A stretch of DNA of 64,000 nt, from assembly GCF_006345805.1 (NCBI RefSeq), contig NC_042997.1, forward strand, positions 130,696,001-130,760,000, written 5' to 3'. Source of the stretch: Octopus sinensis (lineage: Eukaryota). The position numbers were made by a program, and so were the translations under genes. Positions within the stretch are counted from its first letter, which is position 1; each line of letters opens with the position of its first letter. Shown one piece after another: positions 1-64,000 of the stretch. The notes under the pieces were generated by a model. That model was not told where the DNA came from. It saw only the letters and a list, made by a program, of their open reading frames with translations, and ran no database searches.

Positions 1-590
1 AAGCATCAAATGTCTTAGAGCTAAAACTTTACAAATGGTGAATTCTAAAAATCAAGAAATCTAATTTAGAATAATCTGCTTGAAACCATTGCCTACATGA
101 GCATGAAATTCTTATGACAATTTGAGCTGCTCTAAATGGTTTCTTATCTTAAAAAATACCAGAGACATTGAAATCTGTCATGGTTGCAGTGTCTCCGTGT
201 TGTATTTATGATAAATGAAAGGAAAGCTAGAAAAAAAAATCTCAGACACATGCATGGCTGTGTGGTTAAGAAGCTTGGTAATCATGTGGTCTTTGGTTCA
301 GTCTCACTGCGTGACACCTTGGGCAAGTATCTTCTACTATAGCCCTGGACTTACCAAATCCTAGTGAGTGGATTTGGTACATGGAAACTGAAAGGCTATT
401 GCATGTATGTGTGTGTGTATGTATATATGTATGTATCTATATATATATATATGTCTGTATATGTATGTATGCATGCATGTATGCATCTATCTATCTATCT
501 ATATATGTATATGTATATGTGTATGTATTATCTATCTATCTAACATATATATATATATATATATATGTATGTATTATCTATCTATCTAAC

Positions 591-637
<47 letters not shown>

Positions 638-1399
638 TGTATGTATGTATGTATGTATGTATGTATGTATGTGTGTGTGTGTTTGTCACAGTCTTCTTGC
701 CTTGACATTATTTGATTGTCATAAATAAAATAACACAGTTCTGCAAGTGGTGTCCCTCATCCCAATCGTTCATGAAAATATATCTAGTCATGGGCAAATA
801 TTACCTTGCTTGAAAATAGGGAGGGTTGGCAACGGGAAGGGTATCCAACCACAGAAAATCTGCCATGACAAAATTCCATCTAACCTGTGCGAGCATGGAA
901 AAGTGGCCATAAAATTGATGATGATGATGATGTCTATGTGTGCATCTTTATGTGTGCAATCCCACCCCTCCACTGCATGACAGCCAGTGTTGGTTTGTTA
1001 CATCCTTGTAATTTAGGTCTCTCAAAAGAAACCAATAGAATAAGTACCAGATTTAAAAAAAAAAACAAGAAAAGAAAAGGACACAAGAAAAGTACATAAG
1101 TAAGAAAAGGACATAAGTAATGGGTTTATTTGTTCAACTAAAACCAGTGAGAGCTGGTGCCCCAGCATGTCTGAAATTTAATGTCATAAAAGGATAAAGA
1201 AGTGATTGAATATTATACTTTGACTGATATCATAGTGAATGTATGTGTGATGATTGGATATGTATGTATATGTTTATGTACATGTATGCATGCATATTTG
1301 TCTATGTGTGAAATGTATGAGCATGTATATGTGCATGTATATGTGTATATATATGTACCTCATATCATTGGCACAACAAACAGCTAGAACAGTTTCATA

Positions 1400-1930
1400 T
1401 AAGGACACTGTGCAGGATCGTGGCATTCCCTAGCAGGACAGAGTGACAAACCAAAATGTGTTGGACAGTGGCAGTTCAACAAGCATTGAGTCAATGTTGC
1501 TGAAGGCTCAGTTACACTGGACTGGCCATGTCATCTGAATGACCGACAGCCATGTACCCAGACAGCTCTTATATGGCAAACTCATGCAGGGCTCATGCAG
1601 ACGAGGAAGGCCTAAACTTAGGTGTAAGGAGACACTGAAAAGCAACCTCAAATAGAGTGGCATTAGTCCACATGAACTTGAAGCCTCTGCAACAGACAAA
1701 TCCAAATCAGTGTGGAGGTCTCCCACCTCATGAGCAGCAACTGTCTTTGAAGAGGAGCAAGGATAGTGTTTCACTGCTGCAAGAGACAAAAGTCACAGGG
1801 AGTATCCACTTCAATCCTGACAACAGGCTTTCATTGTGGGCATCTGTGTGCTTCTAGTTCTGGACTGTGGAGTCACAAGCACTCTCATCACTGAGAGCAC
1901 AGATTTTGTCATTGTTGGACACCGATGGAC
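1400..1930 (+). mobile_element. RTE-clade LINE 3' fragment
   Basis: IPWQDRVTN...SMLLKAQLHWTGHV...PRQLLYGKL...GRPKLR.KETLK. Confidence 0.85.
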
Positions 1931-1935
1931 TACCA

Positions 1936-1974
<39 letters not shown>

Positions 1975-4632
1975 CACACACACACACACACACATATATC
2001 TAAAAGCAAATCGTTCTATCCCACATAACATAGATACCTTGTTAGAACACCAAATATTGTGTTATTAGCCTTGAGAAATCCTCTTATGTAAGTGCTTGGT
2101 GCACACATAGATCATAACAGAAAAAATTTGTCTGTCAAGGACGCCAGAATCTCTTAATGTGTATGTGTGTGTATATGGTTGTGTTTCTGTGTTTGTCTCC
2201 CCAACATTGCTTGACAACTGATGCTGGTGTGTTTACGTCCCCATAACTTAGCAGTTCAGCAAAAGAGACCAATAGAATAAATACTAGGCTTACAAAAAAT
2301 AAGTCCTGAGGTCAATTTGCTCGACTAAAGACGGTGCTCCAGCATGGCTACAGTCACATGACTGAAACAAGTAAAGAGTAAAATAGAGATTGATCACCCT
2401 TTGTGTCCCAGGGAGAATAAAATCTGTGGTTCAGCTTTGCTTTTCAATGTATAAATGCAAATGTATGTTTACTAAAATTGAAGACTTGAAGACAAAAACA
2501 AGAAAACATTTTCATAACCATACTTTACATTTCTATATATATTTGTATATTTTGTCTTTATATTTTTTCGACATGTATTGAGAATGGATATCATTGCAAT
2601 TTAGGAGAAGAGGCATTCTGCCAATAAACAACATCCCTTCACACAGACATATTAGTTGGTCACTCAAAGAAATAATACATAAGATGGAAATTTTAAATGA
2701 TTGCAAAAATTTACAATTTAGAAGGTGTAGAGACTTTGTAAATCATCTTGTTTGATGAGTACCGTATAGCTAATTAGGAATGTTGAATGTTAATTAAACA
2801 AAAAACTGCCTTTGTCCAGAGACATAATAAAATACTTAAGTAGATTTCCACTCAAACACCGTCATTAACTTGGTATGAGTGTGTGTGTGTGTGGTGTGTG
2901 TGTGTGTGTGTAAGTGATTCCACATAACCCATACATACAATCGTTTCCTCATATACATGTATTACACATCAATATAGAAACACAATCTCAGACATGTATT
3001 ATATAAAACATTATTGTAATTAGTACATATTATTAATTAGTTCCAATAATGTAATGATATTAATGATTAAAAGAAATTTTAAAAAAAGTTTAGAGTTAAT
3101 GAGTTTTGAAAAGAAAATCTGTGAGAAGTAATTTTTTATATGAACATTATAATAAGAGACAAGCTGAAATGTATAATAATAAAGTTAGAAAATATTAATA
3201 TTTCATAAAATAGTTATATAAAAAAATATATTAGGAAAAATAACTTTACATTTATCAAAATAAATGTGGATGAGATAGCATAACAGTTAACTGATGTCTA
3301 GAACTCCATGTAAACCCATGTATATCAAATGTCTGATTAAGTATTAGACCTAATTTGGCCCCCAGTTTTCTTTTGGTAGTTCTCATTTAGCTCTGCATAC
3401 CATTTAAGGTTGGTAAAATAACAATGGATTAAATTTCTATTTTTTTCTGAACATCTGATGTTATAAGAAGATTATGCAATTATCTACATAATGATTTACT
3501 GCACAGCATGTGCTAGTAGATGTTAGTGAAACACATGTAAAGATTATGTAATTTATGATGTTAAAACGAAGAGTTTAATTGATTCTCATGTTGTATTCTG
3601 TTCTTGTGTGTGTGTGTGTGTGTGTGTACATATGGGTGTGGCTGTGTTGTAAGAAGCTTGCTTCCCAACCATATAGTTCTGGGTTCAGTCTCACTGTGTG
3701 ACACCTTGGACAAGTGTCTCCTACTATAGTCTCAGGCTGACCAAAGCCTTATGAGTGGATTTCATAGATGGAAACTGAAAGAAACCCCTCGTGTATATAT
3801 ATATATAAATGATGATGATTATGATGTATGTGTGTATTTCTTTTTGTATGTGTTTGACCCCACAACCTGTGTTGGTTTGCTTACATTCCTGTAACTTAGC
3901 AGTTTGGTAAAAGAGACTGATAGGATAAAAATACCAGGCTTAAAAATAAATAAACAAACAAATAAATACTGGGGTCAATTCATTTGACTACAAATCTTTC
4001 AAAGCAGTGCTACAGCATGGCCACAATCTAATGACTGAAACAAGTAAAAGATGTCTGTGTGTGTATATGTATGTATAATGTAGTGTTGATATCTCGTGAT
4101 ATCTGCATCGTAAGCAGTAATACAATCATCCAGCAAGCAATAAATACTTGATATGATGGTCCCTCCACACTTACAATTTATTTTTGACCACTTGAAGGTT
4201 TCATTAATTCTAAATTCATATGGAATCAAGACTCACAATCGCCTAAATTAATGTGGTACCAACCAACAGATCAAGGAGTCAACATGTGTTGTTCTGACAC
4301 TGGTTTTGTGTAGAATCTACCAGAAAAAACTAATTAATCTACCTGGTTGCAATTTGGTTACATGGCAAATAGATATTATTGATCTAAGAAACACATATAT
4401 TGAAAAGGTGTTAATAAATATTTGCTGAAATTAGATGAAATCCTTATGAGCAAAACTTGCAAGTGACTGGTGTTTTAGTCATGAAGAATGAAGGATCTAA
4501 AAAAACTTAACACCTTGAGAACTATGATAAATGACAGAAATTTTCATTTGCTTTGGATGATAGAAAACAAAAACAAAAAATTAGTTACAAAATTTATAAA
4601 AAGTTAATTGAAATGTATATGCATACATCGTA

Positions 4633-4663
<31 letters not shown>

Positions 4664-7600
4664 ATATAGTTTACAACATATTTAACAATGTTGGGCCTCA
4701 CGGAGGCAATTGGCTGAGTTCTTTCGAGTGTTGAGCCTCACGGAGGCAATGACTAAGACCTTTGATATTATGTTGTGCTTGAGAAGACACATCAAGCCAA
4801 GCAAAATCACAGTCATGGCAAATACCAGTGTTATGCGAATGGCATGTAAAAGCACCCAATACACTCTCGGAGTGGTTGGTGTTAGGAAAGGCAACAAACC
4901 ATAGAAAACTATGCCTGAGCAGACAATAGAAGCTGGTGCAGCCTTCCAGCTTACCAGCCCTGGTCAAACCATCCAACCCATGCCAGCATGAACAAACGGA
5001 CATTAAATGATGATTATGATGATGATGATTTAGTTATAAATTTGTTTTAAAATCTCTTCACTCTTCAATTGCTTCCAGTCACTTGAAATTTTCATCCTGT
5101 AGAAATGGCAACATATGTGAAGCAGTTATAGAAAAACATTACAAATAAATAAAATAAATAAATATATAAATGGTGAGTTCACATGCAAAATAATGTTAAG
5201 AGAAAAACTTGTTTTATTTAGTAACTTTAAATACTTTAATAATTATTTCAATAACTGTCTTAACAGGTTGATTCTTATAAAAATTTTAAACCACTCATCA
5301 TTGTTGCTTACACATCAGCAATAAGTAATTGTGACTCAGATGTTAAGCAATTAACCCAAATTAAATAAAATTAATTATAATAAAACATAATTTTTGCATT
5401 TAGTTTCATTACTGTGTCGGGACACACTCACACACATGTATGCACATCATTGTTAACCTTTTAAACTCTAATTTTCTACATGGCCATGACTGGCCACAGA
5501 CAGACTGCAGTGGAAGGAGTCCAGGGAGTAATGAAGCCCTGAATATTGGATTGGGTTGGATAGGTCTGCTACACACCATATTACCTTTTATCTCAATCTC
5601 ATAATTTCATCAATGAGTCGCTGTCTTTTGACACATCAAATCTTCCTATTTTTCCCCATTTCTACGGTCAGCATATGGTACTCTTTTACTCAGCACTAGT
5701 CATCTATTTACATCAAATATTGGTTTCACATTTTGGCACATGGCCAGCAGTTTTGGGGGAGGGGCTAAGTTGATTATATCAACCCTAGTGCTCAACTGGT
5801 ATTTATTTTGTTGACCCCAAAAGGATGAAAGGCAAAGCTGACTTTAGTGGAATTTGAACACAGAACCTAAAGACAAAGTATTTTGCCTGGTGTACTAAAG
5901 ATTCTGCCAAATGGTTGCCTTATTTACACCAAATATTAATGTCAATGAGTTATTTTTCCAACATAAATCATTTATCTTGATCCTTTCTCGACACTACCCC
6001 AACAACTCAATTCCTTACACTTATCCCTCCTCAAATTTTCTATGTATTACTACTCACTCAGGTGTTGTAAATGACACCACATACCACCCACACACATACT
6101 TGACACTTCATGTTGTATCCATACTACTGTCCCTTGTCACTTCCTCCCTGATCCACTTCTGTTTCCTTCTTTTATTTCTCTTCCCTCAAATTGATATTCA
6201 TTACATCCAAATAAATCTCTAATCATCTGTCATACATTTCACTCAAGCACACCTACAGAAAGATAAACATTTCTGCTTATCTATCTTAATCTCTCTCACA
6301 TGTTCACCTTGTACCTTGACCTCACATTTCTCTCTCTCTCCCCTGATGGAGAAGCCATGTTTTCACCTCTTCAGCAAGACACCTGCTCCTGTTCCTCTAT
6401 CACTCTTTCATATCCCTCAATACGTTACCCAACTCAGTTGAGGGGATAAATCTTTCAAGTGTTTAGTGACTACATCAATGCTGGTGTCACAAAACAAGTA
6501 CTTAGTACACTCTGTGAAGTGGTCGGCATTAGGAAGAGCATCAGGCAACAGGAACCAGACCAAAACAGGCAGTGGAGATCAGTGCAGCTCTCTGGGTTAT
6601 CAATTAATGTCCAACCATCTAACCCATATCAGCATGGAGAAAGGGACGTTAAATGATGATGATAAGGAGGATGATACCATGAACTTACTTATTTTAATAC
6701 CTAACTGGTCTTTTGTTACATTTGTGCTCTGCCTTTTTATATGGGTTAATAAAACACTTCCTACAGTTCAAACTTGCATCATTTCTTTCTAATTGATAAA
6801 TCTTCCACATTCAATGTCCATACCTAGCAACCATGTATTAATAGTATCACACTTCTTTTCATGTTTCATACAGTCTGAGCTTCATAAGAAGAGTGGACCT
6901 TGTGTTGCCAAAACACTCACCAGCACAGAGAACACATTACAGAACACATAACAGAACACATCACAGAACACCAGAGACACAGACACCAGATAAGTTTCCT
7001 CTGCCTTTACAAGTTAGGTAAAGGCTAATGTATTGATCTAATTAGGAAATACAAATGAAAATGAGTTTCCTTGTTTATACAAGCAATGAGTTGTTGAGGG
7101 AAATATGTGGAAGTAGTGAAGTTTAGCAATAATGGAATCTGTTAGTTACTTGATGTTTTTAGGAAGTATAATGGAAATGTGAAAAAAAAAAAAAAAAACA
7201 AAGATGGAAACATTTCAAACAGAATCAATGAGGATGATGTTTTGCAAGATAATAAACTGCTGTGATATAAATGATGAGATGTTTAGGTTAAATATGTACT
7301 GAAAACTTCAATGTTTAAGACTTCCAAGTAAATTGTAAATAGATATAATAACCTTTTAATACACTATATGTTAGATGTAAAAATGAAATGGTACGATGAT
7401 GATAACGATGATATATATATATATATATTATATAAAACTATATATATATATCTGTAAATGTAATATGTGACAATTATTTGGTAGCCATGATAAAACTCTA
7501 CCGAATAATTGTCACATATTACATTTACAGATAAATTCTTCCATTTACATAATATCAAGGTCTCTTTCTTTCTTTTGCTGTCTTACCATTTTATCAATAT

Positions 7601-7800
7601 ATATATACTCCTTTACTTGTTTCAGTCAGTTGACTGCGGCCATGCTGAAGCACCGCCTTTAATCGAGCAACTCGACCCCGGGACTTATTCTTTTGTAAGC
7701 CCAGTACTTATTCTATCGGTCTCTTTTTGCCGAACCGCTAAGTAACGGGGACATAAACACACCAGCATCGGTTGTCAAGCAATGCTAGGGGGACAAACAC

Positions 7801-7835
<35 letters not shown>

Positions 7836-8714
7836 ACAGGCTTCTTTCAGTTTCTGTCTACCAAATCCACTCACAAGGCTTTGGTCGGCCCGCGGCTATA
7901 GCAGAAAACACTTGCCCAAGATGCCACGCAGTGAGACTGAACCTGGAACCATGTGGTTGGTTAGCAAGCTACTTACCACACAGCCACTCATACACACATA
8001 TATACATATATAGGATAAGTATTTTAGTTCAGAATATTTCATACTTCTTATTCTCTTGATGCAGATTATTAACAATCTGCTACCTTCTCATATTCTCCTA
8101 CCCAAGTTAAGTTGCTACTTTCTTCTCTTCACTTCTACTAAGCTTATGTTTTTATTTCATATAATTCCATATAATGTAACACTTATTGTGGCTGCTTTCA
8201 AGCTTGAGTCCTTTTCCACCAACAGAACTGACTGAGTGATTAAGTATAGTAAATTTTCTCAATTTGAAGAAAGCTATATTTGAATAAGCTTTCTGTGAGT
8301 GTTCCTCCCTATATGTTCTAACTGTACAGCTCGAATTCACCAATTGCAAATTCATGATGGAGTATATTTGTGTGCCTTTAGGCGCACAATCAATTGCTTT
8401 GCTTTTTCATTTTTTTTTTCATTAGTAGTTAGAACAAAGTAAAATCCAATTTTGAGATCAGACTAAAACCCATTCATATCACACAACTCCAGGATCCTGG
8501 CTCACTCTTCAATAGTTATGCCCTGTCTATAGCTAGTTTATTTTCTTGCAAAAGAAAATCAAATGTGGAGTTAGACAGTATAGTGCATATGTGTGTGTGT
8601 CCATAACAAACACATACACATTCACAAATACAGGTAAATAAGTTGATAGAAAGACAGAGACGTAGTGGGAGAGCTATACAAACATGGATGTGCATATATG
8701 AATATAATCTGATA

Positions 8715-8782
8715 TCAAACATAGGATATCAGTCCAGATTTGTTTAAACTGTAGACAGAACTCCTTCTTAGTGTTGCCTTCA
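8715..8782 (-). CDS. Candidate terminal coding exon B (V-KATLRRSSVYSLNKSGLISYV-stop)
   Basis: Very strong acceptor ttttgttcttatttttcctttgtttcag ending at 8783, phase-1 compatible, polar C-terminal-like tail. Confidence 0.35.
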
Positions 8783-8938
8783 CTGAAACAAAGGAAAAAT
8801 AAGAACAAAATTGTGTTACTATCAACATGTATTCTCTGGGCAGCTGATTGATGTTTCAGTACCAGAAGAGTCAAGTCATAATCTACCAGCTCTCTCTCTG
8901 AGACATGTCAGTCCTCCAGCTATAGTTATTGAGCCATG

Positions 8939-9013
<75 letters not shown>

Positions 9014-9076
9014 TATATATACATACATATATATACACATACATACATATATACACATACATACATACATATATAC

Positions 9077-9124
<48 letters not shown>

Positions 9125-9142
9125 CATCATCATCATCATCAT
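8939..9142. repeat. Representative compound microsatellite (AT)n/(ATAC)n/(CAT)n
   Basis: Similar tracts at 405-680, 20405-20470, 27435-27480, 45470-45650 and 63160-63220 produce the Y/I/C/V-rich spurious ORFs. Confidence 0.97.
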
Positions 9143-9685
9143 TTAGTGTCTGCTAGATGGTTTGACTGGAACTGGTAAGCCAGAGAGCTGCATCAAGCTC
9201 CAGTTTGATTTGACATGGTTTCTATGGCCAGATGACCTTGATGCCAACCACTCCAAGAGTGTAATGGGTGCTTTTTTATGTGCAACCAGCACAGGAGCTT
9301 TTATGTGCCACTAGCATGGGTATCAGTTACATGACACTGACATTGGCCCCACAACTACAATTTCACTTGGCTTGACAAGTCTTCTCAAGCACAGCATATC
9401 ACTAAAGGTCTTGGTCATCTGTCATCACCTCCATGAGGCCCAATATTTGAAGATCGTATTATATATATACTTTTCTACTCTAGGCACAAGGCTCAAAATT
9501 TTGGGGGAGGGGGCCAGTCGATTACATTGACCCCAGTATGCAACTGGTACTTAATTTATTGACCCTGAAAGGATGAAAGGGAAAGTCGACCTCGGAGGAA
9601 TTTGAACTCAGAACGTAAAGACAGACGAAATACTGCTAAGCATTATGCCCAGCGTGCTAACGTTTCTGCCAGCTCACCACCTTTC

Positions 9686-9731
<46 letters not shown>

Positions 9732-11102
9732 AGTAATTATTTATGTAGGGACAAGTCACCTTCCTTTATAGTTTCATTGATCATGCATGCAAACCTAAAG
9801 TCTCCACTGTAAGCAACGTGACTTATAATAGATAAAGGCATGACTGTGTTGTTAAGAGGTTAGCATCATAATTACATAGTTTTGGGTTGAATCCCACAGC
9901 ATGACACCTTTTATGAGTGTCTTCTACCATAGCCTTAGGCTGACTGATGCTTTGTGAGTGGAATTTGATAAACAGAAACTGTGAGGGAAGGACCATTCCT
10001 GTTCTCAGTTTAACACTACTAAATAGTCCTTAGGTACCTTTAACAGAGTCCACTGGCTTACTGTGTTGCAAACATTCAGGTTAGGTTTCCAGTCTGAAAA
10101 TAACTTCCTTTTTTACTAGTCTAAGAAGCCCTGAAAAGTCTTGGATTCTGCCTTTCCTACTCTGATAAAACTATCAAAAAACACAATAGTATTCAAGAAA
10201 CCTCTACAGTTTTAAGAGGTGAGACCAGCTCTTCTTAACAATGTTTAACAAAGCACATTGCAACTGAAGTGATAACTCAAGAAAAGTTGTTACATAATAC
10301 ATGACAATATGAAAGCAAACATAAATTTAATGATAATGATGATGATGATGATGACGGTGAAGTGGAAGAAGAGTAAAATAAAGAACAAGCTGAAAAGAGG
10401 TTTCTGCTTCTGTCACTGATCCTAACATTGATGATGAGTAAAATAATGATGATGATGATGATAACCACCATCAGCATCATCATAAGGCTTGGATGTCATT
10501 GTCATATTAAGGTTATGTCAACAACCATTCAAATGATATCATATGAATGATGTTAAGGATTAGAGAGAATGAAAATAAGAATAAATGAGTAGAGAACTGT
10601 TGTTTGTGTGTGTCTGAGAGAGAAAGACAGGAAAGCGAGAAACAAAGAGAGGAAGACAAACAATGAATTACATATAATAATGGCTGTTGTGAAGGGAGAA
10701 ATGGGATGAGATGGGTGGTCATGTACTGAAGAAAGGATAGAAGTGAGTGGGTGAAATGAGGAATGTAAAAGGAAAAAGAGGAAAAGGAAGACTGAGAAAG
10801 ACATAGCTGAAGATGTGGAGGAGGGAATGAGGACAAGGCAGTTGATAAAGAAGGGTGGGCAAAATGGAAAAGATGACTGACACGAGACCCACATGGCTAA
10901 TCCCTGCTTTTGAAATACTTGTTACAGGTGTTAGAGATCAGGTGATGATCAATTGATCAACAACAATATTTTGAGACTAGGTGTGTATATATATATATAT
11001 ATATTAAAATTAAAATGAGGGTGAAAAATTGGATATTAATTTGATAACATCAAATTTAACACCAGTGGTCTAGCATATAAAAAACTGAGGTTCAGTAAAT
11101 AG

Positions 11103-11503
11103 TATTACATACATACAAGAGGGAATTTACCACTATTTGGAAACCCTTATGCTAGAAGAAGATCTGCTATGGTCTTACCACTAAGAATTGTTCTCTGGAA
11201 AATTTAGCAAACATCAGAAACGTAAGTCTGGTGTGTAGTTCTGCAAATTATATTTGTGTAGATGATCATACTGAAGATCTACAGATAAATTATGTAAGTA
11301 AAATTACGTAATTTGTTGATAGTGAAACATTTGTTTATGATTAATCTATATTTTTGTTACTTTTCATTTGTCTTGCTCGCTTACGTTTCTGGTGTTTGCT
11401 AAATTTTCTAGAGAACAATTCTTAGTGGTAAGACCATAGCGGATCTTCTTCTAGCATAAGGGTTTCCATATAGTGGTAAATTCCCTCTTATATGTATGTA
11501 ATA
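11103..11503. repeat. 124-bp inverted repeats (11103-11226 / 11380-11503) enclosing a hammerhead
   Basis: The two arms read as reverse complements with few mismatches. Confidence 0.9.
11259..11348 (+). ncRNA. Type I hammerhead ribozyme motif with long stem II
   Basis: Stem I ATCATA/TATGAT (extendable by TAGAT/ATCTA), core CTGAAGA 11271-11277, ~19-bp imperfect stem II, GAAAC 11324-11328, ATTT loop, GUU triplet. The U-U closing pair of stem II is non-canonical. Confidence 0.65.
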
Positions 11504-11511
11504 TTATATAC

Positions 11512-11544
<33 letters not shown>

Positions 11545-11644
11545 AATAATAATAAAGGGTAAAATTGATTAATCAATTAATAATTAATAATTTTACCAAG
11601 TAGTTCGGTATGTTCAAAGAATCATTATCAGTAACCTTATACAA

Positions 11645-11888
11645 AAATTCTATAATCATAAGCATAATTATAATTAGGGTTCAGCAAAATTGCTTCAACA
11701 CATACCGAAATTTAGAAATAGCAGTTAAAATACTATTCCACTACCATAAGATATCTCCCAGATAGCAATACTCCCAACTCTATCTTATGGTAGTGGAATA
11801 GTATTTAACTGCTATTTCTAAATTTCAGTATGTGGTGAAGCAATTTTGCTGAACCCTAATTATAATTATGCTTATAATTATAGAATTT
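11645..11888. repeat. Fold-back hairpin, ~108-bp arms, 27-nt loop
   Basis: 11645-11753 vs 11781-11888 are near-perfect reverse complements. Confidence 0.92.
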
Positions 11889-12052
11889 ATATACATATAT
11901 ATATATATTATAATTATAAACTAACGTAAACATGAAAGAGATCAACTCTTTGCTGATAAAGGATCACCAGACTGTAGTATTAAGTGTTTCTCCTCACAAA
12001 ATACAAACAAAAACAGTAACACTAAACACAACTTTCAGAAAGCGAAGACTAT

Positions 12053-12060
12053 TTAGGCTA
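12053..12060 (-). CDS. Candidate terminal coding exon A (V-A-stop), nearest strong acceptor
   Basis: Acceptor ttttattttattttttttaccag ending at 12061; G|TA GCC TAA. Not distinguishable from other candidates without transcripts. Confidence 0.35.
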
Positions 12061-12253
12061 CTGGTAAAAAAAAATAAAATAAAAAGAGCAGTAAACTACC
12101 ATATTTTCTTAAGCTGAGAGTTGCAGAACAATAAATAAAGTAGACACTAAATACTGTTTTTAGTGTGGTTAAAAAACAAAAACATTAAATAAAATTTTTG
12201 TTACAATAATTATCAAATTAAAGATTTATTAATAAATGAAGAGAGTGACCTAC

Positions 12254-12340
12254 CTCTTTCTTTAAGGCCTTTGTTAAAGTTGCGTTGTACGAAAAATAGC
12301 TCAATCATTAATAAAGCCCAAACGGACAATGCTATGGTAA
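12254..12340 (-). CDS. Coding exon 9 (TIALSVWALLMIELFFVQRNFNKGLKER)
   Basis: Acceptor atccattttcag, donor GAG|GTAGGT, 87 nt, phase 1 to 1. TM helix followed by NFNKGLKE. Confidence 0.88.
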
Positions 12341-12422
12341 CTGAAAATGGATAATATTTCTTTTATAAAAAAATGAAAACCACATGATAATGCTCAAAGT
12401 AAATATAACATATTCCATAGTG

Positions 12423-12639
12423 CTGTAAATAATAATAATATTATTTTATAAGCTTAAAGCTTATAAGTGATTACCATGCAGTGACTAAAGAAAATAGTCT
12501 AATAATGGGGCATATAAGCCCTTGATGGAAAAAAGTAGGTTATCCTGCATGCCCCATTATTAGATTATTTTCTTTAGTCATAGCATGATGATTGCTTATA
12601 AGCTTTAAGCTTGTAAAATATTATTATTATTATTCACAG
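12423..12639. repeat. Fold-back MITE, ~90-bp arms
   Basis: 12423-12513 vs 12549-12639 inverted. Confidence 0.88.
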
Positions 12640-14253
12640 AATTGTAAAAAATTGATGCTGCTGAACAAAAACCATTACAGAAAATATTCTATAGTAGTTT
12701 ATGACTGAATATTTGATTAAAAGTAACAAATACTGATGATTAAACAGATTCATTCCTATTATATCTGTGTCACATTATTGATGGCTTTTTAATTAGAATT
12801 ATAACAGTTTAATATATTAGTAAACTAACTGAAAAAAGACTGAAAAAATGTCAAACTCGTAAAAAACACCATTTGAGCATGGCTATTGCTAGTACCGCCT
12901 GACTGGCCCTCGTGCCAGTGGAATGTAAAAGCACCCACTACACTCTCAGAGTGGTTGGCGTTAGGAAGGGCATCCAGCTGTAGAAACACTGCCAGATCAG
13001 ATTGGAGCCTGGTGCAACCATCTGGTTCGCCAGTCCTCAGTCAAATCGTCCAACCTATGCTAGCATGGAAAGCGGACGTTAAATGATGATGATGATGATA
13101 GATTGAAAATACAATGATATTATGACCATTCGATTTAAATTTTCACAACTTTATTGATCTCTACTTAGAATCATAGATGTACCTATGGGCTTTATACTGC
13201 AAAAAGATTCTTCTGATCTTAACTAGGAACCAAGCACTGCCATTTGGCTTTCATAAAAATGTTACCTCAGTCTTTAATATTAGTGATTCCCTACTGGGGC
13301 TTCACAAAATCCTCTTTAAGGGTTTTGTAATAAGTATCAATAAGCAAAAATTGTAGTCCCTATACAAACCTTAAAATTCTGCTGATCCATTATAACAACA
13401 ACAAAAATCCTTTCTACTATGGGCACAAGGCCTAAAATTTTGTGGGGAAGGGTTAAGTCGATTACATTAACCACAGTGCTCAACTGGTATTTATTTCATC
13501 AACCCTGAAAGGATGAATGGCAAAGCTGATCTTGGTGGAATTTCAATGTAAAGACAGACGAAATGCCACTAAGCATTTTGCCTGGTGTACTAATGATTCT
13601 GTCACCTTTCCAATGGTTTCAAATTTTGGCACATGGCCAGGAATTTTAGTGGGAGTGAGTTAGGTGATTACATCAACCTCCAGTGCTTAACTTTTACATT
13701 TTATTTTACTGATCCTGAAATGATGAAAGGTAAAGTCTGTCTTGGTGGAATTTGAAGTCAGAACATAAGGAGTCAGAAGAAATGTTGCTAAGCATTTTGT
13801 CCAACATGTTAATGATCTTATCAGCACACCACATCAAATAATAATAATAGTTTAAAATAACAACAACAGCATCAACAACTAATAATAATAATAATAATAG
13901 TAATCCTTTCTACTATAGGCACAAAGCCTGAAATTTGGGGGGAGGGGGCCAGTCGATGAGATACTGAAATCTATTTGAAAATGATACCAGGATTACCATC
14001 CCTACAGGAAGTGCAAAAAATCGTGTTAACTGGAACGACTCATGTACTGAGAAGAGCATTATCAATGTGAAAACAATATTCATTCATGAATTTATTAATT
14101 AATTTTTTTTATATACATATTTTACCTGTGAATTTGCATGTGTAACCTGGGAATGCATACAATGAGCTTCTCTGCCCTAGGTGTACAGAAAACACTCGGC
14201 GAGAAACAAAAGAAAATTTTAAGAAAGAAGAAAAAAAAAATAATAATAATAAT

Positions 14254-14688
14254 CAACCATGCTCTATGATATACCAATACATATGACTAGATATTGTTGT
14301 CAAGGACCACCAAGAAATAGAAAATATCTGCTAATCCAGCAGATGACATTGTATCTCTAAAAGAAATGGAGAAACTGTGGAAATACAAATATTAGGAATA
14401 GAGATAACATGACCGTGGAGCACAAAAGCAAAAATAATCACTTTAATAATAGGTGATTAGGGACTGATCAAAAAACATACAGACAAATACATAGCCCAAA
14501 CACCAGGACTTATATGTAACATGCAGAAAACAGCACTGCTTGATACTGTACACATCTTACATAAACCACTTTTGGTAGAGTAAAAATAACACCACCAAAA
14601 CAAATCATGTGCATATTCAAGGTGCACAGAGCTCTACTCAGTAGTGTAGTGAAAGCTCACAATAAAAATAAGACTACTGAATAATAAT
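14254..14688 (+). mobile_element. R4/Dong-clade non-LTR element 3' end (restriction-like endonuclease domain) in TAA repeats
   Basis: DIVVKD...PADDIVSLKEMEKL.KY...QKTALLDTVHIL, flanked by (TAA)n on both sides. Confidence 0.75.
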
Positions 14689-16563
14689 TCTTTCAAATTT
14701 TGGCACTGAGCCAACAGTGTTTAGAGGAAGAGAGTAAATCTATTACACCAACCACAGGGCTCATTGGTACTTATTTTATCAAACCATGACAGAATTTGAA
14801 CTCAGAATGTGGAGAGGCATAGGAGAGGCTGTGCGGTAAGTAGCTTGCTTATGAACCAAATGGCACCTTGGGCAATTGTCTTCTACTATAGCCTCGGGCC
14901 AACCATGTGAGTGGATTTGGTAGACGGAAACTGAAAGAAGCCCGTCGTATATATGTATATATATATATATGTGTGTGTGAGTGTATATGTTTGTGTATCT
15001 GTATTTGTCCCCCCAACATCACTTGACAACCGATGCTGGTGTGTTTACATCCCTGTAACTCAGCAGTTTGGTGAAAGAGACCGATAGAATAACTACTAGG
15101 CTTACAAAGAATAAGTCCTGGGGTTGATTTGCTCAACTAAAAGCGGGGCTCCAGCATGGCCACAGTCAAACGAGTAAAAGAGTAAAGAGTATGGAAGAAA
15201 TGCCACTTAATATTTTATCCAACACATGATTCTACCAGCTTGCTGCCATAGACTACTGAAATCATATTTTCTAATATAAGCATCAGAGTATATATTTTTA
15301 GCTGGGAGAAAACAGTGAATTAAATCACTACTTAGTACTATACTCTTTTTAAACATATTTTTATTAGTTTGGTTTGGAGAAAGAGGCCCTTAGCCTTTGC
15401 AAGTCATCTAAGACCTTTATTTTATCAACTTCAGAAGAACAGGAAGAGGCCTTTGAACTTAGAACTTTGAATTCAGAATGTAAAGATATCTAATGATCTA
15501 TAAGATATTTTGACCAGTATTTTATCAATTCTGTCACTTAACCAAATAATACTATCAACCCCAACAGATAACAATGTATCTCTAAAAAAAGAAAGGGAAA
15601 ATTATCTAAAAGAACGCAGACATGGCTGTGTGGTAAAAAGTTTGCTTCCTATCCACATGGTTCTGGGTTCAGTCCCACTGCATGGCACACTAAGCAAGTA
15701 GTGTCTTCTACTATAGCCTTGTGAAAAGATTTGGTAGGTGGAAAATAAAAGAAGCCCATTATGTATGTGTGTGTGTGTATGAGTGTATGTATGTCTTTCT
15801 CTTTGGCTCTGTGTTTGTGTCATCCACCACTGCCATTTGACAACTGGTGCTAGTGTGTTTACATATTCATAATTTAGCAGTTCAGCAAAAAGAGACTGAT
15901 AGAATAAATATCAGGCTTTAAAAAATAGGTACTGGGGTCAATTTATTTGACTAAAAGTTCCTCGATGTGGTACCTTAGCATAACTCCAGTCTAATGAGTG
16001 AAATGAGTAAAAGATAAATGATATTATTCTGCCAGTCCACCATCCTATTGCTCCTGTATTTTATTGACCCCAGAAAGACAAACGGCTAAGTTATTGCTGG
16101 TGTGAAGGGAGATGATGGGTACAGTTTTAAGTTTATTTGTTTGTTGTAAAATTTGTAAGGGGATGATTGAAAGGATGAGTAACTATAAAGCTTGTCTGGT
16201 AAATAGCAGGAAAACATGACTGTGAAATAATTTGCCTATGTAATAGAGCTGTGTTAATGTACAGTATAACATAATAGACACCGCTATTTAACAAGTAATA
16301 TTGGTTTCAAATTTTGGAACAAGGCCAGAAATTTCGGGATAGGGAGTACATCAACCCCAGTGCTCAACTGGTACTTATCAATCCCCAGTAGGATGAAAGG
16401 TAAAGTTGACATCAGTAGATTTTGAACTCAGAATGTAAAGGCAGATGAAACGCCACAAAGCCTTTTGCCTGATTCTGCCAGCTCTCTGCTTTAACAAGTG
16501 TAATATTATAATATAAATGAGATATCAGTGTTATATCAGAGGGATATATCTATGTTTATATAC

Positions 16564-16645
16564 CTGAAGTCAGTATACAGTAAATCATAAACTTTTCAGT
16601 AAGTTCATTGGTGTTGGGTTGTAAGTTTGATAAATGGATGTAAAG
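16564..16645 (-). CDS. Coding exon 8 (LYIHLSNLQPNTNELTEKFMIYCILTS-V)
   Basis: Strong acceptor ttttcttctttttcag, donor CAG|GTATAT, 82 nt, phase 0 to 1, exactly bridging exons 7 and 9. Confidence 0.82.
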
Positions 16646-18227
16646 CTGAAAAAGAAGAAAACAAAACATAAACGAAACAAACAAAAGCAAAACAAAACAA
16701 AAGAAGGAGCATTAAGAATTTAAAAAAAAAGCACAAAACTGGTTCTAAATCTTGTTAAATTTCTTCCAGCCATCTCAAATATCCACCTGAATATTTTCAC
16801 AAGATATACTAATTGTTCATGTCATAAGGGATCATAGAATTCATGAGTTCTATCTTAGCTTTTGCATTTCTGCCTGCTTGGCATTTGATAACAAAGAAAA
16901 CTAAACTATTCAAAATTATAAATTCTTCAGAAAATATGAAAACAAAAATCTGAAAATGTTTTCCTTCTATAAAAATGGTTTCAAACATTGACACAAGGTC
17001 AGAAATTTCTCAGAGAGAAAACAGCCAATTGTGTTGGCAGCCCCAGGATTTGAATGGTACATCATTTTACTGCCCCCAGCAGGATTTGAACTCTGAACAT
17101 AAAAGCACATATCTCAATACTGGTAGACATTTTGCCTATCACACAACATATTCTGCTGGTCCACTTCCTGTAATAATTGTTACTATTATAGGTACAAGGC
17201 CAGAAATTTGGGGAAGGCAGTCAATTATATTGACCCCAGTACTTGACTGATACTTTATTTTATTGAACCTGAAAGGATCAAAGCAAAGTTGAACTCAGCA
17301 GGGTTTGAACTCTGAACATAAAGCACTGGAAAAAATATACTGCAGGGTATTTTTTTATGACAACTCTTACATTCCCACCATCTTCCACTACTCAAAGATA
17401 TTATTTCTAACTTTGGTACAAGTCCAGCAATTTTCGAAGTGCAGGGGTCAGTTGATTAAATCAACCCCGGTACTTGACCTTCATTTTATTGTCACTGGAA
17501 GGATGAAAGACAAAGTTGACATTGGCAGGATTTGAAATCAGAATGTTAAAGGCTAGAACAAATACCACAAGGCAATTTTTCTCATACTCTACTGATTCTG
17601 TCAATCTAATGCCCTCACTGCCCTTGAGCAGTCAACACCATTGCCTTTGGTACTTGACTGGTACTTTATTTTATTGACCTCAAAAGGATGAAAAGCAAAG
17701 TTAATTTTAGTGGGATTTGAACTCACTGCCCATATTAACAATGGTTTCAAATTTTGGCACAAGGCCAGCAGTTTTGAGATTGGTGTTCGGCTGATATCAT
17801 CATCCCTAGTACTTGGCTGACACCTCATTTTATAGAGCCCAGAGGGATGAGAGGCAAAGCTGACCCTAGTGGAATTTGAACTCAGAATATGAGTTGCAAG
17901 AAGTACCACCTGTCCAATCCTCTCATACTACTACTACTACAAACTTATCTAAACTTTGACATAATTTCATTATAACTGATCTTGAACACTTAGATATACA
18001 ATTAACCAGCAATGTTTTATGAGCAAGCCATTCCTTATTTTTGAAACCTATATTTGAAACAAAATATATTTTAATTTAGGCGATCCTAATCTGAAATCTA
18101 TCAAAATGTTTCTATTTCCTTAATGAGATTATTTAGCCTGACTATGAACAAACAACTGTTTATATAAATATTATATATTTCTATTTCCCTTTTCTGATGA
18201 TAGTTATGATAACAATATTTCTTTATA

Positions 18228-19461
18228 TCAGGCTGAGTAAAAAGTAAGCACCGTTTTGAAACATGAAATTCATCACAATATATTTCAACAATGCAGAAAT
18301 TTGATTCATCAAAGTAAGAACCATTACAATGAATACATTTTTGCCAATGAGTTACAAGTTTCTTTATTCTGGTAACATAAAAATCTGGAGTTCTGGAGCT
18401 GATGAACTCTTTGAATGCACTTTCAGCATTGGTTTGATTTTTGAACTCCTTCTCTCATAGGAAACCATTGGAGTGCTTTAAAAGGTGGTAGTTGGTAGAA
18501 GAAAGGTCTGGGGAATAAGCTAGGTGGAGAAGAACTTCGTAGCCAAATTCTCTCAACTTCTGGAGCATCATTAGTGAAACTAATGATTGGCCCTCTTCTG
18601 TTGTCCAGTCTGGGGTGGAGGAGTAGCAGTTTTTCATTCATTTTGGTAATTTCATGGCAATATGTTTCTGTAGTAATGGTTTTTCCAGGTTCTAAGAAGT
18701 TATAGTGGATGAGTCCAACAGTACACCACCAAACAGTCACCATAACCTTCTTTTTGAAGAGATCAAATTTAAGGAAGGTTTTCAGTGCTTCATTTTGGTC
18801 CAATCACTGTGAAGAACATTTTTTATTATTGTACAGAATCCACTTTTCATCGCAAGTTACAATACAGTCAGGAAATGGATCAGTCTGGTTATGGAGAAGA
18901 AGCGACGAGCAAATTTCATATCTGCACATTTTCTGATTTTCATTCAAATCGTGTAGTAACCATTTGTTGAGCTTTTTTGATTTTCCAATCACATACAAAC
19001 TTGAAGTTCTTTTGCCAGTTCTTGAGTGATTTTGCATGGATCTTTCTCAATTATGGTCTTTAGTTGACTGTCATTGATGACAGATGGGCGTCCACTATGT
19101 TCACGATCTTCAAGGCTCAGGTTTCCACTGTGAAATCATTTAAACCATTTTCGAGCTGACCACTCACTGGTCATTTCCTGACTAAATGTTTCGTTGATAT
19201 TGTGAGCAGTTTCAGCTGCTTTACATCTTTATTTAAGTTCAATAGCAAAACTGCTTGAATACCATTCTTTGATAGTTCCATTTCAGATGGTTGTAACAAT
19301 GGTGAAAAATGTATCAATGTTAATTTATTGACGAATTTGGGCAGTCTATGTCTATATTATCAGACAATTACAAAACAATGTTTAAAAAATTCAAAACTCT
19401 GCAAAAATCTGGTACAAATTCTTCGTGGTCCAAAATGTTGCTTACTTTTTACTCAACCTGA
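18228..19461 (-). mobile_element. Full-length-size, inactivated mariner (DD34D) transposon
   Basis: ~31-bp TIRs TCAGGCTGAGTAAAAAGTAAGCACCGTTTTG, TA at both ends. IVTCDEKWILYNN, KKVMVTVWW and AYSPDL motifs split across frames. Confidence 0.93.
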
Positions 19462-20404
19462 TAGTTCAATCTATGGTGATATCTGTTGGAGTTTTAACTA
19501 ATTTGTGTCATATCTTTACCAGACCATCATCACGCGCACAATCACACAAAAGAAAGAAGAAAGAAAAAAATTAAATAAATAAAATGAAATAAAGATTGAA
19601 AATCTAAAAAAAATAAATATAAAACTAATCAATAAAACAATATCTAAGGAAAATCACTAAAATGAAATGAATGAATTTATAAGCAATTTAGAATATATCA
19701 CATGCAACAAGCAGATGTAGGTATAGTTGTGAAGTTAAGAAGTTTACATTGCAACCACATGGTTGATCCTACAGTGTGCCATCTGGAGCAAGAACCTTCA
19801 GCTATAACCACAGGTACTTCAATGTTTTGTGTGAGAAATTTGGCAAATAGAAACTGTGAGAATACCCATCATACATGTGTGTTTGTGTGTATACGTGCAA
19901 TCATATGTGTATGTATGTATGAGTATATGAATATGTATGTGTGTGTACATGTATCATCATCAATCAAATGTCCTCTTTCCATGCTGACATGCATTGGACA
20001 AATTGTGACAGTCTGAGCCATTTCTTATTGAGAGCTACTGTTCATTTAGACTGGTTGGTTTTTGTATGTCATTTGACTTGGTTTCTACCACCAGGTGCCC
20101 TTCTGATCACCAACCATTTTACAGAGTATACCGGATGCATTTTCTCATGGCACCACCTTGAAAGAGTTTGCATTCTTGGTGTGAGGAAGGGCATCCAGCC
20201 ATTGAAGCCATGCTAAAGTAAACACTGGAGCTCAACGCAGTTCTCTAGCTCATCAGATCCTGTTGAACTGCTCCAACCATGCCAGCATTGAAGATGGATG
20301 CCAAAAAGTGATAATGATGGCAGGACAAGAGGGACCTCATAAATATATATTCAACACGATACAAGATGTGTGTGTATATATATATTAAACATGATACAAG
20401 ATAT

Positions 20405-20467
<63 letters not shown>

Positions 20468-21130
20468 TATAATACAGGATGGAGGGGTCTTTTTAGTCTT
20501 GTCAAAGCTGGTGGCATATCAAAACACACTCAGTTCATGGTGTAGAGTGATTATTGATAGAAAGTATATCTGTAAAAGTAAGAGGATGAGTGCCTCATAT
20601 TGTAAGGGCATATGGCTCATTAGAAGAAAATTGTAAGAGGCCAAGTGCTTCATTTCAAGGACATGGTGTCATCTGAGGTAAGAGGCTTAGTGCCTCATTG
20701 TAAGGACCTTGAGTCCAAAAGAAATATTGCCTCAAATTGTAAGTTCACAAAAGAACAATGTTTTAGAGAAGCAAAGATGTCTTCTCTCATTAATACCATC
20801 CTGTTCATCATTCATCTCATCTCATTAATGTCTTTGTCCAGCCCGTAGCTTCTCCATCTGTGTATGGCTTTCATGGCCAATTTAATGGAATAAAAAAGTA
20901 GCCAACCTGTGTGATCATGTAAAAAAAAAGAATGTGTGATGATGATGATAATGATAGTGGTGGTGGTGTTGGTGGTGGTGATAGTGATAGTGGGGTGGAA
21001 AAGGAGAAAAGAGATGATGATGATGATGATACTGATGATAATGCCATGACAACTTCATCAGCAGCAGACTGCTCCAGACAGACTTCATCTCAAAGCAGGC
21101 CTCAATATAAAAAAAAAGGGATTCACTTAC

Positions 21131-21217
21131 AGTTATTGTTTTAAATAAGTAATATCCAGGCTTTAAGAATCCAACTAGAATGAATACCAAAACACCAATC
21201 TTGCTTTCCTTCTTCAT
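21131..21217 (-). CDS. Coding exon 7 (MKKESKIGVLVFILVGFLKPGYYLFKTIT)
   Basis: Acceptor cttttcatttattctgcag, donor ACT|GTAAGT, 87 nt, phase 0 to 0. Confidence 0.9.
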
Positions 21218-22169
21218 CTGCAGAATAAATGAAAAGTGTGTGTATAGTCAATTGTAAGTAGTAAGTTGTCCTATATAGTCAGATGTACATAGTCCTATGT
21301 GATCAGTTGCATAAACTTAGAAGGTCATATAAGACTGAAGCCTGTCCACATTAGTCATTATACCTACCAAAAGTCCAGGCTAACACCTACCCCACTACCA
21401 CAACATGCTTCCATTTAATATTAATCAATTTGAAAGGCGGCGAGCTGGCAGAAATGTTAGCATGCTGGGTGAAATGCTTAGCGGTATTTTGTCTGTCTTT
21501 ACATTCTGAGTTCAAATTCTGCCGAGGTCAACTTTGTCTTTCATCCTTTTGGGGTCGATTAAATAAGTACCAGTTACGCACTGTGGTTGATATAATCGAC
21601 TTAATCCATTTGTCTGTCCTTGTTTGTCCCTTCTATGTTTAGCACCTTGTGGGTAGTAAAGAAATAGAAATAGGTATTTTGTCTGTCTTTACGTTCTGAG
21701 TTCAAATTCCGCCGAGGTCGACTTTGCCTTTCGTCCTATTGGGGTTGATAAATTAAGTACCAGTTACACACTGGGGTCGATCTAATCGATTGACCCCTTC
21801 CCACAAAATATTGGGTCTTGTGCCCAGAGTAGAAAAGAATAATAATCAATTTGAATTTTGTCTTCCTTAACAAGTCGTGTCGTTGATGCTAATGATTTCT
21901 CTTCTTATTTTGCTGGAGCTAAATTTGTCAGAAAAATTCCATTTTAACTCATTGCATTATGTTAGCCCATATATAACTGTGTGTGTGTGTGTATGTATGT
22001 GTGAGTGAATATATGTGTGTGTGTTTATATGTGAGTGTGTGTGTTTGTGTGCATGTGTGAGTATATATGAAGAAAACAATCCATTTTGAAGAGAATGGTG
22101 ACAGGGAATGGAAAATGGATTGTCTGCAATAATGTGAAGTGCAAATAATCATGGAGGAAGCATGGTGAA

Positions 22170-22746
22170 TCACCACAAACAACTTCCAAAGCAGGACTTC
22201 GCCCAAAGAAAGTTATGTTTTCGATTTAGTGAGATTTAGAGGGTGCTGTCTTTCATGAGTTCCTTCCCATTGACAGGACCATCAATCTGGATGTATACTG
22301 TGACCAGCTAGACAAATTAAACACAGCAATCCACAAGAAGCATCGATTATAAGGGCATTGTTTTTCATCACAGCAATGCCAGACCACACACTTTTTAGCA
22401 TATGAGGCGAAAGTTACTGGGGCTTTGCTGGAAAGTTTTTCTACACCCTCCATATTCATCCAGCCTGCTACCTTCAGATTTTCACTTGCTTCGGTCTTCC
22501 CAAAATTCATTGAATGGAAAGACCTTACACTCTGAAACAGGATGCAAAAATTCACCTAGAAGAGTTTTGCATCAGTAAAGATAGGAAATTCTTTGATCAG
22601 GGTATAATGGATCTGTCCAGAAAATGGCAGATGATGCGGGAATGAAATGGTAATTATATCATTGATTGAATAAATTGCTTTGTGTTTAAAACTTGTATCA
22701 TGTTTTCACTTAAAATAAAAGAAAACAAATGTTTTGGTTAACTCAA
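22170..22746 (+). mobile_element. Mariner transposase 3' fragment
   Basis: Degraded PKKVM...LPIDRTINLDVYCDQLD and HHSNARPH, ending with a KWQ-type C-terminus. Confidence 0.75.
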
Positions 22747-22770
22747 CGTGTGCATGCATGCATGTAAATA

Positions 22771-24285
22771 CATGGGCTGGAAAGTTCATAGGCTAACTAC
22801 GAAGGAGTGACGCTAAAGTAGTGAAATCATGCATGCACTAATTTCAGCTCTTCTTATTAATAACTGTATTGTTTCTTTCCAGGTAAACTGGTATCTAATT
22901 GTTCAAAGAAAACTTCAAAAGTACCTAGTAGCGACTTCTCTTGAAAATCAACAAAATTTGGCATCACAGTACCTGCAGAAAAAGGGTATAGCCCCCATGA
23001 ACATTCATGGTATATTAGGGGCTGATGCTCTAGCTTTATCTACAATGTAAAAAGTGGGCAGCGGAATTTAGGAGAAGGGAGTCTTGAAGATGACCCAGGG
23101 TCTGGATGTCCTGCAATTGTCACCACCAAGGAAAACATCAATCCTGTGCACCACATGGTCATGGATGACAGGTGATTGACTATAAATCAAATAGTCAATA
23201 CTATTAGCATACCCTGTGAGAGAGTTGAAAATGTTTTGTACAATGAAGATTTCTGCTTGGTGGATGTCACATCTTCTGACACCTGATCAAAAACACACCA
23301 GGTTGATCACATCACGGGAAAATCTGACATTATTTGAGACCAATCTAGTTGGTTTCTTTGAATGTTTACCAAGCCAGGATGAGTGTTGGCTTCATTACTT
23401 TGAGCCAGAGACAAAGAGACAATCCATGCAGAGGAAACACCCCTCCTTACCTGCTCCAAAGAAAGGTCAAGGTTGTTTCATCTGTAGGGTAGATGATGGT
23501 CTCAGTTTTTTTGAGATGCAAAAGGCACTGTGTTTATTGATCATCTTCAAAAGGGCCACACCATCAATGGAGAGTACTATGCCAAATTGCTGAGGTAGTT
23601 AAAAAAAGGTTATCAAGACCAAACGGCCAGGAGAGCTGATGAAATATCTTGTTGCATCAGGACAAAGCTCCAACACACAAGTCCTTGGTTGCAATGGCTG
23701 CTGTGCATTACTAACCCTAACCCTAGCTTTGAACTGGTTGATCACCCACCCTATTCTCCTGATTTGGTCCCATCTCACTATCATCTGTTCCCCAACATCA
23801 AAAAACACTTGGCTGGGAACCAGTATTGTAGTGATGATGACATTATATCTGGTGTTATATCTGCGGCGAGCTGGCAGAGACACTAGCACGTCGTGCGAAG
23901 TGCTTCACGGTATTTCGCCCGTCGCTACGTTCCGAGTTCAAATTCCGCTGAGGTCGACTTTGCCTTTCATCCTTTCGGGGTCGATAAATTAAGTACCAGT
24001 TAATCACTGGGGTTGATGTAATTGACTTAATCCGTTTGTCTGTCCTTGTTTGTCCCCTCTATGTTTAGCCCCTTGTGGGCAATAAAGAAACAATTATATC
24101 TGCTGTTGATGGACATATTTTGACCACCAGGATGGAAGCTTCTTCACCAATGGGATCCAAGCGCTACAATAACTGATGAAAAATGTGTGTAGACTGCAAG
24201 AGGGAGTATGTTGAAAATAAACTTCATTTGGTCACATTCCATGGGAGTATCTCAGTCAGCCTATGAACTTTTCAGATGATCCTCA
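22771..24285 (+). mobile_element. Mariner transposon of a second family, interrupted by a SINE
   Basis: Imperfect TIRs CATGGGCTGGAAAGTTCATAGGCT / AGCCTATGAACTTTTCAGATGATCCTCA, TA flanks. QDECWLHYFEPETKRQSMQ and HPPYSPDLVPSHYHLFP motifs. Confidence 0.9.
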
Positions 24286-24644
24286 TAAAGCATCAAAGTC
24301 ACATTGATATGCAATAGACAGCTGATTAGAGATGTTCCCTCATTGTACTAAATATATTTTTGGCTCCACATAATAATAATCCTGTTGAAGATGTTTTACT
24401 TACCTAGAATATTACATGTTCTTAGAGTACTTTAGTCCTTGTTATAGGTGTTAGATGTAATTTCTTGCATAGAAGTAATAATAATTTTTAACAAAGTTAA
24501 AAAGCTGTTATAGGGCTGATATGAAGTATATTCTCTACTATTTACCTTGCTAGATATGAAGAATTCATACATCCCAATGGAAATGCAATGATTATTTACA
24601 AACTTCAAAATTTGTCTGAATTGAATGAAAGTTAAAGAACTTAC

Positions 24645-24779
24645 CAACACGTAGCCAAGAAAATCCCACGCTAAGGATATTGGAATGCCAATAAACAGAA
24701 CAACAAGCTCCATAGTGTTTAGGGTAAGGTTGGCAAAGTTATTAAACCGCAGACTAAGAGTAAGAATCACAACGCTGAC
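24645..24779 (-). CDS. Coding exon 6 (VSVVILTLSLRF...AWDFLGYVL)
   Basis: Acceptor atattttctag, donor TTG|GTAAGT, 135 nt, phase 0 to 0. Confidence 0.9.
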
Positions 24780-25597
24780 CTAGAAAATATATTTCAAATT
24801 TTCATTTTTAAAAACTGATTTTTATAAATGAAGGAATAATAATGAGCTGCTTAGTTATCCAATAAGGTATAGAGAATCAATCTACTGCAGATATTTCACA
24901 CTGTATTTCATATATGGAAATAAGTGTGTGTAATTAAACATATGTTATTATCATTACAAGAATACCTGAGCCATCAATGATGGTAGGTGTTTTACTAAAT
25001 TTTGTGATAGTTACAACATTTTGGCTTGTATGTATGAATATTTGAGTTTTACCAATTGTAGGTAATGTTGAAAAATGTACATGATGAAAGTTGCTAATGC
25101 GAGTAGCAGAATTTTAATATAAAAAAAAGCCAAAATAACAGGAAAATAAGGAAATTATATTTATCACTCCCAAAATATTATACAGGTCTGATTACTTTTG
25201 GTATGTACAATTCACTCATTATTCATTCTACATTATGTTAATTTCTACAATAAATACTCTATTAATTTTGCAAGTGTTGGACATATATAAGAATTAAAAA
25301 CTTCCAAAATATATGCATATATACACATGGGTACATGATGTTACAAACAGGTTACATACATTTTCTAAAGGTTTTCAAGGAACAGCAGTTTATGCAAAAG
25401 CTACACATCTACAACATATTTGACACATTCCAAAGCATTATTATTCACATTCACTGAGAAAGTTCCTGAAGAACATTTCTTGTATAGACATGAGGAGGCA
25501 CCAACATACTTTGACCTTCTGAATTTTCAATCTGTAATTTCAGATTATTTCTGATTTCTGCTCTACTTAAAGGAAGGTATACAAGTTTGCAGTGTAA

Positions 25598-25993
25598 TCT
25601 TTATATATAAAGCTGAAGTTGTCTGTGTGTGACAGGTTTGGTAGCCTTCAACTAACACTATCTCCTCCGAGACCCTGCAGCGCAAGTTGACCAAAATTGA
25701 GAGTATGATAGAAGAAGGCTTGCTCTTCATTCCATAGAAGAAAAAATTCAAATCGGACCATGTTAACACCAAAAATTATTTACATCAAAAAGCTGCTTAT
25801 TTTCTATGAAAATCCCTACTTTTTACAATTTTTTTACTACTGTGTCGCCATTTTTCGGTGTATTTCAACCAGAAAAATGTTTACTTAAAGAGTATAACAA
25901 GCTACATAATGCTAAATTTTTACTTTGCAAAAATTCCAATTCTAAAGGGTCGAAAAGAAAACAAACCCGAGCAATGCCGGGCAATACTACTAG
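25598..25993 (+). mobile_element. Non-autonomous Helitron (~396 bp)
   Basis: A|TC start, subterminal hairpin CCCGAGCAATGCCGGG, CTAG|T end, no TSD. A near-identical copy lies at 43506-43899. Confidence 0.88.
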
Positions 25994-26380
25994 TAAGTAA
26001 ATAGGCTAAAGTTCAATACACAATACCTCTCAGTAAGTTGAATATAAAATTTGATATGTGTATTTTATTGTTGTGTAGTGGCAAATTGTTTGCATGCTAT
26101 ATTCAGTTTGATGTATAGTGAGTCTTGTTTTGTTACTTCTTGTGTTAGTTAACATTTAACTTGTAGTGAAATTTTCAGTAGTATTCAGTGTTAAATGTAC
26201 AGAATATGTGCAGGAGTGGCTGTGTGGTAAGTAGCTTGTTTACCAACCGCATGGTTCCGGGTTCAGTACCACTGTGTGGCACCTTGGGCAAGTGTCTTCT
26301 ATTATAGCCTCAGGTTAACCAAAGCCTTGTGAGTGGATTTGGTAGACGGAAACTGAAAGAAGCTCGTCGTATATATGTAG

Positions 26381-26444
<64 letters not shown>

Positions 26445-26879
26445 ATATGTTTGTGTGTCTGTGTTTGTCCCCCCAACATCACTTGACAACCGATGCTGGT
26501 GTGTTTACATCCCTGTAACTTAGCGGTTCAACAAAAGAGACAGATAGAATAAGTACTAGGCTTCGAAAGAATAAGTCCTGGGGTCGATTTGCTCGACTAA
26601 AGATGGTGCTCCAGCATGGCCACAGTCAAATGACTGAAACAAGTAAAAGACTAAAAGAGTATGTGCTGTGTGAATTGCATTAAAGGTAAACGTGCACAAT
26701 ATATATCACATGAGTTGTGATATAGTATCAAGAGGTGATTGTGTAGAATATGCATTTTGTAAGTTGTGTTATAGTACAGGAAGGTGACTGTATATAATAC
26801 ATGCCATGTAAATTGTGTTATTTTACTGAGTTCTGCTATTGAATTGTAAGTTGCTTGCAGTACAAAGAAAGGTTATTTT

Positions 26880-27330
26880 CTTGAGATTGTGTACAAAACT
26901 GTAGGCCCTGATATGATAAGACTGATAATGGTCATGCTGTGAATGCTAACCTTTATGCTTAACAACTGCAGCAAGTATATGGTGCTCTTGAAAGTGAACT
27001 ACTTAGTATGTGTTAAAGACTTATGTGCCTACGGCCTGACAATGCCCCAGGACAAACTCCCATTATGACCAAGTGCAAAACTTGAGGGACTGGGAGTATT
27101 GCCTCACCCCACCTACAGTCCAGACCATGCACCATCAGATTTTCCAAGTTATGGCTAATTTCCTGCATAGACAGAGATTCAATATTGTGGGTGAGATTGA
27201 AAATAGGCACAAGGAGATCTTTGTCTTTAAACCAGCCGAATAGTATAAGATTGGAATTAAGCTTCTGGCACAATGATAGAAACAGACAATAGAATACAAT
27301 GGTATATATTTTCATGAATAAATGCTTATC
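26880..27330 (+). mobile_element. Mariner transposase 3' fragment
   Basis: Degraded DNAP, LPHPP-YSPDHAPSDF and ...IEYNGIYF* motifs. Confidence 0.75.
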
Positions 27331-27432
27331 ATATGTAATTTTTTAAAACTATTAATTAAAGCTGAACATATAGAAAAACTTTGATTCAAGCTAGTATTGA
27401 TTCTTTTATCCACAAAGATCTAAAATTAATGT

Positions 27433-27486
<54 letters not shown>

Positions 27487-27509
27487 TGTGTTGTATTTCT
27501 GGAAGATCA

Positions 27510-27748
27510 TTATGCCAATGATAAACACACACACGGGCAGCTCTATTTCACTTCTTTTATCATTATTAGTCAATTGGTTAAATATTTAATCAGTTAACTA
27601 ACTGATTATTAAATGAAAGGCTTGTTTGGATGAATGAATAATCAAACAATTGGCTAATTAATTGGTTAAATGGTTAACTAATCAACTAATAGTAATAATA
27701 ATAAAAGAAGTGAAATAGAACCAGTGCATGTGTTTATCATTGGCATAA
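27510..27748. repeat. MITE with imperfect long TIRs
   Basis: TTATGCCAATGATAAACAC...CTATTTCACTTCTTTTAT and its reverse complement at the other end. Confidence 0.8.
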
Positions 27749-27966
27749 AGACCCTTATGAGAGACAACAGAATCAAAAAGTTAGATAAGCCATTATGAAT
27801 TAATGCTTGTAGTTGTTCCTCTGATGATGGTACATATAAAAAGCTGTTATAATTTCATACTCTGTATCAGTCAAGTAATATAAGGTTCATTGGCTAAAGA
27901 TATAGTAGAGCAGTTGTAACAAAAGACAACTGATCATATAAGCTATCTGAAAAAAAAAAATCTTAA

Positions 27967-28164
27967 TCCTTTTCTGTATTATTTCTATTGAGATACACTG
28001 TCTTTGTTTCAATTAATTTGGAAAATAACGAGGAGTTTAGAAAAATTACTTCATTATTAAATTTTGATGCAAAACTTTAGCTTAGATCACTTTAAAAGGG
28101 AGAAATTTGCATCATACAATTAGGGAGAGGGGTGGTGGTGTTGCACAGGTTGGTATCAAATGGG
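27967..28164. mobile_element. piggyBac-type MITE
   Basis: TTAA at both ends (27963-27966, 28165-28168), degenerate short TIRs TCCTTTC...AAATGGG. Confidence 0.6.
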
Positions 28165-28212
28165 TTAAAACTGAGATAAAATATTTGTCTGAAGCAAATA
28201 AAAACAACTTAC

Positions 28213-28271
28213 AGTGACTTGGAGATCAAATTTTAATAATGTTGAAAACAGTGTTGCCTGTTTGTACATGT
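28213..28271 (-). CDS. Coding exon 5 (N-MYKQATLFSTLLKFDLQVT)
   Basis: Acceptor tttttctttttctttattcag, donor ACT|GTAAGT, 59 nt, phase 1 to 0. Confidence 0.9.
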
Positions 28272-28296
28272 CTGAATAAAGAAAAAGAAAAAAAAA

Positions 28297-29860
28297 ATGA
28301 TAAATGATATTGTAGGTATATACATTCTATCTCATTTTAATAATAAATTTCCAGATATTAAAGGAAGACTGTATAGAGATGATGAGCTGTTATTGATTAA
28401 CAGTGTATCAAATAGGAAATTAGACTTATATAAGAAAAAATTGCATAGTATTTTTAAAAGATTTGGTTTATCCTTCTGTTGAAAATGAACAAGATTTTGT
28501 TAATTATTTAGATGTTAATCTGAATCTTGTTGCTGATAAATGTGGCCCATATCATAAACCAAACAATAATTTGAAAAATATTAACTTTAATAGTAATCAT
28601 TCTAAAGCAATTACACAAACTTTAGTTGATAATATTTTGAGGTATGTTTAACATTTTTCTACTAATGAGGAAATTATAAACAATAATGAAGAATATTATA
28701 ATGAGGTCCTTAAAAGAGTGGGATATATGCATAGGATTGTATAATGTAATAAAAATAAAGACTATAAAAAATATTCTTATAATAATGATAAATCAATAAA
28801 CACCGAATCTGTAGATCTAATAGTAGTGATGTGAGCAATAAAATTAAAATTTGTAAATCTCATAAAAATGTAAATAGTAATAAGGTTGATGAGGTAATTA
28901 ATAAATTAAACACTTCAGAATCTATAGATAACCAAAGTAAGAGCAGAAGGAAATATAGTGTAAATGCATGTTCTAAAATCAATACTAATAATGTAGATAC
29001 ACTAAACCGGTCTTCTAATAATATTCATGTTATTGATAATAAGAATAATAGTAATAGTAGCAGTAGGAATAAGAAAAAGTGTAGTAATTATAATATTCTG
29101 TATGAAAATGGACTTAAGTTTAAGACTAAAAAGTACACCCAATATGCAGGTTTTGATACACTTAATACTGTTACTTCTATAAATGAAAAAAAACATTTGG
29201 TTTATTGGTTTATTATTCTTTATGCTAAACAAATAAAAGCTAATTTGGTTAAGCTTTTTAAAGATCTATATCTAAACATTTTAATAAAGAAAATAATTAT
29301 AATAAAATAAATAATAATGAAAAGATCAGAATTGGCTTTTCAGTATCTAAAAATTTGTTTAGAATTATCTCTTCAATTAATAACAAAAATATTAGACATA
29401 TTTTATAGTAATAGAAATAATAATAATTCTATTCCTGATAATTATTTTCGCTAGAACTTGTGATTGTAGATTTAAGGATAAATGTTATTTCAATAACTTT
29501 TGTATGCAAAATAACCTTGCATATAGATGTAGAGTTGAATCTGAAGGGAAAAATTATTTTTACATTGGGTCAACTGAAAATTTTATTCAAAGACACATTA
29601 CAAACCATAAATATACTTTTAGGAACAGGGATAGAGCGAACAGCATCAGTTCAAGTAAATTTATATGGAAGTTAAAGGATAGTGTGAAATTGTACAACAT
29701 TAAATGGCAAATACTTAATCATGCTAGATCTTATAAAATTGTAGATAATAGATGTAACCTATGTGTGGCTGAAATATATAAAATTTTAACATAAAAAAAG
29801 AAGCTTCTTAATAACAGACAGGAAGTGGTTTATCTAGTAAAGACTCTTCTAAACATGTGC
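28297..29860 (+). mobile_element. 5'-truncated, degraded Penelope-like retroelement (RT C-terminal part + GIY-YIG endonuclease)
   Basis: GRLYRDD, VNYLDVNLNL and YHKPNN RT motifs; CDCR..C; LAYRC...YFYIGST GIY-YIG-like; WQIL...RSY...RCNLCVAE. Contains frameshifts and stops. Confidence 0.88.
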
Positions 29861-30656
29861 TTAGAAAATTTTATTAAATGTATTATTTCAAGGATTATAA
29901 TAAATAATTTTTTTTATTTATTGTGAATATATGTATATGAATGTATGTATGTGCATGTATTTCTGTGTGTAAGTATATATGTATGTGCATGTGTATTTAT
30001 ATATGTGTGTGCAGGTGTGTATATGTTTATGCAATGAATTGGCAGAAATGTTAATGAGGAGGGCGAAATGCCTAGTGGTATTTCGTCTGTCTTTTCGTTC
30101 TGAGTTCATATTCCACCGAGGCCTACTTTACCTTCGGTATATTTCAGGTGCCAGTGCCGCTGGACTGGTTCCAATGCAGGTGGCACATAAAAAGCACCAT
30201 TTGAGCGTGACCATTGCCAGTACCACCTGACTGTCCCTCGTGCCGGTGGCATGTAAAAGCAACCACTACATTCACAGAGTGATTGGCATTAGGAAGGGCG
30301 TCCAGCTCTAGAAACTCTGCCAGATCAGATTGGAGTCTGGTGCAGCCATCTGGTTCACCAGACCTCAGTCAAATCGTCCAACCCATGCTAGCATGGAAAG
30401 CAGACATTAATCGATGATGATGATGATGATGATATATATATATATGTATCCGTGTGTGTGTGTGTGTGTATATATATATGTGTGTGTGGTGTGTGTGTGT
30501 GTGTGTGTGTGTATACGTGTGTGTGTGTGTATATATATTTATAAATATATATTTGAATTTGTATACATGTTAAATAAATAAATGGATAAATAAATAAATG
30601 AATGAATGAATAAATAAATAAGGTGATACTAATTTCTTTAAAAATTAAAATACTGA

Positions 30657-31403
30657 TAGCTATATGACACACGAACCTGCGTCCATTACAACCTTCGAAA
30701 GTTGTAATGGACGCAGGTTCGTGTGTCATATAGCTAGCTAGAGGTGATGGCCTCTTGGAGCTAATCAGCGACAGCTTTAGTCTTATGTTTATAGACTGCC
30801 ATATTAGTATGGCGATAACTATTAATATCCAGTAACGTTGCTGTAATCTCCTTTAGAGAGACTTAGTAATTTTAATATTTCTATCATTGAAAACAAGTGG
30901 ATGTATTCCACTGTAACTAGGTAAATAAAATCTTCGAACAGACGGTCAGTAGCGACACCTGCTGGTTCTGACTACGCTGCATTGATAAAGGGCAACAACC
31001 CTGAAACATGTCTGCAGATGTCTGACTAGCAAGGTGAAGCGGCTGACCTCCCCTGTTCGAAGGTTGTAATGGACGCAGGTTCATGTGTCATATAGCTAGC
31101 TAGAGGCGATGGCCTCTTGAAGCTAATCAGTGACAGCTTTAGTCTTATGTTTATAGACTGCCAATATTAGTATGGCGATAACTATTAATATCCAGTAACG
31201 CTGCCATAATCTCCTTTAGAGAGACATAGTAATTTTAATATGACACACGAACCTGCGTCCATTACAACCTTCGAAGGTTGTAATGGACGCAGGTTCGTGT
31301 GTCATATAGCTAGCTAGAGGCGATGGCCTCTTGGAGCTAATCAGCGATAGCTTTAGTCTTATGTTTATAGACTGCCATATTAGTGTGGCGATAACTATTA
31401 ATA
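30657..31403 (+). mobile_element. Retrozyme-like / Penelope pseudo-LTR array: 362-nt tandem unit containing the hammerhead, plus two palindromic junctions
   Basis: GTTGTAATGGACGC anchors at 30701, 31063 and 31277. Palindromes centred on TTCGAA at 30657-30736 (one mismatch) and 31238-31307 (perfect). Confidence 0.7.
30977..31017 (+). ncRNA. Type I minimal hammerhead ribozyme, U3-A8 core variant
   Basis: Stem I CTGCA/TGCAG, core TTGATAA, stem II AGGG-caacaa-CCCT, GAAA, palindromic stem III ACATGT, cleavage triplet GUC (cut after 31012). Confidence 0.8.
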
Positions 31404-31746
31404 TATACACATACATATATATCTATATGTCAAGCTTCTTTCAGTTTCCATCTACCAAATCTATCAATTAAGAAAAATGTACCAAGCTTTAAAAATGGGT
31501 ACTCAGATTGATTTGTTTGACTAGGCTCTTCAATGCAGTTCCCCAGCATGGCCACAAACCAATGACTGAAATAAATATAAAATAAATAAATAAATGAAAA
31601 GGAACAAAATCTTATTTAAAAGAATGATATTTTGTCTTGAACTGCTACTTCTATCATCAAATATTTCAGAGTGGTGCTCCAGTATGACCACAGCCACATA
31701 GCTGAAACAAATAAAAGAATACCAACAAAACTCTTATTATACTTAC

Positions 31747-31864
31747 TCTGAAGAGCTTCAGAAGCCCCGACTATCTTGAATTCAAGCCAGCCAAACCTTC
31801 GTACAACAAGTGTAGCCAAGCAGATATTTAATGGAACAAGTATGGAGGCTATAATGAGCCGAAC
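31747..31864 (-). CDS. Coding exon 4 (VRLIIASILVPLNICLATLVVRRFGWLEFKIVGASEALQ)
   Basis: Acceptor (TTA)n-TTCAG, donor AGA|GTAAGT, 118 nt, phase 0 to 1. Confidence 0.9.
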
Positions 31865-31883
31865 CTGAATAATAATAATAATG

Positions 31884-31922
<39 letters not shown>

Positions 31923-31971
31923 GTGATAATATTAATAATAATAGTGATAATAATAATATTAATAACAACTC

Positions 31972-32260
31972 GAGGTAACTCGAATGTGGAATCTAAAAAC
32001 AGAAACAATTCCTATCATAGTAGACGCATTAGGTATGATGAAAAAAAATATTCAGACAAATACATGACAAAAACACCAGGACTTACAAATATATATAACA
32101 TACAGAAAATTGCACTACTGGGCACTGCACACATCCTACGCAAAATACTTTCAATACAGTAACCATAAGAGCATCACCACAAACCACAGCACATATCCAA
32201 GGCACACAGAGCTGTGCTTCATTGTGAAGTGAAAGCACGCTATAAAAATAAAACTACTAA
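31972..32260 (+). mobile_element. R4/Dong-clade element 3' end, second copy, in a (TAA)n array abutting the exon 4 acceptor
   Basis: EVTRMWNLKTETIPIIVDALG...IQKIALLGTAHILRKILSIQ*; (TAA)n at 31868-31965 and 32261-32283. Confidence 0.8.
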
Positions 32261-32423
32261 ATAATAATAATAATAATAATAATTTTGGGCCTAGTGCCTA
32301 GAAAAGAATATCTGATATAAAAATTTTTTTTTTGTTTTAGATTAAATAAATGTATTGTAAGCTACATACATATTTTAGATATTATAATAATAAATTGAAG
32401 TATAATATTTATGAAAGGTTTAA

Positions 32424-32725
32424 CCCTTCAATTGAAAAACACAGTTTCCGTTTCAATCTATTTTGAAAATAGCAAAAAATTTAATATAACAAATTTGCCA
32501 TTATTAAACTTTAGCATTTAAATATGTCATTTCTGGTCCAATTGTCCTACCTGTTCTATGCTCAAAACAGCCAGATCTGGCTTCTCATGCCTACCCTACA
32601 ACGTCCTTCTCAATATAAACAGTCACAGCATCAAAATCTTGAAGCTACAAGATAATACATGATTAACTCAAGATAATATGAATAAATAAGCATTACATTT
32701 GACAGAGTATCTGAATTCTAGAGGG
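32424..32725. mobile_element. piggyBac-type MITE (possibly composite)
   Basis: TTAA|CCCT...AGGG|TTAA termini. Confidence 0.65.
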
Positions 32726-33685
32726 TTAAAAGAAGAATTTTGCATCATAAAACCTGCAGCAGTTTCTGGAGGGTTGGTATTAAGAGTTAAGGTCCAGTAT
32801 GTTGTTTTAAAACACATCGTTTGGGGCAGCAGATTGTAAGAATAAGTAGAGCTTCTGATAAAATGTATTAGTCTATTTAGTTACATCATCATCATCATCA
32901 TCGTTTAACGTCTGCTTTCCATGCTAGCATGGGTTTGATGGTTTGACTGAGGGCTGGCGAACCAGATGGCTGCACCAGGCTCCAGTCTTGATCTGGCAGA
33001 GTTTCTACAGCTGGATGCCCTTCCTAACGCCAACCACTCCGAGAGTGTAATGGGTGCTTTTACGTGCCACCGGCACGGGGACCAATCAGGCGGTACTGGC
33101 AACAACCTCGCTCGAATCTTTTTACACATGCCAATGGCACAGGTGCCAGTAAGGCGAAGCTGGTAATGATCCCACTCGAATGGTACCTCTTACATGTCAC
33201 CGGCACGGAAGCCAGTTAGCTGCTCTGGCAACAATCACACTTGGATGGTGCTCTTAGCACCCTACTAGCACAGGGCACAAGTGCCAGTAAGGCAAAGCTG
33301 GCAACGATCACACTCGAATGGCGCCTTTTATGTGCCACTGGCACGGAAGCCGATTAGCCGCTCTGTCAACGATCACGCTTGTATGGTGCTTGTGCCCGTC
33401 ATCGAATTTCACTTTAATTTTGATTTTGATTTTGATTTTGATTTCAACCTTTTATATTTTAAATTCAAATCTTGATGCAATTCTACCTTTCATCTTTCCA
33501 AATCAATAAAGTAGTCGCAGTCAAGTACAATTGATTTATACAACTGATTATTCCCACTTGAACAGTCGTGGCTTTATGCCTAAGAAATTAGTATGAAGCG
33601 TTGATAACATTTATTTTCTTGCTTAACATCCACCTACCCCATTTCTTAGCCCTTCTTGTCACTAGCCCTCACCTGTTCCCCTATG

Positions 33686-33970
33686 GAGGCACGTGGCCGA
33701 GTGGTTAGAGCAGTGGACTCACAGTCGAGGGATCGTGGGTTCGAATCTCAGACCGCGCGATGTGTGTGTTTATGAGCGAAACACCTAAGCTCTATGCAGC
33801 TCCAGCACGGTGAACTTCTGCTGACTCTTTCACCACAACATTCTCCCACTCTTTCCTCCTGCATCTTGCAGCTCACCTGCGACCGACCGGCGTCCCGTCC
33901 AGGTGGGGAACCTATACGCCAAGGAAATCAGGAAACTGGCCCTTATGAGCCAGGCATGGTTTGAGAAGGA
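33686..33970 (+). mobile_element. tRNA-derived SINE with V-domain-like core and 15-bp TSD
   Basis: A box TGGCCGAGTGG, B box GGTTCGAATC, core CCTGCGACCGACCGGCGTCCCGTCCAGG; TSD ACCTGTTCCCCTATG at 33671-33685 and 33971-33985. Confidence 0.88.
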
Positions 33971-34610
33971 ACCTGTTCCCCTATGATAGACATATTTTGT
34001 GTGGAAGACGAGTGATGAACACTCTTTGCATGACAGTAATATTTATTTACAACTGTCACTCAATGTCAAGATAAAGAGACACTAACATATGTGCACACAC
34101 ATGCTTGTGCACATGCATGCACACACACACACACACGCACACATGATAGGCTTCTTTCAGTTTTCTTCTACCAAATCCACTCACAAGGCTTTAGTCAACC
34201 CGGGGCTATAGTAGAAGACACTTTCCCAAGGTGCCACACGATGGGATTGAATCCAGAACCATGTGGTTGGGAAGCCCTGTTTAAATATTGTTTTTATCTT
34301 TCTTTTCTACTCTAGGCACAAGGCCCAAAATTTTTGAGGAGAGGGCCAGTTGATTAGATCAACCCCAGTGTGCAACTGGTACTAAATTTATCAACCACCC
34401 CCCACCAAATAAAAAGGATGAAAGGCAAAGTCGACCTTGGCAGAATTTAAACTCAGAACATAAAGACAGATGAAATACCACTAGGCATTTTGCCCAGCAT
34501 GCTAACGTTTCTGCCAGCTCACTGCCTTCGCCCTGTTAATATATTATCAGCAGAACAAAATATGAATTATTTAAAGATAAACACTAGGAAGAAAATTCTT
34601 TACAACTTAC

Positions 34611-34753
34611 CAATTTAACTGTTTCTAAATTCTTCGTTATGCTGGCTTGCACAATACAGTAGATCAGAATAACAACCATTGCAGCAACCAAAGCTAGCAG
34701 TTCATAGGCTCGTTCTCTAAGGAGACCGTGAATGGTATAAAACACACAGAATC
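34611..34753 (-). CDS. Coding exon 3 (GFCVFYTIHGLLRERAYELL...KNLETVKL)
   Basis: Acceptor cctttctttcag, donor TTG|GTAAGT, 143 nt, phase 1 to 0, continues exon 2 without a stop. Confidence 0.92.
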
Positions 34754-35041
34754 CTGAAAGAAAGGACTACATTGGTTACATTTTTTTCGGATTTTTACCT
34801 TTTTGAAACAATAATATATTTTAAACACTTGGAACAGACCAACAGACCAGTCTAGTAATATATACCATTGTCAAATCTTACCTCAAATAAATCCTTAAGC
34901 TTTTAATTATTGAATCTTCAGGTTCCAAGTTCTTAACCAAAATATGACATATTACACTTTTACTTTTTTAGTCGTTTCAGTCATTTGACTGTGGCCATGC
35001 TGGAGCATCACCTTTATTCGAGCAAATCGACCCCAGTGTAA

Positions 35042-35156
35042 TTGTAATTCCGAAAGTGATTGAAAAATAAAAACTTTTACCTTATATCCTAGACCCTTGC
35101 AGGGTCTAGGATATAAGGTAAAAGTTTTTATTTTTCAATCACTTTCGGAATTACAA
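35042..35156. repeat. Perfect palindrome, 56-bp arms, 3-nt loop
   Basis: 35042-35097 and 35101-35156 are exact reverse complements; loop TGC. Confidence 0.97.
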
Positions 35157-35729
35157 CAATTAGTGGCTTGGAGTTTAACTGCTCTTTCTAGTGAGTCAGA
35201 TATCCTATTTTCTGGGTATCTCTTATGTGTTTGAATGTGCACTGTATTCTTCTCTGAATAATGTATAGTCTACTGATTAAAATTTTTTCCTTCTCACTAG
35301 ACCACTAGTAGCTAAGAATTTTTTTGATAAATATTCTTGCTACCCTAAGATTTTAATTAATGATAAAATTAAATAAATTTATCTTTCAGGCCACAATGTT
35401 TACATGAAATAACATCGATTTTTTAACATATAACATTTTAATGATGTCTTATAGCCTTTAGATGAAATAGAACACAATGATTTCATTTGGGATCTTAGAA
35501 AATGATACAATGTACTGGTGTAATCAAGAGGAACTCTGGCTTGTCAAGCTGTTGCCATCTTGTCTCTTTACAGTGACTTTCCATTGGTTTTATACATATG
35601 TACATATATGAATAAAGTTAAGAATTTGAAGCCTGAGAAAAAATATGGCAACTGCTTTCCATTACTGGAGGTGTAAAAAGTCACATCTACTTCGTGGGTG
35701 CTATGAAAAATTAAGATGAAATGAAGTAC

Positions 35730-36235
35730 CAATGGCAAGAGAATACCATCCATCAGGCATTTGCCATATTCTGAACGCCTTACTTCCCTGGGCATGGATA
35801 CATTGAAACTCCTATGTCTGGCAGCTGACTTGGCAGACACCCATAAAATTATTAACCATCTTACTAATAATAACTCTGAGCACCTTTTCAAACTCCACCT
35901 GTCTAACACTCGTGTACGTGTTTACAAAGTCAGAAAACAGCACAGCTCCCATGACTTTCAGAAACATCTTTTTGCTAAGAGTTGCTGAAGCTTGGAACAA
36001 ACTGCCGGCATCAGTTGTTAGTTGTCGGAGCACTGCATCCTTCAAAACTTCCATGCTTCCTGAGATTCACCAACACTACACCTGATTTTCTCCCTTCTAT
36101 ACACATGCAAGCATGTATCTGACTTATACACTGTTCGCTTTCCAGACATTTGTACATTACTGCATATGTTTTATATGCACTTTTGACAAGTTGTGGTGCA
36201 CCTGAGCACTGTATACAATAATTTCATTATTATAT
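35730..36235 (+). mobile_element. CR1-clade LINE 3' end
   Basis: RIPSIRHLPYSERLTSLGMDTLKL...DLADTHKII...RVAEAWNKLP...SFK. Confidence 0.88.
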
Positions 36236-36389
36236 TAAAGTGATTGGTAGTATTGGCTGTAATTGATTGATGATATTGCCTGCTTCGATTGATACACCCA
36301 CTCTACTAACAAATATACAAGTACATCTTTTTTCTGACTTATGGCTTCTTAACAACTATATTTATCTCAAATGCTCCAGAAACTCTCTA

Positions 36390-37780
36390 GAGACATTGAA
36401 TAATTTCTACAACCAAGGTGACCTAATTAGCAGAGGAGGAGGATGTACTAAAAGTGTAATTGCTAGAATAAGAATAGGATTGAGAAAGTTCAGAGAACTT
36501 TTACTTCTGTTGGTAAACAAAGGTCTTTCTCTCCAAGGGAAAGGAAGGTTGCATGATGCATGTATATGAACAGCAATGTTACATTGTAGTGAGACACGGG
36601 CCCTGCTGGCAGAGAACATGTGAAGACTGGAGAGGAATGAAGCTAGTATGCTCTACTGGATGTACAATGTCAGTGTACATGTATGGCAGAGCACTGGTGT
36701 ATTGGGAGAAAAGTTAAGCATAAGAGGAATTAGATGCATTGTGCAAGAGAGAAGACAGCATTGGTTTAGTCATGTGATGCATATGGATGAGAACAGTTGT
36801 ATAAAGAAGTGCCAATCACTTGAAGTGGATGGAATTTGTGGAAGAGGGCGACCCAGGAAGACATGGAAACAAGTACTGAAGGCTGATCTCAAAACAATGA
36901 ACTTTATGAAGGATATGACAAAGAACTGAAATATCTGGCACCTTTCTGTACTCAAGAAGACCTGTCCACCACAGCAGAATTGATATCCTAAAACCCTCTT
37001 GGTAATGCTTGTCCATGAGGGGCACTGCCCCATCAGTTTTTATTCCCTACATTTCATACCCTAATATCCATCACTTTTCTATGAACTGACAGCAGAATAG
37101 GCACATACTACACTCCCCAGCTTTCTCCACCCTACACCACTTCCATTTTCCATTATCTTCCTCCACCTACTATCACACCTCGCTTATCTGCTATTACCCA
37201 CAATGCCCTCACGTAACTACTGCAACCCTCTCCTAGGTTTCTCTCTAGCATTTGCTATAGTCACCTCTATCCTGCCCACCCGCCCAATCCAAACCTCTGT
37301 ATAACTTCACCTATTCTCCCACCCCCAAAGACCCTCGAGAGCATGTCCTGACACATCTTTACCATATCTCTATCACTATTGCTCTACTTATCTTATCATA
37401 CTCTCTAACTCACTCTCCTTTCCATTCCAACTGGGTAATCTGTGTATCTACAACAAGACACCAGTCTCTGTCCCTCTGTATCTTTGAATATCTCAACTGG
37501 CACAAAGCCACCCCTCCAATACTTCTCCTCACTCTCAGTTGAGGGATCCTTGCTTTTTTTGTCTTTTTTGTCTTTTTGCAAGGTACGTGGTGACCCTGTC
37601 AGGGCTGGTGTAAAAAGTACCCAGTATACTCTGTAAAATGGTTGGCATTAAGAAGGGCATCTAGCAGTAGAAACCATGCCAAAGCAGACAATGGAGCCTG
37701 GTATAACTTCTGGCCCTGTCAGCTCTTGTCAAACCATGTGACTCATGCCAGCATTGAAAATGGATGATTAATGATGATGA
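36390..37780 (+). mobile_element. RTE-clade LINE 3' end with 3' UTR and (GAT)n tail
   Basis: GDLISRGGGC...ARIRIG.RKFRELL, ERRQHWFSHVMHMD, GRGRPRKTW. Ends in the AGGGCATC...(GAT)n tail shared with SINE family C. Confidence 0.8.
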
Positions 37781-37788
37781 TGATGGTG

Positions 37789-37824
<36 letters not shown>

Positions 37825-38140
37825 ATGCATATATCACCGTGATCCCTGTGACCGACCAGGCTATCAGATGTTGCTACACATCGCTGGTCACCATGCGCTT
37901 CACATTGTTTTAGCCTTCAAATGATGTCACCCTGCTGGCTAAGTGAGCAGGCCAACAGAAGAAAGAGTGAGAGAAAGTTGCAGTGAAAGAGTACAGCAGG
38001 GATCGCCACCACCCCCTGCCAGAGCCTCATGGAGCTTTTAGGTGTTTTTGCTCAATAAACACTCACAACGCCCGGTCTGGGAATTGAATTCGTGATCCTA
38101 CCACCGTGAGTCCGCAACCACTGGGCCATTGCGCGTCCAC
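37825..38140 (-). mobile_element. SINE family D (tRNA head)
   Basis: Minus strand reads TGGCCCAGTGG...GAATTCAATTCCCAGACCGGGCG. A related copy at ~46495-46737 plus ~49999-50060 is split by the gypsy element. Confidence 0.75.
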
Positions 38141-38735
38141 GTATGTGTATATATATATATATAATGAAAATAAGCAACAAGGATATTCAGAGGTAATGGA
38201 TATCCTTGTTGCTCATTTTGATTTTAATCACCTTATTTTGAAATTGCAGGAGTGGCTGTGTGGAGGCGCAGGAGTGGCTGTGTGGTAAGTAGCTTGCTAA
38301 CCAACCACATGGTTCCGGGTTCAGTTCCACTGCGTGGCATCTTGGGCAAGTGTCTTCTGCTATAGCCCCGGGCCGACCAATGCCTTGTGAGTGGATTTGG
38401 TAGACGGAAACTGAAAGAAGCCTGTCGCATATATGTATATATGTATGTGTGTGTGTGTGTGTGTGTGTTTGTGTGTCTGTGTTTGTCCCCCTAACATTGC
38501 TTGACAGCCAATGCTGGTGTGTTTACATCCCTGTCACTTAGCGGTTCGGCAAAAGAGACCGATAGAATAAGTACTGGGTTTACAAAGAATAAGTCCCGGG
38601 GTCAATTTGCTTGACTAAAGGCGGTGCTCCAGCATGGCCACAGTCAAATGACTGAAACAAGTAAAAGAGAGTAATACCATACTAAATTCTGGTGCCTCAA
38701 CCTAAGTACCATATTCATCTGAATCTCTCTCTGTA

Positions 38736-38782
<47 letters not shown>

Positions 38783-39799
38783 TAGCTGTTGGACCCGGCT
38801 CATGTTTTCTGTGTTGAAGTTAAGCCCACCTCTGACCTTGTATTGAAATCTTCTTCATTCCCCATGCCAACTATTACCCATTAAGATGTTATACCTGCTA
38901 CGGCAGGGATTTTTACCCAGTTAATGCTTTCGACATACTCCTGCATAGTGGACAGTCTGAAATCACTCATTACACTGTGGCCATGCTGGGGCACTGCCTT
39001 AAAGAAATTTTAGTTCAATGAATTGCCTCTAGTATTTGTTTTTTAATCCTGGTACTTATTTTCTCAGCCTCTTTTGCTGAACCACTAACTTTCAGGTACA
39101 TAAACACACCAACACCAGTTGTCAAGTGGTTGTAGGGGACAAACGTATACACACACACACACACACACATGATAGGCCTCTTTACAGTTTCCAGCTTCCA
39201 AATACACCCACATGGCTTTGGTCGGCCCATGGCTATAATAGAAGACACTTGTCCAAGATGCCATGCAGTGGAACTGAACCTGGAACCATGGAGTCTGGAA
39301 GCAAACTTCTTACCAAACAGCCATGCCTGTGTTATTTGTAGATAATTTCAAAACTGGTCTCTCTTCCAGATATCAGGAATTATCTAGACAGTGAAGTAAA
39401 ATATCAATACTATATCTTTTGCAGGAAATTAAAAATTATATATCTCTGCTAGGAAATATAAAAAAAAAATTAATGTTTCACTGGATCTTACACTCAAAAA
39501 AATCCAATGATATTTCATTGCATCTTACACTCATTCTTTCCCTAGGAAAAGTGTATTTTAAGTTAACTGTTAACATCCTGTAGGAAATTTTTGAAATTAT
39601 ATATCTCTATTAGGAAAAAAAAAAAAATCCAATAATGTTTCATTGCATCTTACACTCATTCTCTTCCTAGTAAGAGTGTATTTTAAATTAACTGTTAACG
39701 AGATAAAAAACATTTGAGCGAGGTCGTTACCAGTGCCACTGGACTGGCTCCTGTGCAGGTGGCACATAAAAATACCATTTGAGCGTGGCCATTGCCAGT

Positions 39800-42250
39800 A
39801 AATGAAGGTTTCTGTAGGAACATTAAGTCATATTCACTTAGTGAGTTTACATGCACAAGGATGAATGATGTAGTTGTTGATGTTAGATGCAGTAAAAGTT
39901 GATAGCGGCAATATCAGCAGTGAGGAATTTCATTGTGCCATGATATGGAGAAAGCAAGCAAATAGCTTCCTGGTGCAAATGCAAGGTAGACTCCCTAAGC
40001 GGAGAAAATCTGATCTATTTAAGGAAATTGCTGGGCTCCATTGCGATAGGTAGAAACTCCAAGCAATGTAAAATATGGCCTGGACCGTGATTACCAGTAT
40101 GAATGTCAAACTTCAAAAAGTCTTAGTAATGGTTTTAGTAAATTTATACAGAAATAAATGTCCAGCATAAATAAAAGTCAACTTCGTTATGTATTTTCTA
40201 TAAAAACCTATTCTGACATTAAATGAGTCAACTTCCTGTACAAATGTTTACATTTGTACATCATTTTTCAACAAAAAAAATTTCTTAAAAAATTCTGGAA
40301 ACTATCTACTCATGTAATTTACACACCCACTAAATTACATGGGTTTTTATGGTATATCATACATATCAAGGATGACATCTGCATAAAGAAGTGGTATGCA
40401 CTCAAAATGAATGGAAACTGCAGAAGGAGACTTCTTGAGGTGCGGAAGCTGTGTGATTGTATTGAATTTTTGTGGACCAAGTTTAGCTAGCTCTTTTCAC
40501 AAGGCTTTGAATCAAATACCTTGGTGATACCAAAGAAAGCCATGTACAGCAGTAAGTAATATTGTGCATGGTATTTTTCCTGCAACTGATGACATAAGAA
40601 AATTGAAAGTATTATTGAGGTTTGGTTGAGTAAGTCTTCAATAGAGATATGAGTGAAAATATTGGGTTGTCCGGAAAGTTTGTGCCGATTTTTAAAGGAA
40701 AGGAAAAGGTCAATAAATACTTGCCATTACATTTTTAATCAACCAAATATGAACCATTTTGTTGCACAATGCGTCTCCATCTTTCCTTTAACTTGAAAAT
40801 ACCCTCTTCCCAGAATTGAGGTGATTTCATGACAAAGAATTCATCAAGGTATCTTTTTACGTCATCCAAGCAATTTTTACCATTAAGACTATTCTGCAGA
40901 GACCTGAATAAGTGGAAATCCAAAGGAGCAATATCTGGTGAATATGGAGAGTGGGGTAACACATCCCAGCCAAGCTGCAGCAATTTTTGTCCTGTTCCCA
41001 AAGTATTAAGTACCGAAAATGAACTGTCTTATCTTCCATTTTAAAGGGTTACAGAATTAACACAGGAACATAAATCTTCTTCCACGAAAAGATAGCTTAA
41101 ACTGTGCTCTAAATGGAGGTGTAGTCAAATCTTATTTTATGAACTCAACCATGTTCTAAAATAAGTCGAAAGGTAAGCTACTATAAAACGGCACGCACTT
41201 TCTGGACAACCCAATATTTCCAGCAATTGATAAACGCAAGATTCCTCATTAGTTGTCACAATCCAGTTTATCTCCTACCTTGAAAAAAATAATGGTTGCA
41301 TCTCTGAGGTCAACTGGTATCGAAAACGATGTCCAGATTAGAAGGAATAGTACAAGAAGCCTTGTTATAAATGTTTCATTTTCAAGTTTATTTATCCCAG
41401 CAGGATCCAATTGGATCCAGCTGCCTTTTTGTTTTTTTTTGCTTTAGGGAACAGATTAATTTTTTGATTTCTGTAATGTCAGGCAGTGCAGCTATTCCCC
41501 ATTGGTTTTTATGCAATGTTGTCCTAGGATTTTTCATTGGCCATATTGTCACAATGAAGCAAGTTTTCAAAATATTTTTCATCTCTGATTGCTATTTTTT
41601 GTTTGATAGTTCTTGATTGTGAATCTGTTATACAGGGGTTATAGATCTAATCATGCTGAAGAAACCTCTTGTGGTATCCATGTCAACCAGTTTCTCCAAT
41701 TTTAGGTGCTTAGTCTTTATTGCACGTGCTTATTTCTGAACTGCAGCCATTGCTTGTTAGCAACTTTTCCATTTGTGTTCATTATTCTTGCCTTTTTGAC
41801 AGGCATGGAAAGTCACTCTGTTTCTATTGAACAGCTATGTGATTTGGGTGATGCTCTCAATAAACCAGCTTTTGAGTTTTCTGGCTATAAAACCAAAGAA
41901 CTCTTAATAAGCTGCAGACATAACTCCCTTTAGAATGCACCATGTATTTTCAGTGGTGTTACTGACGGGTGACAGTTATCATTTAAACAGTAAATACTGC
42001 TGAAGTTACTTTGCATTTGCTGGGTCTAAGAGAAACTCAGTGTTGACATCGTTTCTGTTGTTGAAGTTGCTTAGAAATGAGTTGAATTGCCACTTTGATC
42101 ATATTTAATGGTGGTCAGTCCAGCAATAACTGGCTCTTGTTGTGATGCATGTTAGGTGTGCAGTGCTGTGAATGCAGCTCTGTACAATGACACACTCACT
42201 TATGTGCTGGTGCTTTGATCTTAGATACTGCACAAACCTTTTTACCAATT
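39800..42250 (-). mobile_element. Degraded RTE-clade LINE (endonuclease C-terminus + RT), split by the mariner at 40662-41214
   Basis: Frameshifted LIDYVI, CWTDH, LPDITEIKK.I.SLK.KKAAG, DATII...GDKLDCDN.RGI, KAF-like and LTADIA (FADD-like) motifs. Confidence 0.7.
40662..41214 (-). mobile_element. Internally deleted mariner (553 bp) inserted into an RTE LINE
   Basis: TIRs TTGGGTTGTCCGGAAAGTTTGTGCCGATTTT, TA flanks. N-terminal MEDKTVHFRYLIL is joined directly to C-terminal WDVLPHSPYSPDIAPLDFHLFRSLQN. Confidence 0.93.
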
Positions 42251-43279
42251 TATTTGTTAGAATGGTATGTTGGTGATTGTTTACTAATGGAGGGCAGTGA
42301 GCTGGTAGAATTGTTAGCACATTGAGTGAAATGCGTAGCCGTATTTTGTCTGCCATTACGTTCTGAGTTCAAATTCCACCAAGGTTGGCTTTGCCTTTCA
42401 TCTTTTCGGGGTCGATAAATTAAGTAACAGTTATGCACTGGGGTTAATGTAATCGACTTAATCCATTTGTCTGTCCTTGTTTGTCCCCTCTATGTTTAGC
42501 CCCTTGTGGGTAATAAAGAAACAGGTTGTTTACTAAAGTGTGTTCCTCATATTTAGTTCGGAGCAGAATGCCAGTTGAGTTAGCCCTTCCCAAACCCTTC
42601 TTTCCTGTAATGCCATTAAATAGTTCAAATCTTAGCCAACTCTGGTGAGTAGTTATCACATACTTGGATTGAAACATAAGTGTCTTTCAGCAACAGCATC
42701 TGAGAAGTCCTTTCTAGAATTAGCTCTGCTTACCCTGTACTGGATGAGAAAAGTTGCCTCAAACATAGCCTCACTCAGCTTCATTGACTAGGTCTCCATC
42801 TCTAGTGGGGTCATCTATTTTTGTTTCTGATTTTTTTGAAGATGAAAGAAATAATACATAATCAAAATATATTTTGAAATGCTTGGACTCTTATTAAAAA
42901 GCCAAATAGCCTCCATACAGCACTTACCTCTAGGGATTTCTAGTCTTTACTGAGATGAGACTACCTGAGGGACAGCTGAAAAAACATGGTGGTTGATAAA
43001 CCCCCTTTTGGAAAGGCAAGCTATAAGAAGAGCAACATTTACATGAAGCAGGCTTTGTAGTCCATAATGATCACGTTGACTGCCTATGTAAACTGCCTAC
43101 TGGCATTGCTGAAAGACTAAGGATTCTTCATTTAAAACTTGCTGGCTCTAACAAGTATATCAGATATGTAGTATAGTTTTATGTTATTGTATCAGACATA
43201 GAGAGTGACTTGGTACATGTATATTAAGCATTCAGTGTGATTTAGTAGAAATGTATCTAAATGATAAGATTTTTCTTAC

Positions 43280-43445
43280 CTGCATTTATGAGAATAAGAA
43301 TCGTGAAGATAATATCAGCATAGTGCAATTCAGTAACTGCTTTGACGAGTTGATAGATAGTCAAACAGATTGCAATGATAATGTTTATAAGAGACATTGA
43401 TAAGAAGAGCCATTCTATTGATGTCAATCCAGAAAAGGTTCGAAA
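43280..43445 (-). CDS. Coding exon 2 (FRTFSGLTSIEWLFLS...ILILINA-G), TM1 and start of TM2
   Basis: Acceptor ctttcttctttcag, donor CAG|GTAAGA, 166 nt, phase 0 to 1, hydrophobic open frame. Confidence 0.9.
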
Positions 43446-43505
43446 CTGAAAGAAGAAAGACAAAGAAATTGTAAGGAGCCTTTTATTTCATCAGTATTTT
43501 ATATA

Positions 43506-43899
43506 TCTATACATATAAAGCTGAAGTTGTCTGTGTGTGTGCGGCAGGTTTGGTAGCCTTCAACTAACACTATCTCCTCCGAGACCCTGCAGCGCAAGTT
43601 GACCAAAATTAATAGTATGAGAGAAGAAGGCTTGCTCTTCCTTCTGTAGAAGAAAAAATTCAAATCTACCATGTTAACACCAAAAATTATTTACATCAAA
43701 AAGGTGCTTTTTTTCTATGAAAATCCCTATTTTTTATGATTTTTTGACTGCTGTATCACCATTTTTCGGTGAATTTCAACCAGAAAAATGTTCATTTAAA
43801 GAGAATAACAAGGTACATAATGCAAAATTTTTACTTTTCAAAAATTCCAATTCTAAAGGGTCAAAACAAACCCGAGCAACGCCGGGCCGATACTGCTAG
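43506..43899 (+). mobile_element. Non-autonomous Helitron, second copy
   Basis: A|TC start, CCCGAGCAACGCCGGG hairpin, CTAG|T end. Confidence 0.88.
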
Positions 43900-45585
43900 T
43901 ACAATGATAAAAGAGTTTTCATGCTAGTAATAGAATGATTAGTCTTCATTTCAATGATGTTCAAAAGAAAGCCATCTCACCAGTTTTGACAAATACTCAC
44001 ACATAAATGCACACACACATATGTATACATAAACAAACACAGAAACATACACAACATGCAGGGCCAGATTAAGACCCATAGAGGCCTTAAACACTTAAAA
44101 AATTTTGGTGCCACCATATGTGTGTGTGTGTGTGTGTGTGTGTGTCTGTGTGTCTGTGTGTCTGTGTGTAATTTTAAACACAAACAATACTAAACAAAAT
44201 AAACAAAGCTAACTATAATATATGAAAAATAATGTTTATTTTTGTATACTTCCATTTAAATTACATTTGAAAAGATTTCTATTATCTTAATACCTATTTC
44301 TTTACTACCCACAAGGGGCTAAACACAGATAGGACAAACAAGGACAGACAAACGGATTAAGTCGATTATATCGACCCCAGTGCGTAACTGGTCCTTAATT
44401 TATCGACCCCGAAAGGATGAAAGGCAAAGTCGACCTCTGCGGAATTTGAACTCAGAACGTAGCGGCAGACGAAATACCGCTAAGTATTTTACCCGACGTG
44501 CTAACGTTTCTTCCAGCTCGCCACCTTAATAGCAAAGTATTTGATCAGATCTTTAAAATTAATTGTACATAACACTTCTGCTTCTATACTTGTTGCATAA
44601 TTGTTCTCTCCAAGCTATCAATCATTGAGATTTGACATGTTAAGTACCATCTTAATCTCTTAAAATTGAAAATATGCCTTGGACAATGATGGGATTCCAT
44701 GGTTGGACAGTTTTTGATCATAGGCCTGTTTGATCAAGGCAATCCTGAGGATGAACAGCAACAACCACTACAAACAGCAGTTCACAGGCCATGAAGCTTT
44801 TCAGCTGTTATTTTATTCTCTTCTTGCCCACAAAACATAGTGTTTCTTTTTTTCTTTTTGTTTCTATCTTTGTGAAAAGAAGAACAAGGACAAAAACTTG
44901 TTTCAATAGACATTTTTTCAGTCAACTCCATATGATGAAAATAAATTGTTTGGGGGAAAAACAATAGCACTTCTTTTATTTTGGCACATCAGCTGAGTTC
45001 ATTTTCTCTTTTGTGCAGCATGTAATATAAGACAGTTGCTGATTACACATGCACACACACACACACATGCATATATATGCATTTACACCTCCTCTTTGCA
45101 CACATATTCATATTTTCATAAAAACTCACACACAAACATGCATACATATACATAGAAATAAACAAATGCAAAAACATACACTATATGTATGCCATTCTTT
45201 CTTGTTAAGTTAGTCAAGAATAGGAAACTTATAAAAAAAAAGTTAGGAAACAAGAAATTATGGTGGAGTGGGGTGGGAAGAGAGGTTATTAAGAGTGAGG
45301 AAGGAAACCCAAACTCTTGGAAAATGCATGCAAATGAAGAAATGTAAGAAATAATAGTTTTGTTAACTTCAAGAATTTTCTCCAGTATAGATGGTCAATA
45401 AATTTGTTGGTTTATTTGTTTCACACACTTCAGGACAACATAGATAAACACATATATTACCATACAAACATGTGTGTACATTTGTGCATGTGTATGTATA
45501 TTTATATATATATATATATACATACATACATATATATATGTATATATATTGTGTGTGTGTGTGTGTGTGTATATGTACATATACA

Positions 45586-45621
<36 letters not shown>

Positions 45622-46315
45622 CATATATAACTATTATTATTATTATATATTATCATAGTTGCTTTATCTCTGTAACTTACTAAGCTTTCTGGTTTGTTTA
45701 TAAATATTATACGTAGTATTGGACAGTTAAAGTATATATTCATAAAATTTGGCTGAAATTGATGGGTAAGCATTTGGCCCAATCAGATGTACAAGGAACC
45801 ATGTAATTGTTGATATGTGGGTTCGATTCTGGCTTGGATTAGCTCATCATTTTTTAAATCAATTCATCATCATCATCATCGTTTAACGTCTGTTTTCCAT
45901 GTTGGCATGGATTAGACAGTTTGACTGGGGTCTGGGAAGCCAGGAGACTGCACCAGGCCCCAATCTGATCTGTTTGTTGTCTACACCACCTGTCTTCATC
46001 TTTTGTCTTTTTGTGAATTCTCCCCAATATGATCTGGCAGTGTTTCTACAGCTGGATGCTCTCCATAACACCAACCACTCTGAGAGTGTAGTGGGTGCTT
46101 TTTATGAGCCACTGGTACAGGGACCAGAGGAGCTGGCATCGGCCACGATCGGATAGTGCTGTTTACGTGCCACTGGCATGGAATTATTTATATGTAAACG
46201 TTACTTTAAATTAGGGTTATATTTATATATATAATATATGATATAATATTATTATTATCATATATTATTATATAGTTATTATTCTTTTGCTTCTCTCCTT
46301 GTTTTTTCTGTGTCC

Positions 46316-46351
46316 CTTTCTGTAGAAGAGCGTAGACTCGAAACGTAAAAG
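46316..46351 (+). ncRNA. Degenerate minimal hammerhead-like motif
   Basis: CTTT-CTGTAGA-A-GAGC-gtag-ACTC-GAAAC-GTA-AAAG. Stem I, GAAA and palindromic ACGT stem III are present, but core A6 is U and stem II has one mismatch. Confidence 0.4.
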
Positions 46352-46737
46352 ATTTTTTCTATTCCTGAGTGTTATACTAATACATCTGTTTATTTTGTAC
46401 ACCACCTGTCTTCGTCTTTTGTTTTTTTCGAAAATTCTCCCTATATATTTATATATATATATATATATTATATATATATATATATATATCTAAAATGCGA
46501 TCACATGATTGATCAGACTATCAGATGTTGTTATACATTGCTGGTCATAATGTACTTTGCATCATTTTAGCTTTTGGATGATGCCACCCAGCTGGTTAAG
46601 TGAGCAGGTCAACATTGCCTTTCACTGGAAGGCAAGTCATTGCAGGGTTACCCATTTACAGCTGAGTGGACTGGAACAATGTGAAAGAAGTGTTTTGTTC
46701 AAGAACACAATGTGCAACCAATCTGGGAATTGAAACC

Positions 46738-49700
46738 TGTTATAATACGGATCCTCATCCACTTGTATGATATTGTCAGCACTATAATATTATTGCTCCC
46801 ACTATTATGTTGTGGCAGTATTCCATATCTTATTATCTTTGACTTGTCTATCATGCTATCACTGATAGCTCTGAAGACAATGACTCTGAAATGTCTACCT
46901 TGTTGGTAACTCGACCTCGTATATATTTCTTTACTACCCACAAGGGGCTAAACACAGAGAGGACAAACAAGGACAGACAAACGGATTAAGTCGATTATAT
47001 CGACCCCAGTGCGTAACTGGTACTTAATTTATCGACCCCGAAAGGATGAAAGGCAAAGTCGACCTCGGCGGAATTTGAACCCAGAATGTAACAGCAGACG
47101 AAATACGGCTATGTATTTCGCCCAGCGTACTAATGTTTCTGCCAGCTCGCCGCCCTCTCGACCTCGTATATATCACATAACTGACACTGACTCCAGCTGA
47201 GAACTTGTACAATGACTCTACTACTATTGACTTCCTACAATGACTGACTGTCTGACTTTAACATGCTACTTAGTTCCACAAATGTCTTCTGGCATTTTTC
47301 TGACCAAAACTATTTTGCATCCTTTTTTCACAGTTCGTTTAGTGGAGCCCTTGTGTGGCATATGTTTGGGATATATACTTGATAGTAATTTACCAAGCCT
47401 AAAAATGCTCATATCAATTTAAGGTTCATTGGGGGAGGCATATTCCATATAGCCATCGCCCTTGATGGGTCTGGCCTTCATCCCCTTTCATCAATTACTT
47501 GACTTAAATATTTGATTTTTTTACTCAAAAATTCACACTTTTCCCCTGTTAGTTTAAACCTGTATTCATTTATTTTTCTGAATACATTTTTAATATGATT
47601 GAAGTGTTGCTCAGTTGACTCACTCTTTATCAAAATATCATTAAGATAAGCGATAGCAAAGTCACAATCATTTAACATTGTGTCCATCACTTGGGAGCTG
47701 CTACTTTTATTCTAAAAGGAAGCTACTTGAATTTATACAATCTATGGTGTGTGTTGATTGTTAAAAGGTGTGCACAATCTTCAACCTGTATCTGCAGATA
47801 GTCCTCCGTGGGGTCTATCTTTGAGAAACTTTTTTCCTCCATTTAGTTTTGAGAACACTTCTGGGCTTGGTAATGGATAGTTGTGTTTGACTAAACAGAC
47901 ATTTAAACCAGTTGAAAAGTATGCACCCACTCTTAGTTTATTATTTTTTTTTTACATAAATCGTCAGTGCTGCCCAGTCTAAATGGTTGACTTTTTCAAT
48001 TATAGTTAGACAATCTAGTCTTTCTAGCTCTATATAGACCTGGTCCAACGCAGCAAACGGCATGTTCCATTTGGGCCTAAAAACAGGTGTTACCTTTTCT
48101 TTTACTGTGATCCTCACTTTTGTTTTAGTGCAACAACCTAATCCTTCCAAAAAACAGTTTTATAATTTTTTTTGTCTCAGTTGTTTGACTTCATTCAAAC
48201 TTTTGTCCAGGTTGACTACATTTTCACAGAGAACACTAATGGAGGTAACCCACATTTTAAATAATTCCATGCATACTGTGTCAAATAGGTTTAGTAATTT
48301 TTTCAACACATAAATGATTGTCATTTTTGTTTCACCTCAAAAAGTTACATTGCAAACACATTCACTGACGAAATATAATTTCTTTCCTGTAAAATCAGAT
48401 GCTACTTTATATGATTTAAATAATTTCAGCTTACTGATTTGTCACCAAGTTTCATTATTTATGATAGTGATGTCACTACCCATGTCTAATTGCATTTTGA
48501 CACTAGTGATTATGATTTTCACATTGAGAAATTTTCAGTTCATTGTACAAACGTTTTTCTCTGATGACAAACTATTTTTTCTCATTTGGTCCAATTTTTG
48601 TCATCTTAGTTCTGCAGTGCAATTTAAGGTGTCCTGAGTTCCCACAATAAAAACACTTTACTTTTATAAATGGACACTCTTTTCTCATGTGCCTATCATT
48701 GCATACCATACATGGGTTTATCTCCTCTTGTATATTGTGTTTTTCATGAAACTCTTTATCCATCTTCAAACACTTCCACTTTGGTTTTATCTGTAAATAA
48801 TCTCTGCATTGGATTTCTTCTGTGTTGTGCCTTACTTTTACATAATGCATGCTTCCGACAGTTTCTGGAGAGTTATATCCTGGTTCATTTCCAGCTTTGC
48901 GAGAATTTTCATTCTGACTTCTGTGTCCTTTTTAGAAGTAAGTCCCTGAGCAAAAAACAGGCACTTGAATCAGTCTGGTGTTAGTTTATCCAGTTTAAAT
49001 CTCTCGCACTCTCTGTTCACTCAACCCACATATGTGGTAAAGTCTTTGTCATCGCTTTTCTCCATGTTCAAATATTTCCAACATGTGTTGAATAATGACA
49101 TTTTTTCACTGAAATGTCAATAAAATGTCAATTGTATCCATGAAATTTATGTCAGAAACGTTTTTAGGCAATATAAAGTTACAGTATTTCTTATGCTCAG
49201 TCATCACCAGTTTCTTTAGAATTAGACTGGTTTTCATTTCCTTAATCCAGTGTTAGCATTCTTTTTCGAAAATTTGTTCAAATCTTTGGTAATATGCCTC
49301 AGAAGTGACTCCTTCTTCTGAGTCATATTTAAATTCATTTATTGAATTTGCTACATGGTCTGGCAAAATGTATTTTCTGGTTTTGTTACCAACTTCATTA
49401 GTTTTAGCATTTGTTGCTGTAACATTTGTTGTTGTTGTTGTTGTTTTCACAACTCAACTAGACCCCCTAACAAGTTTTCCATAATTTAACGGATTTTTCA
49501 TAAAATATGTACAACAAAAATGTTTGTTACTCCTCTGTCAAGATTTTAATTTCTCCACGTGAAAAATCTTTTGACGTCGTCCACGTGAATTGTTTATTTT
49601 CTCTGGAAAAAAAAATTTTCTTCAATGTTGTCTGCGTGAATTGTTTATATCCTCATAGCCACTGTTATAATGTGGGTCCCTGTCCACTTGTATGTTACTG

Positions 49701-49998
49701 ACAGCACTGTAATATTCTTGTTACCACTATCATGTTGTGGCGGTATTCCACATCTTATTATCTTTGACTCGTATATCGTACCATTGCCAATAGCTCTGCA
49801 AGACAATGACTTTGAAATGTGTGCCTTGATGGTAACTCAAACTTGTATACATCACATAGCTGACCTTGACCCCAACTGAGAACTTATACAATGACTCTAC
49901 TACTACTGACTTCTACAATGACTGACTGTCTGACTTTATAGTGGCTGGGTTATACCACTTTGTCACATAGGAAGGGGAGTACCATTTTCACTACAACA
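46738..49998 (-). mobile_element. Internally deleted Ty3/gypsy LTR retrotransposon with both LTRs
   Basis: TG...CA LTRs (49663-49998; degraded 46738-~47280), 5-bp TSD AAACC, PBS-like TGGCTATGAGG. Gag CCHC knuckle (CFYCGNSGHLKLHC), protease QLDMGSDITI, RT (TPVFRPK, AIAYLNDILI, KCEFL). No RNase H or integrase seen. Confidence 0.92.
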
Positions 49999-50216
49999 AA
50001 ACCACAATCTCAAAATCGTTAGTGCAACACACCTAACTGCTAGGCTACACTCCTTCACATATATATATAAACATACACACACACACATAGTTGAGTAGGA
50101 AAATAAACAATAGTATCATTCAATACACTTAGTTAAAGCTGTATGTTTTTAATAACAGGCTGACTCAGCTCCATGTTATTTAGTTTTCTAGATGCAGAAT
50201 ACATCCAAATCCTCAG

Positions 50217-50869
50217 ATTTCACTAATTACAATAATAACCTTATTCAACAGAAAATTGTATAGTGAGATGGGGGAGTGACACTTAATTCATAAATTTTTT
50301 TTGTGGCAATTGTTGTGGAAACAGCATTAAAAACATTTTAAAAATTATATTTCATTCATTTAGGGAGAGATCATTTTGAGTTCCATTGGTCAGTTCAGGT
50401 CATGTGGCTATGCTCACATTCCTCTCACTGCATTTCATAAATGTTTTGAGGCACAGTCAAATGGTTAAGAAGTTTGCTTTTTAAATACAAGGCTTTGGGT
50501 TTAATCTCAAGTTGACCAAAGCATTGATGAGTGAAATTTGGAAACTGTGAGGCAATTTATCAAAAGGACTGTTCACATTCATAAACTGTGAACATAATTT
50601 TTCACATAGTTTACACTACCTCATGGTCATTGAGTGCCTTTTATGGAGTTTGATCTATTGTATGCATTTGAACCAGATCTCAGAGGCACAGAAAAGAGCC
50701 AGGAATATGCCTCTATCCTCTCCCTAAATGAATGAAATATAATTTTTTAAATGTTTTTAATGCTGTTTCCACAGCAATTGCCACAAAAAAAATTATGTAT
50801 TAAGAGTCACTTCCCCATCTCACTATACAATTTTCTATTGAATAAGGTTATTATTGTAATTAGTGAAAT
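50217..50869. repeat. Fold-back element with ~150-bp TIRs
   Basis: 50217-50369 vs 50718-50869 inverted; a degraded SINE head lies inside. Confidence 0.88.
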
Positions 50870-51276
50870 TTCTTCCAGCTTTACATTTTGAGTTGGAATT
50901 TTGCCAAGGTTGACTTAGCCAGCCATCTTTTTGAGGTTGATAAAATAAGTATTGGTTGAGTACTGTGGTCAAATAATTGACTTCCCCTTCTCCTCAAAAT
51001 TGCTGGCCTTATGCCAAAATAAGAAAGGATCATCGCCATCATTATTGGAGTAGTGAGCTGGTAGAATCATTCCCATTTCGGACCAAATGCTTTGCAAGAT
51101 TTCTTCCAGCTCTTTACTTTTAGTGTTGAAGTCTGCCAGGGTTGATTTTGCTTTTTATCCTTTTGGGGGTTGATAAAATAAGATACAAGTTGAGCAGGAG
51201 AGTCAATGTAATTAACTTCCCCACTCATACTAAAATTGCTGGCTTTGTGCCAAGATTTGGCACCATCATCATCCGC

Positions 51277-51780
51277 AGAGGCAAAGTGGCTGAGTTCCTT
51301 TCAAGCATTGGGCCTCATGGAGTGGATGAGTTCCTTTTGAGCATTGGGCCTCACGGAGGCAAAGTGACTAAGTTCCTTTCGAGTCTTGGGCCTCACAGAG
51401 GTAAAGTGACTGAGTTCTTTTCGATCATTGGGCCTCATGGAGTCAAAGTGACTGAGTTCCTTTCGAGTGTTGAGCCTCACAGAGGCAATGACCGAGAGCT
51501 TTGGTAATATGTCATGCTTAAGAAGAAGACCCATCAAGCCGAGCAAAATTATTGTCATGGCAGATACCAGTCTCATGCAAATGGCACCTGTGCCAGTAAC
51601 ATGTAAAAGCACTCATCACACTCTCGGAGTGGTTGGCATTAGGAAGGGTAATCCAGCTGTAGAAAGCATGCCAAATCAGACTGGAGTTTGATGCAACCTT
51701 CTAGCTTACCAACCCTGGTCAAACCATCCAGCTCATGCCAGCATGGACAACAGACATTAAATGATGATGATGATGATGAA
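51277..51780 (+). mobile_element. SINE family C (RTE-like tail ending in (GAT)n) with a 42-bp tandemly amplified head
   Basis: Tail GGAGTGGTTGGCATTAGGAAGGG...GCATGGA...TTAAA(TGA)n. Other copies at 4690-5010, 9125-9450(-), 12870-13100, 30165-30435, 32885-33400(-), 45865-46180(-), 52040-52340. Confidence 0.85.
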
Positions 51781-52710
51781 AAATGTATGGTGGCAAGCTG
51801 GCAAAACCATTAGCACACCAGGCAAAATGCTTAGTGACATTCCATCCATCTACATGTTCTAAGTTCAAATTCCACTGAGGTCGACTTTGCCTTTCATCCT
51901 TTGAGGGTCAATGAAATAAGTACCTGTAACACACTGGTGTCAATTTAATCAAATAGCCCCCTCTCCCACAACTTCAGGCCTTGTGCCTATAGTAGAAAGG
52001 ATTATTATTATTATGAAAAGTATTTTTTGATAGGATCAGAGGGCACCATTCATGCGTGATCGTTACCAGTGTCGCCTTACTGGCACCTGTGGCGGTGTAA
52101 AAAGATTCGAGCAGGGTCATTGCCAGTACCGTCTGACTGGCCTCTGTGCAGGTGGTACATAAAAAGCACCCATTACACTCTCGGAGTGGTTGGTGTTAGG
52201 AAGGGCATCCAGCTGTAGAAACTCTGCCAGATCAAGATTGGAGCCTGGTGCAGCCATCTAGTTTGCCAGCCCTCAGTCAAAATCGTCCAACCCATGCTAG
52301 CATGGAAAGCGGAGTTAAACGATGATGATGATGATGATGATCAAGCAAGTTTCAACTGTACCATCTGGTTTTCATCTCAGTGTTCCTGAAGTGTCTGCAG
52401 GATTGTATTCTTATGTTTGTGATGATTGAGGAAATATAAACTCTTTCTGTTGGTGTACTGCATCAGTTTGTTTTTTTATGAGATTTAGTTGCTTTTTTTT
52501 CTTGTTATGTTAGTGTATGTCCTGTTGTGTGTGGTGAGTGTAATGTGAGTTATATTAATTCATGGAGCCATAAAAAAATTAAATAAAATGAAATAAATTT
52601 GCCCATCTTTTACACAAAGACAAAACATCATGCATATGATAACACTTCCAATCAGTTAAGATCAGAAGCCATGAGAGCCAGTGCTTGGTACTGCATCAGA
52701 GCATTTATTA

Positions 52711-52745
<35 letters not shown>

Positions 52746-53237
52746 TTATTTATTTCTTTACTGCCCACAAGGGGCTAAACACAGAGGGAACAAACAAGGA
52801 CAGACAAACGGATTAAGTCGATTATATCGACCCCAGTGCGTAACTGGTACTTATTTAATCGACTCTGAAAGGATGAAAGACAGTCAGCCTCAGCGAAATT
52901 TGAACTCAGAACATAGCGTCAGACGAAATACCGCTAAGCATTTCGCTTGGCGTGCTAACGTCTCTGCCAGCTCGCTGCCTTTATTGTTATTATTATTATT
53001 AAAGCAGCAAGCTGGCAGAATTGTTAGCATGCCAGGCAAAATTCTTCATGGTATTTCATTTGTTTTTACGTTTCTGAGTTTAAATTCTGTTGAGGACAAC
53101 TTTGCCTTCCCTTGGTTTGGAGTTGATAAATTACCAATGAAACACTGGGGTCAATGTTATCGACTAGTTTCTCCCAAAAATTTCAGGCCTTATGCCTAAA
53201 GTAGAAAGGATTATTGTTATTGTTAGTATTATTATGA

Positions 53238-53268
<31 letters not shown>

Positions 53269-55102
53269 TATTATCAATAATATTAATATAGTTAGTTTTG
53301 TTTGTTTTTGTACGTACCTGTGGTGGGTGTCACACTTCAAAGGAAGAGGTAAAAAGGTTGAAGGGACAGGTACAAAGAGAGGTACAAAGAGAAAGAGGTA
53401 CAAAGTGAGAGAGATGGGGACAGAGAGGGAGTGAGAGAGAGAGAATGAGCGGTGATTGAAAGGAAGAGGAAAAATGTATATCAGTATTTTCAGAGTAGAC
53501 TGATACATACATCAAAAGAAAAGTAGATAAATAGACACATTGGTAAATTAAAGACTAATAACAACAGCAAATATTGGATGTCGCTTTCACTTTTCATTAC
53601 CATGCTAGGATAAAATTGACGTGAAAGTGGCTGAGTACTCCATAGACATGCATACCATCAACTTAGTTCTGAGAGAGATTCAGTCTCACACAGAATGTGA
53701 CAAGGCTGGCCCCTTTGAATTACAGCTACTACTCATTTTGGCCATCAGAGTGGACTAGAGCAAGATAAACCTTCAAGTGGTTGGAAGAAAATGAAAAAAG
53801 ATCCAGTACAGGGGCATGAAAATCTTTTTAGTCGTTAGGGTCACTATGGGTGTTAATCCGGTCTTAACAGTGGCCTATCTATCTGTCTGTCTGTTTTGTC
53901 TGTCTGACAGTTATTCTGTCTGTCTACCTCTCTCTCTCTGTCACCCTCTGTCTATCTGTCTCTCAGCAAATACCTGTGGATGTTACTGTTACTTTTATAT
54001 ACTTGAAGGGAGAGATAAAAATAAAAATAAGCAGAGAAGGTTTACTTGAAGTGAGCGGTAAAGCGAGAGAGAGAGAGGAGGGACAGAGAGTGAGTAAGAT
54101 AGATAGTGAGTGGTGACTGAAAGGAAGGTGACGTTTGTTTTGTGTTTTTAAATGTTTATCAGTATTATCAGAGCAGACAGATACATAACCACAACAAATA
54201 CTGGATGTTACTTTTAATTTCCTACAATGTAATTAACTACCATATTCTTCTATATACTGGGTCTTCAGCCAATATTGGACATTACTAAGGTGGTGAGCTG
54301 GCAGAAACATTAGCATGCTGGGCGAAATGCTTAACTGTATTTCATCTGTCTTTATGTACTGAGTTCAAATTCCGCCGAGGTTGACTTTGCCTTTCATCCT
54401 TTCGAGGTCGATCAATTAAGTACCAGTTACGCACAGGGGTTGATCTAATTGACTTAATCCATTTGTCTGTCCTTGTTTGTCCCCTCTATGTTTAACCCCT
54501 TGTTGGCAATAAGGAAATAAGAAACATTAGCATGTTGGGTGAAATGCTTAGCAGGTATTTCACCTGTCTTTACGTTCTGAGTTCAAATTCCACCGAGGTC
54601 GACTTTGCCTTTCATCCTTTCAGGGTTGATAAATTAAGAACTAGTGGTATACTGGGATCAATCTAATTGACTGCCCCCATCCCCCAAAATTTTAGGCCTT
54701 GTGGCTAGAATAGAAAAGACTACTGGATATTACTGTCGGAAAGATTTCTCATGGCACCAGCATACAATTTACAAATGCTTACATTTTTTATGCTTTCCAT
54801 GAAGTTTCCACAGGTCCAGCTAGTTATTATTATTATTATTATTACTATTCTTCTTCTTATTATTATGAAGTTGGTGCTCTGGCAGAATGGTTAGAATGCC
54901 AGCCAAAATGCTTAGTGGAATTTTGTCCACCTTTATGTTCTGAGCTCAAATTCAAGGTCAACTTTGCCTTTCATTCTTTCAAAGTCAACAAAATAAGTAC
55001 CAGTTAATTACTGAGGCCAATGTAATTGACTAACTCAGCTCCCCTAAAAAATTTCAGGCCTAGTTCCTATAATGGAAAGGACTACTACTACTACTACTAC
55101 TA

Positions 55103-55133
<31 letters not shown>

Positions 55134-55424
55134 GACCCCCAGTTTTCAACTGGTACTTAATTTATCGACCCTGAAATGATGAAAGGCAATGTCAACTTTG
55201 ATGGAATTAGAACTCAGAACATGAAGAGAGATGAAATACTGCTAAAAATTTCGCCTGGTGTGCTAATGATTCTGCCAGCTTGCTGCCTTTAATGGTTTCA
55301 AATTTTGGCACAAGGCAAGCATTTTGGGGTAGGGGGTAAGTCGGTTATGACCCCAGAGGTCAACTGGTACTTATTTCATGAACCCAAAAGGATGAAAGGC
55401 AAAACTGACTCAGGCATAATGTAA

Positions 55425-55740
55425 TGTATTGTAGTGAAAATGGTATTCCCCTTCTCATATGACAAAGTGGTATGACAGCCACTATAAAGTCAGACAGTCA
55501 GTCACTGTAGAAGTCAGTAGTAGTAGAGTCATTGTACAAGTTCTCATTTGGAGTCAGTGTCAGTTACGTGATATATACGAGTTTGAGTTACCATCAAGGT
55601 AGATGTTTCAAAGTCATTGTCTTGCAGAGCTATCAGCAATAGCACGATAGATGAGTCAAAGATTATAAGATGTGGAATACCGCCACAACATAATAGTGGC
55701 AACAAGAATATTATAATGCTGACAACAACATACAAGTGTG
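55425..55740 (+). mobile_element. Partial solo LTR of the same gypsy family
   Basis: Reverse-complement match to most of the 49663-49998 LTR; interrupts a SINE. Confidence 0.85.
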
Positions 55741-57377
55741 GGGTGTGGGGGTGCACAGGCGTGCGTGTTTGTGTCACCTTGTCTTGGATGTCATGCCATT
55801 GTTGTAACTGTGTTACAAGTGGTGTCATTCATTTTCAGTCATCCTTGAAAACATGTCTGGCTATGGGGAAATATTATCTTACTTGGAAACAGGTGAAGAT
55901 TGATGACAGGAAGGGCATCCAGCCTCAACAAACTCTACCATACCCATGCAAGCATATAACAGAGGATGATGAAACTACAGTGATGATGATGATGCAGATG
56001 ATAATGACATGTGTTACAACAATGTAGAAAATGGATGCAAAATAAGGCATGGATAAGAAGTGAACTATGATGGACACCTACCTATACACTAAATACCTCA
56101 CTTAACTTATCAACTCTCATCTCGTTAACATATTTGTGCATGGCTTGAAAGTATGTGGCTTAGTGGGCAGGGTATTTGGCTCCAGATTGTAAAGTTGTGA
56201 GATCAATTCCTGGTGGCATGTTGTGTCCTTGAACAAGACCTTTTATTTCATGTTGCTCTAGTCCACTCAACTGGTAAAAGTGAGTTGTACTTGTATTTTA
56301 AAGGGCCAGCCTTGTCGCATTTTGTATCATAGTGAATCTCCTTGAGAGCTATGTTAATTTCATGAGCAGGCTCTTTCATTGATCAGATCCCTTGTTGTTG
56401 TAAAAAGCCGGCACTCCAACATCTAAAATGGAGTGCCAGCTTTTTTTTTTTCTTTGGTCTCATTTACACCAACCAGTTTGACAGCTCTGATCAAACCATT
56501 TAACTCATGCCAAAATGGAAACAGATGTTAAAGGACGATGATGATTTACTTAGTACAGCCAGTTTGCTAAGTATGATATCCTGTTAAAGACTTTTTCAAG
56601 GTCAGAGAATGCAAAGCATAGTGGTTTGCTCATAATTAAAAACTTCTATTATTGTCTCACTAGGAAGAGGCATCAGTGCTACTCTATCTTTGCACAAATC
56701 TAAATTGCATCCCGTCTAAGTTAATTATCTTTCTAATCAACTGTGCTATACCTCTTTAGTTATAAATTTTGCAGTTGATTTTTCTAGAACATCTCACCCT
56801 TGCAGCAGTTGCTGATGGTACTACTCAGCCAGTCATTGAGAATAACCCACCCCTGTCCTACCGCACTGCCAGATCTACCATGTGACTACCATGTGTCTTA
56901 CTTAACTGTTTCCCTGTTGTCATAACCTTAATAGTTATTTTGACCATATAGTTTGCTTGAGGTAGTCCCTCTCTCCCATACATTGTCTTTATGTGGCAAA
57001 GCCTCCCCATGCTTCTTTCTCCTTACTGAGGGCAAGTACCACAGTTATTCTCATATATAAGGTCATACTGGCCTGGCGCTCTACTTTGCAATCCAGAACA
57101 GTCATAACACAAGTTCTCAGGTCACAGAATATTGTAACTTTTTGTTTCCACTCCTTTCTAAGTAAATTTGATAACTAGCTTCTCTTCCAGCTACCAGATA
57201 CTGTTTCTACTGTTTCTTACTTCAGCTTTGTTTTGCTTTTATGACTACCCACTATATTGTCACTACTACCATGTTATTTTCTCTCTAGCACAGTGATTCT
57301 CAACTAGAGTCTAAATGACTTTTGCGTGTCCACATATGATTTCGTTAAAATTTATGAGCAATAAATGCATGTAAGCT

Positions 57378-57772
57378 CAGGAGTGGCTGTGTGGTAAGTA
57401 GCTTGCTTACCAACCACATGGTTCCGGGTTCAGTCCCACTGTGTGGCACCTTGGGCAAGTGTTTCTACTTTAGCCTCAGGCTGACCAAAGCCTTGTGAGT
57501 GGATTTGGTAGACGGAAACTGAAAGAAACCCGTCGTATATATTTATATGTATGTGTGTGTGTGTGTGTGCGTTTGTGTTTGTCCCTTCCCAACATCGCTT
57601 GACAACCGATGCTGGTGTGTTACGTCCCCGTAACTTAGCGGTTCGGCAAAAGAGACCGATAGAATAAGTACTAGGCTTACAAAGGATAAGTCCTGGGATC
57701 GATTAGCTCGACTAAAGGCGGTGCTCCAGCATGGCCACAGCCAAGTGACTGAAACAAGTAAAAGAGTAAGAG
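57378..57772 (+). mobile_element. SINE family A, representative young copy (tRNA head, internal AT/GT microsatellite)
   Basis: Head AGGAGTGGCTGTGTGGTAAG...GGTTCAGTCCC, core CACCTTGGGCAAGTG, tail CAAGTAAAAGAGT. Other copies at ~250-930, 2160-2385, 3633-4050, 7606-7989(-), 14822-15192, 15620-16015, 26210-26660, 34140-34275(-), 38245-38671, 38965-39330(-). Confidence 0.92.
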
Positions 57773-57857
57773 CAATAAATTGCGTATAATTCTACCATAC
57801 ACAAAATACTTTACTTTTTTTATACAATTCCAAATAATACTTAATTATAAGAGTGTG

Positions 57858-58178
57858 AGGGCGCGTGGCTTAGTGGTTAGGGCATTCGGCTCATGATCGT
57901 AAGGTTGTGAGTTCGATTCCCGGCGACGCGTTGTGTCCTTGAGCAAGACACTTTATTTCACGTTGCTCCAGTCCACTCAGCTGGCAAAAATGAGTTGTAC
58001 TTGTATTTCAAAGGGTCAGCCTTGTCACTCTCTGTGTCACGCTGATTATCCCCGAGAACTACGTTAAGGGTACACGTGTCTGTGGAATGCTCAGCCATTT
58101 GCACATTAATTTCACGAGCAAGCTGTTCCGTTGATCGTATCAGCTGGGACCCTCGTCGTCGTAACCGGCAGAGTCTTT
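57858..58178 (+). mobile_element. SINE family E (tRNA head + GTGTCCTTGAGCAAGACACTT core)
   Basis: A box TGGCTTAGTGG, B box AGTTCGATTCC. Older copy at ~56155-56400 and a 3' piece at ~60867-61040. Confidence 0.85.
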
Positions 58179-58313
58179 GAAAAAAAAAAAAATTATAAGA
58201 GTATAAGATTTATTTTTAAACACTGTATGGCTATGAGGGTCTATCCGAGTGAAATAAAAATCAAAAAGGTCCATTTGTCTAGTTTGACCTTGCTACATCC
58301 ACATACCTTGCTA

Positions 58314-58730
58314 AGGCAGCGAGCTGGCAGACACATTAGCATGCTGGGCGAAATGCTTAGTGTATTTTGTCTGCCACTACGTTCTGAGTTCAAATTCCGC
58401 TGAGGTTGACTTTGTCTTTCATCCTTTTGGGGTCGATTAAATAAGTACCAGTTACGCACTAGGGTCGATATAATTGACTTAATCCATTTGTCTGTCCTTG
58501 TTTGTCCTCTCTGTGTTTAGCCCCTTGTGGGTAGTAAAGAAATAGGTATTTCGTCTGCCGCTACGTTCTGAGTTCAAATTCTGCCGAGGCCGACTTTGTC
58601 TTTCATCCTTTTGGGGGCGATTAAATAAGTACCAGTTACGCACTGGGGTCAATATAATTGACTTAATCCATTTGTCTGTCCTTTTTTGTCCTCTCTGTGT
58701 TTAGCCCCTTGTGGGTAGTAAAGAAATAGA
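58314..58730 (+). mobile_element. SINE family B, partial tandem dimer (most abundant family in the window)
   Basis: GGCGAGCTGGCAGA head, GAGTTCAAATTCC B-box, central GCCTTTCATCCTTTCGGGGTCGATAAATTAAGTACC. Other copies include 9465-9683(-), 21435-21840, 23863-24090, 34305-34530(-), 42290-42525, 44297-44527(-), 46925-47155(-), 52750-52980(-), 54290-54725. Confidence 0.92.
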
Positions 58731-59234
58731 TATCTTGCTAATGGCTTGCTGCATACTGTTTCATAGAAACTCCTACTTGTCTTCTATGTCAGGTTTTTAT
58801 CTTCTCAATATATGTGAAACCCAGTACTTCTGTGAACCTACATCTGACTAAGGCAACTTTCAGCTGCCATATTAGTCTTATGTCTCCGGATCATCTAGTT
58901 CTAACTTGAAAGCCACTAATCACTAATCTATGATGTGTGCTATATTCTTCACCAGGGAAGACTTAGTATTGACATCTATCAGACTATTCCACTTCCTGAA
59001 AAGCATCAACTTTATTTGGCTTGTGTGCTTAACAGTGTGGTGGGCTTTAAGGTGTCTACCTCTTTACTAAAGTTAATGTTGAAAACAATAAAACTATTAG
59101 ATCATTTGCATCACACAACTCCAGAAGCCTTAATCCCTCTTCATTCTGTGTACAATAATCACAGCATCAGTGTACAATGGAATTGCTATCACGGTGTCAA
59201 ACCATCTAAACCATACCACCATAGAAAATGAACA

Positions 59235-60160
59235 TGTAGCAGACTCTTAGTGAAACATCCTCTCTATCTGACATATATAACACAAATACAGACGTAGCAG
59301 ATAACAGCTAGCCTTCAGCCGCTTAGGCCCAGTTATGTCCACTACTCTGATTGGTTGGTATTGGTGCATTTTGTCTCTTGCTTTATTTCGCGCCAATGTG
59401 CGACCCAACCAATTGTAACCTTCTGATAAGGTCCCATGACACTGTTTTTCTAAAGCTCTGTTTGAGCCTACAATTTGTTATAAAACCCAGCGATTCATCG
59501 AATCGCATGTCTTTGGTTCTCCAACCACTAACCACAGAGCACTTAAGCAGTTCCCGCGATGCAGCCATGTTCCAGCGACACCAACACTAGCAGCATTTCA
59601 GGACCTTCTCCACCGTCGCCTTCATCTTGACGTTGTCTCCCCCACCGTCGCCTTCATCTTAACAGCGCCACAGCAATTTCATTTAGGTTTAACTTCACGC
59701 TGTTTGTGAATATTCATCATGGTTAACAGCAAGTCTACCTGTGAGAACCTTCTGTACCAAGTAACCCGGCACAGCATAGAAGCCAAAACCTCTACACATG
59801 TAGTAACCGGTTCTGCCTTGTGACCTCAACCTCTTGTACAGAATTCCAACTATTGCGTTCATTACTACGAACTGGTATTTACCTTCATCTTGTATCTGAT
59901 CTTCTTCTAGCGTCCTGATAGACTCATTTCTATGCTCTGTATTTTATCACACACACATACACATTATTGTATGCTTGAAGGCCTGTCTATTGTCTATTAT
60001 TATTGTTCTTATTATATATGTACTTATGACACAGACACACACTCTGCTACTCACATGTTAACATCTAAATAAAACCTTTCTCTTAACATATTACGATTGT
60101 GTCGTCTTCTCTCTTTTCCTTTTTGGCACTCTTATTCATTTATCCATATTTTGGCTTTTA
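59235..60160 (+). mobile_element. Possible solo LTR of an unrelated family
   Basis: Starts with TGT, CpG-richer, internal 19-bp direct repeat CCACCGTCGCCTTCATCTT, AATAAA near the 3' end. 3' CA end and TSD not identified. Confidence 0.3.
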
Positions 60161-60229
60161 TTGTAAGGCGACCGTGCGGTGTTTAAAGGAGTCGTTCGTT
60201 CGTCACCATCTCCTTTCGCACGGTCGTTC

Positions 60230-60378
60230 TACAAACATAAAAGCATGACGACAATGAAAAGGATGATATGACTGCTTCAATAAGTGTGTGGATTTGAGTG
60301 GGGAATATGTTGAATAATATCACAATTAATGATCCTCCTGTATTTTCTTTTACCCAAAGCCGGAAACTTTTCACCACC
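60230..60378 (+). mobile_element. Short mariner 3'-end relic
   Basis: KCVDLSGEYVE* followed by AAGCCGGAAACTTTTCA, resembling a TIR. Confidence 0.55.
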
Positions 60379-62169
60379 ACCCCAACCCTCATAGATATAG
60401 GCATACGCACACAAGTTTGTTCCCTTCCATCTTTGTCACCTCATAACTTTCAGGAAGATGGAGATTTCTTGATGAAATTTTCTACAAATACCTATCAGAT
60501 GGTGTAGATTACGAATATATCAGAATTTAATGTGGAAAAAAATTTTTTTAAAGTGGCGTGAACACATACGAAGTGACATACATTACATATACAAAGTGAA
60601 ACCTAAAATTCTGAAAAAAAAAAAATTTTTGATGTGAGTCTATGGATTATGTGACTTGGCCACCACTTTTACACATCAAATTCCAACATAATCATAATTT
60701 TCATTATCTTAAACGTATTTGTTGAAAATTTTCCGTAAAAAATCGTTTTTCTGGAAGTTATACGGAAACAGATTTGGTAAGTGCGCATTTGTGTAGGTAT
60801 GCCTGCCTGCCTACCTACATACCTCCATCCATCCAGCCATCCATCTATTCAGCTAACAAAAATGAGTAGTACCTGTATTTCAAAGGGCCAACCTTATCAT
60901 CTTCTGTGTCACGCTGAATCTCCCTGAGAACTGAGTTAAGGGTACACGTGTCTGTGGAGTGCTCACGTTAATTTCACGAGCAGGCTGTTCCGTTGATCGG
61001 ATCAACTGGAACCCTTGTCGTCGTAACTGACGGAGTACCAGTTTACATGTATATATATATAGGGAGAGTTTTCTAACAGAGGCATGATGAGCATCGTCAA
61101 TTAGATTAACCTGTATTCTCAAATGATATTTGTTTCAGCAACCCTGAGGGAAGAGGGAAAAAGTTTACTTCGCCAAGATTTAAACTCGGAACGTAATTGT
61201 ACTCAACGAAATACCACAAGAAACTTTGCTACTTTATGAAACTCCTTTAACGAACTCACTCGACAGATACCCAACTCCGAACCAATATTTTACTGTGAAG
61301 TGTAAAGTTATAGAATCGAAAGATGGCCCTGATGACCAGGTTACTTCGATTGCTTGTTGAACCCTTTCTTTCAAAGTGATACCTTTAAGAAAGGCAGAAA
61401 CGTCATATAATTTCCTTTCCTTTTCTACTCCGAATCCTGACTTGTTTGCCTATATTCGTAATCAATCGGTTTTACTGTAAGTAGTTTTACTTTCCTCGTG
61501 GCAGACAACGAGACGGACAAGTGTGTTCTGTTAACGAGGTTTTAAAATACCAATCAATGAATCGTCGTGACAACAGCAATCCTTCTAAAATAAACAGAGT
61601 TATTTTTTCAGGTTGACGAGAGGAATCTTAATAACATATTTGAAATAGCTAAGAGCAGCATTTAAAGTGCAGACGATTAAAGTTAGATGTTTAATTGTTA
61701 AAAGTGGGCGGGGTAAGAAAATGGAATGTAAATGCAACACGATTAACTAATTCAGTTATAAGCTCTATTTACAAGTCTATATTTAGTTTATCTCATTTTG
61801 AACCTGTGATTATTCTCCTTGGAACAAATTTACCGATCAGGAGAAGAATCCCGACGGTAAAGGGTTTGTTCCAGCCCATGCGTAAGTGTAGTGATTGACT
61901 TTTGATGTACCGAATATGAATCAGGAAGTAAACTTTTGATACCAGATCAAATAAACTTAGTTGTGTTACAAATAGTTAATATGAAATTGATACATTAACT
62001 TAATTAGCAAACGTTATTAAAATACCTCTTATGCAATTAAGCATTGAATACTATTTGATATGCAACTGTTTACAAAAAAAGTTATTCCTTCTAAGAAGTT
62101 TCACCCTAGTTGACATTGGCTATCATTTTACGGTGAAATGAATGAATAACATGATTTAACAATACATAC

Positions 62170-62268
62170 CCGTCCCCATATTCGAACTGTTGATTTAGCA
62201 GTTATAGGTCCGATGTTGTAACGTGTAGGTTCCGTGGACAGGGTGATTTCGTTGTCTTCAGCAGCCAT
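62170..62268 (-). CDS. Coding exon 1 of an uncharacterised multi-pass membrane protein gene (MAAEDNEITLSTEPTRYNIGPITAKSTVRIWGR)
   Basis: ATG at 62268 with an in-frame TAG ending 7 nt upstream. 99 nt open, ends CGG|GTATGT (phase 0), and joins in frame to exon 2 (GR|FRTF). Confidence 0.8.
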
Positions 62269-62274
62269 TTGTGG

Positions 62275-62330
62275 CTATTTACTTCTCATATGACTGGCCA
62301 ACTGAAAATGTTTTTGTTGTCAGATCACAT
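62275..62330 (-). promoter_or_regulatory. Upstream ORFs in the 5' leader: an ATG-TGA start-stop (62330-62325) and MRSK* (62289-62275)
   Basis: Minus strand reads ACAACC ATG TGA, then ATG AGA AGT AAA TAG CCA CAA ATG (main start). Confidence 0.5.
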
Positions 62331-62705
62331 GGTTGTTGACGACTCTTGTCGCCGCCAGTCGGAGTGGAGGAGGATTATAACCGCAATGACGTCGATAAAG
62401 TTGCTGGTGAGGCGATAAAAAAAAAAGAGAACTGGTGTTAAAGGTGTGTGCAGAGCCGATTAGGTTCTAAGCTCGTAGTTATCCACCAACACTTGTAATA
62501 CTTCGCAGTACAGTCGGGCAGCAAGCAGCCTGTCAGGAAATATACACATTCACTTAAAAGTGTGCTTGCGATGATAATTTCTATTTTGATTGTTCGCCCT
62601 TAACACATGCACAAATGCTCACCCAATCTCCGTCACACACACACACGCATGTACGCATGCACGTACGCACGCACTTACGCACACGCGCGCATTGTTTTGT
62701 GTGTA

Positions 62706-62739
<34 letters not shown>

Positions 62740-63158
62740 TGCTTTTTAAATGATTATCCAGTGCGGCAAATTTAAATTTATACACACAGCTGTTTTGCTA
62801 CATAGTATCGGCCGAACACACACATACGTACGTATGTATATGGCATTCTTTCGGAGAAACTCTATCAAAATGGAAAGTTTTTGTTCGACAATGTCCATAA
62901 TTTTTTTACATTTCTTTAAGTTTTTCTCTTCCGGTCGAATCACTTATGTTTATGTATTTTGTTGTGTATATGTGTGTGTATGCATGTATATTTGTGTATG
63001 TATGAGTATGTATAACACATACAGAATCATGCATTCATGCATGAAATACATACATAAACAAAATTACATAAACATAAGCGATTGGGCTGAAAAAATTTAA
63101 GATGGAAAATACCGAACCAATACTTAAACTTTCGCTTGACTTTCTGCTAAAAGAATGG

Positions 63159-63226
<68 letters not shown>

Positions 63227-64000
63227 GGCTTAGTAAAATAAATTACTTTGCCACATACTGAACTCATTAGAATAGCACTAAAGAAATTTCTTCAGCTATT
63301 TCAATACTTAAGAAGATCTCTCTCAGATAGTGTTTGCCTAAACCAACTCACAAAAGTATGGGGGAAAAAACATTAAAAAATCAAGTGCAAAGGTTATTTG
63401 AGAACGTACGTTTCTAGATTAGTCAATTCGACATTTCTTTCTGCTCAGCTCAGATTCCTTGGATCGGATTTGGGAACACTGAAAGTCGGAGCATACCCTT
63501 TCGGCTTCTAATCACCTCTAGAATTCTGCTCGAACTAAAAGTGCTATCAATTCGAATATGCGAAGAATTTCGCTTCTCTCTCCCCTTTCCACCAGCGTGG
63601 GTTAAAATTGACAAACACCATGTATTAACGGTGAAAACCGCAGCTTTAGCAGAGAGAAATGAATTATAATTTCAACAATTGAGGTGAAAATTAATATTAA
63701 TCAATTTCACCAAGTATTCAGTATGTAAATGGACCATTAGGCGAATTCAAAATATTACATTATATATAAGGGCTTAGTAAAATAAATTACTTGCCACATA
63801 CTGAACTCATTAGAAATAGCAGCTAAAGAAATTTCTTCAGCTATTTCTAATACTTAATTGTTGAAATTATAATTCATCTCTCTCTGCTAAATGCTGCGGT
63901 TTTCACCGTTAATACATGGTGTTTGTCAATTTTAACCCACGCTGGTGGAAAGGGGAGAGCAGAAATTCTTCGCTTGCATATTCGAATTTGATAGCACTTT
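63227..64000. repeat. Direct + inverted repeat element running off the window end
   Basis: Direct 63227-63311 / 63771-63857; inverted 63538-63680 / 63856-64000. Confidence 0.88.

Follow-up and report, generated by a model that had tools for sequence, protein, structure and literature searches.

Fused, parallel repeats of a small helical unit are known from SWEET (3+1+3) and TM6SF (two EXPERA 4-TM domains), and EXPERA-domain sterol isomerases, TM6SF and the 8-TM YhhN/TMEM86 lysoplasmalogenases are all built from four-helix membrane units. The octopus protein considered here resembles SWEET and TM6SF, as a comparison of how it may work, in having a small helical unit duplicated in tandem with the same membrane orientation; the helix count of SWEET differs from its eight helices. 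By sequence, its closest described relatives are those of Pfam PF25044, DUF7789 (domain of unknown function), a family without a solved structure, of which it is a typical member with no distinguishing difference. In RefSeq, the same gene is annotated as “uncharacterized protein”, with isoforms X1-X4, in both Octopus sinensis (LOC115210864) and Octopus bimaculoides (LOC106878077).

The window, i.e., the whole stretch of 64,000 nt of O. sinensis DNA that was analyzed (contig NC_042997.1), holds the first nine of the ten coding exons of LOC115210864, a spliced minus-strand gene of more than 62 kb. As a genomic feature it is ordinary: the gene is correctly predicted and already annotated, its family is catalogued, and the window adds nothing beyond public annotation. 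The preliminary description had called the gene hidden, but RefSeq had already modelled it, with several isoforms, and its family is catalogued as PF25044. Since all exons find RefSeq or orthologue matches, only a prokaryote-style ORF track would miss it; in that track (list of frames of at least 110 aa) only the fourth exon (31616-32008) and the sixth (24432-24770) appear, as had been reported.

Exon structure of LOC115210864 in the window

The nine exons run from 62268 to 12254 on the minus strand, which corrects the preliminary description; their limits are those it had given. All internal borders are AG...GT with compatible phases, and the joined exons make up 976 nt, that is 325 codons plus one nucleotide, with zero stop codons. 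Residues are numbered here on this product, which corresponds to the numbering of the O. bimaculoides protein P0001 minus one; P0003 is isoform X4 of O. sinensis.

Exon 1, 62170..62268, minus strand: 99 nt, ATG at 62268, residues 1-33, donor gtatgt; cytosolic N-terminal segment with a predicted beta-hairpin.
Exon 2, 43280..43445, minus strand: 166 nt, residues 34-88; TM1 and most of TM2, including N87.
Exon 3, 34611..34753, minus strand: 143 nt, residues 89-136; end of TM2, HGLLRERAYE turn (E102, E106) and TM3.
Exon 4, 31747..31864, minus strand: 118 nt, residues 137-175; TM4 (P147), the RRFGWLEFKIVGA linker and the end of repeat 1.
Exon 5, 28213..28271, minus strand: 59 nt, residues 176-195; start of repeat 2 and first part of TM5, with K189-F190-D191-L192-Q193.
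Exon 6, 24645..24779, minus strand: 135 nt, in-frame cassette, residues 196-240; remainder of TM5, and TM6.
Exon 7, 21131..21217, minus strand: 87 nt, residues 241-269; MKKESK turn (E244) and TM7 with K259-P260.
Exon 8, 16564..16645, minus strand: 82 nt, residues 270-296; TM7-TM8 loop and start of TM8.
Exon 9, 12254..12340, minus strand: 87 nt, residues 297-325; TM8 and the NFNKGLKER tail.

Eight exons were placed by tblastn with exact matches, and these are all the exons that the window shares with P0003. Exons 1 (residues 1-33) and 9 showed 100% identity, and the alignments of the six others overran a few residues into the introns while being identical within the exon limits, as in exon 2. 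The start codon in exon 1 stands in a Kozak-like context (cacaaATGG) and is preceded, at a distance of 9 nt, by an in-frame TAG. Exon 2 was the top-scoring acceptor/donor pair in the 27-kb span searched between exons 1 and 3, and exon 8 the highest-ranked splice-site candidate in its interval, its peptide LYIHLSNLQPNTNELTEKFMIYCILTS being identical in P0003. An eight-exon model of 304 aa, with a last-exon acceptor at 12359, was dropped, as the orthologues show the 82-nt exon 8 (16645-16564) and the acceptor at 12340. An (ATT)n microsatellite directly abuts the acceptor of exon 4.

Exon 6 is left out of isoforms X4 of O. sinensis and X3 of O. bimaculoides; it is found in P0001 and missing from P0003 and P0004. 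The nine-exon chain thus includes an exon that X4 lacks, but the window is without the terminal exon. The peptides quoted in the preliminary description are present in the product, YVLMKKESKIGVLVF crossing the junction between exons 6 and 7; the final V it had given is not contiguously encoded there, read-through of the exon 9 donor giving G. Indeed, exon 9 ends at a donor, gtaggt, with only the first base of a split codon before it: the coding sequence runs on outside the window, the nine-exon frame lacks its 3′ end, and the window stops short, on its left, of a tenth exon of about 25 codons. Neither of the known C-terminal exons, including that of P0003 (VLGVMPTERTGLLSAHSYQAVRLYQ*), turned up when all six frames of the window were searched with fuzzy matching. 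Scans of the window with Rfam and for tRNA gave no matches.

Two tandem four-helix units in a widespread family

The 325-aa product matched PF25044 with 105.4 bits (E = 2.7e-30), against a curated gathering cut-off of 25 bits for this model of 129 positions, and no other Pfam family. All 149 aligned relatives matched DUF7789 in a Pfam scan, none of the other families among the 25 listed being found in more than four of them; MtN3_slv, for example, matched a single member (E = 0.007), and thus not consistently. The family comprises 1401 sequence clusters (E <= 1e-3) in eukaryotes, ranging over animals (including turtles), choanoflagellates, other unicellular relatives of animals, Amoebozoa and Mantamonas. 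All named relatives sampled, among them 33 turtle proteins, are called “uncharacterized”, “hypothetical” or similar, which suggests that a named orthologue in human or a model organism is lacking. This lack may be why the family has been neglected: a literature search found no paper mentioning DUF7789, PF25044, LOC115210864 or LOC106878077. Half-length matches that could have passed for single-repeat members seem to be fragments or incomplete gene models.

The preliminary description had proposed about eight transmembrane helices in two halves that echo each other, and both points are borne out. The sequence has eight hydrophobic segments, and an AlphaFold2 model built on the 149-sequence alignment (pLDDT 88.6, pTM 0.86) shows eight long helices; this model superseded a mediocre first one from 17 sequences (pLDDT 72.7). 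Scanned separately, each half covers nearly the whole DUF7789 model (residues 32-157 on positions 2-128, 55.4 bits, E = 7.8e-15; residues 168-304 on positions 1-126, 61.9 bits, E = 7.9e-17), which supports a 4+4 duplication. In line with this, an hhalign comparison of the halves in a 148-sequence alignment gave E = 1.1e-4, in a register within about one residue of that originally proposed; with only 17 mollusc and brachiopod sequences, it was not significant (E = 0.064). Outside the Pfam model the similarity between halves is weak, and reversed-sequence controls also matched: an HMM of one half found 36 other halves at E < 0.01, compared with 8-17 for reversed and 0 for shuffled controls. The loops carry on average 12.5 K+R per sequence on the side proposed to be cytosolic, compared with 4.5 on the opposite side (149 sequences). 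This distribution of charge indicates that the repeats share one orientation and that both termini are cytosolic. The protein consists of two tandem four-helix DUF7789 units, predicted to be inserted in parallel.

Polar residues do sit in or beside the helices, as noticed earlier, and conserved ones are among them. In P0001 numbering, E103 is conserved in 95% of members, D192, E245 and G322 in 91%, R139 in 89% and Q194 in 79%; the window's protein has the family-wide conserved E103, D192, E245 and G322, which its own numbering makes E102, D191, E244 and G321. The middle of TM8 is usually basic, with R in 60% of members, and pairing of D191 with this R is not universal, since the octopus protein carries W there.

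As the preliminary description had supposed, no well-characterized family was recovered by Pfam, a PDB sequence search (best E = 0.22) or Foldseek. With the model of pLDDT 88.6, the best Foldseek match in the PDB had E = 0.14, with full-length TM-scores of at most 0.28, and the best among viral models had E = 0.06. Partial fold matches were confined to small four-helix-bundle proteins (target-normalized TM-score 0.56-0.72 over about 125 residues). DUF7789 is a widespread, strongly conserved eight-TM family with no structural relative detected in the PDB.

Possible function and alternative explanations

The best overall explanation, combining gene identity, architecture and a transport mechanism, is in our view slightly more probable than its negation. 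In its mechanistic part, the octopus DUF7789 protein would be a transporter or channel for small solutes or ions, in which the two four-helix bundles would pack round a pseudo-twofold axis perpendicular to the membrane and form a polar pathway lined by the intramembrane residues N87, P147, D191/Q193 and P260, bordered on the cytosolic side by the paired near-invariant glutamates E102 (TM2-TM3 turn) and E244 (TM6-TM7 turn). This mechanism, taken by itself, is proposed tentatively and with distinctly less than even confidence. As no transporter or channel family was matched by sequence (Pfam, PDB) or by fold (Foldseek against the PDB), it is from the architecture and the conserved residues that this mechanism is argued.

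A C-terminal acidic dileucine, ERTGLL, in the tenth exon may recruit clathrin adaptors and direct the protein to the trans-Golgi or the endolysosomal system, the [DE]xxxL[LIVM] motif being one that binds AP adaptor complexes. Such a motif occurs in 33 of 120 C-terminal tails, compared with 3.5 +/- 1.8 in shuffled tails; it is encoded outside the window and missing from many family members. The protein may plausibly act as a transporter or channel of the Golgi or endolysosomal system. That DUF7789 would as a whole constitute an unrecognized class of Golgi/endolysosomal transporters or channels, with a fold unlike solved structures and a parallel four-helix duplication, appears rather doubtful. 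If it were so, this class would already have existed in the ancestor shared by animals, their unicellular relatives, Amoebozoa and Mantamonas, and its apparent absence from mammals would explain why DUF7789 was never studied. The discovery of a substrate or partner would tell what this orphan family does and could establish a new fold class of membrane proteins.

The most probable of the alternatives concerns kinship: in animals, the protein would correspond to what the UPF0658 Golgi apparatus membrane proteins (S. pombe C1952.10c type) are in fungi, a reading to which we give a serious but less than even chance. Membership of UPF0658 is compatible with a mechanism as transporter, enzyme or organizer alike. 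The family is ancient and includes Amoebozoa and close relatives of fungi and animals, so that fungal members are plausible, and the putative ExxxLL motif would fit a Golgi or endosomal location. The two groups may share the motifs KFD and NFxKGLK, which the preliminary description named, and we take UPF0658 proteins to be possibly similar in size, multi-pass and of Golgi type. On the other side, among the 30 relatives looked up, and within the roughly two-thirds that carry a source name, none was fungal or so named, and RefSeq labels the animal proteins just “uncharacterized”. A profile search with distant members gave five matches, none fungal. In the literature searched, no paper linked PF25044 with PTHR34391 or the S. 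pombe gene names, and those mentioning UPF0658 merely list the name.

An enzymatic reading makes different use of the same residues: E102, E106, D191 and E244 would be catalytic, with no pathway to line, in a membrane-embedded enzyme modifying, for example, lipids or sterols. Conserved Tyr and Asn indeed accompany these near-invariant carboxylates within or beside the membrane, and the 4+4 architecture is reminiscent of EXPERA/TM6SF and YhhN. We consider such an enzyme unlikely, however, because no Pfam enzyme family was found in the window's protein or its 149 relatives, and because the two best-conserved glutamates lie at cytosolic helix turns and in no buried pocket. EXPERA was not among the 25 Pfam families listed for these relatives, nor was the EBP / sigma-2 fold a significant Foldseek match in the PDB; as no solved structure at all was matched significantly by the confident model, neither was any membrane enzyme.

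Less probable still is a non-catalytic organizer, cargo receptor or regulatory subunit of endomembranes, acting like a tetraspan through protein-protein contacts. Each half is a plain four-helix bundle, the only proteins that align well with part of the model are small bundles of this kind, and the NFGKGLK tail, which is amphipathic, is conserved; the putative adaptor-binding motif would suggest cycling between compartments. Against this, the Asp and Gln in the middle of TM5, conserved at 79-91% across several eukaryotic supergroups, would be unusual in a purely structural tetraspan.

Finally, that the nine segments form a chance chain or a dead pseudogene can be regarded as already refuted by the conservation data, given the match to a RefSeq protein model, the 43-54% identity of other molluscs along the full length, the 1401 clusters across eukaryotes, the absence of frameshifts and stop codons, and an orthologue on intronless, mRNA-like contigs. 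The mollusc identities were obtained with the 304-aa draft, which is without exon 8 and which also matched O. bimaculoides (E = 1e-164; 87% identity to isoform X2); a two-exon query of 87 aa, a length at which the word index is too insensitive, had given no homologues where the full draft succeeded. At the Argonauta hians locus, intron positions are common to both genes wherever tblastn placed exons (6 of 10). The orthologue on contigs comes from a cephalopod (54% identity) and is an unbroken coding sequence of 1026 nt, found in three sequencing runs on contigs of 1.3-1.4 kb, which are most simply explained as spliced mRNA.

Gene model and exon structure

The peptides quoted in the preliminary description all lie on the minus strand of the window, where the exon chain was rebuilt using splice sites and reading frames and then corrected against orthologues. 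The nine exons carry AG/GT at all internal borders, their phases are compatible, and once joined they give 976 nt, i.e., 325 codons plus one base, free of stops, which reproduces exactly the figures and limits described earlier. That the ORF track shows few of them was also borne out, only exons 4 and 6 being listed there, inside long ORFs.

Exons of LOC115210864 in the window
E1, 62268-62170, minus strand
E2, 43445-43280, minus strand
E3, 34753-34611, minus strand
E4, 31864-31747, minus strand
E5, 28271-28213, minus strand
E6, 24779-24645, minus strand
E7, 21217-21131, minus strand
E8, 16645-16564, minus strand
E9, 12340-12254, minus strand

The eight of these exons that occur in isoform X4 of O. 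sinensis LOC115210864 were each located in the window by tblastn, with 100% identity for E1 and E9; the other six alignments extend a few residues into introns and are identical within the exons. Exon 6, skipped in this isoform, is matched by O. bimaculoides isoform X2. The nine-exon feature is real, not a fortuitous chain. A public gene model for it, LOC115210864, existed beforehand; as a finding in the window it is known, and the gene cannot be called hidden or new. Nor is the frame a complete gene. E9 terminates mid-codon at a good donor (gtaggt), and the orthologues possess one further exon, VLGVMPTERTGLLSAHSYQAVRLYQ*, which was not found on either strand of the window. The octopus gene therefore continues beyond the left edge, over a total of more than 62 kb. 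A last intron exceeding 12.2 kb is unsurprising, since this intron already measures 9.3 kb in the more compact locus of Argonauta hians, where the gene occupies 21.5 kb.

Indirect evidence for expression as a spliced mRNA comes from a cephalopod orthologue (P0005, 54% identity), whose 1026-nt coding sequence runs without a break on contigs of 1.3-1.4 kb. These contigs derive from three separate runs, and transcript assembly is the simplest explanation for them. Exon 6 (24645-24779, minus strand) is a 135-nt in-frame cassette, skipped in RefSeq isoforms X4 of O. sinensis and X3 of O. bimaculoides. Without it the protein loses residues 196-240, the last part of TM5 and the whole of TM6, and the second repeat described below would be disrupted; the skipping may be genuine alternative splicing or an artefact of gene modelling.

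Tandem DUF7789 repeats and predicted topology

The 325-aa product belongs to a single Pfam family, DUF7789 (PF25044), with 105 bits against a cut-off of 25, and a scan of all 149 relatives revealed no second consistent Pfam family. The protein contains two copies of this unit, one model fitting both halves over its full length: scanned alone, residues 32-157 match model positions 2-128 (55 bits, E = 7.8e-15) and residues 168-304 match positions 1-126 (62 bits, E = 7.9e-17). A direct profile-profile comparison between the halves did not reach significance when based on 17 sequences; with 148 sequences, it gave E = 1.1e-4 over 71 columns, pairing TM3-TM4 with TM7-TM8, E103 with E245, and the FG of RRFGW with the FG/FN of NFGKG. 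The two halves had indeed been said to echo each other, and this alignment has the register proposed then, offset by about one residue. Single-half HMMs matched 36 of the other halves at E < 0.01, versus 8-17 for reversed controls and none for shuffled ones; the half-to-half similarity is thus real but modest, with composition contributing part of it.

Hydropathy analysis delineated eight hydrophobic segments and the AlphaFold2 model, built on the 149-sequence alignment (pLDDT 88.6, pTM 0.86), contains eight helices, as expected of the roughly eight-TM protein first described; that part of the interpretation, together with the duplication and the uncharacterized status, stood. A short N-terminal beta-hairpin precedes the helices in the model, and helix 247-277 is broken after residue 257, beside the conserved P261. 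Numbers of helices and conserved residues, including E103, E245 and P261 above, are those of the O. bimaculoides orthologue (P0001) unless stated otherwise; one is to be subtracted for the window's protein.

Predicted helices and conserved residues (P0001 numbering, conservation in the family)
Helices 1-4: 43-73, 76-101, 105-128, 134-159
Helices 5-8: 173-208, 218-244, 247-277, 285-317
E103, 95%, TM2-TM3 turn
E107, 84%, TM2-TM3 turn
R139, 89%, start of TM4
P148, 71%, mid-TM4
G170, 90%, linker between repeats
D192, 91%, inside TM5
Q194, 79%, inside TM5
E245, 91%, TM6-TM7 turn
P261, 76%, TM7
FG.GL, 74-91%, after TM8

Family-wide, the N-terminus, loops 2-3, 4-5 and 6-7 and the C-tail hold 12.5 K+R per sequence, against 4.5 in the other four loops. 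Under the positive-inside rule, both termini are predicted to be cytosolic, from which the two repeats would be parallel and not inverted.

Family distribution and possible function

Among 1.84 billion representative proteins, a profile search returned 1401 clusters at E ≤ 1e-3, 153 of them at E ≤ 1e-30. Thirty relatives were looked up by name, among them animals (molluscs, a brachiopod, a crinoid, an ostracod, Artemia, a tick, a mite, a horseshoe crab, the rotifer Seison and a 33-member turtle cluster), unicellular kin of animals (the choanoflagellate Choanoeca, Amoebidium and Pigoraptor) and more distant eukaryotes (the amoebozoans Balamuthia and Clastostelium, and Mantamonas). About a third carried no source name, and the names present were limited to "uncharacterized", "hypothetical", "unnamed" or "DUF7789 domain-containing"; neither the UPF0658 name nor a fungal source occurred among the relatives with a source name. 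The literature search found no mention of DUF7789 or of either octopus LOC identifier and no link between the UPF0658 and DUF7789 identifiers, and the two papers naming UPF0658 merely list it. Possible kinship with this fungal Golgi membrane protein family, evoked in the preliminary description, is a lead. The turtle member is clear (P0115, P0176-P0189; 33-sequence cluster) and always named "uncharacterized protein LOC...", a hint that humans lack a named orthologue, the family perhaps having disappeared from mammals.

Comparison with known structures gave a best E of only 0.22 in the PDB sequence search. Foldseek found nothing significant for the confident model against PDB (best E = 0.14, full-length TM-scores at most 0.28) or viral models, good partial alignments being confined to small generic four-helix bundles. 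Since Foldseek has limited sensitivity when membrane proteins are all-helical, and the comparison covered PDB and viral models, the apparent lack of a fold relative is provisional.

An acidic dileucine motif is frequent in the tails after TM8: ERTGLL in octopus and Argonauta, ExxxLL in many other members, including Pigoraptor and horseshoe crab. It was present in 33 of 120 tails, versus 3.5 +/- 1.8 (maximum 9) in shuffled tails. It is encoded by exon 10 of the orthologues (P0002, P0003 and others), outside the window; it is not universal, and O. bimaculoides isoform X2 has a different last exon without it. Motifs of the [DE]xxxL[LI] type are binding sites for AP adaptor complexes and steer the traffic of proteins among the TGN, endosomes and lysosomes. 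The motif fits a cytosolic C-terminus and an endomembrane location.

From a mechanistic point of view, the two bundles may lie opposite one another and create a polar path including D191 and Q193 (numbering of the window's protein), N87 and the proline kinks, while the putative cytosolic turns would carry a matching pair of glutamates. Such an arrangement would suit a transporter or channel in Golgi or endolysosomal membranes, a functional class that we propose tentatively as the likeliest. A membrane enzyme seems unlikely, and a non-catalytic organiser a little more so; some other role altogether may apply. DUF7789 is an orphan family worth functional study.

Sequence surroundings of the gene

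The window is animal DNA, with a G+C content of 36%, CpG depleted to 0.37 of expectation, and Octopus as the source of the best protein matches. It is rich in microsatellites and in dispersed repeats of 230-430 bp, with 143 self-alignments of at least 120 bp. The dispersed repeats comprise a few types, 75-90% identical, in many copies and both orientations, in introns and flanks (e.g., 7602-7989, 38266-38676, 57375-57768, 21434-21838, 54287-54719 and 58313-58658). They are probably SINE-like elements, and a large part of the gene's extent is due to them; in Argonauta, the orthologue is only 21.5 kb long. Intron 7 contains a mariner-type transposase remnant (18423-18803, minus strand; Pfam Transposase_1, E = 8.7e-18), and an ORF in intron 6 (23216-23593, plus strand) looks by eye like an N-terminal transposase piece, without a Pfam match. 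A long (ATT)n microsatellite (31865-31920, minus strand) abuts the exon 4 acceptor, replacing the normal polypyrimidine tract, and appears in the ORF track as a poly-isoleucine run.

Upstream of the ATG, the window extends for only 1.7 kb. A CG-/TG-rich simple repeat (gcgtg/gtgtg in the minus-strand reading) at 62580-62700, lying about 300-430 bp before the start codon in a window otherwise poor in CpG, could be promoter-proximal sequence. In Argonauta hians, a Peptidase_M20 gene in the opposite orientation is the upstream neighbour of the orthologue (positions 1-944 of locus L001).
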